A DNA stretch of 62,633 nucleotides, counting the filler, from Stramenopiles sp. TOSAG23-6 (Eukaryota): the NCBI GenBank assembly GCA_900128565.1. It is 16 parts of 16 records of this genome, joined end to end, with 100 filler letters (N's around TTAATTAATTAA, not from the genome) between each part and the next. Parts side by side here need not be neighbours in the genome. Positions count along the whole stretch, not along the records: positions 1 to 3,840 come from LT637355.1; positions 3,941 to 7,777 come from LT637356.1; positions 7,878 to 11,713 come from LT637357.1; positions 11,814 to 15,649 come from LT637358.1; positions 15,750 to 19,583 come from LT637359.1; positions 19,684 to 23,513 come from LT637360.1; positions 23,614 to 27,438 come from LT637361.1; positions 27,539 to 31,361 come from LT637362.1; 8 more parts are not named here. One strand, written 5' to 3'. Positions within the stretch are counted from its first letter, which is position 1; every line of letters begins with the position of its first letter. Made by a program: the position numbers and the translations under genes. The notes under the pieces are model-generated. The model worked only from the letters and a program-made list of their open reading frames with translations, searched no databases and was not told the DNA's origin. Shown in pieces: positions 1 to 62,633 of the stretch.

Positions 1-295
1 TTTTTTAGATTTTTTAGATTTTTTAGATTTTTTAGATTTTTTAGATTTTTTAGATGTTTATCATTTTTAATCGTTTTACTATTTTTACTATTTTTACTAT
101 TTCGTGTGGTAGGGTTAGGGTTTGATCCATTGTCAAAATTATATGGACCATTTTTTATTCGATTTTTATTACTCTGTAAAAGTCGATTACAGTTACTTAA
201 ATTCACTTCACGCATCTGTGCAAATCGATGTTCAACTCGTTCAAGAGCAAGACGGTCATTTACTAAATGGAAAATATTTTAAAATTTGAAATGGG

Positions 296-327
<32 letters not shown>

Positions 328-1226
328 GGGAAAAAAATTTTGTTTAAAAAAAAAAAAAAATTTTAAAAAAAAAAAAAAAAAAATTTAAATTCATTTTTTT
401 TTTTTTTTTGTGTTTAGGTACAAAATTTCGTATGAAAAAACGAAAAAAAAATTTAAAAAAAAAAAAAAAAAGTAGGGTTAGGGTTAGGGTTAATAGGGTT
501 AGGGGTAGACGAAACACATACATTTTCATGTACCGCATAAGCAAAACAAAAATCACAAACTCGAACGTTCCCATTCCGTCCGATAAGTTTCCCATCGTAC
601 GTTTGTGCGGAACAATTACTACAAAATATTTGACCACAAAATCGACAGTGATGTCTCCGTTTGAACATTGTAAATGGCGTATAACAGCTATGTATTTTGG
701 AAAAATATTTCAAAAAAAAAATTTTTTTCTAAAAAAAAAAATCGTTAGGTACAAAATTTCGTACGAAAAATAAATTCGATTTTTTTTTTACCGGAAAAAA
801 AAAAATAAAACATACATAGCAAACTTTACATGCTTCGTTGGGCATATAAAACTTATCCGTAGTGAGTGCGTTTCTTTGCGATCTTGAAGATTGTTCTGTT
901 TCTTGTGACTTCTTTTGTTGTAATGATAATAATTCATCTTCAAAGTTAATGTATCCTTTTTTTGATGATCCAGGGGATGGAAAAGATGTAATTTTTCTTG
1001 GATCTGTGTCAAGCTTCGGCATCGACATTTTTTTTTTGTTTTTCTTGGTTTGGTCAAGTTTTGGCATGGATTGTGTTGTATTGCTTGGGTTTGTATCTAT
1101 ATCTATGTCACGAATAGGACTTGTATTACGTGAATTGGGTGATTCATTCGTCATGTGATGGGAAGAACGTGTCTCTACAATCGAATTTGTCTTTGACTCT
1201 TTTGGTGTAAAGAATGGTTTCTTCAT
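1..1226 (-). CDS. FYVE zinc-finger protein (FAB1/PIKfyve-like N-terminus), partial; introns 690-815 and 258-521
   Basis: Spliced YMPNEACKVCY|SCYTPFTMFKRRHHCRFCGQIFCSNCS...VRVCDFC contains the FYVE R(R/K)HHCR motif. Confidence 0.85.
690..815 (-). other. Non-canonical GT-AT intron (family member)
   Basis: GTATGTTTTA...GTACCTAAC...CCAAAATACAT. Removal restores the FYVE C-Y-S-C pair; the AG 2 nt further on gives a frameshift. Confidence 0.85.
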
Positions 1227-1686
1227 TTGAAAAGTCAACCGTAAAAAATGTACTCTAAATCGTAAACAATACTTTAAAAACGAATTGTCATACTATACAA
1301 ATAAGCAAATCAAATAAAAAGAGTGAATATAGGTATTTGTTGTAGTCTTGGGCGTACAATTTAGTACCTAAAACTCTCGTATAGTTATATTATTAAGATG
1401 ATTAAAATTTGGGGACGTGACCGATTTGATATTTTGACTGGTTCTGATTTTGAAAAATTTCAATTTTGCGGTTTGGCCAAAAAAAACACGAAATCCCCCG
1501 AAGCTGTTTCGCTTGTCGCTGTTCTTTTTCATTCTCTTTCGTGATCCACATACACACACACACACGACAGACAGACAGACAGATCTTCAGTTTAGTTATA
1601 GTAGGTACAGTACTAAATCCAATTTCATTCATTTCATTCTATTAGAATAAATACATTAGGGATAGGTTGTATTAATTATACTAGTG

Positions 1687-3363
1687 ATGGATTCTATGTC
1701 ATCTGATACGGCTGCAGGTGTTTGTTCAAGGCGTGAAGTTCAACTCTTCAAAGAAGCTTTTCTGCACTGTTCCAATGGCAAGAAATGGTTATCTTTTGAC
1801 TCTTTTGCTTTAGCTGTTGGAATTCCGATTCCACAAAATATATGCAAAACGAGTAATTTTATACATGCTTTATATCGTCTATACTCTGTAGATAGGTTAG
1901 GTCAGAAAATGGACACCACAGGCTTCGTAAAATGTATGGTACAGTTGGCATCAGGCAATAGACAATCCAAAATGAAACTTTTATTTGAGTTAGCCGACGT
2001 GGATAATGATAAACGTGTTCGAGTGAGTGAACTACTTGATCTTATCCGTGGAATGAAAGTATTATTCACATCACTTGATGGCCAAGAAAGTTCTATAGAT
2101 GATGAAATTTTACAAGAAGTAGTTCAAAAACTATTTCTAACATGTCCTAGTGACAAATCAAAATCAACTAATTCAAAAAATAATGGTAACTCAAAAAATA
2201 ATCAAAAAAAAAGTATCACTTTACCTGAATTTCAACGTGCATTATCAGAAAATGATGGTGTTTTAGAAGCAGCTCTTTCATTCAATTCAACATCTTCTGA
2301 TGAATGCTTCTCTACTCTAGACCGAGTTAATGTTTTAAATACAAAAGTAAACGAAATTCTTGAACATTTTTCTAACCCTAACCCTAGGGTTAATCTTGAA
2401 CAATCTTCAGTTAATGCTACAAAATTGACGTCAATCGATACCCCTAACCCTACCATAATAAAACACAATGAAATGAACAGTACAACAACAAATAGTATGA
2501 ATGAAGAGAATTGTCTTCGAGGATTGATATTATCAAAAAGAATTTCATTAGAGTTAAAATCATTACAACATGATTTATATAAAATTTTAGAATATAACCC
2601 TAACCCTAGAAGGAAAAATAACCCTAACCCTAGAAGGAAAAATAACCCTAACCCTAGAAACCCTAGAAGAAAAAAATGGAATTATCTTTGTGATGGAAAT
2701 ATTTTTCAAATGATACCAAAAATTTCTGGAGATTTTGAAGAAATTGAAAATCCAAAATTACGAACATTATACTTACAAGCAGAAAATGAAAGATTACGTG
2801 TACGTTTTTTTTGTCACATTTTTTTTTTTCATAGTAAAATTTTTCATAGTAAAATTTGTACCTAACGAAAAAAAAAAAAAAAAAAAAAAAATTTTTCAAT
2901 TTTTTTTTCATAGTAAAATTTGTACCTAAAAAAAAAAAAAAAAAATTTCTTCAATTTTTTCACAGTACATAAATTAATCAAACAATATGAAAAAAATCAT
3001 ACCATTTATTCAGAAAACCCTAACCCTAATGTAATTCATTCGATGATAAGTCAATATCGTGTTTATAGTACCGAATTAAATCAACAATGTGATATAAATG
3101 ATTATAGTGAAAACACTGATAATTTGTACTTACGACCTTTGCATACGTATGTTCTATTTATATTTTTTTTTTGAGATTTTTTGTATTTTGAAAATTTTTT
3201 TTTTTTTGAGATTTTTTTTTTTTTGAGAATTTTTTTTTTTTTTTAGAATTTTTTTTTTTTTGAATTTTTTTTTCGTACAAAATTTTGTCCCTAACAAAAA
3301 ATTTTAGATTTTTTTTTAATATTTTTCTACAATATAGTATCCTCATCATTCTCCAATGGATGA
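1687..3363 (+). CDS. EF-hand (calcineurin B/recoverin-like) domain protein, partial; introns 2800-2970 (GT-AT) and 3147-3337 (GT-AG)
   Basis: KMKLLFELADVDNDKRVRVSEL EF-hand motif; frame is kept across both introns. Confidence 0.75.
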
Positions 3364-3407
3364 NNNNNNNNNNNNNNNNNNNNNNNNNNNNNNNNNNNNN
3401 NNNNNNN

Positions 3408-3840
3408 TCATCCATTGGAGAATGATGAGGATACTATATTGTAGAAAAATATTAAAAAAAAATCTAAAATTTTTTGTTAGGGACAAAATTTTGTACGAAA
3501 AAAAAATTCAAAAAAAAAAAAATTCTAAAAAAAAAAAAAAATTCTCAAAAAAAAAAAAATCTCAAAAAAAAAAAAATTTTCAAAATACAAAAAATCTCAA
3601 AAAAAAAATATAAATAGAACATACGTATGCAAAGGTCGTAAGTACAAATTATCAGTGTTTTCACTATAATCATTTATATCACATTGTTGATTTAATTCGG
3701 TACTATAAACACGATATTGACTTATCATCGAATGAATTACATTAGGGTTAGGGTTTTCTGAATAAATGGTATGATTTTTTTCATATTGTTTGATTAATTT
3801 ATGTACTGTGAAAAAATTGAAGAAATTTTTTTTTTTTTTT
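3408..3840. repeat. Exact inverted copy of ~2932-3363 across an N gap (scaffolding artefact)
   Basis: Perfect reverse complement on each side of the N run; identical ORFs in both orientations. Confidence 0.85.
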
Positions 3841-3940
3841 NNNNNNNNNNNNNNNNNNNNNNNNNNNNNNNNNNNNNNNNNNNNTTAATTAATTAANNNN
3901 NNNNNNNNNNNNNNNNNNNNNNNNNNNNNNNNNNNNNNNN

Positions 3941-4190
3941 ATATTCTATTGTACATATTATAATAATACTCTATTGTACATATTATAATAATATTCTATT
4001 GTACATATATCATGTAATATTCTATTGTACATATTATAATAATACTCTATTGTACATATTATAATAATATTCTATTGTACCCTATTCCCATTTATTACAA
4101 ATTATTACAAATTATTACATTTTACATTACATCATGAATTATTACCAATTATTTGCATTTATTACAAATTATTACAAATTATTTTTATTC
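3941..4190. repeat. 25-bp tandem repeat (ATATTCTATTGTACATATTATAATA, ~5.5 copies) followed by TTATTACAAA 10-mers
   Basis: Visible periodicity. Confidence 0.85.
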
Positions 4191-4552
4191 TTCATATTAT
4201 TCATTTGTTTTATATTAGATATATATTGTTGACATTATTGTACAGTTTTTTGGTTTCATGATTGTATAATATATAATAATACTATAATAGATAACAATAT
4301 ATTTTTTGGCGGACCTAATTTATTTATAAACTATAAACCATAATCCTTGGAGATTTACTCTCCCTATTTTTTTTTTTTCCCAATTTTTTTTTACTATAAA
4401 CTATACTGATTTTTTTAAACAATAGGACACTTTACTGTGTCCTGATTTTTTTAAACTTCACTTATCTTGTGGGTGATTTTTTTTTCAAAACAGTCACTTT
4501 ACTGTGACTTGATTTTTTTATAAGACACTTTACTGTGTCTAAGATTGATTAA

Positions 4553-7023
4553 TTATTCCTTTTTCAACCAGCTATATTCCCAAAACTCCCAATCACCACT
4601 ACTAACCAAATTTCTGATTTTGTCTTTCATTTGACCATTAGTTCTTCTTTTTGTACAAGAAAGTTCACACTTGGTCCTTACCTCTTGAAAAAAGGCTGAT
4701 GGTAAATTTTTCTTTGAACCTTTAGGGGGTATTAAACTTCTATTAGATCTTTCAAAAGCTTGTTTAAAGTCTGCTGTTTCTTCAGGTGTCCATTTCCTCC
4801 TCTTTTGCTGTTTTCCTTTTTTTGAAGCAGATTTACTTTTACCAGATGATTTACTTTTACTAGATGATTTAGATGGTGGATTTTCACTAACATATTTAGA
4901 ATAAATTGTCCCAAGTAGTTCATTCATAATTCTTTCTTGATTATCTTCCCAGTTAACAAAGTCAACAAAACGATCCTGAGCAATTTGATAATAAATAGTA
5001 TACTTTCTTTCCAATAATTGAACCCACCACAATGCAAAACTATGAGGACATAAATTGTCAAAGTCATGAAGTGAACTTTCACAATTTTTTGGAATGCCTA
5101 AGGGTACTAAATTACCTTTTACTATATCTTTTCTAAGTATATCAGAAATTTCTCTCTTGAAAACCTTTAAAAGAATAGGAGGTCTTTTTTCAACAAGCAT
5201 AAACTGATTATCTCTTTTAGCTTTATCTTTAACATCATCCCAAACACCATTAACAAAAAAAGAGATTTCATTTATAATCCTAATTGATCTCTTCTTATCA
5301 GTCAATGAATTACCATGAGGTTTAATAACAATACTATGAAACCTCTCAGGATTTTTATAAATATCCAAATGAATAATATTATGCAAAGTCTTATAAGATT
5401 TCAATTGTAATAGATTTTGTTTGTCATCATCTGTCAAATTTCTTGTTTCTTCTTCCTCATCTTTTGAAACAGCATTTATAACATTATTATCATTCTCCAC
5501 AATAATCAAATCACTAAAATCTTCAAAATTTTCAGTACTAGGATTTTTAGGATCAACAAAATCAGAATTTTCAACAAATTCAGAATACTCAGCACTATTA
5601 ATAAAATCATCAAACTCTTTTGAAGATGTAATATAATTACTTACAGCAGCAACATTAAAAAGTCTTGAAAAATGCTTCAAATACTTTGCCAATGTTTTAG
5701 AATCTTCTTTCCATCTATGTTGTCTAACAGTTTCTGGAATTCTTCCCATTACAGATTGATTCTTATTATTCATTAAAAAATTAATTGCCCATTCTAAAAT
5801 ATAACCAGCTCTAAAACCATGTGCAGAAGTCCAACCAAAAGGATATCCTGCAGCATATAATAATTCATGAATATAAGGATTTACTAAAGATGAAGCTTTA
5901 TCATTATCTGTATCAGGTTTCCTAAAGTCATGTAGAAACATGTTTTTTGGAAAAATATTTCAAAGAAAAATTGTTAGGTACAAAATTTCAAAAAAAAAAA
6001 AAATGAATTTGAAAAAAAATAAAACATACAAATTTTCCAAGTTTTTTCCATCACAATTTTTAAAATCACTCAAAATTCCATCTTCAAAGCCTCTATTTAT
6101 AAGAGTCCAATGCAACCAAAATACTAAGTCTATAAATATTTTCTTATGATCAGCAGTCTCATAATAAAGAGAACCTTCATAATCAATCTCATGACTAAAT
6201 CCAAATTCTTCACCTTTTGTGTGTTCATATGTAATAGTAACTTGAATTTTAGTATCAATATTAATTTCAGAAACATCTTTACCTTCTCTTCTATATTTTT
6301 GCTTTAAATAATTATATCTTCTTAATCTTTTAATAACATTTTCTTTATCATGTACTTTAACATTTTTAAGCTCTACTTTAGCATTTGTAGCCATCATTCT
6401 ATGTCCATTTATTAAACTGTGAAGACATATACAATATATTTTAGGTCCTTGTGGAGTTGAAATATATTGATTTATAATCATACCTTTCATATACATATTC
6501 CACATATCTTTATACAGTATTGCTGCAGCTCCCACAGAATCTTTATATTGTTCAGGTAATAATTGAAGATTAGGATCTCCATTAGTTTTTTTAGATTCTT
6601 GAAGAATTGATGTCATATATACTGAAATTGCTTTAAATGCTCCTTCAGGGGTAGGTAACACTGTATAATCTTTCCATATGATATTTTTTGTCATTATATA
6701 TTTCAACTTGTTCACATACATATCTTTAAAGCTATTATACTTCATTCTTTTTTTTTTCCCAAGTAACAAATTGACATTAACATAAAATCTGATAAAATCT
6801 ACATGCATTCTTCCACCATCTCCAAGAACTATATCTTCATCTTTAACATGTGGGTTTTCTAACAAAAATTGTTCTTTACACATTTCTGTAAACTCTGTGA
6901 AAGAATTTTCAACTGTTGCATATTTTTTTTTTGCATTATTTGTAAAATTAGGCAAAGGAGGTTGTGCAGCAAAGTTTATCATACTAGATGGGATACCATC
7001 TAATAAATTCCTGGATTGTCTTG
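4553..7023 (-). CDS. Tyrosine recombinase-like protein with C-terminal telobox-type Myb domain (779 aa from Met at 6982); GT-AT intron 5940-6029
   Basis: Candidate catalytic motifs in YR order: INGHR, HTKG, AHGFRAG (HxxR), HRW...LAKY. C-terminus RRKWTPEE...RTNGQMKDKIRNL. Frame is open back to an intron-type 3' end at 7024. Confidence 0.7.
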
Positions 7024-7074
7024 ATGTATTTTGGAAAAATATTTCAAAAAAAAAATATTAAAAATATTGTTACT

Positions 7075-7270
7075 AGGAAATTTCAAAAATACTGATGAAA
7101 AAAATTTCAAAAATATGACTAAAAAAATTTTCAAAAATATCACTGAAAAAAATTTCAAAAATATCACTGAAAAAAATTTCAAAAATATGGATGAAAAAAA
7201 TTTCAAAAATATGACTGAAAAAAATTTCAAAAATATGACGAAAAAAAATTTCAAAAATACGGATGAAAAA
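7075..7270. repeat. 21-bp tandem repeat (AAATTTCAAAAATATGACTGA-like, ~9 copies)
   Basis: Visible periodicity; produces the spurious KNFKN-type ORFs. Confidence 0.9.
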
Positions 7271-7497
7271 TACTACAAAGCATATTCAATTATTAAATTG
7301 TAATAATATAACAGGAAAAAAGTAAAATTGTATGTAAATAAATGGTACAAAAGTACAAGGATTTCTATATAAATGGTACAAAGTACAATCATTTCTATAT
7401 AAATGGTAAGAGTAAGATTTAATATTATATAAATGGTATAAATGGTATAGAGATATTTTTATTTGTATAAATTCATAAATTAAATATAATTAATAAT

Positions 7498-7572
7498 TGC
7501 ACATGGCAGGATTCGAACCGGCGCCCTCAGAAATTTCTGGAGGACCACCAACCTACTATGCCAGACTGGTGC
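7498..7572 (-). ncRNA. tRNA-like / Pol III type-2 promoter element (degenerate, no anticodon loop)
   Basis: A-box-like TGGCATAGTAGG, B-box GGTTCGAATCC, GCAC...GTGCA ends; anticodon arm is a loopless palindrome CAGAAATTTCTG. Confidence 0.55.
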
Positions 7573-7931
7573 TGAAATTTCGCAATTTGAATCTGCTTAT
7601 ATATAAAGAATAATTTTTAGTAATTTTGAGATATTTGTTATAGTTGCATATTTTTTTTGATATTTGTATGTATCTGATATAATTTGCATTGTTAAATTCA
7701 TAAAATTGTAACAAATGATGTTATTGCATTGATACACAAAAAAAAAAAAAAAATTAGGAACAAAATTTACTATGAAANNNNNNNNNNNNNNNNNNNNNNN
7801 NNNNNNNNNNNNNNNNNNNNNTTAATTAATTAANNNNNNNNNNNNNNNNNNNNNNNNNNNNNNNNNNNNNNNNNNNNGTACGAAATTTTGTACCTAACGA
7901 TTTTTTTTTGAAATATTTTTCCAAAATACAT

Positions 7932-8327
7932 GAAGCATCGGCAAGAGCTACAGAAGGTTTAATATCCGATAAGACTATATATGTTTTAAAAGTTGTTCGC
8001 GATATTCTGCGTTTCTTTCGCTTTGTCATTTTTCTGAGACTATTGCAGCTTGCTATTAGAAAATTTCGTCTCATGACAAATATAAAGGAGTACACGAATC
8101 GCGAAAAAGTGACTGGGCAGGTACAATTTTCCGCCAGTATAGAGAATGGGCCAGATGATTACCATGAAACTGAATTTTTCATGCCTAATATTGATGAAGA
8201 AGGCGTTGAAATGAGACATAATGACGAGAATCAGTTTATATCAACCTCTGGACATATCTCTGAGAAACTTGAATCAACTGTAAATCATCCAATTACTAAC
8301 AAACATAAATCATATGCTTCATTTTGA
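7932..8327 (+). CDS. 3' exon of an unknown gene
   Basis: Open frame directly after a family intron 3' end (AAAATACAT at 7931). Confidence 0.55.
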   Translation, partial: EASARATEGLISDKTIYVLKVVRDILRFFRFVIFLRLLQLAIRKFRLMTNIKEYTNREKVTGQVQFSASIENGPDDYHETEFFMPNIDEEGVEMRHNDENQFISTSGHISEKLESTVNHPITNKHKSYASF

Positions 8328-8425
8328 TTTGCTTTATAAAGACTAATTTTTATTAATTGTATCGATTTGTTTAAAGTTTCAATGTATCAAGACTAATTGA
8401 TAAAAGCTGGGGTATATTTTTTCTC

Positions 8426-9815
8426 TTACATTGAAAAAATACTTCTCATTTTCTGATAGTTTGAAGCATTTACAAGACGTGGCTTGGTTAAAATGAATGC
8501 ACTTGTTTTACACAATCCGGTATCATCGGTTTTATCATATTTATTTTTGTTTTTTTGTATTTCTCGGAACTCTGATAAAACAAATTTTGTCCGAGTTAAA
8601 TAAGGAAATGCCATTTCCTGATTAAATGTAGAAATCATGATATAACGGCCACCACGTCGAAGAACCCGTGAAACTTCAGATAGTAATTGTAATGCACTTT
8701 TATTTGCATCATTTAAATCACACGCGACAGAATCTGTGAGTCCTTTATCAATGATACAATCAAAGCTATAATGCTTGAAAAATATTTTTAAAATTTGAAA
8801 TTTGTTAGGTACAGAATTTTCTATGAAAAAAATATCGAAATTGAAAGATAAAAATGTACGTATCATTAGAAAATTCAAGTGATAAGACATCACCAACCTT
8901 ATATGTAATCCCTATTCTATTTTTATCTCTTTCCTTGGAAAATTGTATCGCTACCGGGGAACAATCCACGCCTGTAATATTTTTAAAACCATCATCATAC
9001 AAATTTGAAGTGACGTCACTTGTTCCACAACCAATATAAAGTATTTTATCGGTAGGTTTTAGATACTGCAGTAATATACTTCGAAATTCAGGATATTTCG
9101 CGTACCATTCTATTGAAAAATCACTTTTTTTGGCTTCGTATTCCTTGTTCCAAAATTGTTTTTCATGAAAAGATATATTTTTATATTTTCCTTGACGAGA
9201 ACCATTAGAGCTTGTAATTTGATGTTTATCATTTAAGAGTAATTTATCAATTTGAAGTTCTATAATCATAACAATGACGTATACTATTGGAATAATAAAC
9301 AATGCGAGAAGTATAGTTAGTTGTATAGGCCACCAGCGCAAAGATAAATAGCCATAACACAGTGTGTTATTTAATAGCTGAACACGAATTGGAGATATTG
9401 ATCGACTTGAGGATGCAAACGTATCAAATAAAGCATTTATACTTAACTCACCAGAGTTATTTGTTTCTGTTCCCGAAATGGGGTATATATCAAGTACAAT
9501 ATCTGACGGTTCCAACAAAGTGTCAAGTGGTGAGATTGGACGGATTTCACCAGTTTCCAATATAAGAGTAAGCCAGCCACGAAGCATTGTAAGAAAAATA
9601 AATATACCACACGCGCATAATACTGGTCTACATGTGAAAAAAATCCATAGGTCTGTTTTCATATGATATAATAAACGTTTTGATAATGCACGTACAAAGT
9701 GAGTCTTGGGTCGGTGCAAACTACTTTCTTTTCTTCCACCACAATTTACACACGTCCAAAATCCAAAACCTTTATTAGTGTTGAGAAAACCACAATCCTC
9801 ACAACACCAACTCAT
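8426..9815 (-). CDS. RanBP2-type Zn finger + hydrophobic segments + class I SAM methyltransferase (METTL13/EEF1AKMT4-like); GT-AG intron 8766-8859
   Basis: WCCEDCGFLN...CVNC; FWNKEY..EWY; ILYIGCGTS; spliced FSNDT|FDCIIDKG; EVSRVLRRGG. Confidence 0.8.
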
Positions 9816-10066
9816 ACTACTAAAAAAGTAAAATGTGTATGAGTATTTAATATATTCATTATCATCATAATTTTGCAGAACATTAACAAAAGATACCTTT
9901 TTGAGTACCTCCCCCAAGTTGAAGTTGTGTGATGATGATTTTGATGACACAATTTCAAATGACATTTCATTTCAAATGTTAAATACATTCAAAATTTAGT
10001 TTACAACAGAAACACGAACAAACACGAAATATTTTACAGTTTATTTTTCATTTTTGACCTTTTTAA

Positions 10067-10758
10067 CACCGGGTTCACCTAAGAACGTACTTTAAATCGA
10101 CGTTTTTGAGGATAAAAAAAAAACCAAAAAATGAGGCTTTTGTCCATAGTCAAAACAAACCACACAGTTCTCTTTATCTTGGTTTTAAACTTCCAAATAT
10201 ATGTTCACCTTCTTTGTAGCACAGATATTTTGCTCAGAAATGTTGTTTGCAATCTTACTGAATTGAATTTCTGTCAAGAGATGAGTGAAATTCAATGATC
10301 GTGAAAAAGTCAATTATTTTTTATAATATTCTATGATAGAAGCTTTCTTTCATAAATATTGTATACTACATTAAGATGCTTCTGTGGGAGGCTGTATTTC
10401 TTCTTTCTTGCATATATATACGCTTTGAACTGTTCCTTTGAAAGATGACCACCATTGTCATCTTCTACTATATCGACATTTTGAGACCTATTACCGGGTA
10501 ACGAATGCTTTTTACCGGGTAACGAATGAAAAGCAAGTAATAATGTACCATTCTATGGACAAAAGGAGCAAAGTTGCATGTTTCGAAGGACTTTTGCACC
10601 AACAATGCGAAGTCGCGCGAAAATTCTGACTAGATATTCTGAAGTTTGAAATCGAGCTGAATCCGAATTTCTAATTTATTTCTTCTGAAAATCAAAGCCT
10701 CATTTTTTGAATTTTTTTTTTTCCTCAAAAAAAAGTACATTCTTAGGTGAACCCGGTG
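10067..10758. mobile_element. Non-autonomous piggyBac-type element (MITE)
   Basis: TTAA duplications at 10063-10066 and 10759-10762; TIR CACCGGGTTCACCTAAGAA extending imperfectly ~70 bp; no transposase ORF. Confidence 0.85.
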
Positions 10759-10904
10759 TTAAAAATTTATTTTTGATGTTTTTGGTGACCCAAACGGCAA
10801 AACAAACAAACTCTGATCCTCTTTGATACAGTAAATAATTTAAATACTGTAAGCGAGGCTTTGCGAGCAGTGTAGACTGTACACCCTTGAAAGTAAAAAA
10901 GACG

Positions 10905-11549
10905 ATGCGTTTCTTTTTAAGTACAGCACCCCTAGTAACATGGACTACTCTGGCATATTTATCTTTTTTTGGCAATGCTTCGTACACCTTTCCAGATCAA
11001 TGGACTGCCACGAATTCTCTTATTGGTGTAAATAATTCTACATTCTACTTTGATTATATACAAAAACGGGCTTTATGGAATACGACTAATTTTGGTGAAG
11101 GTCTTACTAAGACATTTTTTTTCGAAGATAAGCATGGCCATGTAGATAGATATGACGCCTCGTTTAATGATAATGTCTGTGTGTCTTGCTATCAAACGAA
11201 TCCTGGTTCTTTTCCCTATGCTCAAAATTTATATTCGAAGGCTCTATATGGTAATACCCGTGTGGATAGTGGCGTTCTTGTTAATCGTTGGATTTTACCT
11301 GTACCAAATGGGGGTTTGAAGAGCTATCGCGAGCTAGATGTTACCGTACATGATTTAATACCTGTCCCAGTTTTATTCCAGGAGCCAATTCCAAATTCGC
11401 CTAATTTTCTAGAATTTGACGTAAAAAACTTCAAATCAGTATTGCCCCGAAACAAGCAACTTTTTGACCTTCCAGAGTGTTGTAATTCTCGAGCGTTTTA
11501 TGCACGTGTTGCTCTACAGGAAGAGATTCGTCCCAATCCTATCAGTTAA
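10905..11549 (+). CDS. Secreted ependymin-related-like protein
   Basis: Signal-like N-terminus, FPDQWTA, FYFDY..KR, C-terminal LFDLPECC; family assigned from memory of motifs. Confidence 0.5.
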   Translation: MRFFLSTAPLVTWTTLAYLSFFGNASYTFPDQWTATNSLIGVNNSTFYFDYIQKRALWNTTNFGEGLTKTFFFEDKHGHVDRYDASFNDNVCVSCYQTNPGSFPYAQNLYSKALYGNTRVDSGVLVNRWILPVPNGGLKSYRELDVTVHDLIPVPVLFQEPIPNSPNFLEFDVKNFKSVLPRNKQLFDLPECCNSRAFYARVALQEEIRPNPIS

Positions 11550-11955
11550 ATTAAATATCTAATTTATGTGACTATTGAATATAAAAAAGTGATCCTCGAA
11601 TTTAGAATTTCAAAAATTTCAAAAATTCAAATTTTTGAATCATTTCAAGAACACACTTTTAAGGTAGTCGGGTAAATCTGAGCAGATTTGTCCACGGGCG
11701 ATATTCCAAAACTNNNNNNNNNNNNNNNNNNNNNNNNNNNNNNNNNNNNNNNNNNNNTTAATTAATTAANNNNNNNNNNNNNNNNNNNNNNNNNNNNNNN
11801 NNNNNNNNNNNNNCAAACATGCTGCTTTTAGACGCTGGAGTTGACTCGCTCCACGGCTCGCTCGAAAAAAGCAAGTTCATAACAGAAATGACACTTTCAT
11901 CATTTAACAATTAAAGTTAAAACGTAAAGTACAAATAATTTGAACACTACAAACT

Positions 11956-14082
11956 ATGAATACAAAAGCCATTACATTATCTTTTATCAGTATGATAGTT
12001 GCTGGTAACAGCGCAGAAGATCAATGGTCATGTTGTGACCCTCGACGTCCAGCTAAAGAACGTTGCTGGGACGGGAAAGATTGGTGTGATATAAGTAACC
12101 ACGATTGTTTCCCTGATTGGAAAAAAACTGGAGTCAATTTCCCAAATGGGGAATGGAAAAACATGTATGTTGGAGGTTGCTCGGCGGCTCCATGTTTACT
12201 CAATTCCTCATGTTTTGAGTATGGACCAACAAATTTTGATTTCTTTAAGGGTCAATCAATCAAAACAATACCAAAAGATCTTTTTCATGGACCAGTACAC
12301 GAACATCAGAAGAGTAAGCCTATACATATTAATTTTGGATGGAATAACATATCAAATATCTCTCCAAACACATTTATAAGTGCTAGTCATATTAATGTTA
12401 CGGAGCTTCGTTTAGATAATAATTTAATCAAGGTCTTGGATAAATCAATGTTTACAGGTTTGGATAAGATTCGAACGGTCCTTCTTCAACATAACAAAAT
12501 TGATACTATACATACTGGAGCTTTTTCAACCATTGGAAAAGATGGTGGTTTATACCGAATTGATCTTGGATTCAACAAACTAAAAGAGATAAATTCATCA
12601 ATGCTATCAGGAATTTCACAAATACAGGATATTTATTTCAACGATAATTTAATTACAAACATTGGAAAAAAATCTTTTTCAAATTTTAAAACACCAAACT
12701 CATATGTGGTTTATAACAATCACCATTATCCAGCAGGTAATTATCATCCACCAACTGCGGCAAATTACTACCACAGTCATGATCACTACCATAATCATGA
12801 ACATGATTATTATAATCATAATCATTGTGCTGATAAAAACGCTAAAACCGTATACACACCAATGTTGAATGTTGCCTTGAATGGAAATAAATTGACACAT
12901 TTTAATGCTGATATGATCCAACTTCATGCAGATAACCAACAAAAGATCAATCTTGAACTAGACAATAATCCTCTTGAAGAAATAAATGCAAATACATGGT
13001 CAGGTTTGACTAAGAAATTGAGATCCTTACGATTGGGTGCTCACCCTAAAATTACAACATTGACACCAGAAACGTTTGTTGGACTTGAAGAACTTGATCA
13101 TTTGTCATTTGTTGAAAATGGAGGATTATACACTCACAATATGAATGTTGATAATCATGGATTGTATACAAATAACTGCATTGAAAGTGTGACTGATATT
13201 TTGCCTGGTACATTCAAAGCAATGAAGAAACTTCAAAGTCTGCTTCTTAGTGTTGATAAATTGACGACTATGCGAAAAGGAATGTTTCAAGGTTTAGAAC
13301 AGCTCNNNNNNNNNNNNNNNNNNNNNNNNNNNNNAAAATTAAGCCATTTAAATCGAATTGAAATCGGTGCGTTTGATGGTATAAAGTCTCACGTTGCATT
13401 GTCACTACCTACTGGTGCGAATAGTATGATTAGTACTTATCATTTTTCTTATGATCCGGCTTATCTTAATAATCCGGCTTATCTTAATAATTACCTAAAA
13501 ATTACATGTACACCTGGCTTTGAACCTGATCAAAATCAAAGACCAAGATCAACAAATGTATGCGAAGCTAGTACGAGACCTCTTGTCCTTGCCGTTGCTG
13601 AAGAAATACGAAATAATTTTCAGCAGCATCAACAAGGCAATCAACAACATCCCGTACATGGTAATAAACTAGACCAACAGTTGCAAGATATTACAAATCT
13701 TTTGCATACTAATATTGAAAAAAAACGCAAGGATTTTCATACAAATGAACGTAAATTTACTCTACAACTAGCAGCTGTTTGTGGTGGAGTATCTTTATTT
13801 ATATCACTTATAGTCGTGATAAGTTTTTGGGGAATGACACGATCAAAAAAAAGAGTGAAAATTACTAGGCATATTGTTAATAATGCAGGACATAATTTAG
13901 CTGCTATTGAACCTTGTCAAGGTCAGGCAGAATTAATTCAAAAAAGAGAAAACTCAAATGATATAGTGTTAGGGGTAGGTCAATTAAAAATGGGAGTAGT
14001 TAATTCATTAGGCATACAACAAAATCGTGCTGGTTTTATCGTAGGACCAATCGGAAAATCGGATGACTTTATACCCGTATAA
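11956..14082 (+). CDS. Type I membrane leucine-rich-repeat protein
   Basis: Signal peptide, many LxxLxLxxNxI repeats, His-rich insert, TM LAAVCGGVSLFISLIVVISFW. Confidence 0.85.
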   Translation: MNTKAITLSFISMIVAGNSAEDQWSCCDPRRPAKERCWDGKDWCDISNHDCFPDWKKTGVNFPNGEWKNMYVGGCSAAPCLLNSSCFEYGPTNFDFFKGQSIKTIPKDLFHGPVHEHQKSKPIHINFGWNNISNISPNTFISASHINVTELRLDNNLIKVLDKSMFTGLDKIRTVLLQHNKIDTIHTGAFSTIGKDGGLYRIDLGFNKLKEINSSMLSGISQIQDIYFNDNLITNIGKKSFSNFKTPNSYVVYNNHHYPAGNYHPPTAANYYHSHDHYHNHEHDYYNHNHCADKNAKTVYTPMLNVALNGNKLTHFNADMIQLHADNQQKINLELDNNPLEEINANTWSGLTKKLRSLRLGAHPKITTLTPETFVGLEELDHLSFVENGGLYTHNMNVDNHGLYTNNCIESVTDILPGTFKAMKKLQSLLLSVDKLTTMRKGMFQGLEQLXXXXXXXXXXKLSHLNRIEIGAFDGIKSHVALSLPTGANSMISTYHFSYDPAYLNNPAYLNNYLKITCTPGFEPDQNQRPRSTNVCEASTRPLVLAVAEEIRNNFQQHQQGNQQHPVHGNKLDQQLQDITNLLHTNIEKKRKDFHTNERKFTLQLAAVCGGVSLFISLIVVISFWGMTRSKKRVKITRHIVNNAGHNLAAIEPCQGQAELIQKRENSNDIVLGVGQLKMGVVNSLGIQQNRAGFIVGPIGKSDDFIPV

Positions 14083-14252
14083 GTATGAACAAAAACAAAT
14101 TATACAAAAGTATTGAACAAAAATATAAGTATACAAAAATATAAGTATACAAAAACAAGTAAATAAAAACTACAATAAAACACAACATATATTTTTTTAC
14201 AATATCAAATAATTTCTATATAGAATATATAAAGCCATTGCAAAGATCATTA

Positions 14253-15102
14253 TTAAGTTTCTAGACCACATAAAGCAGTATGCTCTGAAACATCCATTCC
14301 AGCTCTTATCTCTTTGTCGATTCGTAACTTTCGTCTATTTTCAAATACATCAAATCCCGAAATGTTCATTATTTTTGAACGATGTACACCAGGATTTCCA
14401 AATAAGTTAATTCTATTAACTACAGTCATTTTCAATACATCAGGAGGAATAGTTGAAATTCTGTTTGCTTGAACTGATAAATTTTCTAACTTGATANNNN
14501 NNNNNNNNNNNNNNNNNNNNNNNNNACTTGATACATTTTGCTAATGCTTGTGGAATGCACTCTAAAGAATTGTTATCAAAACTAATATGTGTAAGTTGTT
14601 GAAGCTTATGATCTTCTGCAATCACAACTTGTCGAAGTCCATTGTGTGACAAATCCAGGAATACCAGTTTTGCAAGACTTTCTATGCTAGTAGGCCAATT
14701 ACTAAGTTTATTACCCGACGCAGTCAAGCGCTGTAAACTAGTTGGTAACAACGGAAGTTCAGTTAATCTGTTATTATCGAGAGATAACTTTTGCAGTTTT
14801 GAAAGAGACCGCAAGTCACGTGGAAGTGCAGAATTCAAAACATTATCCACACGAGTTGTTTGTAGTAGATTTTTATTCAAATTAAGCGTTTTCAACAGTG
14901 TCAAATTCAGCAGTGAACGTGGTACGAAGGGAATTTGGTTACACGACAAATCAAGTGTCCGAAGTGTCTTGTTTTGAAGTACTCGTACGGGAATTTTTTT
15001 CAGTTTATTACCACTTAACGACAAAATTCCTGTTCTTGCTGATCTATCTAGCCGTTGTGCTCGCTTCTCTTTTTCTGAAGGCTTACTGCTTAAAGCACCC
15101 AT
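14253..15102 (-). CDS. LRR protein, LRRC57-like (N gap inside)
   Basis: MGALSSK myristoylation start, RTGILSL, LRRs; C-terminal frame NLFGNP..GFDVFENRRK. Confidence 0.75.
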
Positions 15103-15322
15103 TTTGATGAAAGGATTATTTTATTCTGAAGAAGAAAAACTCTCTCTCTCCATCATCCAAATTCGAAAAGGTCTTTCTTTGTAACGAAGAAGAAGACTGA
15201 TGACTTAGGGTTAGGGTTTATTATGGACTTCGAAAAATATAGCTAGTACCGGTAGTCGTCGTTCCGGGTTCTGGAACTTACTACCTTCATCTTCTTTGTA
15301 TCACGACCACGGATGGATAATA

Positions 15323-15649
15323 ATGAGCTATATTAATGGCTCACGAACCAACCTTGGATCTACTAGTTGCGATATTCACTATCATAATATATTGGGAGAA
15401 GGAGCATTTCGAACAGCGTATGCTGCAACTTATCTGGGAGGAACCCGCAACCAACAAGCAGCAGTTGCAAAATGCTTTGTGGAAAAATACCGTGTTGGAA
15501 ATCTGGAGAACGAGTACTATGCAGCGGACTCCAATATCGTACAAAAATGTATAGAGATTGCCGAATCCTGGAATAAGTTTTGTACGGCTAAAAGGGAGAT
15601 TCAATTTAATCATGGGGATATCCAAACCGAGTATGGTGTTAAATTCCTT
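15323..15649 (+). CDS. Alpha-kinase (eEF2K/MHCK family), partial
   Basis: LGEGAFRTAY...VAK...AESWN. Confidence 0.75.
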
Positions 15650-15854
15650 NNNNNNNNNNNNNNNNNNNNNNNNNNNNNNNNNNNNNNNNNNNNTTAATTA
15701 ATTAANNNNNNNNNNNNNNNNNNNNNNNNNNNNNNNNNNNNNNNNNNNNTTTTGAAAAAAATTTAAAAAAAAAAAACAAAAATTCGTTAGGGAAAAAATT
15801 TCTTACAAAAAAAAAATTCGAATTTAAAAAAAAAAAAAAAAAAAAAAAACATAC

Positions 15855-17401
15855 CTGCTCCATTTGTACTTGACAATTTTGATAAATGTCCCGCAGTTTC
15901 TTCTAAATTCAAAGCATCAATTCCATATTTTTGTAAAGTTGTCTGAAATCCTTGTTTTGCTTCTTCGATTTCAGATTTTGATAATATATCTGGAATGACT
16001 AAAACACCATCTCGTTTGAATGTATTAATTTGTTCAATTGTGAGAAATCGTAAATTTTTTTTTTTCGTTACATTAGGGTTAGGGTTTATTTTTTTTTTCA
16101 AATTGTTCGTTACATTAGGGTTAGGGTTTATTTTTTTTTTCAAATTCTTCGTTAAAATCTCGATTTTTTTATGAATATCAGGTAAAGGTATAGAAATATC
16201 ATCATTTGTTTGTGTAGTAGGGTTAGGGTTATATTCAATATTTTTAGTTTTTAAATTTTTAGTTTTTAAATTTTTAGTTTTTAAATTTTTAGTTTTTTCT
16301 TGAAGTTTTAAAAGTCGTTTTTGTCGTCTAAATTCTTTTAATGGTAATCTTGTAGTACCTAAAGAAGATTTCGTGTGTAGTTCCTTTGAACGACTAGGGT
16401 TAGGGTTATTTTTTTTTGAACTATAGTTTGTATTTTCATGTTTTAAAATGTCATTTAATACTCTCAATATTTCTGCATTTGGTTCATTCTTTCCATTATA
16501 TCTGGAATGAACAAATAATATCTCTGAAGAATTAGGGTTAGGGTTTTGAATATTTGTAAGAACGTTTCGGAATCGAATCAACGTAAATGCATTTTTATCT
16601 CTTCCAAACATTTGACATGTATTGTAAAAAAAATTAAATTCGAAATCGGTTAGGTACAAAATTTCGTACGAAAAAAAATAAATTTGAAATTCATAATGAA
16701 AACGTACTTCATAATGAAAACGTACGAGATTCTTCTAGAAAATTTGCATTTTTATATACTATATTGTACAAGAATATTTCAAATTTGAAATTGGTTTAGT
16801 AAACACATCAAAAAATAAAAAAATAATATCAAAAAATATATGATTTGTATAAAGTATGGAGAAAAAAATATATGAAAAAATGAGACATACACTCATGGGC
16901 AGGAATCATCATACCTAAAGAGTCCAAGACAATGTCATCATAATTGTTAGCACTACAAAAATTGATCACTATGCGTAACAAACGCTTTGCTATACCTTGT
17001 CGTCTATATGACCGTTTTACACACATATGTTTAAGCTCTGCTGTACTTTGGACTTGTTTTTCTTGAACTTGTCTATTTGCGTTTGGGGGGTTTTGTTTCA
17101 TTACCGCACAACAACCGATAATCACTTCACCATCCGACTCATTTACGACAGCAACCCAAAATGAATTACAAGATACATCAATAAATCGACGTATTACTGT
17201 AGAAGCAGATGCAAGGTCAAGTTTTAGCTGTCTTTTTACGAATTTTATTATTGAAGTGTTACCGTCACTAATGTCTAACATTGATTTTGCAAATAGTTCC
17301 CGTACGCCAACGATATCCTCAATAGCAAAAGGACGAAACGAAACGGGTACAGAATTATCGCATATACCATTCGCTGGACTATTTTCTTTTGAAACTATCA
17401 T
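15855..17401 (-). CDS. GNAT acetyltransferase joined to a PhyH-like dioxygenase N-terminus, partial; introns 16759-16890 (GT-AG) and 16617-16725 (GT-AT)
   Basis: AELKHMCV..YRRQGIAKRL, spliced AHELYKNANF; downstream FLTIEQINTFKRDGVLVIPDILS. Confidence 0.7.
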
Positions 17402-17701
17402 TGATACACCACTGGATGTAGTGATAGTTAATGTACTATTAGGTACAAAGGTACTGTACTACTCTTTCTAAATGTGTGTGGGTGTAGTTAGTGGTACACT
17501 AGTCTTGGCATTCTCATCAACTGACTTTCTTGAATATTTCGTAAAAACACAAACCTGTTTTTCACTTCTTTAATTTCGAAATTGAAATGAAGGATATGTT
17601 TTTAATTTATTTTGCTCAAGCTACTAGTAGAGTACTGGTACCTTTAGTATCCTTTCTTTTGCTTTCAAAACCCGCATAATCTCAAATCTTATCTAAACAA
17701 A

Positions 17702-19583
17702 ATGGGAAACACAAAAACACTTTTTAAAGTTATAGTAATTGCAGTACTTGCAATATCACCAACTATAGGGTTGAGAAGGACGGCAATGTCTTTGAATTTA
17801 GATGATGGCAGTGAAGTAACAGCACCAGAAGCAGTACGGGCAGTAATAACAGAAGCAGACGCAAAAGCTGCTGCTGATAAAGTAACCGCTGATAAAGCTG
17901 CTGCTGATAAAGCTGCTGCTGAAAACGCAGGCATCTTAGGAAGAATTAAAAAACTTGATACGAAGATTGACGATGATAGTGGTGCGTATGACAACTACAT
18001 TCGCAACGGGAGCCTTCTTGGTGATCTGCTTCATGATATAATGATGTCCTCAATAGATGAGAAGCAAAAGCCGGCGCTCCGTAAGGAGCTGAACCTGTTG
18101 CCAGGGGAACTTCTGAAGAAAAGACATGATTTTCTCAAAAATCAAAAAGAAATATTCCGTAAGAACTTTGAGGCGCTAATTAAAGCACTGAAGAACGAAT
18201 TGGAGAATAAGGCTACCAAAGACAGTGTTAGTTCATCATCTCCTAGTGGTGGTGGTGGAGATAGTGGAGATAGTGGTGGTGGAGATAGCGGTGGTGGAGA
18301 TAGTGGAGATAGTGGTGGTGGGGATAGTGGTGGTGGAGATAGTGGAGATAGTGATGGTGGAGATAGCGGTGGTGGAGATAGTGGTCCAGGAACAAGTGGT
18401 AATTCATCATCTAGTGATGGTTCAGGATCTNGTGGTAGTTCAGGACCAAGTGATGGTTCAGGATCTGGTGGTGGTTCAAGACCAAGTGATAATTCATCAT
18501 TTAGTGGTGGTCCAGAAACAAGGTTCAGCGAGGACAATCTGAAGGAGCCTGGAGTGGTTACTGAGCAAGAGACGACAAAGGAGAGCCTTATAAGTGAACT
18601 AGCTATGCCATTTACAAACGAGACAGACGAGGAGCTAAAGCATATCTTGGTGAAAGTGATGTCTGATGAAATAACGTATGTTTCTTTTGCAGAATCGTTG
18701 GACAACTGGGGGAAAACACATACTCACACAAATCCTGAGCAGGCGAAGTTGCTTTTGAAGCAATTACATAGCTTTATTACTGACCTGACTGATCTGAATA
18801 AGTCAAGTGGTGTCAATAGTGAGGAGAAAAAGGACCTCGAGAGTCGCGCGGTTACACTGAAGAACAATGTGGAAAAGCATCTTTCTGAAATAAAAAGTGC
18901 GAATGCCGCTAAAGAAGCTCAAAATGGGACAATCAAAACAGATCCTGTAAAACCGTCACCTAAAGAGTGTGAAACATTTTTAAACATTATACAACAGAGT
19001 GTTGATGAAACTGGTGCAAAGCATTTCGAGGGAAATCCCAATCTTATTCACTGTGGTGAAGACGGGAAACCTGAAAAAAATCCACTTGTAGTTGCTGCTA
19101 GAAATGGACGTACAAGTGTAGTTAAACTGCTTCTTAATTTTGGAAAGCTTCTTGATCATGCAAACGGTAGCATTGTTTTTACGGATCAGATCGAAAAAGA
19201 AGCACTTCAAGCTGCAAATGACGCACTTCAAGCTGCAGAGGATGCAGAACATAGAAGTGTAGCTCAAGAACTGGAAAACTCATTATCACCAATGGAATGT
19301 CAAATATTCATGATAATTATAGAAAAAATCACTTGCTATGGCTTTAGGGACATTCTTAAAAAACACCCCCTTCTTAAAGATTGTCTTGATGAAAACCATA
19401 ATTCAATAATAGCAAAAGCAGAAGCAAAGGTAGAAGCGGAAGCAAAAGCAAAGGCAGAAGCGGAAGCAAAAGCAAAGGCGGAAGCGGAAGCAAAAGCAAA
19501 GGCAGAAGCGGAAGCAAAAGCAAAGGCAGAAGCCGAAGCGGAAGCAAATGCAAAAGCAAAGGCAGCAGTACGCATTCAAGCTA
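17702..19583 (+). CDS. Secreted low-complexity protein with GGDS repeats, an ankyrin-like repeat and AEAKAK repeats, partial
   Basis: Signal peptide; [19 protein letters not shown]; tandem DNA repeats at 18245-18385 and 19410-19565. Confidence 0.7.
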
Positions 19584-20619
19584 NNNNNNNNNNNNNNNNN
19601 NNNNNNNNNNNNNNNNNNNNNNNNNNNTTAATTAATTAANNNNNNNNNNNNNNNNNNNNNNNNNNNNNNNNNNNNNNNNNNNNGTTTCAAATCAGTCTTT
19701 ACTTTTGCTACCTCTGATATGCCTGCATCAGCATTGCTTGTAGATATTATAGAGGACATTTTGTATCCAGGGTATTCAAGTAGCTGTACACAGTATTTGT
19801 AACTTTGATATTTTCACTGTCTGAAGGTAACTTATAGGCAAGGTTAATCTTGAAGTTTACCTGTCTAAAATTTTTTTGACTGCACTGAAACAGTGAACCG
19901 GGTATCGAGAATTCGCTCGTGTCGGATGTTCGAACTTTCGCTTTCGACATCGAATCCCAAATTATTGACCTTAATCATCGGAACATTGTCATATTATAAA
20001 ATTCTCAATCTAATCAAAATCAGTAGTATCACGGACTGCAAAAGTTTGATATCAGGGTCACAGCCTNNNNNNNNNNNNNNNNNNNNNNNNNNNNNNNNNN
20101 NNNNNNNNNNNNNNNNNNNNNNNNNNNNNNNNNNNNNNNNNNNNNNNNNNNNNNNNNNNNNNNNNNNNNNNNNNNNNNNNNNNNNNNNNNNNNNNNNNNN
20201 NNNNNNNNNNNNNNNNNNNNNNNNNNNNNNNNNNNNNNNNNNNNNNNNNNNNNNNNNNNTTACTTACAATGTTTGAGAAATAAAAACTAAATGAACATTT
20301 AAATGAACATTTAAATGAACATTTTCAATTTTTTCAAACCTGTCTAGGTTAGGCTATAATATGCTGCTGTTGATTTTTCTTTAGACTGCACATCTCAAAT
20401 TCTCAATGACAATCTAAATCTGAAATCTAAATCATCTCGAAATAATTTTCCAAAAAAAAAAAATGCACAGACCTGTCGGGTCTAACTAAAGAACTGAAAA
20501 AAACGTAACGTTTAGTGATGTTTCGCATTGTATAATATATAGTATATGATTCTTGCAAATCCATAGTGAGAACTCATTCAGTCTCTTTCAGATATTTTGA
20601 AAGTTCTATCATACGCACA

Positions 20620-20988
20620 ATGTCTACTCCAAAGGAAGAGGCAAAAGCTTATTTAGTAAAGCATAATTTGTTGAGTTTATTTGATGAGCTTGGAACATCA
20701 CTTGTGCATGCGAAACCTAAAGATGCCACAAAGTTTCTTGTCGAACAACTAAAACTTCGTAAACAGAAACAAAATAAACCGTTTTTTTCTGAGACAGATT
20801 TTCGAGCAATGTTTAATATGTTTGATAGAACTTGCACAGGTAAAATCACTGGGGATCAATTTGAAAAAGCGTTGTTGGCACTTGGTAAACGAAGTGAATC
20901 TGAATTGAATAACTACACGGAAGATATGGATTTGGAAACTTTTGTAAACTCTATGCAAACTGCGCAGAAAGCAGCAAGTAATAAGTAA
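20620..20988 (+). CDS. EFCAB10-like protein (dimerization/docking domain + EF hand)
   Basis: AYLVKHNLLSLFDELGTSLVHAKP; DFRAMFNMFDRTCTGKIT. Confidence 0.75.
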   Translation: MSTPKEEAKAYLVKHNLLSLFDELGTSLVHAKPKDATKFLVEQLKLRKQKQNKPFFSETDFRAMFNMFDRTCTGKITGDQFEKALLALGKRSESELNNYTEDMDLETFVNSMQTAQKAASNK

Positions 20989-21129
20989 AATTTTAGAAGT
21001 ATTATCATAAATGAATCATTACTAATGGAATCAATATATTATTACTATTATTTTATTAAACTTGGGTAAAAAAAATGAACTCAGTAGAAAAGAACTCATT
21101 TCTTAAGAAAAGATGCATGTTTCATCAAG

Positions 21130-23279
21130 TTAATAGCCCCCGTATCTGACATTTTTTTCATGAGTGTATGTCTCTTTATAACTTTTAGAATAGTANNNNN
21201 NNNNNNNNNNNNNNNNNNNNNNNNNNNNNNNNNNNNTCAAAATAATACAAGCCATCAACTGTACATACAAAGAAGCGAAGTTTCCAATTTTTTTTGCCAA
21301 ATGTGCTTGTACCCCCACCACGTTTAGACAATTTTCCCCACTGAAGAACTTCTTTTCCTTTTTTTCTCCAAACACGAAAGAGCAGGTTTTGATGCTGTAC
21401 AAACTGCAGCAGCTTCAGCCGTAGCCTGTTCTGCATTAGAAACAACAGCGCATTCCAATAAACGTTTTGATACTATACCATCTCCCCTCTTTGAAGTTGG
21501 TCTCGGAGCTGTCACAAGTTTACTCGGTGATGGTGTTACAACGACTTGTTTTATATCAGATACAGTACTCACACTATTACCAGCATCAGTCTTCTGTGCA
21601 GTTTTACGAAAAGAAACACGCATTGGAAGGGGAGGAGGTGGTGATACTGCATCAATATCCAGGGATTGTCTATCATTGGCATACCGGTTATCTAGAACTT
21701 TACTTAAATCATTCACCCAGTCATTATGTATTGTTTCATTCCCAGCAGCTAGGTACATTTTTCGCCCATCAGTAGTTATACAAAATGCGAAATTTCTATT
21801 AATTTCTTTAGGGGTAGCATCAATTTTTTCTACGACATCATTCCATAAAATACCTCCTTTTGGAACAACGCTTTTTTCATTGGAAAAGTAATAAACCCCT
21901 TCACCAGTCACAACAAAAAAACGCGTTCTCCAATTTTGTTTACCAAAGGTACTCGTCCCACCACCTCTTTTTTTTAAAAATCCTGACTTAATTACAACTG
22001 TATTATTCTGAATAAATAAATCTAAAGCCGGGCAAATTCCGGAAGGATTTGAAGTTACATGAGTTTCTCCTGTTTCGGCAACCACCGATTTCTGTGAATT
22101 ATTTTGCGACAGAGAAGCATCTTCTTGTACGCGTGCATCAGAAAGTGCAGCTGTCATACTTGCAAATGATTTAGTGAGTTTAGATCCCGTGTACCATTGA
22201 TCATCTTCCGATAAAACTAAAATACGATCATTTTCATTAAAAGACAGTTCATTATCATCCCGACCTTCAAAATTATATAATGCAATTGCAATTCTATACT
22301 GCTTTTCAGGCTGATTTGATGTTCCAACTGAATCATCACATTTTGATTCAATGGTTTCAATGGTTTCGACTGCCCCAAATGATTCATTGTCATTTTCTTT
22401 ATTATCTTTTATGCTTGTTGAAGCAGCAATAGAAATATTCGACATATTAGATGTAGTCGGTGATAATGGTGGTGGTGGTGGTGGGCTGTCACTAGGTTCA
22501 GGAGAAGGAGAACCTGGCGGTGGAGGGACATCATTCATCCAATTATTTGTATTGCTCACCTTCACTTCAGCTGGACATTTTTCCTCCGACTTTGTCATTT
22601 CTTCATCTTTCGTTGACGAATTTCTATGTATTGCACGATGACCAATTGTCAAACCACGAGATCTTCTCTTTGCCGCAACTGCCATGAATTCATTTGCCAT
22701 TGATTTTGCTGTTTGCTTAGCCAGAGAATTAGGAGAAATTTTAACACTTGACGTTGAATCCTCCATTGGAACAGAAGTCGTCGAAGAAACGAGACTACGA
22801 TTTGAGTCTGCATCGCTATCTTTCCGATCTTCAACTAAAGATTTTACTGAAATAGATGGTGATACATCAAGATCATCCGGCTTAGTTGGGGATTCAGTTT
22901 TATCATGGTCATTTTCCGATTTATTCACGAAAAGTCCCTTGGCATATTTTTGAAATGCTGTGATAGTTTCACGAAGAGCCTTGACCCAAGACATCTCGTC
23001 ATCAGAGTCAGCAGCACAGAGAAGTAGATTTCTCTCCTTTGATCTTACAGCAAAACAATGCTTTCTACCCACACCTAACTGATTCTCGGCCAAAGAAGCA
23101 TCACCACCAACTAATTCAGAAAAATCTACCTCCCCCAACAAATTTGTCTTGGACGAACCTTTAAAGTACCGCAGAACTCCTGGTTTCAAAACAAAATATC
23201 GCTTCTTCCAATTCTTTCGCCCAAGAAATGAAGAACCTCCACCTTGCTTGTGCAACCAACCCTCCTTTACACACATCAT
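21130..23279 (-). CDS. PH-SH3-PH-PH protein (apparent frameshift near 21360)
   Basis: Three KxGGG..GxKNW.xR.F PH starts; ALYNFEGRDDNELSF SH3 motif. Confidence 0.85.
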
Positions 23280-23613
23280 CGTGAAAATGAATACTATAAA
23301 CACTCACAACTTGATCATCCACACTACTAGTACTAGTATACTACTACTAGAGTATTCTGGCCATGCTTATTTGAGTGGCCAAAAAAATCCATTTCCAATT
23401 TCCGATTTCGTGTAAACTTCTCTAGTAGTTACGTTCTAATTCATAAATGTCGAGCTCATCATCACTTTTTTTTGTGTATTGAACGGAATAGAATCCTTTT
23501 AAATGACTAAAAANNNNNNNNNNNNNNNNNNNNNNNNNNNNNNNNNNNNNNNNNNNNTTAATTAATTAANNNNNNNNNNNNNNNNNNNNNNNNNNNNNNN
23601 NNNNNNNNNNNNN

Positions 23614-25185
23614 TTATTATTCGAGCTATTTGATTCATCTGATTCAATGATGGGATTATTTTGTGCATTTATATTTTTATGATGCTCAATTACTATCTTA
23701 TTATTCGAGCTATTTGATTCATCTGATTCAATGATGGGATTATTTTGTGCATTTATATTTTTATGATGCTCAATTACTATCTTATTGTTCGTACAATCTG
23801 ATTCAATGATAGGATCATTTTGTAAATCTACATTTTGATGATGCTCAATTACTATATTATTATTCGTGCTATTTGATTCATCTAATTTAATGATAGGATC
23901 ATTTTGTACACTTGAGCTATCATTTATATTTTTATCGTGCTCAACTAATGTATTTGTACTATTTGATAATTTCACGATAGGATCATTTTGTACACTTGAG
24001 CTATCATTATTACTTTTGTGTAAAATACGCGACACGCTAACTGAGTCTTTGCATGTATTTTCTATTACAGTGTCTATAATTATACCCTCTTTCTTCATCT
24101 CTATATTTTTATTTTGCTTTTTATTATCGCTTTTATTTTTATTTTTCTCAGATTTACAAGAAATATTTCGTATTTTTTTGCGTTCTGATCTTTCTTTCTC
24201 TCTTAATAATCGTTTCTCTCTACGAATGCGCAGTTCATCAACACGTGATTTTGTTTCCGTTGTAACATCTATATTACTACTTTCACGCTTTAACCACAAC
24301 GGNTGTTTTTTTTCTAGTATTGCTTAAAGATTTACGTTTTTGTCCATCATTTGAAGATTTTTTGTTTTTTGTCCAAGAGATGCGATTACGAAAACCTCCT
24401 GATACCTTGAATCCTCTGATGACTCGTGGTGGACATGGTGGTTTTGGTGCATGTACTTGTTGTTGATTTATATTCTTGGATATTGCTGCTTTATTTGCAT
24501 CGTTTGTTCTTGGTTGCTGTCTGAGTAAGCGTCTTTCGCGTATAGAACGTCTAAATGAAGAATCAGCTCCAGCTCTGTGTGAAGGACTACCAGCAAGCAC
24601 TTTTGCCAGATGAGCATCTGTTTTCTTAACCTTAGCTCTGTGGGAAGGGCTCCCACTCAGTATTTCTGCAAAACTTATATCTGATTTAGTGGTAATCGTA
24701 CCGTCGAAAATAGCAGCTCTGTGTCTCCGAACTTTACGTCGTCTTCTATTTATTTCTTCAATTACAGCAATATTTTGACGCCTTGTATATTTTTGTAACG
24801 CACTCATTGAAGTTTTATTGTCATTTTGTAGTGATATGTCCATTGCTTTTAGCTCTGACGTAGCTCTCAAAAGAAGATCATCACTCATCATGGGAACTTG
24901 GTGCATTGGTACGAGAGGAAAACTACTGGTGTCAATCTCAAAGTCCTTACCACTGGTAATTTCTTTTTTATTTGACCCTTGTGCATCTCTCCTATTCTCT
25001 TGCCTAGCAGTGATATCACTATAATTTGTAATCGGTATCTCATTCAATTGCATTTCGCTTTTGATGATTGGTCCAGTTACCGATTTTTCATTTGTAGAGG
25101 TCGAAACATATAAATCAAATCGTTTTCCTTTTTCATTTTCTATAGAGCTTTGGGTATTATCATTTTCTGTCGTCCATGGTCGCAT
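23614..25185 (-). CDS. Unknown low-complexity protein with 66-bp internal repeats, partial
   Basis: Two ORFs join at the single N at 24303; repeats of IVIEHHKNINAQNNPIIES. Confidence 0.55.
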
Positions 25186-25679
25186 GATGTGCACTCAAAG
25201 GGATAATATATGTATACCAAGGCGAATAGACTCAAAATAATAAGATGTGTCTATAAAGGCTCATTGTACGATAAATAAATCTAGCAAATTCTCCTTAAAA
25301 CTCTGTTATTTATCACAATACTCTGCTATAGACTAATAAAATGTCGCTTGTCAGGACAACCGACAACCGACAACGGATGTTCAAAAACAGTTACAAAAAA
25401 AAAATGAAATTAAAATTTTCGTCGTTCATGTGAAAGCTTGAACAGATAAATTAAAAAATTTTAATGAACTCTCATATATCATATTTATAGGCTATTTATA
25501 GTAAGCAAAATAAAATTCCATCAAATCTTGTAAAAATAAAGAAATCGAGGATTTAGACCATCTGATCTTATTCTAGGATATTATATACTAAAAAAATATT
25601 TTTCGAGAAAATTAATGTACGTTTTCATTAATAATTTAAAATTGTTTTTTTTTCGTACGAAATTTTGTACCTAACAAAT

Positions 25680-37199: not shown

Positions 37200-39200
37200 A
37201 TGACCATTGCAATGGATGGTGATAATAAACTATGCCCCCTTTGCTGTAATGAAATGGATGATACAGACTCTAGTTTGATACCATGTCCATGTGGTTATCA
37301 GTTATGCCTTTGGTGTTTACAGAAAATGAAGGAAGAAATGGGTGGTAAGTGCCCTCATTGTCGTGAACCATACTCAGAGGCAAACTATCGCTTTCAAAAA
37401 ATNNNNNNNNNNNNNNNNNNNNNNNNNNAGCAGAGATTTTGAAAAGAGCAAAGCAACGTAAAAATTTAGCAGAAAAAAAAGCAGGAGCGTCCCAGGCTCA
37501 GAAAGTAAAGATGCGCAAACAACTCAACAGTGTTCGTGTCATCCAACGAAACTTAGTGTATGTCATTGGCCTCGCTCCACGGGTTGCAAAGGACAGTGTT
37601 TTGCGAAAGAAGAGCTTTTTTGGTCAATATGGTGAAATTATTAAGGTTGTCGTTAATCACAGTAATACTTCTCATTCGCATGCAAGTGCTAGCGCGTATG
37701 TAACCTATCTGAAAGCAGATGACGCTCGGCGTGCAATTATGGCTGTGGACGGTTTCAGCATGGAAGGGAAGGTGATGCGTGCGTCTTTCGGAACAACGAA
37801 ATATTGCAATTCTTTTCTTCGTGCAATAGCATGCACAAATCCGGACTGTTTGTATCTTCATGATTTAGGAGACGAGATGGATTCGTTCACTAAAGAAGAA
37901 ATGATTTCCAGTAAAGCGCAGATGTTTCAAGAACAAACTCATCCTGGAATGGGCCTGTCTTCTCATTATGGTGCTGGTTTTCTACGCACGGGACTACCTC
38001 GCACACCATTGCCAAGTGTTATCAAAGCTGCTCGTGGAGCATATAACGAATCACTTNNNNNNNNNNNNNNNNNNNNNNNNNNNNNNNNNNNNNNNNNNNN
38101 NNNNNNNNNNNNNNNNNNNNNNNNNNNNNNNNNNNNNNNNNNNNNNNNNNNNNNNNNNNNNNNNNNNNNNNNNNNNNNNTTAAATGATCCTCTCCCAGGT
38201 GGTAATATCAATCGTTCAAGTATACAAGCAGTTGCGTCTAAAGAAAAGAAAAATATCAGTAAAAATAAAACATCACCAGCCACTTTTCCGTTTCCAAAGA
38301 GTAATACTGTCCAGACTCAATTTTTGAAAATGTCGAGGGAACAGCAGCAGATGCAACAACAACAATTTCAAATGCAACAGATGAAACAATTAAAAGAAAT
38401 GCAGAAACAGATGCAAGCGATGGGATTAAATCCTAGACAATATGCCCAATTGATTCAACAGAAAAATTTTCAAATTCGTCAACAAATGCTTCAACAACAG
38501 CAGAGTATGCAGCACCATTTGTTGATGCAGCAGCAACAAAACCAACAAACAGTANNNNNNNNNNNNNNNNNNNNNNNNNNNNNNNNNNNNNNNNNNNNNN
38601 NNNNNNNNNNNNNNNNNNNNNNNNNNNNNNNNNNNNNAGCAACAGCAACAAAAACTACAACAGCAACAACAACAACAACAACAACAGCAGCAACAACAGC
38701 AAAAAATACGACAGCAAGAAGCTCAGAAAAAAGCTCAGCAGCAATGGCAGCGAATGGGTCGTTCTCTTGACGGCCAGTTAAATAATGCGCAATTCCAACC
38801 AGAGCAACAAAACCAACAAACAGTACAACAACCAAATGATAGAGCAGTACCGGAGCGCACTAGGCTTGATATGCATGGCGCAAGTGTAGCTCGAACTCAA
38901 CCTCCTCCTGGAATGGCGGGTATGNNNNNNNNNNNNNNNNNNNNNNNNNNNNNNNNNNNNNNNNNNAACAGCATTCACAATTACAGAAACAACAACAACA
39001 ACAATTACATTTACAGAGACAACAGCAATTACAACATCAATTTAGGTTGAATTCTTTACCCCAAGCTTTAAATGGTGGTCAAAATTGGCTACAACAAATG
39101 TTGCCAGGGGTTAATGTAACATTTAATAATGTTGGCAATAGAACTGGAATCCCTTCGTCACCCGCTGATAAAGTAATTTCATCCCCAGTAAAAGGAAGTG
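37200..39200 (+). CDS. CNOT4: CCR4-NOT subunit 4 (RING + RRM), gapped and partial
   Basis: CPLC..EMD.TD...PCPCGYQ.C.WC; VRVIQRNLVYVIGL; RASFGTTKYC. Confidence 0.93.
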
Positions 39201-39300
39201 NNNNNNNNNNNNNNNNNNNNNNNNNNNNNNNNNNNNNNNNNNNNTTAATTAATTAANNNNNNNNNNNNNNNNNNNNNNNNNNNNNNNNNNNNNNNNNNNN

Positions 39301-40810
39301 GCATGTATTTTTGGAAAATATTTAAAAAAAAAAAAAAAAAATGTTAGGTACAAAATTTACTAAAAAAAAAAAAAAAAAAAAAAATTGAAATTCGAAATTC
39401 GAAATTGAAAACGAACAGAATGGATGGCAATTTCTTCCAATTTTTTATGTATTTTTTCTTTATATTTCTTTACAACACGAAATCTCTCCTTTTCATTGAG
39501 TGTGTTGATTTCGTGCCATTCTTTTTTTTCCTTCCAACGTTGTGCTTTTTCTTGTGCCACATGTATTGTTAAAAAAAAAAACATTAAATTTTACTAAAAA
39601 AAAAATCGTTAGGTACGAAATTTCGTATGAAAAAAAAAAAAAAAAAAAAAAAAACCCTAACCCTAATGATGTGAAAACGCACATTCATTTTCTTTTTTAA
39701 TATATCTTTTTTTTGTATTTCTACTAATTCATCATCAACTAATTGTCGGCGTAATAAAATACTAGAATGTGAAATATCAGAACTGACAGTTTTGTGCCTA
39801 TTCAAAATTAAATTTCGAATTATTTTTCTCAATTTCGAATTTTGAATTTTTTTAATCTTTGTATGAATTGAACCCAAATCATTACGTAATCTATTATTCA
39901 ATATAGTTTTTTGTAAAGGATGAGCATATAATCTATCATGTGTTGAGGAGAATGGTGTGGTTGATAACAAAGTTGAAATTTCAATATTTTCTCTTGAAGA
40001 ATTTTCATTTTTTTTTGTAAATTTTTGTACATTTTGTACATTTTTTTTTTTCATTTTTTTGATTTTTTTTTCATGTTGTTGAACACGAAATCGTGCAATA
40101 CTAGACTCTTGTCTCAATTGCTTAGTAATAGCTTCACGAGGAACATTTGTATGTACAGTTGGACACGTTGATAAATGTACACTTTTCATTACTTTACTTT
40201 TATTCGGTCCAATATCAGCTATTAGATGTTCATGTAAAGAATTGTTTTGTGTTAGGGTTAGGGTTTCATTAATTTCAGAATCAGAGACATCAAGTCTTGT
40301 AAGTGGTCGATATGTTGAAATATTATCAATGTATTGTGTATTTTGTGTATTTTGTGTATTTTGTGTATTTGTATACATGTCATTATTGTGTATGGTATCA
40401 GTTGTATATGAAGTTGTTGGTACTGTGTAATTTGTATATACTTCACGGTCATTATTTGTAGTATTTTGGTAAGGATCATTACTATTTTCTTCATCAAGGT
40501 ACAACTGACTTTTTCGACTATATCTTGATGTTATCGGAGTTAATGGACCAAAATCTCTAGTATATGATGTTTCATTACGACCATAATTTGGAGATGTCGT
40601 GGATAATGATACAGTATCAGCGTTATCGGAGTGACTGTCTCTTATTTTCTGTGGACTTTTCTGTTGACTGATTCGATCCAATAGACCACTAGATTTCATC
40701 TGTTTCAAAAGCTTTCTTTGTTTTTGTGCCTCTATCAATTTGACATTGGTCAATGTCTGAGCATACACTTTATCTTTCCAAATATTTCGACTGTTCTTTG
40801 TGGTAGGCAT
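39301..40810 (-). CDS. Unknown coiled-coil/low-complexity protein, partial; introns 39561-39682 and 39303-39417
   Basis: Long ORF continues in frame after the GT-AT intron. Confidence 0.6.
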
Positions 40811-41210
40811 TTGCAGTTAGGGTTAGGTCATCCAGTGATGGATAGATACAGCTAGGATTGATATATATATATAGTACCTGTACCAAAATGTACCAAAATA
40901 TAGAAAAAAAAAAAAAAAAAAAAAAAAACCCAATATTTTTTTTGTGTGTAACTGTTTTTTCACTTTGGTACAAATATTTGTATATAAAAAATGGAAAAAG
41001 AGATCCAGTGCGCCCTAACCCTAGTAGTACTCTGTTGTACCATGTGTGAGTGTAGAAAGAATACGCAAAGAAAAAATATTTTTCATCAAACAACAAACGT
41101 TTACAATTTTACTTTGAGTCAACGAGTAGTACTACAAGAAAATCACAAACAACCTCTTTATCCATAGAGCCATAGAGTAGTTATTGTGTATTTTCATTGA
41201 TCGGTTGAAC

Positions 41211-41866
41211 ATGTCAGCACAACAGAAAAACTCAGGGCCACGGCGCTGTGAAAATTGTAACTCGATGGATATCGATAAAAAAGATGGAGGTGATGAACTT
41301 GTTTGTTATAGTTGTGGTACTGTTTTTGAAGAAAATACTCTAATCAACTCTGTAGAGTTTAATGATACTGCTGGTGAAGCCTTTGGTCATTTTGTGGGAG
41401 CGTTATCATCACGTCCATTTTCATCAGGACTTGGTTTTCGTTCATATCAACGCGATTCTCGTCAGGTCACAATCAACAATGGTAAGAGAATCATAAATAG
41501 TATTTGTACTTCTGTGAATATCAATACACAAAGTAGTATATCAGAACAAGCAATGCGATTATTTCTTCTTGCAGTCAATCATAATTTTATACAAGGTCGT
41601 AAAACAACTGACGTTTGTGCAGTTTGTGTATATATGTATGTTTTATTATATTTTTTTTTTTTTGGTTTTTTCGTACGAAATTTTGTACCTAACAAAACAT
41701 TTTTAGATTTTTTTTTTTGAAATATTTTCCAAAAATACATTTGTTGTCGTTGGGAAAAATCACCACAATTATTAATTGATTTTTCAGATCAGTTACAAAC
41801 AAATGTTTATGTATGTTTTATTATGTTTTTTTTAATTTTGAGTAAATTTAGTAAATTTTGAAATTT

Positions 41867-41902
<36 letters not shown>

Positions 41903-41964
41903 CGAAATTTTTTACCTAAAAAAAAATTTTAGATTTTTTTTGAAATATTTTTTCAAAATACATG
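41211..41964 (+). CDS. BRF1: TFIIIB subunit BRF1, N-terminal part; GT-AT introns 41636-41740 and 41811-41963
   Basis: Zn ribbon, NFIQGRKT, spliced CVYI|CCRWEKSPQLLIDFSDQLQTNVY. Confidence 0.9.
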
Positions 41965-42074
41965 NNNNNNNNNNNNNNNNNNNNNNNNNNNNNNNNNNNN
42001 NNNNNNNNNNNNNNNNNNNNNNNNNNNNNNNNNNNNNNNNNNNNNNNNNNNNNNNNNNNNNNNNNNNNNNNNNN

Positions 42075-42130
42075 CGGATGAGATGTATGTTTTATTTTTT
42101 TATTTTTTTTTTTTGATAAAAAAAAAATCG

Positions 42131-42165
<35 letters not shown>

Positions 42166-42197
42166 AAAATTTTTTTTTTTAAAAAAAATTTTTCCCC

Positions 42198-42229
<32 letters not shown>

Positions 42230-43110
42230 TTTTTCACAATATATGTAGAGAACTTACGTTGTGGACTGATTTATCCGTTGTGTTTTTATATGGAAATAAA
42301 GAAGCAAGAGAAATTTTTAAAAATGAAGAAATTACAAAAAAAGGAAAAACATTAATACCAAAATTTGATGTATTAATCACAACATATATATGTTTTATTT
42401 TTTTTTTTTACAAAAAAATCGAATTTATTTTTTTTTTATAGTAAATTTTGTACCTAACAAAAACAAAATTAAAAAAAAATATTTTTTCACAACATATGAA
42501 GTATGTATCAAAGAGGAAGAATTTTTATTACATTTTAATTGGAATGTTGTTGTAGTGGATGAAGCTCATCGATTAAAGAATAGAAATAGTCGTTTAGCAT
42601 GTACGTTCTTATTTATTTCATACGGAATTTTGTACCTAAAGAAAAATGGATTTTTTTTTTTTAAATTTTTTTTACAAAAATTTCAAATCTAACAAAAAAA
42701 AAAAAAAATTTTTAAAAATGAAATATTCCATGACAATACATTGACTATGGATAATCTGTCCTATAATTCATGTGTACTTCTTACAGGTACGCCTGTTCAA
42801 AATAATATGTCTGAATTACAATCATTATTATCTTTTATTGATGTACACAAATTTGGTGAAAATGTAAGTTTTATTTTTTTGAAAATTTGAATTTTTTTTT
42901 CGTACGAAAGTTTGTACCTAACATTTTTTTTTTTTTTTTTTTAAATATTTTTCCAAAATATATGGTTCAATTGATTTTGATGCTGAATTTGGAGAAATTT
43001 CATCAGGAAATGTCAAACAATGTCAAAAACTACAAAAATTATTAAGGAAATATATGTATGTTTTATTTTTTTTTTTACAAAAAAATCGATTTTTTTTTCG
43101 TACGAAATTT
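42075..43110 (+). CDS. SNF2/CHD-type helicase fragment; introns 42085-42244, 42388-42497, 42601-42741, 42864-42963, and one starting at 43056
   Basis: [30 protein letters not shown]. Confidence 0.9.
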
Positions 43111-43907
43111 NNNNNNNNNNNNNNNNNNNNNNNNNNNNNNNNNNNNNNNNNNNNTTAATTAATTAANNNNNNNNNNNNNNNNNNNNNNNNNNNNNNNNNN
43201 NNNNNNNNNNATGCCTCTTTTAGATCCAAGTGCTAAATTGAAGCCCAGAAAATTCAGGAAGTGAATTGAAAAACTAGATTTTGCCTTCATTTTGAGTGTT
43301 TTACAGTGGGGAAATTCGCCATGAAATAGTAGAGTTGGCCTTTTAAAGTTAGTATTTTCTGAAACTACATGCAATAATGGTGTATATACCTTGTCGATTA
43401 GGGATGATATTAGTTTTCAATCAACTTTTCAAGGTTTGAAACAAGCTTGGCATGAGAATGTCTAGAATTGACTTGGGTTTGGACAAGCCAATTTACCAAA
43501 AGTCATGAAAAAAATGGAAGGTAAGAAAATTAGGCTTTAAAAGTTTTGCTAAAGGCATCTTTGTAGAGGGTGTAGTTGTTTGTATGACACTGTGTGTGAT
43601 AGCAGTCTCCATAGAAGGCTCTATATTGAGCCAACAAGAGACTAAAAAGAGGTCAAAAATTTCCCGTGTTTTACTAGTGATTAACTAGTGAAACCGCCAA
43701 AAATGGCAAATTGAATTTTTTTTTGATATTTTCGTGATTTCGTACTTATCCGGGAGCCTTAAAACAGTTCTACTTTATATTATTATCCTGATATACAATA
43801 CCAAACCAAACCTGTATACATTACCTGTACACGTAATCTATGTCATAGCAAAGTTTTCCCATTCACGGTAATTGCACAGCAACTGATTCTTTCGAGTCTT
43901 ACTATTC

Positions 43908-44860
43908 ATGGAAATGTTATCTTCAGCGCAAGATAATGGTGGGGTAGAGCCTCATTTAAAGTCTCATTCTGAAAAGTATGAGATATTTATTAGTAATCCA
44001 GACTTTAAATTCAATGCAGCGCACTTTATAGCTTACAAAGGATATCGAGAACGTCTACATGGCCACAATTATCGTGTATCTGTTCGAGTTAAAGGGCGAC
44101 TTGGTTCAGATGGATATGTTGTTGACTTTGGGGATATTAAAAAGTCAACGAGACGAATCTGTAAAAGTTTAAACGAGGTATTTATTTGTCCTACTTTAAG
44201 TGATTGTTTGAATATAACTCATGTGAATAGTGTAGACGGTAAAGCTGGAAATATTGATATAGAATGTGAAGATGGTGCGCGATTTAGTTTCCCATTTGGT
44301 GATTGTGCCATGCTACCTATTGCCCATACTTCATGCGAAGAGCTAGCGAAATATGTGTGTTTTCAGGATCAATTTTAAATTTATTTATTTTTCGTACGAA
44401 ATTTTGTACCTAACAAAAAAAACAAAAAAAAAGAAAATATTTTCCCAAAATACATGTGTGTAATGTCATACTTGAAGATATGAAAATTTCCGAGTTACAA
44501 TCCCGTGGAGTTTCTTCTTTCGAAGTCGGTGTCGCAGAGCGTAAGAATCAAATGGCACTATACGCTGTTGATATATTACCAAAAGTGTCTCAAAATAATT
44601 TGGTTCCACCTAATCTCAAAATGTCTGATTTGAATCTGTCTGATAGAGAATCCAATCTCAAAATGTCTGTTTTGAATCAAGTTAGTCCTGGAATGATTAC
44701 TACTATTTGTGATGAAAGTGATGATAAAAATATTGATGATGATAAAAATATTGATGATGATAAAAATATTGATGATGATAAAAATATTTATGATGATAAA
44801 AATATTGTTGTAAGCGATGGTAATGAATCAAACGATACAAGTAGTAGCAGTGAAATATAG
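43908..44860 (+). CDS. 6-pyruvoyl-tetrahydropterin synthase / QueD family; GT-AT intron 44355-44455
   Basis: FNAAHF, ERLHGHNY, VVDFGDIK, EELAKY|V, EVGVAE. Confidence 0.9.
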
Positions 44861-45069
44861 TTCAGACTTATTTTATTCCTATGTCAAGTAGTAAAACGAT
44901 TTAAAAATAAGTTTCATTTATTGTTTTGATGCATCTTTAGCATATCTCAGGATTTTAATTTTTTTTTTATAGTAAATTTTGTACCTAAACAAATTTTTGA
45001 TTTTTTTTTATCTCAGGATTTCAGGTAAAAATAAATTGTTAGTTACATAATTTGGAACATGAAAAACAT

Positions 45070-46738
45070 CTATACCCATTCTTTTGGTTTACCTTGAAGT
45101 AAATCCAATGTTTTTTTTTCTGGACTATCCAACTCAGGAATATTTTTATACTCATAACGGACAGTAAGTGGAAGTGACATTAATACTGCTTCAATATCAA
45201 CACCAGGTACATGTATTTTGAAAAAATATTTCAAAAAAAAATTTGAAAAAATTGTTAGGTACAAAATTTCGTACGAAAAAAAANAAAAAAATTCGNAANT
45301 NAAAAAAAAATAAAACATACAGCATATCCAAATTTCGTACCTCGATCATATACCAAGTTAAATTCAACATACCGACCATGCCTTAATGCTTGCCATTCTT
45401 TTTCTTTAGTAGTGTATGGCATATTCATTCGTTTTAATAAAATAGGCCAATAACAAGGAACAAAAGCTTTTACACAATCTTGTACAAACGATAAAGATGA
45501 TGATTGTAGAGTTTGTTCATTTGGTGTAAGTAGTGTGAAACGATATTTTAAATTCGAAATTCGTTAGGTACAAAATTTCGTACGAAAAAAAAATAAATTT
45601 GAAATTCATGATGGAAACGTACAATTCTACTAGAATCATCTCGATGTGAAAGAAACGAAAGTGCACTATTTACTTTTTCATTATTTGTATTATTATTTAC
45701 TTTTTCATTATTTGTATTATTATTTGTTGTAACTGTATTCGTTTGTGATTTATATTGGTGAATATTCGTGAAATCGTCAAAAAATATTCCTCCAATGCCT
45801 CTCGCTTCTGCTCTTGCTTTGTTATAAAAATGTATTTTGGAAAAATATTTCAAAAAAAATTCAAAAAAAATTGTTAGGTACAAAATTTTGTAAGAAAAAA
45901 AAAAAAAATTAAAACATACATATGTATCACAATCAGTTTTCATTATTGAGTATCGACTTTTAGTACTATTGTCATTTTTATCATGTTTATCACAGACATT
46001 TTTTAACGTTTTATGAAAATGTTTTGCATCGTCTTCAAATAAATAAATCGGAGTTAAATCAGTTCCTCCTCCAAACCACCAAGAAACAACTTCATCATCA
46101 TCATCTGTTATTTCAAAATATCTATAATTAAAATGTACAGTGGGTGCCATTGGATTGACTGGATGTAATATCCCACTTAACCCACACACCCACATTTGTA
46201 AATTAGGGTCACTTTCATGGCTAGGTTGTGTATTACAAGTTTGCTCTTTCTTTTCTACCTTTTTATCCATTTTTCGCTTTTGAAGTTTTTCGCGCAACTG
46301 AGGATGATTTGCAGACATTTGTCGAATAATTGCTGGTGTAAGTGAGCGTGTCATGACTGTGAGACCAACTCCAGCTTTTTCAAAAACTCGACCATCTTGT
46401 AAAACTGCAGTTAACTTGAGAGCTCGTTTAGACGATTTATCACGGCGCCATGTTACAATTTTCGTATCATCTGGAGCAGCAATAGACGCAGCTTTATCTT
46501 CTAATGAAGCAACACGATTGCATATATCGTGCTGTACCTGTACTAGTGTATTAATCATGGCTCTACGTGTGCTATTATTTCGAGATAAGTCGTTGCCTCC
46601 AAGAAAGTCTGACAATGTTGACGTATCGTCAGGGAGTGCAGGCGCACTACAACTACAATTGTCTGAATATTGACTTGTTGCATATATAGAGACGCCAGCA
46701 ATAGCTGACGATGCAAATAACATACATCTTGAAGTCAT
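45070..46738 (-). CDS. CPOX: Oxygen-dependent coproporphyrinogen III oxidase (divergent); introns 45830-45919 (GT-AT), 45528-45622 (GT-TT), 45211-45320 (GT-AT)
   Basis: [63 protein letters not shown]. Confidence 0.9.
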
Positions 46739-47184
46739 CGCTGGTGTATTGTGTTTCACTTTTTGGTGGTTGTAGAATAGTAGATATCGAAAGTTATATC
46801 ATATAATATGTTTCTTTTGGCTAAGAGCGAAGCGTCCAGAAGTACTAGGGACTTTCCACTAGAGATTTTTTTTTTCTTTGTAGCCCTAACCCTAGGCTTG
46901 TCGTTTTGTGGTACCCGGTTCCATCGGTTCGCTCGCAATATTTGAATTTGCAAAAAGGTGAACAGTGAGCAGTGAGCGAAATAGTGAACATTGAGCGAAA
47001 AATGGATAAAAAGGTAGANNNNNNNNNNNNNNNNNNNNNNNNNNNNNNNNNNNNNNNNNNNNTTAATTAATTAANNNNNNNNNNNNNNNNNNNNNNNNNN
47101 NNNNNNNNNNNNNNNNNNGTTAGGTACAAAATTTCGTATGAAAAATAAATTCGATTTTTTTGTTAAAAAAAAAAATAAAACGTA

Positions 47185-48301
47185 CATCTTTTGCTTGTTT
47201 CTTTATTAAATCTAGGATATGTTGATGATCATTTGCATAAGCAATCATTTCAGGTGTAGAACCATCAGTAGATGCCTTATACACATTTGCACCATTAAGT
47301 ATTAGCATTATAGCCGTCTGCATCTGACCTCTTTCAGCTGCATAATAAAATGGTGTAAAACCTTGAGCATCGCCTTGATTACAAAAGTCTCTTGCTTGTA
47401 TATAACCCTGTTCACCTCGTTTTTTAGCAGCATTTAAAACAATAGATAGACAAGTTTCCTTTCCCCATTTTGCCGCTTCGTGACATGCTGTAGCACCATT
47501 TATACTTCCACCACAACAAACATCTGCACCAGCTTTTAATAGTGTTTTTAGTGAATCTATTTGTCCATGTCTTGCTGAGAGTGCAAGTGCAGTCACGCCA
47601 CCACTATCACTGGGTGCATTCAAATCGGCACCTCCCTTAATTAAAATTTCCATAGCCTTAATTTGTCCTTCCATTGATGCTAGTCCAAGTGGAGTACAAT
47701 AATCAGTTTCTATTGCCTGAGAATTTAATGGAGCGCCTACATGTATAAGTAAATGTAGACATTCAAAACTTGACATTTGTGCAGCAATGTGTAGAGGAGT
47801 GAAGCCTCGACAGTCACGCAATTGTAAGTCTGCACCAGCGTCAATACAAAAACGTAAAGCATTTGATTGATTGTTTTCCGCTGCAGCGTGAGCAGGTGTC
47901 TCACCGGAATAACTAGCTTTATTCACATCAGCACCTTTAAAACATAAAAACTTCACAGCATCTGCATGTCCTTGAAAAGCAGCTGTTAGCATTGGAGTTT
48001 TACCAGCGTAACTAGAGTGTGAAGTATCAGGATTTTTCAGGTCATTTTCAACTTGTAGCTGAATAGTTCGAACACGCCCATCTGCAGCAGCTGCGCACAT
48101 AGATGGACCTTCGGTATAATGTTGATCTATATCTGTATTCTTAAACTGAAGGAAAGCTACAAACTCTTCTCTTGTAATATTTCCATTTTGGTCCTTTTTA
48201 CAAAGTTTCCACTCTTCTTCATCAAACTCGTCACCTGAAAGCTTTCTTATTGTCTTTTCATCTAATATAGGCGGTAAACCACTTGATATTACTCCTCCCA
48301 T
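47185..48301 (-). CDS. Ankyrin-repeat protein with MG (myristoylation-like) start, first exon
   Basis: About 8 ankyrin repeats (TPLHIAA etc.). Confidence 0.9.
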
Positions 48302-48578
48302 TGTAGACTATTGGTTTCGTTGTAGCATTTTGTACTGAGTATTCAAAAATGAAAAATGCATTAGATCTTTGACTATTCCTTCCTTCATTATTAAGTCAGT
48401 TACATCGATTTTTTTTTGCTATTTATTTGACAGCATTTGTGATTAATGTCCAATCATTATCTCGAATTTTCGCGACTCATATCATCAATCACGAATGACA
48501 GTTAGCTAAGTTGGAATAATATTATTATTTTATTTATCATCAGATTCTTTGTTTCGTTTTAAAGAACAATATTGAATC

Positions 48579-49284
48579 ATGGCGACAGAGTCAAAGCAAT
48601 ATTCCTCTTGGGATTTGCAAGAGGATCATTCAGGAGATACTGCTGATAGTATAAAGCGAGTCGCATCAGAAGAAGTATTTCGTCGACTGCGTGGTAAAAG
48701 CATTGACCAACTTTCTCCTGGTTGGTTTCATCCGGCTCGTAAACTGAATAAGCCAACGGCTGTATTTAGTTTAGTCTCAACTATAGTTGGTGGTGGTGTT
48801 TTATCTCTACCATTTGCCTTTGCAAAAATGGGAATTATCGTAGGACCTTTGCTTCTCTTCACATGCGCTATCCTATCAGAATATTCAATTTCTTTACTAA
48901 TTAAATGTGCTCGTATGTCTGGTGCTGAGTCTTATGAACAGGTTGCAAGCTCAGCATTTGGTAAGAATTCCAAAATAGTTACAACATTGCTTATATTCAT
49001 TCTTACATTTATATGCTGTGTAGCGTATATTATTCTCATGGGAGATATGTGGGGCCCTCTAGTCAGTTATGTGTTTCATTTCAATACAGAAAAAGGAACT
49101 TCAGGTCGAACATTTTTGCTCATCGCGTGTACGTTTCCATCACTACTTTCAATTTTATTCTTTTCATAGAAAATGTCCTACCTAACGATTATTTTTTAAA
49201 TATTTTTTCATAATACATGTACAGCGCTTGTTGCCCCGTTCGGGGCTCTTCGTTCTTTACACGCTCTTCGATTCACATCAGTAT
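48579..49284 (+). CDS. Amino-acid transporter (AAAP/SLC38 family), N-terminal part; GT-AT intron 49129-49218
   Basis: FSLVSTIVGGGVLSLPFAF, SYEQVA..AFG, spliced LVAPFGALRSLHALRFTS. Confidence 0.88.
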
Positions 49285-49396
49285 GTATGTTTTATTTTTT
49301 TTTTAACAAAAAANATCGATTTTTTTTTTCGTACGAAATTTTGTACCTAACAATTTAAAAAAAAAAAAAATTTTGAAATATTTTTCCAAAATGCAT

Positions 49397-50814
49397 GTTG
49401 TTGCTGTAATGAGTTTCTTAACTAGATGCCAATGCCCTCGTGAACAATATGAAATACTTTCCGTGATTCTGAAAACAATTCATCCCAATAACCCTAACCC
49501 TAGTGTACGTTTCGTTTTTTCCATACGAATTTTTATAATTTTTATAATTTTTTTTTTTTTTTTATTTTTTTTAAAATTTTTTTTTTTAATTTATTTTTTT
49601 TTATTGTCAGAAAATTTCGTACCTCACAACAAATTTATAATCATCAGAGCTTTTGAAATATTTTCCTACAATACAAAATAATAAACAAAATAATACTCAA
49701 AAACAAAAAATGTCTACGCCTAATTTAAGTGATTCATCTATATGCAATCATAAACTACTTCGACTATGTAAAAGTTTAGTTGGTGTGATTTGTACAATTC
49801 AAGATAAGCAAACTCATGCACGTTTTCAAAATTGAATTTCAAATTTATCTTTTTTTTTTTATAGTAAATTCTGTACCTAACGAATTTTGACTACATTTTT
49901 TTTTTCACAATATAGGAGAGAATTCAAATGGATGAAATGAATATTCGAAATAGATTGTCTTCAATGGATCTTTTATTTTCTTCTCAACCTGTGCAAATAC
50001 GTGATTCTAACCCTAACCCTACGTCTCTTTATAATAAAAACGACTCAAATATGAAAAATAATAATTCAAAAATGAAATATGATTTACATATATCAAGTAA
50101 TATATTACATGTGAAAAATAATTCAAATAATTCAACTGATACGTCTACTATAAAGAATAATGTATGTTTTATTTTTTTTTATTTACCGAAAAAAAAAAAT
50201 CGATTTTTTTTTTTTTTTTCATAGTAAATTTCATACCTAACAAATCTTTAATTTTTTTTTTTGAAATATTTTTACAAAATACATGTAAGTGGTATCGACA
50301 TTTTACTGTTTTTATTGAAATCACCTGCTGCAGAAGTTAGACATATGTATGTTTTATTTTTTTTTTTTTGTATGAATTTTTTTTTTTTGGTTTCGTACGA
50401 AATTTTGTACCTAACAATTTTTTTAGAATTTTTTTTGAAATATTTTTTCACAATACATGAAAAGTCTTAAACAATCCAAAGAATTAAGTCTTGCATTACT
50501 TAAAAAGAAACAAAATGATGATGCAATATCAAGTGGCCATACTACAGAAGGTTTTGAAAAAGCAAAAGAAGGGTTGCAGAAACAAGTTGAAAAACTTCAA
50601 CAAGAAAATAATAAAAGAGAGGCTGCAGATTTTCAAAAATTACAAAAGTCTCAAGAAATGTTAAAAAATGAATTACAAACACGAAATCAAATTCTGGGAC
50701 AACTACATCAATTATCTGCATCATTAAACAAATTACATTATAGACAAGCAGCAAAAGAAGTAAGCTGGACATTGTCTAAAGGTGAGCATCATTTTACAGA
50801 AGGAGAGGATCCAT
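49397..50814 (+). CDS. Exons of one or two unrelated soluble proteins (possibly BEACH-protein-like and coiled-coil)
   Basis: Short in-frame exons separated by family introns 49505-49676, 49818-49915, 50162-50284, 50347-50458; not transporter-like. Confidence 0.45.
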
Positions 50815-50818
50815 GTAC

Positions 50819-50861
<43 letters not shown>

Positions 50862-50871
50862 AATTTTTTCC

Positions 50872-50920
<49 letters not shown>

Positions 50921-51024
50921 TTTTNNNNNNNNNNNNNNNNNNNNNNNNNNNNNNNNNNNNNNNNNNNNTTAATTAATTAANNNNNNNNNNNNNNNNNNNN
51001 NNNNNNNNNNNNNNNNNNNNNNNN

Positions 51025-52138
51025 CATGAAAAAGATGGTCACGATCATAAACATGAAAAAGATGGTCACGATCATAAACATGAAAAAGATGGTCACGATC
51101 ATAAACATGAAAAAGATGGTCACGATCATAAACATGATCATAAAAAATCGGAGAGTCATTCCCATACAACTCATAAGCACAAACATCATAAGCATGTCCA
51201 ACGGCATGATGCGTTAGTAACGTCTGTTGGATTCGTTGAAGAAGGTAAACTTGATTTTGACGTGTTAAATCATTGGATCACTGAATTTTTACTTTTAAAT
51301 GGAATAGAAAAAATATTTCGTTTAAAAGGATGTTTAGATATTGAAGGTGAAGATAACGTGTTTGTGTTACAAGGCGTTCACCAAGTATGGAATATGTCTC
51401 CATTCGGTAAATGGCCTGAGAATACAAAACGAAAGAGTAAAATTATTTTTATAGGTAAAGGTCTTGATAAAGAAGAAATAAAACTTGGTTTCAAAGGTTG
51501 TGTAATTGGCACTGATGAGCACAAAATTGCTCGTGAACAGCTGGAAGAATTGTGGGACAATGAAGAAGAGGAAAGACAACGTCAATTGAAATTTGATCAA
51601 GAAAATACAGAATATGACGTCACTATTCATAATGGACAAAATGGGTTAGGTTTACTCCTAAAACAAGAAGTTAGTGTCCAAGGATTCCCTGAAGTTCGTG
51701 TTGCTGGTTTTCGTCCACTCGCCAAAGGCCTTGTCAATAATGTACGTTTAATTTTTTTGAAAATTCTAATTTTTTTTTATAGTAAATTTTGTACCTAACA
51801 TTTTTTTTAGATTTTTTTTGAAATATTTTTCCAAAATACATGCTCGTATGTCAAACAAAATTGCACCAGGAGATATTCTTATTGCAATCAATGGATCATC
51901 TGTACGTGGGCTTCCACTTATTCCAAATGTTGTATCTTTATTAAGACAATTTCCTCGTGGTGAAGGTTCCATGGGTGCGATGATCACACTTACGTTTCGT
52001 ATGGGTGATTCCAATTATATGCCATTAGCTCAAGTGCAAGGCTTAAATAATGTCCCAAACCCTAACCCTAATAATAAACGAAATCGGGTAGAAAATGATG
52101 CTGCTCCAGCACCTAAAAGACAGCGTAGTGCTGCGTAA
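51025..52138 (+). CDS. CobW/COG0523 C-terminal domain + PDZ, with His-rich 27-bp repeats; GT-AT intron 51742-51841; 5' partial
   Basis: IFRLKG.L, FVLQGVH, SKIIFIGKGLD; GLGL..., KIAPGDILIAING. Confidence 0.85.
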
Positions 52139-52493
52139 AACATATTATAAAGTTGTGAATGGGTGTTTCGCTTTATTTGTCTTAAAGATTTCGAGTTGCA
52201 CCTAAAGTTACAAAATTTAAGTTATAGTGTATAAGATTTGTGAATGTGTTCATTATAAGAAATAAGAAATGTGTGTATGTGATTTTTTGAGAGTACGAGT
52301 AATTTTATTTCAATGTTTTATTACAAAGAAATGAATAAAAAATACTTTTACTACTTTCATAATGTTTTCGTGTTTATATAATATTTACTGAAATACTATT
52401 GCAGGCACCGATGATAATATATAGGTCATTATTGCAGGCACCGATGATAATATATAGTAGGTCATTTTCATCTAAACCAATACCTACAGTGAT

Positions 52494-53728
52494 TCAGTAA
52501 TTTATAAAAGTACGAAATTCATTAGCTCCCTTCCACCCTCGTTCCTTCTGTAACGATTTCGCAATAAAAGTTCCATGCTTTACCGATCCAGTTTTTGACT
52601 CCATATTAATATGTTTCCTAGGTATATCTAATGCAGCCATAAAATGCATATTTTCTTCTTCATCAGCAGATAAAGATCGACGAAGTCTCCCATTATTGAC
52701 TTTTGAAGCACATTTTGAGAGAAACTCGTGCATATTTTCATAATCTTGAGCTGTGAAGTCTGAATTGTTCGTATTTAAATTCTCTTCTAAAATATCTTTC
52801 TCGTAATTCATATATTTTTTTTGTCTATCTTCCAAAAGTGATTGACATCGAATATCTTCAAATGTTTCTCGTGTTAATGTCGTAGGTGAATTCGTAGAAC
52901 GACGATATCTTGCCCAAGGGACATCAAATTCTTTCATGTTCTTATAGTCAACTTCAGAAAATGCTTCCAATGCATCACGTTCATCCTCTTCGGCATCCGT
53001 ATCGTATAATATATTTTCTTCTGAAAGTTTTCTCTCTAACACGGCCATTGTTTTAAGATCTACCATATTTTCTTCGGATAACGTACGCGGTCGGTCAGTT
53101 TTACTTGCCCATGGAACATCCCATTCACTCATATTGATGAATTGTGAAAAATACTCAAAACGTTTTGTTGTTAGGTACGGAATTTCACACTTAAAAAAAA
53201 ATATAATTATATAATGAAAACGAACACGTAATCATTAGGATAGAATGCTTCTTTAGTGTCATGCTCATCTTCAAAGTTAGCATAAATATCAGTACCAATG
53301 TCTAGTTGTTCCTTTGCCAACTCATTTGCTGCTTCTGTCTTATAATAATCGTCTTCGTCGTCACTTTCAAAAACACGAAATAGAGACATGCGTTTGAAGT
53401 CGTCATAATCTTCTTGAGATATTGTCCGTGGACGTTTAGAGACTTTTAAGTCAAACTCATTCATATTTGTATAATCACGCCATGTGAATTTTTCTCCGAT
53501 ATCCTGTGTAGCTTCCTCATCATCACTATCATATAATTCACCGTACTTTTCAGATATCTTTCGCTCTAAAGTGGCCATTCGAACCAAATCGGCATTTTTC
53601 TCTACTGATAATGTACTGGGTCTTCTCTTCGCTCGCGAATCAGGTGCCCACGGTACATCAAACTCATCCATATTGACATAATCTTTCTTTGTCATGTCAG
53701 GTTGAGACTGAAATAATGAAGCCGTCAT
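52494..53728 (-). CDS. Unknown repeat protein (5 DYxNMxEF(DVPWA) units); GT-AT intron 53137-53225
   Basis: Splicing restores DYVNMSEWDVPWA, matching the first repeat DYVNMDEFDVPWA. Confidence 0.8.
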
Positions 53729-54117
53729 GATAAATGTGTCTCAAAAGAATAATACCAGTACGAAAAAGGTTCTTCTTCTCGGTGTCTCTCTTGAAGGCAT
53801 CGTCTTTTTTGATCTAGATCCATCAAGATATAGATTTGACAGCAATAGTATTGTACGAAAAATTCGTACCAAAAATGACCTTTTGGTTTGTAGCAATATT
53901 TCGTACCTAATGTTTAAGTATCAAAATTTCATACGAATCCAATGCGCAAAAAAAATGTTCGTAGTGTATTAAAGTAGTCATTCATAATCTTGGATAATTG
54001 TTGTATTAAAATAGTCTTTCATATAATCTTGGATATTATAAGATGATTAAATGAAGTTTTTAAACTTTTTATTTTGTGATTAAAAATGAAAATGTTTAGT
54101 AGGGTTAGGGTTGAAAT

Positions 54118-54721
54118 TTATATAGAACCATATGTACTAGTAGATATTTCGTGATTTCTTATTGTACTGTATTTTGTCTTCAAGAACTTCACATCGATTT
54201 CTACGGCTTTAAGTAGTAAATCTTCATACGAAATTGTTTGATCGGTACAAAGATTCGTCTCTGAAGTCTCTATTGGTTTATATTTCGTATCATATTTTGA
54301 TACTTGAATGAATAAATTGGCCAATTTCAAGAATAAACGTTGACAATAATTTTTTGGATTTTTTGGATTTTTTGATGTTTCACTTTTTTCTAATCTTGAT
54401 AAATTTGATTGTTCTTTGACTTTGTATATAAAATACAATACAAAAAATGAAAATCCTAAAAGTATCAACATGACACGAAATTGACCACTTGAACCTCGCA
54501 TTCCAAAAAATCCAAGCATTAGACTTTGATACAAAAATAAAATAAATAAAACAATATGCTGAGCTTGGTAACGAACTGAGGTTGATGACTTGACAGGTGC
54601 TCTCCAGACATATAATAAATTATATTTATCTATGAAATGTTTGTATACAACAAAAAGTAGTCCACAAGGCATAATAAAAGGTACAGTTGTGGAAAACACA
54701 ATACAAATGGCTAAAACTTCC
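54118..54721 (-). CDS. OSCA/TMEM63 (CSC1-like) channel, last exon
   Basis: FSTTVPFIMPCGLLF..YKHFIDKYNLLYV. Confidence 0.8.
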
Positions 54722-54929
54722 AAATATTCAAAAAAAATATTTAAAAAAAAAAATCGTTAGGTACAAAATTTACTATACAAAAAAAAAAAAAAAAAAAAAA
54801 TTCATAAAAAAAAAAAAAAAAACGTCCAANNNNNNNNNNNNNNNNNNNNNNNNNNNNNNNNNNNNNNNNNNNNTTAATTAATTAANNNNNNNNNNNNNNN
54901 NNNNNNNNNNNNNNNNNNNNNNNNNNNNN

Positions 54930-57900
54930 ATGTATTTTGGAAAAATATTTGAAAAAAAATCTTAAAAAATTTGTTAGGTACAAAATTTTTTTACCAAAAA
55001 AAAAAAAAAATAAAACATACATGCAAATGAAACAAAATATGTAAACGGCGGGATCGCAAATCCATATAATATAAATACTAAAATCACAGATTGAAGACTT
55101 TTGTCACTCGTTCTAACATATGCATCCATTTCAAATAAAAGTAGAATAATCAAACTTAAAATAAAAGGTAAGAGAAAAATACAAAAATCCCAAATGTAAT
55201 TGGATAACCAATATGTATATACATTAATTCCAGAAACAAGTTGTAAATGTTTTGATTTTTGTTGCCTCTCTCGAACGATATGAACACAAAATTGCGCAGG
55301 GACAAATGCAAAGCCGAGAGAGATAAAAATTGAAGCAAATAAACCTTGAATTCCTCCAATGATTTATTTTGGAAAAATATTTCAAAAATTTTCTAAAAAA
55401 AAATTGTTAGGTACAAAATTTTTTTACCAAAAAAAAAAAAAATCGATTTTTTTGTTAAAAAAAAAAAAATAAAACATACATTGTTTGTTCGGGTAAAGTT
55501 AGAGGAAGAGGGTAATTGTTGACACGTATCATTGGTATTTCATCTTTGCTATGACTCAATTTCGTTGCGGATATCCAACGCAATACTGAATTAGATAATG
55601 TATTCAATGCAAGTGGGGCTCCATGTATTGCAGTGTAATTATGTATTAGTGTTGCTCTAGTTACAGATATTATACTTGTTTGATTATTTTTAAATCCTGT
55701 ATTTGACAAAATTCGTGATGCAAATTCTTTTGAATTGATTTCAGCATCAGGTAACCAAAGTCCAATATATCTAGAACTAGCCTGATTATTTCTAGATGCT
55801 TCAAAATAATCAACAATATTCTGTAATCGATTTTTTTCAGTTATATTATTTCGTTGTGTATCAAATGGTGGGAGGAAGGAGGTGACATCAATAGGTTCAA
55901 GACGTTCTTTTTCCAGAGATTTTGAAGATAAAAAACCAAACCCTTTCAAATGTTTTACTAATAAAGATATTGTACTAGATGTTGATGAACTACAAGAAAC
56001 ACCATCACCAACATAATCATCAATACATTTACATTGATTTTCTTTTTGTTTTTCCATAGATGAGTCACAATTGGCTAATACACTACAAAATCCCATGCCA
56101 CACTTTTTTCCAGAATGTCCAACGTTATCACGATAATTAAGAGCTCCCATATCTTTTGTATCAGGAATATGAGGAAGTTGAGGAAAAAGACCACTTTTTG
56201 ATAAGACACTTTCCCAATCAAATGGAATATTATTCATGAATGATTGAAATAAATCCAATTCTGATTTTGCTGAAATTGCTACTTGATCGTTATACGATAA
56301 TCTTTTTTCATATCTAAATCTACTTTCCGAAATAAAAGGTACAATATTTCTCATATCTCTCTGCCCTGAATTCATAAATTCCATGGTAATAGGTATAGAA
56401 TGTATTGTAGAAAAATATTTCAAAAAAAAATCTAAATTTTTTTGTTTTTTTTGTTAGGTACAAAATTTTTATAAAAAAAAAAAATCCATAGTAAAAAAAA
56501 AAAAAAAAAAAAACATACATGCGACTGTGGGGAAGGAGATGTTATCAATGCAATCATAGCTAGTAATACAAACAATGCGGGTAGTAACGCTGTAGTTGAG
56601 ATAGCTCTATAATCGCGAATGAAATAAATAATTCTTTTATGAAGTAAAGCTTTCAGATTTGAACTAAACGTCGTCGGTTTCGTTGGAACAGAACCTCCAT
56701 ACGATACACAATTATTTGAAGTAGTAGAACTCTGTGACATGTCTGTCGTGTTTAGAATAGTTTTCGACTGTGGAATGTGTTTGTGTAAAACAGTAGTGAT
56801 ATCATCATCATTATCATCATATGGATCATTATCATATAGATCATTATTATTAAACAGTAATGAAATGGCTGATGCTTTTGCTACCTCCGAAGATATTGAT
56901 GCAGATATATTTTCTTTTGGTTGATGTCGATTCGATTTTGTATTTTTTGTATTTTTTGTATTTATGTTTTGATTTGATTTTGTATTTGTATTTATGTTTC
57001 GAGTAGACTTTGGATTTATTTTGTTTTTTGTATTTTTTGTATTTGTATTTATGTTTCGAGTAGACTTTGGATTTATTTTGTTTTTTTCCGACGTACATCT
57101 AGAATGATCTATATTACTTTTTTTTTTTTTTTTTTGTACCAAATTCCGTACCTAAATGACCACACGTCATTGTATGGTTAATATTTCCACTATTTCCAAC
57201 TTTTAAAAATACTTCTTCTAATGTAGTTACAGATAATCCAAAATTTAAAATTCCTAATTTGTCTTTTTTTGTATTTATTTCCATTAATAATTCCTCAAAA
57301 CAATTTGAGAATTCAAATGGGAGATGAAAACTAATTTCAGCACCAATATTTGATAATAATGAAGCCTCTGGGCAATACGTATAAATCAAATCGCTAATCA
57401 TTGATGTTTTGGTTTCATCATTTCCATCATTTCCATCATTTTCATCATTTCCATCATTATAATGAGTAATACTAGTACAATCATGATCAATATTTTTTAT
57501 TTGTAGTGATTTTTCAAAAAATATTTGATACCCACAGCCATACATTTTTTTCAAAAATAATGAAGAACCAACACAACTTAATTGTCCATCAGACATGATC
57601 GCAATACGATCTCCCAACAAATCAGCTTCATCTAAAAAATGAGTTGTCAAAACAATGACTTTGCCTTGGCGATGTTTTTTTATCACAAGTATTGTGAAAA
57701 AATATTTTTATTTTTTTTTATTTTTTTTGTTAGGTACAAAATTTACTACGAAAAAAAAAAATTCATACAAAAAAAAATAAAACATACATCCCACGTAAAA
57801 CGTCTCGAATATGGATCCATCCCGCTTGTTGGTTCATCAAGTATAACCACTTTTGAATCGCCTAGTAATGCATGTATTTTGAAAAAATATTTAAAAAAAA

Positions 57901-58732
57901 AACCCTAAAATTTGTTAGGTACAAAATTTTCAAAAAAAAAATTTCGAATTTGAAAAAAAATGTTAGGTACAAAATTTCGTACGAAAAAAATTTCGATTTT
58001 TTTGTTAAAAAAAAAATTAAAACATACAATAGCTAAAGAAAGTTTTCGTTTCATTCCACCAGATAAATTATTTATATACGAATTTGTTTTAGCAGTTAAA
58101 CCAACTTCTGCTAATATTGTTGTACATGCTTCATTGAGTATTGATGCGTCATCTGAGATGTTTTTTAATACTGCAAAAATTTGTAAATGTTCCATGTATT
58201 TTGGAAAAATATTTGAAAAAAAAAAACGTTAGGTACAAAATTTCGTACGAAAAAAAAATCATACAAAAAAAATTAAAACATACATACAAGTAAGATCTGG
58301 CCATAAAACATTATTTTGAGGACAATAACCAATATTTTTTCGAATGTGTTTCATATCATCTAATACATCGGTACCTAACATTAAAACTTCACCTAGAGTT
58401 GGCGGGAAAATTCCTGTCAAAATATTTAATGTTGTTGATTTTCCTGCGCCATTATGACCTAATAAAGCAGTGATTTGTCCTTCATACATTTTGAGATTGA
58501 GATTATTTACAGCTGTTTTTGTTCCATTTGTCGTATCAAATTCCTTGACAAGATTTTTAATTTGTATACATCGATCTTGTCTCGCTAACTGAACTAAATC
58601 ATTTCCAACAGACTCTTCTACTGTTTTATATATATGTATTTTGGAAAAATATTTAAAAAAAAATTTGAAATTTTTTTGTTAGGTACAAAATTTCGTATGA
58701 AAAAAATATTTTGGAAAAATATTTAAAAAAAA
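54930..58732 (-). CDS. ABC transporter subfamily A, internal fragment; introns 58194-58283, 57872-58027, 57687-57787, 56400-56518, 55362-55479, 54930-55020
   Basis: [70 protein letters not shown]. Confidence 0.93.
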
Positions 58733-58832
58733 NNNNNNNNNNNNNNNNNNNNNNNNNNNNNNNNNNNNNNNNNNNNTTAATTAATTAANNNNNNNNNNNN
58801 NNNNNNNNNNNNNNNNNNNNNNNNNNNNNNNN

Positions 58833-59267
58833 AGCAGTACATGCTTTTGGTTCATTAGAATCAAGATAATAACCTTGCATTGGTTTATTACATGTTTTTG
58901 TACCAGTCTTTGCACTGCATTCATAGCATTTCGTCTTGCCATCTCCGCAATCTGGGCACGCTACTTTCGCATTAGTCGCTTTATCATAAAACTGTCCTGG
59001 TGCGCATTTAAGGTCCTTATGTGCGCCACTTGTTGCAGCAACGAGATCAATTGATGATGCAAGAACAGTTGTCTTTCCAGATTCCATTGTGCATGTAAGA
59101 ACAGCGCCAGTTGCAGCGCCAGTAATAGGAGAACTACAGTCAAGACAACCTTTGGTGTCAGCAGCTTTTGGGATTGTACCAGCACCGCATGCTTTGCATC
59201 CCGAAGGACTTACAGCTGCGACAATGGCAACATTTGCGAGGTACGCGAGAACAATTAAGAGCTTCAT
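58833..59267 (-). CDS. Secreted Cys-rich (CxxC/furin-like repeat) surface protein, partial
   Basis: Signal MKLLIVLAYLANVAIVAA; CKAC, CLDC, CPDC, CYEC, GYY. Confidence 0.75.
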
Positions 59268-59861
59268 TTCTCTGAATGAAATATGTTTTCTACGACACTT
59301 TCTCTGCAGCGGTGGAATATTAAACAAACAAGAAAGTATTTGTTTACACGAATTCTTTACGAAATTTAGAACAAAAAAATGATATAAAGAATTGTTTACA
59401 CGAAAACCATCACAAAAAGAAACAAAAGATATATTTTACACGAAATCATTAAATATGTTATTTTCGAAAATGGAATTTAAATTGAGGCTAAATTGACAAA
59501 AAACAAAGATCAAACTTTCTAAAAAATTTTGTTTAGCTGTGTGTTCGACAAGCATAACGTGCTCTTGTTATAATAGGAAAGAGCCCGTGGTGCTTCTCAA
59601 ACACCCCCTGTTCTTTTTTATTTATTTTGAGTCTGAAGCCGGATTTATTTCAAATAAATAGAAATATTTTTTGTTTTGAAGTTTAAAATGCTATAGAAAA
59701 AGAAAGAAAAATTTTGAAAATGTTTTTGTTTTATATACAATTATTTGTGCAAAATATGATTTGTATTCAATTCCTATGAGATACAAATGTTTTTTGTTGA
59801 TTTCGTTTTGCTTTGTATGAAATATTGAGATGAGTGAATTGTGGTGGCATTGGCAAAGTTG

Positions 59862-60316
59862 CTAGCCATGCTGCGTTTGCATTAGTTCTGTCGGGTAGTG
59901 ACAATCTAAATGCGCATGCTCAGCACCTTTACGTAGCATTGTCACGTCTCCGACACTGTCTTCAGCGTTTGATAAATTTTCGTTTAACAATTTTGCCAAT
60001 TCTTTTACGTTTCCTGGAACATCTCCGTCTTTTGTAAACCAAAATAGCACAGCTCCGCCATCTTCTAGCATGCCATTTGGTTTTACCTCACGTAAAATTT
60101 CTTCTTTGCAATTTGTTATTTCAAGTATATCGTTAAAATCATACAATGTTTGATACTTAGGAGGTTCCGTTCCATCTTCATTGACTTTTGTAAAACAAAG
60201 CATGTCAACTTTTCGCGTTGGTATGAATGTCCCTTCTTTGCATTTTGGAGGATGTTGTGTGCATCCTTTTCTTGATAAAATCTTACTTTGTTTTTCTGTT
60301 CAAATAGAAAGTACAA
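59862..60316 (-). CDS. Possible small or frameshifted hypothetical gene
   Basis: Two overlapping short ORFs with protein-like composition; no motif. Confidence 0.3.
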
Positions 60317-60492
60317 ACAAACAACACAGAAGAACGATTCAAAGAGTCAGCAAAAGTGTGACGAAAAAAGAGCCAGCAACAGTGTACGAAAAAAAGAAAA
60401 TTAACTACGAAAATTTGTACCAAAATTTATCAAAAGAATCCTATAATCACTCCAGGAACACCACCCGTAACCTGGGGTGTGATATATACATA

Positions 60493-62450
60493 TCAAGAAT
60501 AATCTCTCTCTGGAATCTCCCATGTATTGTGAACAAAAAAACACGAAATCATGAAAAAAAACATTAGGTATGAAATTTTGGTACAAAAAAATAAAATTTG
60601 AAATTGAAAACGTACATGCAATCTCCCCTGTATCTGAATGTTTATAAATGTATTCATCACTGATTTCATCTTTTTGTTTGATCCATTTTTCTCTTTCCAG
60701 TTGCATAAGAAATTTTCTACTGTACTTAAAAAAATATTTCAAAAAAAATCATTAGGTACAAAATTTCGTATGAAAAAAACAACTAAATTTGAAATTGAAA
60801 AAAAAATAAAACAAACACTTCTGCAGTTTTTTGACGATGTTTTTCAACTTGATTTGTTCTTTTATATAAACGTATGAGTGGTGAAAAATATTTTTTTTTA
60901 GTAAAAAGAAAGTTGTTAGGTATGGAATTTAAAAAAAAAAAATTCATTAGGTACGAAATTTTGTATGAAAAAAAAATTAAATTCCAAATTCAATATTGAA
61001 TACGTACAAACGGACATTTTTCATATATTGTGTATATCCTTTCCATTGATTAAAAATTCTCATGACACTTTGATTAGCCATGTAATTTTGGAAATAAATA
61101 TATATTTTTTTTAGGGTTTGTTAGTTCTTTAAATTTCATGATACACAAAAAAAAAATTTTAAAAAATATATTTTTCTTAGGTACAAAATTTCGTACTAAA
61201 AAAAGAAAATTAAAAAAACTACAAAAAAATTTAAAAAAAGTTTAAAAAAAAATTAAAAAAAAATGTTTAGGTACAAAATTTCGTACCAAAAAAAAAACGT
61301 ACATACGCCATATAGTTTGTCGTAATATTTTATACTCTCTATCAATTCGTTGTTTTTCTTTTGTTACAAATTTTTGTACATATTTATGTTGTTCAGCTAA
61401 AATTAAAGTTTTAATTAAATGTTTATATTTTTTGGATGCTTTTTCTATTGTAATTAAATTAGTGTTAGGTTGATATGTTGTTGTTGTAGGTGTATTCTTA
61501 TTTTTATCTACAGAATTAAAGTACGAAGAAGATTCGCTAGGGTTAGGGTTCTCGAGAAGAATTTTATCCCATACAATATTTGATTGTTGTTGTTCAAATT
61601 CATTCATTTTTAATTCTACTTCATATTTTGGATGTTTTCGATTCTCATTTTCTTGATTTTGTTTTTTTTGTAACAAATCTAATATTGTATCAAATTTATT
61701 CTGTTGTTTGATGGTTAATTCTGAAATACCTTTTTTTATATTTCGTGTTTTAATTTTTTCAATTTTTGTAATTGTTTTATTTTTCAATTTTTCAATTTTT
61801 GCAATTTTTTTATCAATATTTTTTGAATGTTTTCTAATTTTTAATTCAATTTTTTTCTTTTTTTTTTCACGTAGCGCATCTGAATTTTGTTTTTCTTTTT
61901 TTTTTTCATTCATCACTTTTTCAAATTCTTCATTTTGTAACCGTTGAATTAATTCAGCAGTTGCTTTTTTTTCTGCTTTTTCGTGTAATAAAAGAAGCGC
62001 TTTTTTTGTCTTGATGGCTGTCCCTGTATTTCAAAGTAAATATGTACAATTTGAATTTTGTTAGGTGTGTATGTATGATATAAAAAAAAATATAATTTTT
62101 AATAATAATAATAATGATAAAGTTGAATAATAATTTGAAAAAAAAAAAAAAAAAAATTTTAAAATTCAAAAAATAAATTAAAAATTGGAAAAAAAATTAA
62201 AAAACGTACAAGCTTTTGTTTCCGCATTGACAAGATTTTGTTTTGCTTTTTCTCTATATTCCTTGGATAATTTTGCTTCTTTCATTGTAGTGACTGTAGC
62301 AAGTTTCATTTTGACTAGATCTGCATTTCTTCGACACATAAAATATTCATTTGGTGGCTCGCAGACAGTACGGGTACCCGGTTCACTTTTATTTATACAT
62401 TCACATTTATGAAATAATATATTTTCTGCATTCCATTTTATTATATACAT
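60493..62450 (-). CDS. Coiled-coil protein with C-terminal WW-like domain; introns 62023-62209 (AG), 61080-61302 (AT), 60874-61007 (AT), 60720-60816 (AG), 60522-60615 (AT)
   Basis: Six exons in one frame; spliced WIKQKD...YIYKHSDTGEIA|WEIP. Confidence 0.75.
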
Positions 62451-62581
62451 ATTACTTGGATCCTATATTATTATAGTATATGTATATAATAAAAAAAAAA
62501 TAAGTCACAAAATTGTATTTGTTTTTCTAAAGTTAAATACAAAATGAATTATTGTAGTAAATTATGTATAATAAAAAAGAA

Positions 62582-62617
<36 letters not shown>

Positions 62618-62633
62618 CAAAAACAAAAAAAAA

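Follow-up and report, generated by a model that had tools for sequence, protein, structure and literature searches.

Several families of introns that arise from mobile elements have been described. The introners of Micromonas pusilla and Aureococcus, which are reported to be MITE-like, form many near-identical short introns in unrelated genes of a marine protist, with one splice site given by the element and the other by the target-site duplication. They are described as ending in canonical AG, with 3 bp duplicated at the target site and inverted terminal repeats that are clearly recognisable. The introners of Amoebophrya are likewise reported as repeated introns of a marine protist, with direct repeats of 3-5 nt across their borders; according to the same work, they have no preferred dinucleotides, and inverted repeats of 8-20 nt pair the intron ends. 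In the animal Fritillaria borealis, MITE-derived introns (AG-AC, AG-AT) are reported to have a non-AG 3' site that copies the exon end (an exonic TAC). Introns with 3' AT/AU ends are reported to be spliced in this animal, where the 5' ends are also described as non-GT and diverse.

As a boundary pair, GT-AT is already known, if rare. It has been reported mostly from U12-type introns, with one conserved U2-type example in DGCR2, and the published counts give 4 cases in human and 17% of 1,014 non-canonical U12-type introns in Physarum. Its reported occurrence in animals and Physarum indicates that the chemistry is feasible, but these are described as a handful per genome with U12-type signals.

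The window considered here, the whole 62.6-kb stretch of DNA that was analysed, comes from an uncultured marine, stramenopile-like protist and contains 34 GT-AT introns out of 43, with U2-like signals. In comparison with the Micromonas and Aureococcus elements, this family is AT-ended, with a putative 2-bp duplication and an inverted terminal repeat that, read from the sequences, amounts only to GTAT/ATAC (ATGTAT/ATACAT with the flank included). Unlike Fritillaria, it has a textbook GTAYGT 5' end, a strong branch box and one dominant boundary pair, and the exon end that it copies is (Y)AT; in contrast to Amoebophrya, its termini are uniform. No published description of this GT-AT intron family was found in the literature, an Rfam search of the whole window gave no match, and a metagenome scan returned no family copy. 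The first-pass annotation, which did not recognise the system, had overlooked its introner-type repetition, with a 3' AT that mirrors the exon end, as well as the earlier reports of the boundary pair and of 3' AT/AU ends in Fritillaria.

Copies and termini of the family

A search profile built from 6 copies gave 58 matches in 49 regions when scanned over the window, where the family has a density of about 0.9 copies per kb. The curated set comprises 43 introns with both ends visible (Table 1), of which at least 39 belong to one family of about 90-250 nt, each with a profile score of 12 bits or more, and are spread over about 20 unrelated genes. The intron at 3147-3337 was entered once because an inverted copy of it lies at 3434-3624, on the other side of an N run. 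All 43 introns are in sense orientation relative to the flanking reading frames; similar sense copies in unrelated genes are expected of an introner or MITE-derived intron family. The first-pass count of about 44 complete insertions of one family, sense-oriented and interrupting conserved genes, is thus closely matched, as are its 3' ends (about 34 AT, 6 AG, 3 TT and 1 AA), which after curation stand at AT 34, AG 6, TT 2 and AA 1. The 5' termini are GT in 41 introns, GC in one and AT in one.

Eleven further copies are interrupted by N masks or are unclear at one end, and all 5 of them with a visible 3' end finish in AT. The AG-ended copies fit the family profile worse than the rest (median 20.7 versus 31.8 bits, one-sided p=0.015). 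With regard to a possible misreading of CAG as CAT, DNA contigs from a seawater run, independent of the assembly, show the same ...ACAT+G ends, and CAT is therefore no assembly error. The GT-AT majority in the window reflects one mobile family.

Table 1. Positions, strand and features of the complete introns and of the incomplete copies in the window.
Positions	Strand	Type	Remarks
267..521	-	GT..AT	255 nt; internal telomere-like repeats; AT end in frame, AG 4 nt downstream not
690..815	-	GT..AT	FYVE gene
2800..2970	+	GT..AT	exon flank GT
3147..3337	+	GT..AG	inverted duplicate 3434-3624
5940..6029	-	GT..AT	exon flank TT
8766..8859	-	GT..AG	diverged copy
16617..16725	-	GT..AT	exon flank TC; 18-nt tandem duplication of own 5' end
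16759..16890	-	GT..AG	no family similarity (0 bits)
27683..27843	-	GT..AT	
27993..28162	-	GT..AT	exon flank GT
28236..28438	-	GT..AT	internal duplication
28652..28766	-	GT..AT	
39303..39416	-	GT..AT	downstream masked
39561..39682	-	GT..AT	
41636..41740	+	GT..AT	TFIIB/BRF-like gene
41811..41963	+	GT..AT	downstream masked
42085..42244	+	GT..AT	SNF2 gene; upstream masked
42388..42497	+	AT..AT	SNF2 gene; 11-nt direct repeat at borders
42601..42741	+	GT..AT	SNF2 gene; 5/5 chains colinear
42864..42963	+	GT..AT	SNF2 gene
44355..44455	+	GT..AT	PTPS gene; 8-nt direct repeat
45211..45320	-	GT..AT	CPOX; exon flank CT
45528..45622	-	GT..TT	CPOX
45830..45919	-	GT..AT	CPOX
49129..49218	+	GT..AT	amino-acid transporter gene
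49281..49396	+	GT..AT	donor 4 nt upstream of family start
49505..49676	+	GT..AA	
49818..49915	+	GC..AG	
50162..50284	+	GT..AT	
50347..50458	+	GT..AT	RNA contig start 50457
51742..51841	+	GT..AT	PDZ-like gene
53137..53225	-	GT..AT	exon flank GT
54930..55020	-	GT..AT	ABCA gene; downstream masked
55362..55479	-	GT..AT	ABCA gene
56400..56518	-	GT..AT	ABCA gene
57687..57787	-	GT..TT	ABCA gene; junction Asp conserved
57872..58027	-	GT..AT	ABCA gene; exon flank TT; junction Ile 12/12
58194..58283	-	GT..AT	ABCA gene
60522..60615	-	GT..AT	splits Trp codon of WW-like motif
60720..60816	-	GT..AG	
60874..61007	-	GT..AT	exon flank TT
61080..61302	-	GT..AT	
62024..62209	-	GT..AG	no family similarity (0 bits)
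43056..43110	+	5' part of copy	remainder masked
50815..50924	+	5' part of copy	remainder masked; RNA contigs depart at 50808
47119..47185	-	5' part of copy	remainder masked
27539..27614	-	5' part of copy	remainder masked
15750..15854	-	5' part of copy	exon flank AG; remainder masked
7878..7931	+	3' part of copy	AT end
31462..31516	+	3' part of copy	AT end
31279..31361	-	3' part of copy	AT end
58634..58732	-	3' part of copy	AT end
7024..7084	-	3' part of copy	AT end; 5' end unclear
54729..54829	-	copy, 5' end masked	3' end unclear
25617..25680	+	truncated copy	no clear coding context
44958..45007	+	core-only fragment	between two convergent genes; 12-nt direct repeat either side

Exact removal and intron register

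It had been claimed that exact removal of GT...ACAT restores family motifs, and the frames and gapless homology recovered on removing GT...(AC)AT bear this out. When the longest upstream frame was required to stay open downstream after exact removal, the frame was kept in 35 of the 37 testable introns, where chance would give about 1 in 3; the lengths of the 43 introns fall 15/13/15 over the three classes modulo 3. Regarding the two misses, the intron at 49281 is preceded by a 62-nt exon and fits once phases are chained, while the one at 60615 is followed by a terminal exon of 9 codons, which makes a WW-like W..P motif complete. All the junction motifs put forward earlier were located in the sequence (a slash marks the junction): CKVCY/SC, CVYI/CCRWEK, CDTY/FY, LTCM/EHL, SLAI/ALLG, TGEIA/WEIP and NN/ARMS.

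In CPOX, the junctions CDTY/FYNKA and KFGYA/VPG show no gaps against 13/13 homologs, and the three junctions in the ABCA nucleotide-binding domain show none in 12/12 homologs (NBD1 alignments), where the junction residue of SLAI/ALLG is Ile in all 12 and the junction Asp of TWD/VI is matched by Asp or Glu in all 12. The ABCA membrane-domain junction is gapless against 7/12 homologs, the other 5/12 having gaps or insertions of 2-5 residues at the junction or just downstream. The SNF2 exons that flank 42601-42741 map to consecutive residues in the 5/5 solved chains checked, and the FYVE exon downstream of 815-690 begins at profile position 13 of 67.

The earlier description of the termini as GT..AT holds for the 34 introns counted, but it overlooked that for 19 of these AT..AC would be an equally valid notation, given an upstream exon with AT at its end. 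GT..AT is the only register that fits all 34. Furthermore, in an AT..AC-like register the ABCA junctions would carry Asn and Val instead of Ile and Asp, so that the two informative junctions, as judged from conservation of these residues, support the GT register.

Splice signals

Among the 43 introns, positions +1 to +9 hardly vary, and the 5' site follows a GTRNGT-like U2-type pattern, with GT in 41/43, G at +5 in 41/43 and T at +6 in 43/43, which departs from the U12-type [AG]TATCCTT. A branch motif CTAA[ACGT], of the CTRAY type, occurs in 41/43, so that both the GTAYGT 5' end and the CCTAAC branch-like box noted in the first pass are confirmed, the latter as a CTAAC-type box. Downstream of it lies a T-rich tract, as read from the sequences. 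The terminal AG of U2-type introns is the signal that fails, being present in only 6/43. Position -2 is A in 41/43, and a pyrimidine (C or T) precedes it in 42/43. Of the 35 non-AG introns, 14 contain an unused AG between the branch box and the 3' end, and AG is therefore not the mark of the intron end. To this extent the proposal of an AG-independent 3' site is supported; the GT-AT majority, as observed, is that of one mobile family in this window.

U12-type introns typically have their branch box about 10-20 nt from the 3' end. Here the distance is 24-55 nt, with a median of about 42 and one outlier at 147, and the CC of the 3' box is not conserved. Pairing of the intron ends, as in euglenid and Amoebophrya introns, does not characterise this family, since at least 4 terminal pairs appear in the minimum-energy fold of only 13/43.

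Proposed origin and removal of the introns

Taken together, these features make it probable that the introns are spliceosomal and were made by a short non-coding mobile element (introner), and that their excision by the major (U2-type) spliceosome needs no terminal G. Each copy carries GTAYGTTT as a strong 5' splice site, a palindromic core that is conserved and ends in the CCTAAC branch box, and a T-rich tract followed by a 3' box ending in ...AYACAT. The final AT appears to mirror the dinucleotide at the end of the upstream exon and so resembles a target-site duplication; most simply, the element would have inserted at (A)T sites and duplicated 2 bp of the target, and the duplicate would then act as 3' splice site. 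The last base of the upstream exon is T in 39/43, and its last two are AT in 25/43, against a background of 10.6% (p=3e-14), and the downstream exon begins with G in 26/42 (p=2e-11). Direct repeats at the borders measure 0-11 nt, the largest being 8 and 11 nt. As a target-site duplication the pattern is not clean: the exon flank is other than AT in 18/43, flank and 3' end coincide only for AT/AT (23) and TT/TT (1), and a test of flank against age gave a weak result (p=0.048 for all copies, 0.13 for the AT-ended ones).

During removal from the pre-mRNA, the major spliceosome would read the 5' site and branch normally, and the cut of the second step would fall behind YAT, some 42 nt beyond the branch, with A kept at -2 and T tolerated in place of G as the last base, perhaps through a change in the 3' site recognition factors. 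Whether the rule of the major spliceosome has itself been relaxed or shifted from YAG to YAT/YAN, and one introner has thereby seeded some ten thousand GT-AT introns, is a more tentative proposition, to which we give slightly less than an even chance. The figure is extrapolated from the density in the window, and it agrees with one seawater DNA run, where family contigs number in the thousands.

A minor (U12-type) or transformed minor spliceosome, for which AT..AC would be the natural register of many of these introns, could be responsible instead, although we consider this improbable. Among rare boundary pairs, GT-AT, AT-AT and AT-AA are reported as characteristic of U12-type introns and GT-AT as competent for U12-type splicing, and besides the 19 formally AT-AC introns the set has one AT..AT and one GT..AA, with A fixed at -2 and -1 variable. 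Moreover, GTATGTTTT differs from the reported Physarum variant GTATCTTT solely at +5, and hundreds of minor introns, mostly AT-AC, are described in the heterotrophic stramenopile Blastocystis. This explanation is opposed by a 5' site with no ATCC core and with G at +5, by the long branch distance and unconserved CC given above, and by the two ABCA junctions, which reject the AT-AC register.

RNA contigs give weak hints of splicing, which counts against the main reading, and they also bear on a different possibility, namely that the elements are cut from DNA like the internal eliminated sequences of ciliates and that the window represents an unprocessed genome. Along a stretch with four complete introns, no RNA contig was shown to bridge any of them, and short AT-rich insertions within coding sequence with border repeats of 1-4 nt would suit such elimination. 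One RNA contig has its start at 50457, 2 nt ahead of the acceptor predicted for 50347..50458, and two diverge from the genome sequence at 50808, 6 nt short of the donor predicted at 50815. Family contigs are numerous in RNA libraries, among them some in which, at other loci, an intron 3' end runs on into the downstream exon; such contigs are unspliced RNA or carried-over DNA. Elimination from DNA is nonetheless very unlikely, given that it would need no bias in strand, whereas all copies are sense and carry GTAYGT and a branch box, that the frame at 49281 requires a donor lying 4 nt before the element begins, and that the elements are present in independent seawater DNA contigs. It is just as hard to credit that the true splice sites are canonical GT-AG pairs nearby and that frame restoration misleads. 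The public gene model P0121, the one comparable model with the same exons, does use other junctions at 6/6 family introns spanned, but in doing so it deletes or replaces residues conserved in 12/12 homologs (e.g. EHLQIFAV, ALLG) and translates intron sequence (e.g. VCFIFFC). Furthermore, 18 introns are without any canonical equivalent, and exact removal fits nearly all testable frames.

Implications for splicing and gene annotation

If the major spliceosome does remove this introner-derived family, it would offer the cleanest case of its kind, with a canonical 5' site and branch and the last base alone differing, and it therefore isolates the question of how the 3' splice site is chosen and why it normally ends in G. 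In practical terms, gene finders restricted to canonical sites fail at these introns, as P0121 does by mis-modelling every one it spans. If the shift from YAG to YAT/YAN is true, published gene sets for such genomes would be mis-modelled to a large extent, and their gene counts and 'pseudogene' calls would have to be reconsidered. The single-cell genome paper on MAST reports few predicted genes for MAST-3 assemblies (2,694-3,289 in 19-21 Mb) and an apparent pseudogenisation of dynein genes. Unrecognised GT-AT introns could yield both the low gene numbers and the dynein pseudogenisation signals described there for MAST-3.

Copies and termini of the intron family

A family profile made from 6 copies gave 58 matches in 49 regions of the window, where 43 introns have both ends visible, these ends being set by the family consensus independently of reading frames. 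A typical copy starts with GTAYGTTTTA and continues with a T-run, to which a short module may be added; next are a palindromic core ending in TTTGTACCTAAC, a second T-run and a 3' box whose last letters are CCAAAATACAT or CACAATACAT. The median length of the 43 introns is 115 nt (range 89-255). With regard to their termini, 34 end in AT, 6 in AG, 2 in TT and 1 in AA, and the 5' end is GT in 41, GC in one and AT in one. The profile score reaches at least 12 bits in 39 of the 43 and is 0 bits in two, which show no family similarity and are both AG-ended. Another 11 copies are either truncated by masks or unclear at one end, and all five whose 3' end is visible end in AT. A search of the window against Rfam returned no matches at the gathering score, and an ORF-to-ORF scan for non-family introns gave too noisy a signal in the AT-rich window DNA. 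At 16690-16725 (-), the first 18 nt of one intron are tandemly duplicated, and the frame is kept only with the upstream GTACGT.

Exact removal, reading frame and homology

Intron lengths are spread evenly over the three residues modulo 3 (15/13/15). After removal of the intron, the longest upstream frame stays open downstream in 35 of the 37 testable introns, which, with 43 complete introns and 34 AT ends, bears out the intron family described in the first-pass annotation. One miss, at 49281, follows a 62-nt exon, and phase chaining from the preceding intron fits only with GTATGT as the donor, which lies upstream of the family start by 4 nt. The other, at the minus-strand border 60615, lies before a last exon of 9 codons, with which a W..P motif becomes complete. 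Judged from the sequence, exact removal of the elements would be required.

Several junctions could be compared with homologous proteins or profiles, as collected in the table. The borders of the GT..TT intron of CPOX are beyond such a check because it is surrounded by an Asn-rich insertion of about 52 residues that is absent from 13 homologs (45623-45829 and 45321-45527, minus strand). In the other five of the 12 homologs, gaps or insertions (2-5 residues) are seen at the ABCA membrane-domain junction or directly after it. A PDB search with the SNF2 exon 42247-42387 gave no match, and a Pfam search of short second exons gave only a weak ABC_tran match. In a search for transcript-derived proteins of the same organism, the best match to a CPOX exon was only 52% identical, and the exon covered by RNA contigs yielded seven candidates, none of them significant.

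Junctions compared with homologs, and example sites of a recurrent 11-mer
Feature	Position in window	Observation
CPOX, 2 junctions		gapless vs 13/13 homologs
CPOX, third intron (GT..TT)		inside lineage-specific insertion, outside reach of homology comparison
ABCA nucleotide-binding domain, 3 junctions		gapless in 12/12 homologs
ABCA membrane domain, 1 junction		gapless in 7/12 homologs
SNF2	42601-42741	flanking exons on consecutive residues in 5/5 solved chains examined
FYVE	815-690	post-intron exon starts at profile position 13 of 67
CCCTAACCCTA, example sites	2376-2656, 16074-16543, 29360-30687, 49492, 50011, 52060	

The public protein model P0121 spans six family introns in the ABCA gene (54930-58633, minus strand), none of which is treated as GT..AT. 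At these introns, conserved residues are lost, intron starts are translated (e.g. VCFIFFC) or the model reads through. Introner surveys are reported to depend on annotated introns, with unfamiliar splice sites screened out.

Register and splice signals

The main rival to removal by the major spliceosome is a minor-type mechanism, and the choice of register bears on it. The upstream exon ends in AT at 25 of the 43 introns. Since such exon ends give the same mRNA when both borders move by -2, 19 of the 34 GT..AT introns are equally describable as AT..AC; another 18 lack any canonical equivalent, and six are themselves canonical (n=43). GT-AT is described as a rare boundary pair among U12-type introns, with one conserved U2-type example reported, and many AT-AC minor introns are reported in Blastocystis and none in ochrophytes. 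The sole description that fits all 34 introns is GT..AT. Furthermore, at the ABCA junction 58027/57872 the GT register gives Ile, as found in 12/12 homologs, and the -2 register Asn; at 57787/57687 it gives Asp, where 12/12 homologs have Asp or Glu, and the shifted register Val. A minor-type mechanism appears improbable.

Intron positions +1 to +9 are nearly invariant, and a CTAA-type branch motif is present in 41 of the 43, at 24-55 nt from the 3' end (median about 42), with one outlier at 147. At the 3' end (n=43), position -2 is A in 41, position -3 is C or T in 42, and T occupies position -1 in 36 introns, G in six and A in one. An AG lies between branch and 3' end in 14 of the 35 non-AG introns and is unused according to the reading frame. 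In the intron 521-267, an AG is found 4 nt past the AT site, and its use would break the frame. In predicted folds, the intron ends pair in only 13 of the 43, with no consistent terminal pairing, and the mean folding energy is -12.6 kcal/mol for introns vs -9.9 for shuffles; on this modelling, the introns are predicted to lack strong secondary structure.

RNA and independent DNA contigs

Contigs from DNA and RNA runs were placed on 49315-50924 (3,166 from the DNA run, 138-894 from the RNA runs), and nearly all of them are other family copies. Many apparent joints around 50284-50391 were rejected as splice evidence, being cross-mapping of repeats. A polyA-RNA contig (record 15, 249 nt) has its alignment start at 50457, which is 2 nt ahead of the predicted acceptor, with five letters unaligned; a spliced molecule would give such a start, since AT is common to exon and intron. 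Two RNA contigs, records 8 and 16, which come from separate runs of a single study, match the exon up to 50808 and continue for 252 and 30 letters, respectively, with no fit to the next 116 bases, so that they do not read into the intron. Their point of departure is not the predicted donor of the masked family intron (50815) but lies 6 nt ahead of it. The RNA libraries also contain intron 3' ends joined to other exons, which are unspliced RNA or DNA carry-over.

The earlier interpretation, a majority class of GT-AT introns with AG-independent 3' splice-site selection, stands in part: exact GT..AT removal, reading frame and homology speak for it, but the RNA placement showed no contig bridging the four complete introns of 49315-50924, the uncovered parts being uninformative. 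As to whether CAT might be a misassembled CAG, ends of the form ...ACAT+G are present in independent DNA contigs, so CAT is not an assembly error. A metagenome scan with a 17-base core motif found 64 loci; since none has a family match at E<=1e-3, these are chance matches.

Host DNA and genes

The window DNA is eukaryotic and AT-rich (about 22-39% G+C), with genes that include those for CPOX, an ABCA-type transporter, an SNF2 helicase, a TFIIB/BRF-like factor, and FYVE, PTPS, ankyrin, amino-acid-transporter, LRR and WD40/fn3 proteins. Nearly identical DNA was found in runs labelled 'organism A' and in seawater metagenomes, and 7-12% of the window's sampled words are present in seawater metatranscriptomes. 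The nearest named protein, P0121, is identical to the ABCA exons of the window wherever aligned, the next-best ABCA matches being brown algae and oomycetes. Its EukProt label starts with GSMAST32, and the organism is therefore taken as a putative MAST-3-like stramenopile.

The 2,047 N in the window occur as masks roughly every 3.9 kb, in a near-regular pattern of 44 N, TTAATTAATTAA and 44 N (e.g. 3841-3940, 7778-7877) that cuts several introns. Around the N run 3364-3407, the flanking sequences (3105-3666) form a perfect inverted duplicate that includes one intron copy, probably through chimeric assembly or as an amplification artefact. At 57117-57151 (-), the frame of the ABCA gene changes within an A18 run that carries no intron signal; here a homopolymer length error is more probable than an intron. 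The telomere-like 11-mer CCCTAACCCTA occurs 32 times across the window vs 0 expected, and 22 of the 23 copies on the sense strand of long ORFs are in a single frame, xPNPx. As unrelated genes share this string at the nucleotide level, it resembles a second, very small type of insertion and not a protein motif.

Proposed origin as a mobile element

A literature search, which took in no supplementary files (these may bear on the MAST papers), found neither a description of this family nor one of GT-AT introns as a majority class. In main-text passages of a paper on MAST single-cell genomes, introns are mentioned in the methods only, and 'intron' and 'splic' are absent from an Incisomonas paper. 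In Fritillaria, 3' AC and AT ends are reported to be spliced and the U2AF paralogs to have diverged, and diverse non-canonical introners with hairpins are reported in Amoebophrya.

At the 5' junction, the upstream exon ends in the same way as the intron itself, with T at exon position -1 in 39/43 and AT in 25/43 vs a 10.6% background (p=3e-14), and the following exon begins with G in 26/42 (p=2e-11). In most copies the direct repeats at the borders amount to 0-5 nt in total; longer ones are present at 44355 (8 nt) and 42388 (11 nt). The same architecture is reported for the introners of Micromonas and the MITE-introns of Fritillaria, where the duplication supplies the 3' site. The fit to duplication is not clean, as 18 introns have an exon flank other than AT, and the advantage of AT-flanked copies in profile match is only slight (p=0.048 for all copies, 0.13 for those ending in AT). 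A family fragment at 44940-45020 that consists of the core alone, with neither 5' nor 3' box, lies between two convergent genes and has a 12-nt direct repeat at its flanks, which hints that insertion does not always produce a 2-bp duplication.

The profile match is lower in AG-ended copies (median 20.7 vs 31.8 bits, p=0.015), in a comparison slightly biased by a profile built from AT-ended copies. This, together with the AG ends of both non-family introns, is consistent with AG being an older or selected state of the intron 3' end. Overall, the elements probably form a mobile family of introners that the major spliceosome removes at a 3' site of the form YAT.

What the first reader, a model, noticed from the sequence alone, without database searches (positions are those of the whole stretch)
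2373..3030. Telomere dimers written into coding exons (NPNP peptides) across unrelated genes
About 30 CCCTAACCCT tracts occur in the window, where a rough base-composition estimate gives well under one by chance. Most are in exons with the C-strand as sense and encode Asn-Pro-Asn-Pro in unrelated proteins (EF-hand, FYVE, GNAT-PhyH, Asn-rich, CobW-PDZ, WW). They use AAC even where Asn is otherwise mostly AAT, and one (40251) is read as Thr-Leu-Thr-Leu, so the motif acts at nucleotide level. Others lie in introns (474-505, 39653) and near gene starts (15205, 40816, 41013, 46883). Candidates: sites for a TRF-like protein, telomerase-healed break scars, or exonic RNA signals.
Basis: partly seen in the sequence, partly recalled or inferred. 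Interest (0 to 1): 0.8.

Follow-up and report, generated by a model that had tools for sequence, protein, structure and literature searches.

The report
Telomere-repeat pairs written through exons
An uncultured marine protist carries exact two-unit copies of the telomere repeat about every 2.4 kb, most of them inside genes where they are read as Asn-Pro-Asn-Pro, which points to a DNA or RNA signal that the proteins merely tolerate.

Summary
CCCTAACCCT occurs 32 times against 0.02 expected. The invariant core is CCCTAACCCTA. Tracts are 11-17 nt, with one of 20 nt, and none forms an array. Only 2 independent one-mismatch copies exist.

After removing one palindromic assembly copy and four tandem copies, 26 loci remain. 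Nineteen lie in long ORFs, all with the C-strand as sense: 18 read xPNP and 1 reads TLTL.

The constraint acts on nucleotides. Sixteen of 17 NPNP peptides use AACCCTAACCCT, although Asn is 81% AAT, and single NP pairs show no such bias.

The tracts appear in poly(A) RNA contigs and in seawater DNA from other samples. One site there differs by exactly one TTAGGG unit.

Density is the same in ORFs and elsewhere, unlike plant telo-boxes.

My best reading, held at 0.35, is a fixed-size cis-element for a telomere-repeat-binding factor, with NPNP as the cheapest coding frame. Three things remain open: whether it is read on DNA or on RNA, whether it is functional or driven, and whether the real telomere is TTAGGG. 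No genome or orthologues were available. I class it as a new variant of short interstitial telomere motifs.

The parts
110..122 (-). Two-unit tract read NPNP, in the exon downstream of the FYVE exon
   Evidence: FYVE
473..504 (-). Intron locus 13 nt after a GTATGT 5' end, C-strand sense: a 20-nt tract (473-492) plus an 11-nt tract (494-504)
2372..2386 (+). Tract read NPNP in the EF-hand-like gene
2442..2452 (+). Core only, read TPNP
2595..2656 (+). Three tracts (2595-2608, 2619-2632, 2643-2656) in a perfect 24-nt tandem repeat; one locus
3016..3029 (+). Tract read NPNP, 46 nt after the intron 2800-2970
3742..3755 (-). Mirror copy of 3016-3029 inside a perfect 455-nt palindrome; not counted as a locus
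15205..15218 (-). Intergenic tract between divergent genes, about 100 nt upstream of the ATG of the minus-strand LRR gene
16073..16128 (-). Two tracts (16073-16086, 16115-16128) in a 42-nt tandem repeat, read NPNP; one locus
16218..16231 (-). Tract read NPNP
16395..16408 (-). Tract read NPNP
16532..16545 (-). Tract read NPNP
29360..29373 (-). Tract read NPNP in the Asn-rich 854-aa ORF; intact in RNA contigs of X4 and X5
29608..29623 (-). Tract read NPNP; intact in an RNA contig of X4
29674..29690 (-). 17-nt tract read PNPNPN; intact in an RNA contig of X4
29881..29894 (-). Tract read NPNP; covered by an RNA contig of X4
30569..30582 (-). Single unit here (AACCCTAATCCA, the one NPNP not spelled as the tract). 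A seawater DNA contig (X3) has one more TTAGGG unit, which gives a perfect two-unit tract
30651..30687 (-). Two tracts (30651-30663, 30675-30687) in a 24-nt tandem repeat, read SPNP; one locus. X3 has one unit fewer
39653..39666 (+). Tract in an intron of a minus-strand gene, 17 nt after its GTGCGT 5' end. It is the only transcribed copy with the G-strand as sense
40251..40265 (-). Tract read TLTL in a 410-aa ORF
40816..40827 (-). Imperfect 12-nt tract (one mismatch to the core), 5 nt upstream of the ATG of the same gene
41013..41023 (+). Core only, intergenic, 187 nt upstream of the ATG of the TFIIB-like gene
46884..46894 (+). Core only, intergenic, about 146 nt upstream of the coproporphyrinogen oxidase ATG, and opposite in direction to that gene
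49489..49502 (+). Tract read NPNP in an amino-acid-transporter gene, ending 3 nt before a GTACGT intron start
50007..50021 (+). Tract read NPNP in the ORF 49916-50224, upstream of the CobW_C exon
52058..52071 (+). Tract read NPNP, 22 codons before the stop of the ORF that carries the weak PDZ match
54100..54112 (-). Tract a few nt after the stop codon of a minus-strand ORF, in a probable 3' untranslated region, C-strand sense
61538..61550 (-). Tract read NPNP in a 262-aa Lys/Glu-rich ORF

Best explanation
The two-unit tract is a sequence-specific cis-element kept at nucleotide level. Its core is CCCTAACCCTA, which reads TAGGGTTAGGG on the other strand, and it is usually preceded by AA. It occurs about once per 2.4 kb in exons, introns and intergenic DNA alike.

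Its fixed size, two TAGGG half-sites 6 nt apart, fits the footprint of one telomere-repeat-binding factor. My preferred candidate is a Myb-type double-strand binder of the kind that reads telo-boxes. That factor would mark or organise chromatin or transcription along genes.

Where the element falls in an exon, it persists only in the reading frame that costs the protein least: AAC-CCT-AAC-CCT-A, in Asn-rich low-complexity stretches. The NPNP peptides are therefore a by-product.

Shown: the enrichment, invariance, fixed length and nucleotide-level constraint, the equal density across compartments, and the presence in RNA and in wild DNA.

Inferred: that a factor binds the element, that it binds DNA rather than RNA, and what the binding does.
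For: - Enrichment: 32 copies against 0.02 expected.
- Specificity: the hexamer AACCCT gives 32 two-unit runs against 8 for the next hexamer. Of 34 CCC-N3-CCC pairs, 32 have the linker TAA.
- Fixed size: of 33 tracts, 31 are 11-17 nt, one is 20 nt and one is 9 nt. Single CCCTAA units are at chance level, with 64 hexamers in total, 17 of them outside tracts, against 15.3 hexamers expected in all.
- Invariance: 32 perfect cores against 4 one-mismatch copies, 2 of which merely overlap perfect sites.
- Nucleotide-level constraint: 16 of 17 NPNP are spelled AACCCTAACCCT, where independent codon choice predicts about 0.6%. AACCCT accounts for 37 of 72 NP pairs, 32 of them inside those 16 NPNP. All 32 copies are followed by A.
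- Frame split on the C-strand: 18 xPNP to 1 TLTL, matching the codon-weighted expectation of about 15 to 1.
- Density: 19 of 26 loci lie in the ORF set, which holds 72.8% of the bases. If copies landed at random and survived in only one of six frames, 31% would be expected there (P = 1e-5).
- Persistence: 5 of 5 window loci covered by contigs from other samples (X3 DNA; X4 and X5 poly(A) RNA; 2-3% divergent) keep the tract.
Against: - No binding factor was seen and none could be searched for, because no genome is held.
- It is not shown that this organism's telomeres are TTAGGG.
- All 19 exonic loci have the C-strand as sense. An orientation-free DNA site predicts this with P = 7e-5 under genome-wide codon weights, and P = 0.04-0.07 under the codon usage of the sites' own flanks. 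An element read in the transcript explains it more simply.
- Conservation evidence is weak. With 2-3% strain divergence, only about 1-2 hits in the tracts were expected. The low number of decayed copies could also mean that the copies are young.
- One window of one uncultured cell's assembly may not be typical of the genome.
- Known telo-boxes are depleted in coding sequence (PMC3022908, passages read).
Confidence: 0.35

Rival explanations
1. The element is read in the transcript or during transcription. The sense strand carries CCCUAACCCUA, which is bound by a C-strand-specific single-strand or RNA-binding protein, or pairs with a G-rich telomeric RNA. This would affect splicing, stability or translation.
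For: All 19 exonic loci have the C-strand as sense, against a codon-weighted chance of 7e-5 to 0.07. In transcribed non-coding sequence, two loci are sense (473-504 and 54100) and so is the imperfect copy 5 nt before an ATG, against one antisense locus. The tracts are present, with no gaps, in poly(A) RNA contigs. Three of 26 loci lie within 20 nt of an intron 5' end.
Against: Two loci point the other way: 39653 in an intron and 46884. Density is no higher in exons than in intergenic DNA. No RNA family matched. Contigs cannot show the strand or level of an RNA. No case of a CCCUAA-dimer mRNA element is known to me (recalled; none turned up).
Confidence: 0.25
2. The tracts have no cellular function. 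They are written by a mutational or drive process, such as telomerase or telomere-templated repair at breaks, or unit slippage, and they accumulate wherever they are tolerated.
For: A seawater DNA contig differs from the window by exactly one TTAGGG unit at 30573, and by one 24-nt repeat unit. So unit gain or loss is going on. Three loci were multiplied by perfect tandem duplication. Copies sit in low-complexity, Asn-rich stretches where insertions are cheap. In mammals, short interstitial telomeric repeats are inserted at breaks and vary in unit number (PMC7215372, passages read).
Against: Length is fixed at two units. In-frame one-unit and three-unit insertions would be tolerated just as well, yet single units are at chance level and only one tract reaches three units. 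Decayed copies do not accumulate, even at synonymous positions. ORF density equals non-ORF density, where random insertion followed by a frame filter predicts far fewer copies in ORFs.
Confidence: 0.2
3. NPNP is a functional short peptide motif in disordered regions, and its spelling only reflects recent copying.
For: NPNP occurs 17 times where amino-acid frequencies predict about 0.14. Copies cluster, with 5-6 per gene in three genes, as multivalent peptide motifs do.
Against: Sixteen of 17 use one spelling out of 64 possible. The base after the motif is always A. One copy is read TLTL, and 6-7 loci are non-coding. First residues T and S are accepted so long as the nucleotide core is intact.
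Confidence: 0.05
4. The tracts are an artefact of single-cell amplification, assembly or contamination.
For: One copy (3742-3755) is indeed a palindromic duplicate.
Against: The same tracts occur in contigs of a seawater DNA run and two poly(A) RNA runs from other samples and years. They are also in frame within long ORFs.
Confidence: 0.02

Closest known systems
Plant telo-boxes / short interstitial telomere motifs (AAACCCTA), read by Myb-type telomere-repeat-binding proteins
   Same: These are short, exact copies of one to two telomere units scattered through genes that act at nucleotide level. A telomerase-based origin has been proposed for them (PMC3022908, passages read; PMC10167121, abstract only).
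   Different: In Arabidopsis and rice they are enriched in 5' untranslated regions and depleted in coding sequence, at 74.9 per Mb against 155 per Mb genome-wide. Here density in ORFs equals that elsewhere, about 430 per Mb. The unit is a strict two-repeat tract, and most copies are translated.
Fungal TTAGGG sites for Tbf1 / Teb1 / Tay1-type double-Myb factors
   Same: Pairs of TTAGGG at internal chromosomal places are bound by a factor with two Myb domains. Tbf1 acting at interstitial human-type repeats is in PMC9272169 (abstract only); the rest is recalled.
   Different: As far as I recall, these are promoter or subtelomeric sites, not exonic ones. No such factor could be looked for here.
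Vertebrate short interstitial telomeric sequences inserted at double-strand breaks
   Same: These are internal TTAGGG stretches with unit-number polymorphism (PMC7215372, passages read). One search shows one unit indel here.
   Different: Those loci were defined as four or more units, vary in length, and number 229 in the whole human genome. Here there are 26 loci in 60 kb, nearly all of exactly two units and mostly in frame in exons.
Eimeria telomere-like repeats and coding CAG repeats
   Same: A protist genome peppered with a telomere-like repeat away from chromosome ends, and with repeats tolerated inside more than half of its genes (PMC4199364, passages read).
   Different: In Eimeria the repeats inside coding regions are almost always CAG-based, and the telomere-like ones lie outside them. 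Here the telomere repeat itself is the coding one, and it does not expand.
Bacterial uptake signal sequences and similar over-represented oligomers (analogy only, recalled)
   Same: A 10-12-nt word kept exact and dense, mostly inside genes, and confined to the reading frames that encode tolerated peptides.
   Different: These belong to prokaryotes and are driven by DNA uptake. No such mechanism is known in eukaryotes.

Membership tests
Telo-box / short interstitial telomere motif | Sequence identical to the organism's own telomere unit | not testable with these tools
   No genome or chromosome ends are held. The tract is a perfect (CCCTAA)n register of 11-20 nt.
Telo-box / short interstitial telomere motif | Enriched in 5' regions and depleted in coding sequence | tested here: not met
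   Nineteen of 26 loci lie in the ORF set, which is 72.8% of the bases. In plants, coding sequence holds half the genome-wide density.
Telo-box / short interstitial telomere motif | Bound by a Myb-type telomere-repeat-binding protein | not testable with these tools
   No proteome of the organism is available, and no such gene was seen in the window.
Short interstitial telomeric sequence from break repair | Variable number of units, typically four or more | tested here: not met
   Thirty-one of 33 tracts are 11-17 nt, and the longest is 20 nt.
Short interstitial telomeric sequence from break repair | Present or absent as an insertion relative to an orthologous empty site | tested here: inconclusive
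   No orthologues were found. Among 6 places covered by other samples, one differs by one unit and none lacks the tract.
Short linear peptide motif | Constraint on residues with free synonymous codon choice | tested here: not met
   Sixteen of 17 NPNP have one spelling. There is one TLTL reading, and there are non-coding copies.
Simple-sequence (microsatellite) repeat | Length varies by slippage, other units behave alike, and degenerate copies occur | tested here: not met
   AACCCT gives 32 two-unit runs against 8 or fewer for any other hexamer. Size is fixed, and there are only 2 independent one-mismatch copies.

The most novel reading that the evidence does not exclude
The two-unit telomere word is a genome-wide, transcription-oriented code carried in a large share of this protist's genes (about 13 of about 30 in the window). 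The same factor or G-rich RNA that reads chromosome ends would also read CCCTAACCCTA in gene bodies or in their transcripts. Telomere state and gene expression would then be coupled, and coding sequence would have been bent to spell the word as Asn-Pro-Asn-Pro.
Probability: 0.15. Interest if true: 0.9.

Novelty: new variant of a known kind. Interest (0 to 1): 0.72.

Why it matters
Short telomere-like words are known as promoter elements and as repair scars, and both are rare in coding sequence. Here an exact two-unit word is as dense inside exons as outside them. It overrides codon preference and leaves a recurrent tetrapeptide in unrelated proteins.

If this holds across the genome, it is a clear eukaryotic case of a nucleotide-level signal shaping protein sequence. 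It would also offer a way to ask what telomere-repeat readers do away from chromosome ends.

The organism occurs in seawater DNA and poly(A) RNA data, so population-level tests are feasible without a culture.

Tried and rejected
**Tools and data that were not available**
- No whole genome is held, so no genome-wide census and no check of chromosome ends could be made.
- Paper supplements were not opened.

**Search for more sequence of this lineage**
- An exact 22-nt word from the stereotyped intron found 0 metagenome contigs.
- A protein-guided scan with the WRAP73-like exon matched 74 stretches, none confirmed.
- The EF-hand-like protein, which carries six tracts, had no relative at E <= 0.001 among 2780 candidates of 202-646 residues. 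Shorter and longer proteins were not searched.

**Lineage**
- Best hits are unnamed metagenome proteins at 63% and 52% identity. Named hits reach 48% identity at most and are mixed: animals, fungi, algae and other protists.
- I therefore leave the lineage unplaced.
- The non-canonical introns of hemistasiid diplonemids are described as lacking conserved ends and preferring C and G at the 5' site (PMC12621601, section 5 read). That is unlike the introns here, so I dropped this lead. With it went the idea of a base-J mark, which is known only from Euglenozoa (PMC10161547, passages).
- A look-up of the 2016 single-cell diplonemid paper and one search timed out. I did not see that paper.

**Other negative or unusable results**
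- Rfam and tRNA scans found nothing in the window.
- The tract is not a general C-patch (poly-C-binding-protein type) signal: only the TAA linker is enriched.
- The tract contains CCTAAC, as does the conserved intron word GTACCTAAC. But single CCCTAA units are at chance level, so I found no support for a branch-point-like role.
- My script for fixing intron 3' ends by open frames failed, because frames stay open into the intron tails. I do not use its counts.
- Tandem repeats are common throughout the window's ORFs (115 rows), so the three that contain tracts show no special instability.

Full report
**What is there**

The window is AT-rich, at 26-35% G+C in 5-kb steps, and gene-dense, with short introns and Asn-rich proteins. 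CCCTAACCCT occurs 32 times on both strands. One hundred dinucleotide-preserving shuffles gave a mean of 0.02 and never more than 1.

Every copy is followed by A, so the invariant core is the 11-mer CCCTAACCCTA. Twenty-six copies extend to AACCCTAACCCTA.

Measured as stretches in perfect telomere register, there are 33 tracts:
- 31 tracts of 11-17 nt, with a mode of 14;
- one tract of 20 nt, in an intron;
- one single unit of 9 nt;
- no arrays.

Single CCCTAA hexamers are not enriched. There are 64 in all, 17 of them outside tracts, against 15.3 hexamers expected in all.

Among two-unit runs of any hexamer, AACCCT has 32 and the next best has 8. Among CCC-N3-CCC pairs, 32 of 34 have the linker TAA, and other spacings have 0-4 pairs each. 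So the enriched object is the telomere word itself, at a fixed size of two units. It is not C-rich sequence in general.

**Counting loci**

Tract 3742-3755 is the mirror image of 3016-3029, inside a perfect 455-nt palindrome whose centre is an N run. I treat it as a chimera.

Four copies are extra units of perfect tandem repeats of 24, 42 and 24 nt. The two intron tracts at 473-504 count as one locus.

That leaves 25 loci with a perfect core, plus one imperfect 12-nt tract (40816-40827).

**Where the loci lie**

Nineteen loci lie in long open frames, and in all of them the C-strand is the sense strand. Eighteen are read xPNP, with N as the first residue 16 times, T once and S once. One, at 40251-40265, is read TLTL in a 410-aa ORF.

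The host genes are unrelated. By Pfam they include FYVE, GNAT, CobW_C and an amino-acid transporter. They also include a weak EF-hand match, a weak PDZ match, and proteins with no match.

The non-coding loci are:
- an intron locus just after a 5' end, in sense orientation (473-504);
- an intron locus just after a 5' end, in antisense orientation (39653);
- a tract a few nt past a stop codon (54100);
- the imperfect tract 5 nt before an ATG (40816);
- three intergenic tracts 100-190 nt upstream of start codons (15205, 41013, 46884).

**Nucleotide level or peptide level**

I took a set of 50 non-overlapping ORFs of at least 120 codons, 14,337 codons in all.
- Asn is AAT 956 times and AAC 221 times. 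Pro is CCT 233 times out of 549.
- Independent codon choice would spell NPNP as AACCCTAACCCT about 0.6% of the time. The observed figure is 16 of 17.
- NPNP itself is expected about 0.14 times from residue frequencies.
- AACCCT accounts for 37 of 72 NP pairs, but 32 of those 37 sit inside the 16 NPNP. The remaining single NP pairs use it 5 times in 40, close to the 8% expected.

The invariant A after the fourth codon, the acceptance of T or S in the first codon so long as the core is intact, the TLTL copy and the non-coding copies all point the same way. The constraint is on the DNA or RNA word, and the peptide follows from it. It could not be run genome-wide, because no genome is held.

**Why that frame and that strand**

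Two of the six frames contain stop codons. I weighted the other four by the window's codon usage, with the tracts masked. The word should then fall as xPNP 57%, GLG 32%, RVR 7.5% and TLT 3.7%.

The observed split on the C-strand, 18 to 1, matches the expected 15 to 1. Frame choice on that strand therefore needs no special explanation.

The absence of any G-strand-sense exonic copy (0 of 19) has P = 7e-5 under these weights. If the weights come instead from the 20-80 codons flanking the sites themselves, xPNP takes 80-85% and P rises to 0.04-0.07. That second test is partly circular, because those flanks were chosen by where C-strand copies survived.

I conclude that a sense-strand preference is likely but not proven.

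**Density**

The ORF set holds 72.8% of the non-N bases and 19 of the 26 loci, which is 73%. If copies landed at random and survived only in the one favoured frame, 31% would be expected in ORFs (P = 1e-5). So exonic copies are not just rare survivors of a random insertion process.

The ORF set includes some intron read-through, so the partition is approximate.

**Age and decay**

There are 32 perfect cores against 4 copies with one mismatch. Two of those 4 only overlap a perfect site, which leaves two independent decayed copies, at 13964 and 40818. At the peptide level, only one NPNP has drifted spelling.

This means either purifying selection on every base, including synonymous ones, or that all copies are young.

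**Evidence from other samples**

A run search found two small DNA runs that hold 0.93-0.94 of the sampled words. These may be the source sample. It also found seawater runs with small shares. I laid X1, X3, X4 and X5 on 27539-31361.

Poly(A) RNA contigs:
- X4 record 21 (29254-29703) has 12 differences and no gaps. None of the 10 listed differences falls inside the three tracts it covers; the other two are unlisted, near the contig ends.
- X5 record 28 covers 29360-29373.
- X4 record 22 covers 29881-29894.

Seawater DNA, X3 record 12 (30236-30729):
- It has 10 substitutions.
- It lacks one 24-nt repeat unit.
- It carries one extra TTAGGG behind 30573. This turns the window's lone off-spelling NPNP (AACCCTAATCCA) into a perfect two-unit tract followed by AATCCA.

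So 5 of 5 window loci that were covered persist in strains about 2-3% divergent. One locus differs by exactly one unit. The tracts are present in contigs from poly(A) RNA libraries, and they are not an amplification artefact.

With so little divergence, only about 1-2 substitutions were expected inside the tracts, so their absence is not significant.

**Mechanism**

The fixed two-unit size, the invariance and the spread across compartments fit a binding site better than a scar. Two TAGGG half-sites 6 nt apart are what a factor with two telomere-type DNA-binding domains, or a dimer, would cover. That is recalled knowledge of TRF, Tbf1, Teb1 and plant TRB proteins; it was not tested here.

I therefore commit, at 0.35, to a cis-element for a telomere-repeat-binding factor, with NPNP as the cheapest way to carry it through an exon.

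The rivals are:
- The word is read in the transcript. This explains the sense bias best, but not the two antisense loci or the equal intergenic density (0.25).
- It is a drive or repair process without function. The unit indel and the tandem copies support this. The missing one-unit and three-unit classes, the lack of decayed copies and the ORF density count against it (0.2).
- It is a peptide motif (0.05).
- It is an artefact (0.02).

**Comparison with known systems**

- Plant telo-boxes are the nearest kind, but they are concentrated in 5' untranslated regions and halved in coding sequence (PMC3022908).
- Vertebrate short interstitial telomeric repeats are break-repair insertions defined as four or more units, with variable unit number (PMC7215372).
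- Eimeria has dispersed telomere-like repeats, but its coding repeats are almost always CAG-based (PMC4199364).
- Searches for telomere repeats in coding sequence, or for NPNP together with telomeres, returned nothing describing this pattern. The library lacks most subscription journals, so this is no proof that it is unpublished.

**Limits**

- The evidence comes from one window of one uncultured organism.
- No orthologues were found.
- The lineage is unplaced.
- The telomere sequence of the organism was not verified.
- Exon and intron boundaries are approximate.

Noticed in passing
window-wide; examples 27989-28158, 28651-28765, about 45845-45919, 2800-2970: The introns are stereotyped AT-rich elements. 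The word TTTGTACCTAA occurs 41 times. They start GTAYGTTTT, carry an inner near-palindrome CGTACGAAATTT(T/C)GTAC followed by CTAAC, and end ..CCAAAATACAT. None of the four introns I could pin down is GT-AG. Two were fixed by RNA contig joints, one by reading frame and one by a recalled conserved enzyme motif. GT..AT is the only end pair that fits all four. They look like a mobile, intron-generating element family with a non-canonical 3' end.
   Followed up: partly
window 2931-3840: A perfect 455-nt palindrome with no spacer, centred on an N run. It is most likely an amplification or scaffolding chimera. It truncates the EF-hand-like gene model and duplicates one telomere tract.
   Followed up: yes
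window 30573 and 30644: A seawater DNA contig (X3) carries one extra TTAGGG unit and one 24-nt repeat unit fewer than the window. This is unit-number polymorphism in wild populations of this organism or a near relative.
   Followed up: partly
window 51025-51137, 44719-44807, 19416-19557 and others: There are many perfect or near-perfect in-frame tandem repeats inside ORFs. One example is a 27-nt unit repeated 4.2 times that encodes a His/Asp/Lys-rich stretch before the CobW_C domain.
   Followed up: no
window 27667-28818 and 31251-31361: Summed contig depth over intron elements is four to five orders of magnitude above that of unique exon bins in X1, and is also high in the seawater DNA and RNA runs. 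The intron element is therefore massively repeated, and this lineage or its relatives occur in those samples.
   Followed up: no
window 49489-49505; 473-504; 39653-39666: Three of 26 telomere-tract loci lie within 20 nt of an intron 5' end. About 0.7 would be expected from the share of sequence that close to the roughly 41 introns (my estimate, small numbers). The tract also shares CCTAAC with the conserved intron word.
   Followed up: partly

Follow-up and report, generated by a model that had tools for sequence, protein, structure and literature searches.

The gene and its contig

The 62.6-kb window analysed here (the whole stretch of DNA, 62,633 nucleotides with filler, from Stramenopiles sp. 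TOSAG23-6) is a chain of unrelated contigs of ~3.9 kb each. Since these contigs are separate, the true context of the gene under study comprises positions 3941–7777 only, and the adjoining genes of the window, located on other contigs, were rejected as its genomic context. This 3.8-kb contig holds on its minus strand a two-exon gene whose product bears a catalytic signature like that of tyrosine recombinases (YRs) and, probably, resembles Myb/SANT proteins in its C-terminus. The 779 codons (2337 nt) are split into 953 nt (ATG at 6982 to 6030) and 1384 nt (5939 to 4556), followed by a stop codon at 4553–4555, which exactly reproduces the spliced 779-residue open reading frame with a GT–AT intron proposed in a preliminary description of this DNA; the intron takes up the 90 nt at 6029–5940. 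The transcription unit bounded there (4553–7023, minus strand) runs from the start of a 5' UTR exon through the stop codon, and its upstream limit, 7023, is the base directly after the 3' end of another introner copy, with repeat ends and loose ends clustering at 7024.

Coding exon 1 (6030–6982, minus strand) starts with M1 and breaks off after two bases of the L318 codon. It encodes an N-terminal region of ~170 residues, predicted to be mostly helical, and then the YR-like catalytic region up to about its midpoint. Coding exon 2 (4556–5939, minus strand) provides the last base of L318 and residues F319–E779. Here the catalytic region is followed by an acidic, probably disordered linker (residues ~415–495), a middle region (4841–5401, minus strand) with no family match (0 families at E ≤ 10) and low-confidence helices only, a Lys/Ser-rich linker, and the Myb/SANT-like region. 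Two minus-strand open frames, 5960–7057 and 4553–5959, share one frame. The maintenance of open frames of 318 and 461 codons, despite a GC content of 24–27%, supports a genuine and intact nuclear gene of TOSAG23-6 that carries introns.

No RT, Gag, RNase H, or other open reading frame of at least 50 residues with coding character was found on the contig (3941–7777). The YR-like protein is thus the sole enzyme candidate within these 3.8 kb, as would be the case for a Crypton. Because these 3.8 kb contain no RT or Gag frame, the earlier proposal of a Crypton-like rather than a DIRS-like element is a reasonable one. The gene occurs once in the window, and no divergent copy was detected in the best DNA run.

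An introner within the coding sequence

The in-frame intron (5940–6029, minus strand) is a 90-nt copy of an introner, with the sequence GTATGT...AAATTTTGTACCTAAC...AATATTTTTCCAAAAAACAT, that starts with GT and ends with AT. A stop codon inside this intron makes its removal a requirement. The window contains 57 copies of this repeat, where 0.16 would be expected, and the unusual boundaries find a parallel in a coproporphyrinogen oxidase (CPOX) gene elsewhere in the window, in which the conserved sequence is restored once the GT...AT introner unit at 45830–45919 is removed. Moreover, only GT...AT splicing creates an LF pair at the exon junction, which aligns with the conserved LF of Cre relatives (invariant F239). 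Conventional GT–AG splicing to the AG at 5922–5923 would also keep the frame, but was rejected, as it loses the LF motif and mismatches the unit that restores CPOX. No metatranscriptome contig spans the 90-nt intron, and parts of the gene lack any RNA contig.

A second, degenerate introner copy lies just upstream of the ATG (7024–7091, minus strand; its 3' boundary is firmly placed at 7024, its 5' boundary approximately), and is probably a 5' UTR intron. The presence of host introners both in the coding sequence and in the 5' region bears out the earlier statement that a gene with a GT–AT intron belongs to this host, in whose nuclear genome it has been resident long enough to acquire introners of the host type. 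The introner ends form a short inverted pair, ATGTAT...ATACAT, usually with AT on either side. Mobilisation of the introners by the YR-like protein was considered and rejected, since these inverted ends point away from a Crypton and towards a transposon of the TIR type.

Searches for relatives

Homology searches with this protein are uniformly negative. Exon 2 gave no phmmer match among 1.84 billion representative proteins, and neither did homologue searches with the exon-1 frame among proteins of near length, or with residues 8–115 of exon 2 at E ≤ 10. The PDB, searched with phmmer, yielded nothing, and scans of metagenome and viral contigs with both halves of the protein found no relatives. 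In Pfam, PHROGs, and NCBIfam, neither half matched an integrase family at E ≤ 10, the last two returning only noise, and DUF3504 had no match in Pfam. A tblastn search of phages with residues 319–428 retrieved one noise family (E = 7), and when each half was compared by hhalign with a profile of 21 Cre-family sequences, the probability stayed below 1%. Because there were no relatives to align, AlphaFold2 was run without alignment, resulting in pLDDT values of 42 for exon 1 and 37 for residues 503–779; the catalytic domain itself is split by the intron. Foldseek searches with both of these low-pLDDT models returned noise only, with no match at E ≤ 0.001. The protein is missing even from collections of 15 billion predicted proteins.

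The tyrosine recombinase-like catalytic region

Exon 2 encodes a block resembling YR box II (5681–5821, minus strand). In a MAFFT alignment against eight Cre-family proteins and lambda Int, residues H358 (5819–5821), R361 (5810–5812), G363, W394 (5711–5713), and Y404 (5681–5683) fall on Cre H289, R292, G294, W315, and Y324, respectively, with a single 10-residue insert after G363; an IPE motif lies between this insert and W394. As a control, four decoy pieces of 110 residues each matched one of the five columns (the Trp only), compared to five of five for the real piece. In exon 1, the column of the invariant Cre K201 is occupied by K256 (6215–6217), which sits at a predicted beta-hairpin. The first catalytic Arg was not placed by MAFFT, a Gln occupying the Cre R173 column, and R195 (6398–6400) is a candidate for this role chosen by eye. 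From the R..K..HxxR..W..Y series of candidate residues put forward previously, K256, H358-x-x-R361, W394, and Y404 stand in the Cre register, the first Arg being unplaced. These residues form a YR-like catalytic signature in the right order and register, which supports a YR indirectly.

A language-model look-up (Atlas) with residues 319–428 placed 18 of the 30 listed neighbours in Phage_integrase (PF00589) clusters, with top scores of 0.95 and 0.94, a range in which shuffled proteins also fall (about 1 in 100 of them score 0.95). The PF00589 clusters are eukaryotic, from sponges and cnidarians, and rank 1 is an unnamed bacterial cluster. The neighbours share 140–148 of 256 features with the query, counts typical of chance matches or distant relatives.

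The C-terminal tail

The region from residue 698 to 763 (4604–4801, minus strand; RRKW...RTNGQMKDKIRNL) owes its assignment to a sub-threshold Pfam match, the Atlas look-up, and predicted helices. The Pfam match is to Myb_DNA-bind_4 (PF13837), with E = 0.0053 and a score of 17.6 bits where the cut-off is 27, covers positions 1–63 of the 89 in the profile, and is absent when the whole exon-2 product is scanned at E ≤ 1. Among the Atlas neighbours, Myb_Rap1 scored best (0.86), followed by Myb_DNA-binding (0.81), all of them below 0.9 and therefore leads only; those with names are mostly of the Myb type, and the ten best family-bearing matches share one family or clan. Helices are predicted by AlphaFold without alignment (pLDDT below 55) at residues ~703–718, 732–748, and 753–765, the places expected for such a domain. 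Taken as weak support, these leads suggest that the tail is probably Myb/SANT-like.

Sequences flanking the gene

Downstream of the gene, 13–128 nt past the stop codon, lie three palindromes with the core CAC-TTTACT-GTG (4425–4540, no strand assigned), with arms of at least 6 bp and a 6-bp spacer. The three copies beside the gene are exact, and there is none elsewhere in the window. The region folds with a z-score of −4.45, none of 200 shuffles being equally stable, and the loop on the mRNA strand reads AGTAAA. These palindromes are candidate sites for the recombinase or for the Myb-like tail, or else candidate RNA signals of the 3' end.

Tandem arrays are found on both sides. Those upstream (7078–7449) comprise a 24-bp unit repeated 8 times, which resembles the 3' part of the introner, a 30-bp unit repeated 2.3 times, and a 9-bp unit repeated 2.4 times. 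Those downstream (3941–4183), with units of 25 bp (5.6 copies) and 10 bp (9.5 copies), extend to the end of the contig, and their TTGTAC motifs are inverted with respect to the upstream 30-bp array. A degenerate tRNA-like stretch lies 480 bp upstream of the gene (7503–7575), where neither ARAGORN nor Rfam calls a tRNA. In the best DNA run, contig word depth reaches 335 and 184 over the gene, versus 9–22 at the flank 7264–7700; contig depth does not equal copy number, and this step may be an amplification artefact, given how small and uneven the run is.

Environmental transcripts

In a single study, two metatranscriptome runs on seawater yielded contigs from polyA libraries that lie on the two exons and on the 3' UTR, with 93–99% identity. 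Among the changed codons of these variants, mapped by hand, 19 of 20 are amino-acid-changing, which argues against strong constraint. One variant, also mapped by hand, carries W701R, a change in the first Trp of the Myb-like motif.

Comparison with known systems

In the 2011 Crypton survey (Kojima and Jurka 2011, PMC3212892), the CryptonF elements of fungi and oomycetes are described as a YR with a C-terminal GCR1_C DNA-binding domain, bounded by terminal 6-bp direct repeats. The gene described here resembles them in the probable succession of a YR and a C-terminal DNA-binding domain in one protein, the lack of an RT, the low copy number, and the possible presence of introns. It differs in having a Myb/SANT-like tail instead of a GCR1_C match, and no detectable similarity to any family. 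The CryptonS elements of oomycetes and a diatom, in the same survey (PMC3212892), are YR-only and typically have TATGG termini; their C-terminal region is conserved but has no assigned function. By description, the gene studied here would share with them a protist host, a YR as sole enzyme, and an extra C-terminal region. Membership among Cryptons is recognised by several copies with defined ends, terminal direct repeats of 4–6 bp, and empty sites; the window contains one copy, with no defined termini.

With Cre/loxP and Flp/FRT, the protein shares the K, H-x-x-R, W, and Y on Cre columns, and the three adjoining palindromes with their 6-bp spacer are built broadly like the core sites of YRs, which consist of inverted repeats of 11–13 bp flanking 6–8 bp (PMC3212892). 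However, the perfect arms are only 6 bp here, the hhalign comparison with the Cre family is unsupportive, and the protein carries an extra C-terminal extension of ~370 residues and is encoded by a eukaryotic nuclear gene with introns.

Other comparisons concern eukaryotic elements of different architecture. The YRs of DIRS and Ngaro elements are eukaryotic and show a W...Y ending, as does the protein described here; in contrast to them, its contig holds no RT, RNase H, or Gag frame, and its gene has introns. In PIF/Harbinger elements, the second open reading frame encodes a Myb/SANT-like (trihelix/MADF-type) DNA-binding partner of the transposase, and a Myb_DNA-bind_4-like module could likewise recruit a recombinase to repeats near the ends of an element. 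Unlike that partner, the tail would be fused to a YR rather than paired with a DDE transposase, and its domain match is sub-threshold.

Proposed mechanism and alternative explanations

The reading that we prefer, and to which about half of our confidence goes, is that the gene encodes a very diverged, stand-alone, Crypton-like YR without an RT and with a Myb/SANT-like tail. Its fold, its catalysis, its DNA targets, and its continued mobility are all what we infer. Under this model, an N-terminal helical region (residues ~1–170) would be followed by a catalytic domain (residues ~180–410) split by the introner, the acidic linker, the middle region with no assigned function, the Lys/Ser-rich linker, and a three-helix Myb/SANT-like domain at the C-terminus (residues ~698–775). 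The tail, and probably also the N-terminal region, would guide the enzyme to specific DNA, for which the three CAC-TTTACT-GTG palindromes and the flanking tandem arrays are candidates. Y404 would then attack the DNA backbone, helped by K256, H358, R361, and W394, and strands would be exchanged as by Cre and Flp. Either such a gene is a selfish element of low copy number, or the host may have domesticated it. An extended version, which we regard as quite unlikely, would see in the contig a complete module for site-specific recombination, of a type undescribed in eukaryotes, in which the Crypton-like YR would find its own DNA through its Myb/SANT-like tail, the palindromes would act as crossover sites, and the arrays as a binding platform; the module would be mobilised or amplified in circular form, and the depth step at the upstream array would reflect extra copies.

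The most serious alternative, unlikely in our judgement yet with real weight, is an orphan, fast-evolving protein of unassigned fold, whose YR-like and Myb-like motifs would be due to chance or convergence and would have nothing to do with recombination. This explanation is favoured by the failure of every statistical homology test, by the poor single-sequence models of both parts, by the Atlas calibration and low shared-feature counts, which fit chance as well as distant relationships, and by environmental differences that are nearly all amino-acid-changing. It has to account, however, for the match of five invariant Cre columns plus K201 in order and spacing, when four decoys reached the Trp only, and for the rarity of the pattern HxxRxG, 20–45 residues, W-x(8–11)-Y-[ILV]-[RK], which is expected in ~5e-5 of proteins of this size (a rough figure from assumed amino-acid frequencies). 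Furthermore, the two independent domain leads form a sensible pairing of a recombinase with a DNA-binding tail. A viral or episomal origin is very unlikely by comparison: here the protein would serve as integrase or resolvase for an integrated virus (e.g. polinton-like) or for a nuclear episome present in many copies, like the 2-micron one, and the gene would belong neither to a transposon nor to the host. The depth over the gene, the arrays on both sides with the adjoining palindromes, which are reminiscent of Flp/FRT/STB, and the tRNA-like sequence would all fit. Nevertheless, the possibly artefactual depth step is a poor measure of copy number, neither the viral contig collection (with either half) nor PHROGs holds a relative, the contig bears no other viral or plasmid gene, and the tRNA-like piece goes uncalled.

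The preliminary description had taken the tail as a TRF-type telobox, which would bind (TTAGGG)n and steer integration or rearrangement to scattered telomere-like dimers, and to this explanation we give scant credence. The abundance of dimers that it noted holds for the window, where (TTAGGG)2 occurs 15 times against 0 expected, but the gene's own contig (3941–7777) has none, the other dimers being located on unrelated contigs. The tail does share with TRF1 and TRF2 a three-helix Myb-like layout, as predicted at low confidence, and K-D-K-x-R-N in helix 3, and its best Atlas neighbour is the Rap1-Myb cluster. The telobox signature in this helix is V-D-L-K-D-K-W-R-N/T; in the tail it reads N-G-Q-M-K-D-K-I-R-N, retaining K-D-K and R-N, with the conserved Trp replaced by Ile and V-D-L absent. 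In addition, helices 1 and 3 are spaced by ~50 residues, farther apart than in a telobox domain, which measures ~55 residues in total. The tail has no match at E ≤ 10 to PF00249 in Pfam, which we take to be the family holding the TRF Myb domains, nor to PDB chains, solved TRF, Taz1, and plant telobox structures included; its sole family match is Myb_DNA-bind_4, and one environmental variant has lost W701. Neither the telobox assignment nor, with no (TTAGGG)2 on the contig, targeting to telomeric motifs is supported.

Novelty and implications

A literature search retrieved no paper describing a YR–Myb fusion, and the word Myb has no occurrence in the 2011 Crypton survey (PMC3212892). The combination of YR and Myb/SANT, itself weakly supported, would be moderately unusual. 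If both domain calls are true, this protein would be a YR with an acquired Myb/SANT-type DNA-binding tail, in parallel to the YR plus GCR1_C arrangement found in fungal Cryptons, and this parallel would have arisen in an uncultured marine protist with introner-riddled genes. The known means by which eukaryotic YR elements locate DNA would thereby be widened, and the contig would offer a compact candidate pair of recombinase and site. As in the case of this gene, non-canonical introners conceal genes from standard gene callers.

Gene Structure and Genomic Context

The window consists of separate contigs of ~3.9 kb, ordered by length and joined by linkers, as paired runs of 44 N around TTAATTAATTAA recur about every 3.9 kb (3841–3940, 7778–7877, 11,714–11,813, etc.) at a spacing that declines gradually, with 3937 bases at first and 3903 at last. 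Proximity across a linker thus carries no meaning. The context of the gene is its own contig (3941–7777), on which no other ORF of note was found, and the "neighbouring genes" sit on other contigs.

The gene lies on the minus strand across two stop-to-stop frames of the same phase, 5960..7057 (exon 1 side) and 4553..5959 (exon 2 side), with its first ATG at 6982. The intron (6029–5940, minus strand) begins with GTATGT, finishes with AACAT, and holds a stop. Removal of its 90 bases leaves 953 + 1384 coding bases, reproducing exactly the 779 codons of the preliminary description. A second, degenerate copy of the introner, the repeated intron-like unit of this genome, ends at 7024 (minus strand), just upstream of the start proposed there, and is probably a 5′ UTR intron. 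Because it carries introner copies, the gene belongs to this nuclear genome, as its GT-AT intron had been taken to indicate.

The gene is real and intact, and has no detectable relatives. Pfam searches with both frames gave no relevant match, the PDB sequence search and word-seeded protein searches gave none, and phmmer with exon 2 found none at E ≤ 0.001 among 1.84 billion representatives. Scans of metagenome and viral contigs recovered no relatives, and PHROGs, NCBIfam, and phage tblastn returned only noise. The intron cuts through the catalytic region, and the AlphaFold2 models, built without alignment, cover exon 1 (pLDDT 42) and aa 503–779 (pLDDT 37) separately; Foldseek on these low-pLDDT models returned only noise.

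Relationship to Tyrosine Recombinases

The most likely reading, in which our confidence is evenly balanced, is that the gene product is a diverged tyrosine recombinase of Crypton-like type whose DNA-binding tail is Myb/SANT-like; the gene may be either mobile or domesticated. P1 Cre and 51 relatives were collected, eight of which were aligned in MAFFT together with lambda Int. In exon-2 aa 1–110, S-A-H-G-F-R-A-G falls over S-G-H-S-A-R-V-G of the Cre family, R-I-P-E-T-V-R-Q-H-R-W over S-I-P-E-I-M-Q-A-G-G-W, and K-Y-L-K over N-Y-I-R, which places H358, R361, G363, W394, and Y404 on the columns of Cre H289, R292, G294, W315, and Y324; the alignment includes a single insert of 10 residues. In the exon-1 piece, H-T-K-G falls over R-T-K-T, placing K256 on the invariant Cre K201. 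Four other 110-residue pieces used as controls, two taken from the same protein and two from other genes, agreed with the Cre family at the Trp column alone. The ordered catalytic residues proposed previously are recovered from the lysine onwards; the first arginine was not placed by alignment with the Cre family.

In the Atlas, a language-model feature look-up, Phage_integrase clusters made up 18 of the 30 neighbours listed for aa 319–428 (top score 0.95), with shared-feature counts of 140–148, a range that the Atlas itself assigns to chance or to distant relatives. Against this reading, hhalign of either half against a 21-sequence Cre profile gave a probability <1%. Overall, the protein is probably a tyrosine recombinase.

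In the elements described by Kojima & Jurka 2011 (PMC3212892), CryptonF combines the recombinase with a GCR1_C DNA-binding domain, and the stramenopile CryptonS has a C-terminal region that is conserved; that paper makes no mention of "Myb". Literature searches turned up no paper on a recombinase–Myb fusion.

The Myb-Like Tail and Telomeric Motifs

The last 95 residues gave a single Pfam match, Myb_DNA-bind_4 (E = 0.0053; 17.6 bits, under the cut-off of 27). The named Atlas neighbours listed for the tail (aa ~698–763) are mostly of Myb type (Myb_Rap1, 0.86; Myb_DNA-binding, 0.81), and three helices are predicted at the places of a Myb repeat, with low confidence. The more specific telobox label finds no support: neither PF00249 nor any TRF-type PDB chain matched the tail, helix 3 bears Ile at the telobox Trp position, and the spacing between helices is wider than in the telobox.

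The abundance of TTAGGG dimers noted in the preliminary description is genuine for the window, with 15 (TTAGGG)2 against 0 expected (478, 3018, 3742, 15,205, 16,073, 16,115, 16,532, 29,608–30,687, 39,655, 40,252, and 52,060), but none is on the gene's own contig. A telomere link of the gene is unsupported.

Many of these copies are inside long ORFs, such as 15,787..16,734(-) and 28,746..31,310(-), where the sense strand reads CCCTAACCCTAA, translated as N-P-N-P. A perfect inverted duplication of ~380 bases in both orientations surrounds an N run (2980–3363 and 3408–3790); it resembles a chimera produced by amplification or assembly, and makes one (TTAGGG)2 count twice.

Flanking Elements, Expression, and Variation

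Just beyond the stop codon there are three palindromes sharing the core CAC-TTTACT-GTG, found in three exact copies beside the gene and nowhere else in the window; the region folds with a z-score of −4.45. Their general shape is that of tyrosine recombinase core sites, but they could equally well be 3′-end RNA signals, because the loop on the mRNA strand is AGTAAA. Tandem arrays flank the gene on both sides, the upstream 24-bp array being similar to the 3′ part of the introner. At 7503–7575 (minus strand), 480 bp upstream of the gene, a degenerate tRNA-like piece has a GGTTCGAATCC T-loop, an imperfect acceptor stem, and an odd anticodon arm; ARAGORN and Rfam made no tRNA call there, and it folds no better than shuffles (z = −1.0).

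Two polyA metatranscriptome runs from a single seawater study yielded contigs that map to both exons and to the 3′ UTR, with 93–99% identity. None of them bridges the intron, and DNA may be present in such libraries. Mapped by hand, the RNA contigs (at 4666–5583, 6053–6241, and 6849–6998) differ from the window at 26 bases in 20 codons, 19 amino-acid changing and one silent, several being adjacent double substitutions; in a marine DNA run, both changed codons alter the amino acid. In one environmental variant, Arg replaces the Trp that comes first in the Myb-like motif. This pattern, from few differences in shallow contigs, is unlike that of a strongly constrained host gene and fits a fast-evolving or selfish one.

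In the best DNA run, contig word depth, which does not equal copy number, was 335 (4300–5964), 184 (6020–7048), and 9–22 (7264–7700) on the same assembled contig, a step that could be due to uneven amplification or to the gene segment being present in additional copies.

The Introner Family

The window contains 57 copies of the introner core AAATTTTGTACCTAAC and 29 of the introner 3′ end AATATTTTTCCAAAATACAT (0.16 expected for each). The copies are ~70–130 nt long, at ~1 per kb, as exemplified by 5940–6029(-), 45,830–45,919(-), and 7878–7931(+). They end in short inverted ATGTAT...ATACAT, usually with AT on either side, and when 16 copies are aligned, their flanks differ straight after ...ACAT. 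The boundaries can be taken as GT...AT or, just as well, as AT...AC, but not as GT...AG; AT stands just before most of the 5′ ends that can be read, so both cuts yield identical mRNA. In front of the copy inside the gene there is TT, and GT...AT is therefore favoured there.

Another copy sits in frame within a coproporphyrinogen oxidase gene on another contig (45,830–45,919, minus strand). When precisely the 90 nt GTATGT...ATACAT are excised, the conserved ...C-D-x-Y / F-Y junction of the yeast enzyme is restored, and therefore the organism removes this unit. Introners that arose mainly from TIR transposons, and in rare cases from Cryptons, are reported in PMC12130899, and non-canonical introners with inverted ends in Amoebophrya in PMC7789003. 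Word depths of introner segments in the best DNA run are as high as 5e4–5e5, compared with 184–335 for the exons of the gene.

Follow-up and report, generated by a model that had tools for sequence, protein, structure and literature searches.

The window, by which we mean the whole 62,633-nt stretch of DNA analysed here, is AT-rich (22–39% G+C per 2 kb). From position 41211 on the plus strand it carries two exons of a BRF1 gene, separated by a 105-nt intron that begins with GT and ends with AT. The parts of this locus are as follows.

41211–41635 (+): BRF1 exon 1, from the ATG onward; aligns with residues 4–131 of the TFIIIB 70 kDa subunit (E 4.9e-16)
41636–41740 (+): focal BRF1 intron, GT...AT, 105 nt; placed by homology, with 151+39 open codons obtained with this end alone
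41636–41647 (+): 5' block GTATGTTTTATT, the 5' splice site, with GTATGT at 41636
41672–41693 (+): middle block CGTACGAAATTTTGTACCTAAC, comprising the palindrome GTACGAAATTTTGTAC and then the branch motif CCTAAC (41688–41693)
41692 (+): presumed branch A
41701–41706 (+): skipped TTTTAG, 14 nt past the presumed branch A
41720–41738 (+): 3' block AAATATTTTCCAAAAATAC, recognised by motif enrichment and per-position counts
41739–41740 (+): terminal AT, in the usual place of AG (the family ends AT in 32, AG in 4 and TT in 2 of 38 copies)
41741–41810 (+): BRF1 exon 2; ICCRWEKSPQLLIDFSDQLQTNVY aligned with Brf1 residues 132–155

Protein alignment of both exons indicated that excision of exactly 41636–41740 joins residues 131 and 132 of yeast Brf1, since the second exon, read from the intron's last AT, corresponds to residues 132–155. 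Because the two exons are contiguous at 131|132, the 105-nt removal is exact. An earlier note on this DNA had named the gene BRF1, and the match of exon 1 to yeast Brf1/TFIIIB 70 kDa bears the name out; a long-protein search with exon 1 found no relatives. The same note had drawn attention to an unused TTTTAG downstream of CCTAAC, and the sequence at 41701–41706 is exactly as it described. Its further point, that use of this TTTTAG would keep 34 nt and frameshift BRF1, agrees with both the reading frame (34 mod 3 = 1) and the homology at Brf1 131|132.

The window strings together contigs of about 3.9 kb from a fragmented draft, linked by N44-TTAATTAATTAA-N44 spacers (e.g., 27439–27538 and 47019–47118). 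Block length declines gradually along the window, from 3937 to 3903 nt, which shows that the contigs were sorted by size; adjacent blocks are not genomic neighbours, and genes are cut at block ends. A 191-nt element with its flanks occurs twice in inverted orientation, at 3147–3337 (+) and 3434–3624 (−), around an N gap at 3364–3407. This pair looks like a chimeric inverted duplicate, a kind of product that arises in whole-genome amplification.

Several other genes give clues to the host. The gene for 6-pyruvoyl-tetrahydropterin synthase (PTPS; 43887–44354, +) has chains 2a0s and 1y13 as its best solved relatives (E 3e-38 to 4e-36), with the other chains among the matches listed at 5e-6 or weaker. 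We take 2a0s and 1y13 to be Plasmodium enzymes, and the match is a lead to the host lineage. Tracts of low complexity that are very rich in asparagine and threonine, typical of AT-rich protists, occur in the 854-codon frame P0123 (28749–31310, −) and as an insert within CPOX (45650–45760, −). The host is probably a protist, because its proteins are asparagine-rich and the PTPS relatives are, on our reading, Plasmodium enzymes. Among the CPOX matches, those with names come from insects, fungi and a chlorarachniophyte. An Atlas search pointed to no lineage, and comparison with papers on diplonemids, foraminiferans, ascetosporeans and Amoebophrya confirmed none of these as the source.

One relative, the source of P0124, is 95% identical, and another, with 56–59% identity, is present in EukProt. 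The single 1186-codon frame at 31726–35283 (−), with WD40 and fn3 domains, corresponds to two adjacent gene models of the EukProt relative, g2317.t1 and g2316.t1, which split exactly at residue 554/555; the relative's annotation may have been broken there by an unrecognised intron. A large gene at 4556–7057 (−), with 342+461 codons across an intron at 5940–6029, had no Pfam or PDB match, and the same was true of protein P0122. The large gene contains the stretches ...SAHGFRAGY... and KRRKWTPEE, which bear a loose resemblance to tyrosine-recombinase and Myb-like motifs.

A repeated intron family

Most genes of this AT-rich marine eukaryote are interrupted by copies of one intron-like element of about 100 bases. 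The block motif AAATATTTTTYYAMAATAY gave 62 matches at ≤3 mismatches, compared with 6.64 ± 2.63 in 100 shuffles (maximum 14). For the family census, 50 rows were aligned at the block, 13 were removed as spurious, duplicate or cut by N, and the intron at 2800–2970 was added. This yielded 38 curated copies possessing the 3' block, of which 32 have both ends. Eleven of the rows removed were 2717, 2718, 41096, 50078, 58489, 60873, 28299, 28068, 27759, 600 and 54722; the other two were 15744 (N-cut) and 3434 (inverted duplicate of 3337). The 38 copies are spread over 62 kb in unrelated genes, including BRF1, CPOX, PTPS, FYVE, SNF2, an ABC transporter and others.

All follow the layout GTATGTTTTATT… CGTACGAAATTTTGTACCTAAC … (TTTTAG) … GAAATATTTTTCCAAAATAC+2, in which three conserved blocks (5', middle and 3') are set apart by runs of A or T that vary in length, and the middle and 3' blocks are near-palindromes. 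The 5' end was GT in 31 of 32 copies (30 of the 31 tallied, plus intron 8859–8766, which begins GTACAT), and the 5' hexamers among 31 copies included GTATGT 15 times and GTACGT 7 times. The branch motif CCTAAC, with T runs after it, was found in 34/38 copies, and the final base of the 3' block was C in 30/37. The intron's last two bases were AT in 32/38, AG in 4/38 and TT in 2/38; the last three were CAT in 28/38 and TAT in 3/38 (CAT was 27/37 before the copy ending at 2970 joined the tally). Immediately upstream of GT, the dinucleotide was AT in 18 of 32 copies, with GT (4), TT (3), TG (2), CT (2) and more among the others, and the first exon base 3' of the intron was G in 23 of 36. Two U2-type features, GT with an extended 5' consensus and a branch motif followed by T runs, are thus present in the family, and the third, a terminal AG, occurs in 4/38.

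The ends of the element form an inverted repeat of ~6 nt, (AT)GTAT/ATAC(AT). The exon flank equals the last 2 nt of the intron in 18/32 copies, which is not significantly different from the 14.8 expected if the two were independent. Features resembling target-site duplications were single cases: TT/TT at CPOX intron 2 and a 10-nt repeat in the helicase gene. Scans of genome_contigs and metagenome_contigs with two 22-nt family blocks returned 0 matches.

Two further observations concern sequences that resemble parts of the element. In the ABC-transporter gene, a 43-nt GT...AG intron at ~57109–57151 (−) resembles a shortened family copy, with its start at the middle-block palindrome (GTACGGAATTTGGTAC) and its end at AATATAG; it lacks CTAAC and restores the frame. 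Tandem TTAGGG pairs (GGGTTAGGGTTA / CCCTAACCCTAA) adjoin family-like middle blocks at ~16390–16410 (+) and at 29600–29625 (−) / 29760–29775 (+).

Position of the 3' cut

The longest open frame is in itself an unreliable guide to intron ends, since frames run on through the T- and A-rich tails of the introns. We therefore used a three-offset test, which kept the longest upstream frame and compared three candidate 3'-end offsets for the length of the downstream frame. Since T-rich tails remain open, frames fix the intron end modulo 3 alone. The position two bases past the 3' block (block+2) gave the longest downstream frame in 22 of the 26 testable copies (binomial P~1e-7 against 1/3). Four copies came out differently, one tied and 5 were untestable; of the 4 misses, one (815–690) was rescued by FYVE homology.

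Junctions were placed by reading frames and protein homology, and spliced RNA weakly backs one of them. When the exon flank repeats the intron-end letters (AT in 18/32 copies), the junction can slide by 1–2 nt with the mRNA unchanged. Homology set six junctions exactly: those of BRF1, CPOX introns 1 and 3, FYVE, PTPS and the CHD1L-like helicase. Individual introns beyond BRF1 are listed here.

45830–45919 (−): CPOX intron 1, GT...AT, with the stretch past the branch motif free of AG; joining the exons restores Y|F, both invariant in 60/60 homologues
45528–45622 (−): CPOX intron 2, GT...TT, exon flank TT; 392+75 open codons, in a variable protein region
45211–45320 (−): CPOX intron 3, GT...AT, exon flank CT; gap-free over 12 protein letters at the junction
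44355–44455 (+): PTPS intron, GTGTGT...ACAT; an AG 20 nt past the branch is skipped
690–815 (−): intron within a FYVE finger; an AG 16 nt past the branch is skipped
42601–42741 (+): intron of an SNF2/CHD1L-like helicase, GT...AT; placed by homology spacing
42388–42497 (+): variant copy with A at +1 (ATATGT...ACATAT) in the SNF2/CHD1L-like gene; 74+64 open codons
2800–2970 (+): intron with a skipped CAG 5 nt before its end; the AT end gives 378+67 open codons, the CAG a stop after 3
50347–50458 (+): intron with a skipped TTTTTTTAG (ends 50426); 31+155 codons, and the sole junction with RNA support
51742–51841 (+): intron with a skipped TTTTTTTTAG (ends 51810); 239+98 codons
8766–8859 (−): family copy ending AG at block+2; 370+112 codons

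The junctions of CPOX introns 1 and 3 are gap-free against an HMM built from 60 homologues; intron 3 is unable to separate the possible registers because its alignment column is variable. For PTPS, the alignment to chain 1y13 runs to residue 141 with the first exon and resumes with the second at residue 143, which pairs with query residue 2; the two exons are therefore contiguous, with a junction at 141|142. In the FYVE finger, exon 2 begins at profile position 13 (junction 12|13), and the junction creates a CxxC (C-Y|S-C). The helicase exons around 42601–42741 correspond to residues 140–172 and 180–211 of CHD1L chain 7otq_K, with exact spacing. At the variant copy 42388–42497 in the same gene, the next exon aligns from its first residue. 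The junction at 8766–8859, ..SNDT|FDCIIDKG, we read as a methyltransferase motif.

An AG lies between the branch motif and the junction in 17/38 copies, 10–36 nt from the branch A, and the frame would shift in 13 of these 17 if the earlier AG were used. Ten of the 17 skipped AGs are just 10–16 nt from the presumed branch A, a distance at which ordinary spliceosomes also tend to skip AG. The CAG skipped in 2800–2970 is 36 nt from the branch. In CPOX, none of the three introns has an AG ahead of the junction, and the first one past it falls 13–49 nt inside conserved coding sequence. In the four AG-ending copies the end is likewise at block+2, a position that therefore accepts AT and AG alike. 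Ends at block+2 are mostly CAU|, which means that the last intron base need not be G in this organism.

Two candidate determinants of the 3' site can be set aside. The first AG past the branch is out, given the skipped AGs in 17/38 copies and the CPOX introns without any. A fixed distance from the branch is out as well, because the presumed branch-to-end distance ranges from 32 to 55 nt across copies, whereas the block-to-end distance is constant.

The earlier note had argued that first-AG scanning fails to explain the junctions and that the cut tracks the block, and the counts given above for skipped AGs, frames and distances agree with it on both points. We also found the further unused AGs to which it referred, ending at 51810 and 50426 and inside 690–815, and its account of the CAG near 2970 was accurate: splicing there leads to a stop after 3 codons, compared with the long open frames given by the AT end. 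At the sequence level, its interpretation is supported.

RNA evidence and alternative modes of removal

Sequence words were found in seawater metatranscriptomes alone (6 runs from 3 studies, shares 0.06–0.14), and exon contigs from such runs match at 99–100%. These two observations indicate that the organism is marine. RNA mapping covered 47119–50924 (3.8 kb) with assembled metatranscriptome contigs from 4 runs, here called X1, X2, X4 and X5, in which exon contigs are sparse. On this stretch, 666 and 831 contigs were placed from X1 and X2, respectively. Depth was in the thousands in intron-repeat bins and in single digits on most exon bins, which points to many copies of the element. Most of the contig joints reported link two intron copies and were set aside as repeat artefacts.

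Contig 15 of run X2 (249 nt, depth ~5, 5 differences) matches 50457–50700 and then has 5 unmatched letters. It fits the AT junction of 50347–50458, since the preceding exon also ends in AT, and it rules out an unspliced transcript as well as one spliced at the AG that ends at 50426. For contigs derived from other loci, the similarity ends precisely at two intron ends, 50284 and 50459. Three contigs, from X2, X4 and X5, match no further than 50808, a point 6 nt (in frame) short of a predicted GTACGT at 50815. An alternative site, an indel between strains or an assembly error could account for this break. RNA from this stretch thus has one contig in accord with a predicted junction and one place, 50808, at odds with the model. 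A 30-letter loose-end consensus at 49508 had no match within the window, and Rfam and tRNA scans of the window gave 0 matches.

Orientation bears on whether the elements leave at the RNA level. Copies are in the sense orientation of their flanking frames in 24 of 28 cases, the remaining 4 being short ambiguous frames, and no copy among the 28 is clearly antisense inside a coding frame. This bias favours removal from RNA. The converse, that the elements are excised from DNA in expressing nuclei or mark dead gene copies or assembly artefacts, strikes us as barely credible. A fragmented draft assembly with chimeric inverted duplicates, and elements with short inverted ends, would suit such an account, but it sits poorly with the sense bias, with the presence of elements in the essential and conserved genes BRF1, CPOX, PTPS and SNF2, whose frames are intact on both sides, with the abundance of element sequence in poly(A) RNA libraries, and with exact restoration of the frame in 22/26 copies. 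Ciliate-type IES, which are eliminated from DNA irrespective of the gene's strand, are a poor match: 24/28 copies are sense and 4 ambiguous, and the standard genetic code reads all genes.

A second question is the register of the ends. If the exon ends in AT, the registers GT..AT, TG..CA and AT..AC give identical mRNA. GT..AT is the sole register with uniform ends across copies, and it makes the AG-ending copies canonical. We regard it as very unlikely that the true register is AT...AC (|ATGTATG...AATAC|AT), with processing like that of rare AT-AC introns through pairing of a first-base A with a last-base C. The mRNA would be the same in the 18/32 copies with an exon end AT, but the 14/32 copies without AT before GT would have mixed 5' ends, against GT in 31/32. 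The 3' block does end in C in 30/37 copies, while the AG-ending copies are canonical in the GT register alone. Copy 42388–42497, with A at +1, can be read as AT...AC through a 10-nt direct repeat, CACAACATAT, present at both of its junctions; because of this repeat, GT-type and AT...AC registers are inseparable there, and the copy could be a case of natural covariation between first and last base.

Introns of the U12-type or AT-AC class have 5' /ATATCC or /GTATCC and a TCCTTAAC branch 10–15 nt from the end. The 5' sequence here is GTATGT or GTACGT, not /ATATCC, and the branch motif is 32–55 nt from the end. These two features count against AT-AC processing, and they set the family apart from the U12-type class.

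The ends could also, in principle, pair with each other. An account in which the RNA is removed without an ordinary spliceosome, with pairing of AUGUAU and AUACAU joining the junctions as proposed for nonconventional introns, is in our judgement highly improbable. Centroid folds of 4/6 introns do include a 6-bp helix between the ends, but the folds are no stabler than shuffles (z −1.4 to +0.9) and there is no covariation, seven GTACGT copies retaining A at the position that would pair. No such pairing is open to copies that end TT or AG with flanks TT or AC. Nonconventional introns with paired ends are described in the available text of PMC12621601 and PMC7789003; here the borders are uniform, not variable, and the invariant GT and strong CUAAC are spliceosomal signals. 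The family does not match the nonconventional class of euglenids, diplonemids and Amoebophrya, given the uniform borders, the helix of only ~6 bp and the fold z-scores.

Proposed mechanism and comparison with known systems

We think it likely, judging from sequence, that the family consists of introner-like U2-type introns in which the 3' block of the element itself fixes the 3' site and A-U replaces A-G. One repeated, transposon-like element would generate these spliceosomal introns and carry a near-complete splicing code. It would supply the 5' site GTATGT, a strong branch motif UACCUAAC directly after a small palindrome, and U-rich runs together with a conserved 3' block of ~20 nt, GAAAUAUUUUUCCAAAAUAC. 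The 3' cut would fall two bases past this block, with A as the penultimate base and usually U (CAU|), sometimes G, as the last. The start of exon 2 would then be decided by a local block rather than by the first AG or a fixed distance from the branch.

We infer that the spliceosome removes the element and that the A of CUAAC serves as the branch point. Some protein or RNA presumably reads the 3' block, and the family would have spread by transposition. A more specific proposal, which we consider unlikely, is that a dedicated reader of the 20-nt block GAAAUAUUUUUCCAAAAUAC, and not AG, specifies the 3' site two bases downstream, in which case the code would be that of a mobile element to which the spliceosome of a protist lineage, unrelated to tunicates, adapted independently. 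Under that proposal, either a U2AF-like protein that has diverged or a small guide RNA would be a candidate reader.

A terminal AG is almost universal in spliceosomal introns, and the very few genomes with wholesale loss of it show how 3'-site recognition can drift. One family with a textbook 5' site and branch motif and only the last base swapped is a clean system for studying second-step positioning without AG. It also bears on whether transposons can impose a splice code of their own. On the practical side, almost all genes of this organism will be broken up by gene finders built on the GT-AG rule.

Our literature search, which covered main texts, found no paper describing this intron family, nor any protist with a GT...AT class throughout its genome. 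On that search, a family with GT...AT ends and a fixed 3' block appears to be new; introns with 3'AT and introners were already known. In canonical U2-type introns the first AG after the branch is chosen, and an AG very near the branch is skipped. Like them, the family has GT, branch motif and U-tract in the usual order, A at −2 and G at the exon start in 23/36. Unlike them, the last base is U in 34/38 copies, and good YAG sites 17–36 nt from the branch are passed over.

The marine protist Amoebophrya also has repeated introns with short direct and inverted repeats at their borders, as described in the available text of PMC7789003. According to that text, more than 60% of its introns are non-GT-AG, with no clear terminal dinucleotide signature and with inverted repeats of 8–20 nt, and the nuclear genes quoted there have ~54–58% G+C. 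The present family has uniform GT...AT borders and an inverted repeat of ~6 nt, in DNA of ~30% G+C.

Introners, known from Micromonas, Aureococcus, dinoflagellates and many aquatic eukaryotes, offer a closer parallel. As far as the available portions of PMC12130899 and PMC11282704 describe them, they share with this family many near-identical copies in unrelated genes, an element that brings its own splice signals and a marine host; the short inverted repeat at the ends may be a further parallel. Introner surveys accepted only 5' GT/GC/GA/AT and 3' AG/AC as familiar ends (PMC12130899, available text). The family differs from the introners of those surveys in its 3' AT, and its flanks, which equal the last 2 nt in 18/32 copies against 14.8 expected, give no significant sign of target-site duplication.

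The closest known case, going by the available text of PMC13326754, is that of the fritillariid larvaceans Fritillaria borealis and F. pellucida. There, 3'AT is the commonest 3' end (44% of introns in F. pellucida, 34% in F. borealis), the last three bases are YAY, which often also precedes the 5' site, and a U-rich tract is present. A transposon (introner) origin is proposed, with removal by the U2-type spliceosome and divergent U2AF paralogues implicated (PMC13326754). The present family likewise has 3' AT on a large scale, a YAY end (CAT or TAT in 31/38), YAY before the 5' site (TAT, CAT or TAC in ~13/32) and a U-rich tract. Whereas AG/AC and AG/AT dominate in F. borealis, the 5' end here is GT in 31/32 copies. 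Unlike what that text describes for Fritillariidae, the copies here belong to one family that has a yeast-like branch motif and a fixed 20-nt 3' block, and its host looks like an AT-rich protist rather than a larvacean tunicate.

What the first reader, a model, noticed from the sequence alone, without database searches (positions are those of the whole stretch)
45830..45919. Introns look like MITE-derived introners: GTAT...ATAC inverted ends with an AT direct repeat
A typical copy reads AT-[GTATGTTTT...AAAATAC]-AT. The bracketed part has short inverted termini and is flanked by AT on both sides, so removing the element plus one AT restores the gene exactly. Exon ends are biased to AT rather than the canonical AG. 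Known: introners are DNA-transposon-derived intron families that can take a splice site from the target duplication. Inference: an AT-targeting element supplied the acceptor. Alternative: DNA-level excision like ciliate TA-bounded IESs, though strand bias and the branch motif favour splicing.
Basis: partly seen in the sequence, partly recalled or inferred. Interest (0 to 1): 0.8.

Follow-up and report, generated by a model that had tools for sequence, protein, structure and literature searches.

The report
Repeated intron family ending in AT
The flagged 90 bases are one copy of a short intron repeated dozens of times in this window, which starts with the usual GT but ends in AT instead of AG; it looks like a self-copying intron family in an unidentified marine microbe.

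Summary
Window 45830-45919 (minus strand) interrupts a coproporphyrinogen oxidase gene. Removing exactly these 90 bases gives a gap-free alignment to homologues. It belongs to a family of at least 44 copies in the window. Thousands of contigs in two independent DNA data sets match its intron stretches.

Family ends: GT start in 37 of 38, AT end in 32 of 38 (AG 4, TT 2). The upstream exon ends in AT at 29 of 44 donors against a 10% background, and in AG at 1 of 44. Interior blocks with no known splicing role are also conserved, so this is a copied element, not just a strict splice consensus.

Transposon hallmarks are weak:
- The inverted ends are 3-6 bp.
- There is no compensatory change between the ends.
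- There is no copy-specific target duplication.
- No transposase was found.

My best reading is an introner-like family of spliceosome-type introns that uses ACAT as acceptor. How it spreads is unresolved. No RNA junction was recovered, so removal at the RNA level is inferred. Verdict: new variant of a known kind, moderately high interest.

The parts
45830..45919 (-). The flagged intron, 90 nt, GTATGT...ACAT, phase 0 between Tyr273 and Phe274 of coproporphyrinogen oxidase
45914..45919 (-). 5' splice-site-like GTATGT, preceded by exon AT
   Evidence: GTATGT 17 of 38, GTACGT 12 of 38
45873..45884 (-). Conserved core TTTGTACCTAAC with branch-site-like CTAAC, about 44 nt from the 3' end
   Evidence: 49 hits vs 0.35 expected; distance 24-55 nt
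45830..45851 (-). 22-nt family tail GAAATATTTTTCCAAAATACAT ending in the AT acceptor
   Evidence: 27 hits, 9 exact, vs 0.01 expected
45920..46738 (-). Oxidase exon 1 (273 codons from ATG)
45623..45829 (-). Oxidase exon 2 (holds [10 protein letters not shown] and a lineage-specific N-rich insert)
45528..45622 (-). Oxidase intron 2, second subfamily (GTACGTTTCCA...). The 3' end CTACTT is set by reading frame only
   Evidence: junction lies in an unalignable insert
45321..45527 (-). Oxidase exon 3
45211..45320 (-). Oxidase intron 3, gct|GTATGT...ATACAT|gta. The exon end is CT, so AT..AC is not an equivalent cut here
   Evidence: [14 protein letters not shown] aligns gap-free; nearest relative P0001 has FGFAVPGV
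45070..45210 (-). Oxidase exon 4 with stop
57872..58027 (-). Family intron in an ABCA-type transporter gene, att|GTATGT...ATACAT|gca, with a duplicated core
   Evidence: upstream exon ends at ABCA4 residue 1074, downstream exon starts at 1075
58194..58283 (-). Family intron, 90 nt, in the same ABCA gene
   Evidence: exon begins at EH of LTxxEH, aligned from ABCA4 residue 1022
25617..25700 (+). Partial copy (5' end and core, no tail) between two minus-strand genes, antisense to both, also preceded by AT
44944..45021 (+). Core-only fragment between the convergent PTPS and oxidase genes, flanked by a 12-nt direct repeat ATCTCAGGATTT
28236..28438 (-). Double intron: two heads and cores that share the rare GTTTGT start, with one tail. 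This is local tandem duplication rather than nested insertion
42388..42497 (+). Family intron in an SNF2 helicase gene that starts ATATGT (A at +1). A 10-nt direct repeat CACAACATAT sits at both borders, so the cut site is ambiguous over 10 nt

Best explanation
The 90-nt stretch is one member of a very abundant family of short (89-223 nt) introns of common descent, in other words an introner-like element.

Proposed mechanism:
- Each copy carries its own splice signals: GTAYGT at the 5' end, a conserved TTTTGTACCTAAC block whose CTAAC is the likely branch site 24-55 nt upstream of the end, a T-rich tract, and the terminal ACAT.
- The transcript is cut before GT and after ACAT, so the acceptor dinucleotide is AT, with G tolerated in the last position.
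- This would be done by a spliceosome of the major (U2) kind whose 3'-site choice is relaxed or re-specified in this organism.
- New copies arose by copying the whole intron unit into sites that read (A)T|G. In coding DNA only sense-strand copies survive, because only these are spliced out.

Shown here: exact boundaries for four introns by homology; correct length modulo 3 for 28 of 32; common descent; presence in genomic DNA.

Inferred: removal at the RNA level, the spliceosome type, the branch site, and how copies spread (a DNA transposon with a 2-bp AT duplication versus reverse splicing).
For: Exact junctions:
- Oxidase introns 1 and 3.
- ABCA intron 58027-57872, whose flanking exons abut at ABCA4 residues 1074|1075.
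- The 58283-58194 junction.

Reading frame:
- With GT..AT ends, 28 of 32 testable introns join the longest upstream frame to the longest downstream frame (29 counting one tie). Chance is 1/3, p 3e-10.
- Lengths modulo 3 are 13/12/13, so the introns cannot be read through.

Ends: GT 37 of 38, GC 1; AT 32, AG 4, TT 2 of 38; C at -3 in 33 of 38; A at -4 in 35 of 38. The next exon starts with G in 25 of 37 against an 18% background.

Common descent:
- Mean identity to consensus is 0.87, 0.86 and 0.81 for the head, core and tail blocks.
- The interior block AACAAAAAAATCGAATTT has 18 hits against 0.14 expected.
- Two subfamilies have linked 5' and 3' variants.

Abundance: 7203 of 119,919 contigs of DNA run X1 and 5359 of 6,561,904 of seawater run X3 match the 1.7-kb stretch at 90% or more, almost all on the two intron stretches. 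At least 8 of 30 contig ends at linkers fall inside a copy.

In DNA: X1 record 8 and X3 record 16 bridge the 45919/45920 border.

Orientation: all 44 donors in coding context are sense to the flanking ORFs.
Against: - No spliced RNA junction was seen. The two metatranscriptome runs gave only exon-internal contigs, plus one that runs 19 letters into intron 3, below the tool's 31-letter rule.
- A terminal AT is not accepted by ordinary spliceosomes.
- No snRNA gene was found in the window and no genome is held, so the machinery is untested.
- 4 of 32 introns failed the frame test (49129 by a tie, 61007, 60615, 815).
- The 38-intron list was curated by eye from regex hits. Three 3' ends (45622, 61007, 57787) rest on frame alone.
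Confidence: 0.7

Rival explanations
1. One reading: a non-autonomous DNA transposon GTAT...ATAC inserts at AT and duplicates it, and the downstream AT copy becomes the acceptor. This concerns how the family spreads and is compatible with the best explanation.
For: - AT precedes 29 of 44 donors and ends 32 of 38 introns.
- ATGTAT/ATACAT is a perfect 6-bp inverted pair in the flagged copy.
- The non-coding antisense partial copy at 25617 is also preceded by AT, where splicing selection is not expected.
- Physarum offers a published parallel: TA-flanked inverted termini proposed for its U12-type introns (bioRxiv 10.1101/2020.10.12.336362, passages read).
Against: - The 4-bp inverted ends occur in only 14 of 38 copies, and +4 C is paired with -6 A 13 times and with G once.
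- No copy-specific flank match above shuffled pairings.
- When the exon end is not AT (15 of 44), the intron end is still AT in most cases.
- The repeat unit coincides exactly with the splice unit.
- Only two non-genic copies were seen, and both are fragments.
- No transposase in 73 ORFs scanned. AT is its own reverse complement, so duplication and inverted repeat cannot be told apart.
Confidence: 0.3
2. The family spreads as RNA. The excised intron reverse-splices into transcripts at sites resembling a ligated junction (AT|G), is reverse-transcribed and recombines into the gene.
For: - The unit boundaries equal the splice boundaries in every copy.
- Orientation in genes is strictly sense.
- There is no copy-specific duplication.
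- The insertion context AT|G mirrors the junction context at both ends.
Against: - The antisense intergenic partial copy at 25617.
- No reverse transcriptase domain in the ORFs scanned.
- Recalled, not from any call: this mechanism has not been demonstrated to operate at scale in any organism.
Confidence: 0.2
3. The introns are U12-type or AT-AC introns: the real cut is before the exon-side AT and after ...ATAC.
For: - The AT..AC cut is sequence-equivalent where the exon ends in AT (24 of 38 complete copies).
- CCTAAC resembles the U12 branch consensus CCTTAAC.
- GT-AT occurs among Physarum non-canonical U12-type introns (17% of 1,014).
Against: - It is impossible for the 14 of 38 copies whose exon does not end in AT. 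For two of these, homology fits the GT..AT product: ABCA LAI|ALLG and oxidase FGYA|VPGV, with A in the nearest relative.
- The 5' end GTATGT lacks the U12 TATCC motif.
- The CTAAC lies 24-55 nt from the end and is followed by a T-rich tract.
Confidence: 0.07
4. Non-spliceosomal excision of the euglenid 'nonconventional intron' kind, guided by pairing of the intron ends.
For: - The ends can form AUGUAU/AUACAU, which brings both cut sites together with a 2-nt offset (MFE structure).
- There are direct repeats at the borders.
- Such introns are reported in euglenids and, from single-cell genomes, in marine diplonemids (PMC6221363, PMC12621601, passages read).
Against: - GT starts 37 of 38 introns, with an extended GTAYGT, which nonconventional introns lack (PMC6221363 abstract).
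- Folding energy is -5.9 kcal/mol, z +0.6, and 140 of 200 shuffles fold as well.
- No compensatory change.
- Pairing that includes the exon AT is present in only 10 of 38 copies.
Confidence: 0.06
5. Removal at the DNA level, like AT/TA-bounded internal eliminated sequences of ciliates.
For: A 1-2 nt direct repeat (T or AT) at most borders would permit precise excision. The only RNA-library contig near a border is unspliced (below the bridging rule).
Against: - DNA contigs of two studies carry the intron joined to the exon, and at the same contig depth as the exon in X1 (54.7).
- Orientation is strictly sense in 44 of 44.
- Strand-specific GTAYGT, CTAAC and T-tract signals are conserved.
Confidence: 0.04
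6. Ordinary, old introns that look alike only because this organism has very strict splice signals plus T-rich filler.
For: Earlier follow-ups of this scan reached that verdict for Ostreococcus introns. Much of the intron is low-complexity T/A.
Against: - Conservation extends over the whole unit, including blocks with no known splice role.
- Subfamilies have linked end variants.
- Thousands of contigs match about 60 nt at 90% or more.
- The assembly breaks inside copies.
Confidence: 0.03

Closest known systems
Introner elements of Micromonas pusilla and Aureococcus anophagefferens (Huff, Zilberman & Roy 2016, seen only through the review PMC11282704, passages read; surveys PMC12130899, passages read)
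   Same: Hundreds to thousands of near-identical short introns in unrelated genes. They are sense-biased and carry one splice site, while the border repeat can supply the other.
   Different: Those use GT/GC-AG, have a clear 3-bp or longer target duplication and terminal inverted repeats, and are confirmed by RNA. Here the acceptor is AT, the inverted ends are 3-6 bp, and no copy-specific duplication or RNA joint is shown. The survey pipeline treats only AG and AC as familiar 3' ends (PMC12130899 methods passage), so a family like this would have been inspected by hand and dropped without RNA support.
Physarum polycephalum expanded U12-type introns with TA-flanked inverted termini (Larue, Elias & Roy, bioRxiv 10.1101/2020.10.12.336362, passages read)
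   Different: Physarum introns have RTATCYTT and a TTTGA branch motif 10-12 nt from the end, and are spliced by the minor spliceosome. Here the 5' end is GTAYGT, with a CTAAC 24-55 nt upstream and a T-rich tract, and the organism is marine.
Non-canonical introns of the larvaceans Fritillaria borealis and F. pellucida (Soo et al. 2026, PMC13326754, sections 4, 21, 30 read; Henriet et al. 2019 not read)
   Same: A 3' AT is the most frequent intron end (34% and 44%). A YAY triplet sits before the 5' site and forms the last three bases. A transposon origin is proposed, and a U-rich tract is retained.
   Different: Fritillaria 5' ends are mostly AG, not GT. Here YAY ends 31 of 38 introns but precedes only 15 of 38. 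The window's oxidase sits in a clade with chlorarachniophyte and unnamed protist sequences, apart from animals including hemichordates (SH-aLRT 100, quick tree), so a tunicate origin is unlikely.
Introner elements of Amoebophrya (Farhat et al. 2021, PMC7789003, passages read)
   Same: A marine protist in which over 60% of introns are non-canonical, with repeated introns that have direct repeats over the borders.
   Different: Amoebophrya elements have 8-20 nt inverted repeats that form hairpins and no preferred terminal dinucleotides, and its coding DNA is 54-58% GC. This window is about 30% GC, with uniform GT..AT ends and no stable hairpin.
Nonconventional introns of euglenids and marine diplonemids (PMC6221363, PMC4770533, PMC12621601, passages read)
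   Same: Non-AG ends, border repeats, pairing between the ends and a proposed MITE origin. The diplonemid cases were predicted from fragmentary single-cell genomes without RNA.
   Different: Those lack a U1-complementary 5' end and depend on stable end pairing. Neither applies here. No diplonemid protein appeared among the best 120 hits of either protein search.

Membership tests
Introners (intron families made by a copying element) | Many near-identical copies in unrelated genes, similar beyond the splice signals | tested here: met
Introners (intron families made by a copying element) | Each copy is an intron: its removal restores the reading frame and the protein | tested here: met
   Homology-exact for 4 junctions; frame-consistent 28 of 32. 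Not tested with RNA.
Introners (intron families made by a copying element) | Transposon hallmarks: target duplication, terminal repeats, or homology to a known element | tested here: inconclusive
   AT at both borders in 22 of 38, but no copy-specific match; inverted ends 3-6 bp; no transposase domain in 73 ORFs
Introners (intron families made by a copying element) | Lineage-specific positions or presence/absence polymorphism | tested here: inconclusive
   Nearest protein relatives P0001/P0121 (52% by BLASTP, 61% over tree columns) are uninterrupted ORFs across all three oxidase sites, but they may come from transcript assemblies. The wild-population run X3 carries the intron. Orthologue gene structures are not available.
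MITE (miniature inverted-repeat transposable element) | Terminal inverted repeats of about 10 bp or more | tested here: not met
   4 bp in 14 of 38, 6 bp including the exon AT in 10 of 38, no compensation
MITE (miniature inverted-repeat transposable element) | Copies in both orientations, also outside genes | tested here: inconclusive
   44 sense copies in genes; 2 non-genic fragments. The window is gene-dense and no genome is held.
U2-type spliceosomal intron | GT(GC) 5' site with extended consensus, branch motif, pyrimidine tract | tested here: met
   GT 37 of 38, GC 1; GTAYGT in 29 of 38; CTAAN 24-55 nt from the end; 57% pyrimidine downstream
U2-type spliceosomal intron | AG at the 3' end | tested here: not met
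   AG 4 of 38, AT 32, TT 2. No AG lies inside the flagged intron, and using the next downstream AG would break the frame.
U12-type intron | RTATCCTT 5' site and TCCTTAAC close to the 3' end | tested here: not met
   The 5' end is GTATGT or GTACGT; CCTAAC lies 24-55 nt from the end. snRNAs are not testable.
Euglenid-type nonconventional intron | No U1-type 5' consensus; stable pairing of the intron ends | tested here: not met
Ciliate-type internal eliminated sequence | Absent from the DNA of the expressing nucleus; no dependence on gene strand | tested here: not met
   DNA contigs bridge the intron-exon border; 44 of 44 copies are sense
Fritillaria-type non-canonical intron | YAY before the 5' site and as the last three bases; host is a larvacean | tested here: inconclusive
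   YAY at the end in 31 of 38, upstream in 15 of 38. The oxidase is not of the animal clade.

The most novel reading that the evidence does not exclude
An unnamed marine protist in which one self-copying intron family has supplied most introns, and in which the major spliceosome uses ACAT, ending in U rather than G, as its default 3' splice site. This would be an independent, cleaner parallel to Fritillaria. Its uniform GT..AT introns would make the rules of last-base recognition directly testable: the first-last base pair, U2AF1, and possibly a U2 branch box co-evolved to pair with UACCUAAC.
Probability: 0.4. Interest if true: 0.8.

Novelty: new variant of a known kind. Interest (0 to 1): 0.62.

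Why it matters
Nearly all eukaryotes end their introns in AG, and why is still an open question. From the papers I read, the documented large-scale exceptions are few: Fritillaria, Amoebophrya, Physarum's minor introns, and euglenozoans.

If RNA confirms it, a genome whose introns are overwhelmingly one family with GT..AT ends would be a natural experiment on two questions:
- How a copying element can impose a new acceptor on a spliceosome.
- How intron gain happens on a genomic scale.

There is also a practical point. Gene finders and introner surveys that expect AG or AC ends would mis-annotate almost every gene of this organism.

Tried and rejected
- **RNA evidence.** The look-up of sequencing runs offered two metatranscriptome runs with small shares. 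Laid on 45302-47018, they gave exon-internal contigs (X8 record 19, X9 record 32). One contig reaches 19 letters into intron 3 (X8 record 17), below the 31-letter bridging rule. No spliced joint was among the 15 joints shown of 305. This neither supports nor refutes splicing. Depth ratios between intron and exon bins are not usable as copy number or expression, by the tool's own caution.
I then laid only the N-free stretch that holds the finding.
- **Whole-genome census.** No genome is held.
- **Rfam.** No hit at gathering thresholds.
- **Metagenome scan for DNA of the nearest oxidase relative**. It returned 23 loci at 30-45% identity (one short 76% fragment). In 22 the gene is one uninterrupted tblastn hit, mostly GC-rich and probably bacterial, so they give no information on eukaryotic intron positions.
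- **Naming the organism.** The protein atlas and two protein searches gave only unnamed relatives at 52-63% identity and named ones at 33-48%.
  - I first suspected a Fritillaria larvacean because of the 3' AT and YAY rule. I dropped this after the oxidase tree.
  - I considered diplonemids. No diplonemid names appeared among the best 120 hits of either search.
- **Earlier notes of this scan.** There are none for this genome or sequence.
- **Literature.** No paper holds both 'GT-AT' and 'introner', nor 'GT-AT' with introns, marine and non-canonical. With 'non-canonical introns', 8 papers hold 'GT-AT' (6 listed); of these I read passages only in the Physarum preprint, where GT-AT is a rare U12 variant. 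Henriet et al. 2019 and Gawryluk et al. 2016 are not held (for the latter). bioRxiv supplements are closed, and I opened no PMC supplements. The Fritillaria intron-class tables there could bear on how common GT/AT is in F. pellucida.
Full report
**What the window is.** It is AT-rich eukaryotic DNA, with GC 0.22-0.39 per 2 kb. It is built from contigs of about 3.8 kb, sorted by length and joined by N44-TTAATTAATTAA-N44 linkers, so neighbouring contigs are not linked. No whole genome is held. The contig with the finding is held by DNA runs of a coded 'organism A', by seawater metagenomes of another study, and in small shares by marine metatranscriptomes. The organism is therefore marine and occurs in nature.

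**The observation.** On the minus strand, 45919-45830 reads acatAT|GTATGTTTTAATTTTTTTTTTTTTTCTTACAAAATTTTGTACCTAACAATTTTTTTTGAATTTTTTTTGAAATATTTTTCCAAAATACAT|ttttataac.
- The surrounding ORF is a coproporphyrinogen oxidase.
- Read through, the 90 bases add 30 residues exactly where yeast oxidase has none.
- With them removed...[23 protein letters not shown] aligns gap-free to 12 homologues.
- Because AT flanks both sides, GT..AT, TG..CA and AT..AC cuts are equivalent for this copy.

**Pinning the cut.**
- The third oxidase intron (45320-45211) follows gct, so AT..AC is not equivalent there. The GT..AT product [14 protein letters not shown] is gap-free and matches FGFAVPGV of the nearest relative.
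- In an ABCA-type gene the exon before intron 58027-57872 (att|GT...AT|gca) ends at ABCA4 residue 1074, and the next exon starts at residue 1075.
- GT..AT, or a one-base slide where a T or G repeats, is the only reading that fits all of these.
- There is no AG inside the flagged intron. The next AG downstream would delete conserved residues and shift the frame.

**A family, not a consensus.**
- The 12-mer TTTGTACCTAAC occurs 49 times (up to 1 mismatch) against 0.35 expected.
- The 22-nt tail occurs 27 times (up to 3 mismatches, 9 exact) against 0.01 expected.
- The interior block AACAAAAAAATCGAATTT, which has no known splicing role, occurs 18 times against 0.14 expected; some hits are palindromic double counts.
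- I curated 38 complete introns from regex hits and by eye, plus 6 donors cut off by contig ends.
- Dropped before counting: the inverted duplicate of 3147 at 3624; the unclear or untranslated cases 25617, 49505, 520, about 8860 and about 7100; the A-start intron at 42388-42497; and copies with only a 3' end.
- MAFFT shows the modules head, optional AACAAAAAAATCGA block, T-run, TTTCGTACGAAATTTTGTACCTAAC core, T-run and tail. Mean identity to consensus is 0.87, 0.86 and 0.81 for the head, core and tail.
- There are two subfamilies, GTATGTTTTA...CCAAAATACAT and GTNCGTTTTCA...CACAATACAT.
- Six introns carry duplicated cores. In 28438-28236 both halves share the rare GTTTGT start, so this is a local tandem duplication.

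**They must be removed.**
- Lengths are 89-223 nt, and modulo 3 they fall 13/12/13.
- With GT..AT ends, 28 of 32 testable introns (at least 25 open codons on both sides) join the longest upstream frame to the longest downstream frame. Chance is one third, p 3e-10.
- The four misses are 49129 (a tie), 61007, 60615 and 815.

**End statistics.**
- First two bases: GT 37, GC 1 of 38.
- Last two bases: AT 32, AG 4, TT 2. C is at -3 in 33 and A at -4 in 35.
- Exon end: AT at 29 of 44 donors, GT 5, TT 5, CT 2, and AC, TC and AG 1 each. T is at -1 in 41 of 44.
- Background for AT before a GT in 30 long ORFs is 10.3% (p about 1e-18).
- The next exon starts with G in 25 of 37 against 18%. The junction context is therefore (A)T|G at both borders.
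- AG-ending copies are ordinary family members, so the last base appears to be T or G.

**Transposon hallmarks are weak.**
- The first four bases are the reverse complement of bases -6 to -3 in 14 of 38. The 6-bp pair that includes the exon AT occurs in 10 of 38.
- C at +4 goes with A at -6 in 13 copies and with G in 1, so pairing is not maintained.
- The flagged intron with flanks folds at -5.9 kcal/mol as RNA (z +0.6; 140 of 200 shuffles fold as well). As DNA it is no better than shuffles.
- The match between each exon end and its own intron end (mean 1.61 nt) is not above shuffled pairings (1.52, sd 0.07; 14% of shuffles reach it).
- No Pfam transposase, integrase or reverse transcriptase was found in 73 of the 83 ORFs of 110 aa or more. 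The other 10 were not scanned; most are N-run-spanning or duplicate frames, one being the oxidase ORF itself.
- Two non-genic fragments exist. One is a 5' part at 25617-25700, antisense to both neighbouring genes and also preceded by AT. The other is a core-only piece flanked by a 12-nt direct repeat.

**DNA and RNA data.**
- 7203 of 119,919 contigs of X1 and 5359 of 6,561,904 of X3 match the 1.7-kb stretch at 90% or more. By the depth bins and listed pieces, almost all lie on the two intron stretches.
- X1 record 8 and X3 record 16 bridge the 45919/45920 border, with 57 and 42 intron letters. The intron is therefore in genomic DNA in two studies, and no empty site was seen at this locus.
- The 45829/45830 border has only X3 record 14, with 26 intron letters, below the bridging rule.
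- The RNA runs gave no usable border. See Tried and rejected.

**How it most likely works.**
- Each copy brings GTAYGT, a probable branch site (CTAAC in a 13-nt conserved block, 24-55 nt from the end), a T-rich tract and ACAT. The transcript is cut before GT and after ACAT.
- Strict sense orientation (44 of 44) and strand-specific signals argue for RNA splicing and against DNA excision.
- The 5' consensus and the lack of stable pairing argue against the euglenid-type route.
- The 5' motif, the branch distance and the non-AT exon ends argue against U12/AT-AC.
- How copies spread is open. A DNA element with a fixed AT duplication (about 0.3) and reverse splicing of the intron unit (about 0.2) both fit the AT|G context.

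**Who is it?**
- The oxidase falls in a clade (SH-aLRT 100, 11 rows) with unnamed metagenome and MMETSP proteins and Chlorarachnion reptans. This clade is apart from animals and fungi. The tree is a quick IQ-TREE run of 48 rows chosen by me from the 120 listed hits plus five cluster members, and the careful search did not finish.
- A WRAP73-like ORF is 63% identical to an unnamed protein and 42-46% identical to named ones from many supergroups.
- I therefore treat it as an unsampled marine protist and not a larvacean.

**Comparison with what is known.** The kind is known: intron families made by copying elements, sometimes with non-canonical ends (Micromonas/Aureococcus, Physarum, Fritillaria, Amoebophrya, euglenozoans; papers as listed under Closest known systems). 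I found no description of a protist family with uniform GT..AT ends in the searches.

**Verdict.** This is a new variant of a known kind. Interest is 0.62, limited mainly by the missing RNA proof.

Noticed in passing
window-wide, e.g. 110-122, 2596-2656, 16074-16545, 29360-29894, 50009-50021 (one search list): The telomere-like 13-mer AACCCTAACCCTA occurs 31 times (up to 1 mismatch) against 0.02 expected. In most coding cases it lies on the sense strand and is read AAC-CCT-AAC-CCT = NPNP in an open frame, always with the same codons. This looks like DNA-level insertion of two TTAGGG units into genes rather than a selected peptide. It also occurs inside family introns (473-506, 39653).
   Followed up: partly
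3147-3337 and 3434-3624; 46254-46278 and 46994-47018: These are inverted duplications around an N gap and at a contig end (25-nt arms). X1 and X3 give no cover over 46810-47018. They look like fold-back chimeras of the kind made by whole-genome amplification, so the ends of these contigs should not be trusted.
   Followed up: partly
linkers at about 3841, 7778, 11714 ... 58733: The window is a chain of about 3.8-kb contigs in descending length, joined by N44-TTAATTAATTAA-N44. At least 8 of the 30 contig ends at linkers stop inside a family intron, so the family is what fragments the assembly.
   Followed up: yes
44944-45021: A 54-nt core-only piece of the intron family sits between two copies of ATCTCAGGATTT, in the spacer between convergent genes. 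A 12-nt duplication is unlike the borders of the intron copies and hints at a second way the sequence gets inserted, such as break repair.
   Followed up: partly
42378-42497: A family intron in an SNF2 helicase gene starts ATATGT (A instead of G at +1). A 10-nt direct repeat CACAACATAT lies over both borders, at the conserved LITTY|E site.
   Followed up: partly
45690-45760 (minus strand): The oxidase carries a lineage-specific N-rich insert with a tandem 33-nt repeat (NNNTNNEKV twice), absent from all 12 aligned homologues.
   Followed up: no
P0132 versus window 26573-27385: The nearest WRAP73 relative (63% identical) stops aligning at its residue 243 of 281, while the window ORF runs on. The relative may carry an intron at a position where this genome has none.
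   Followed up: no
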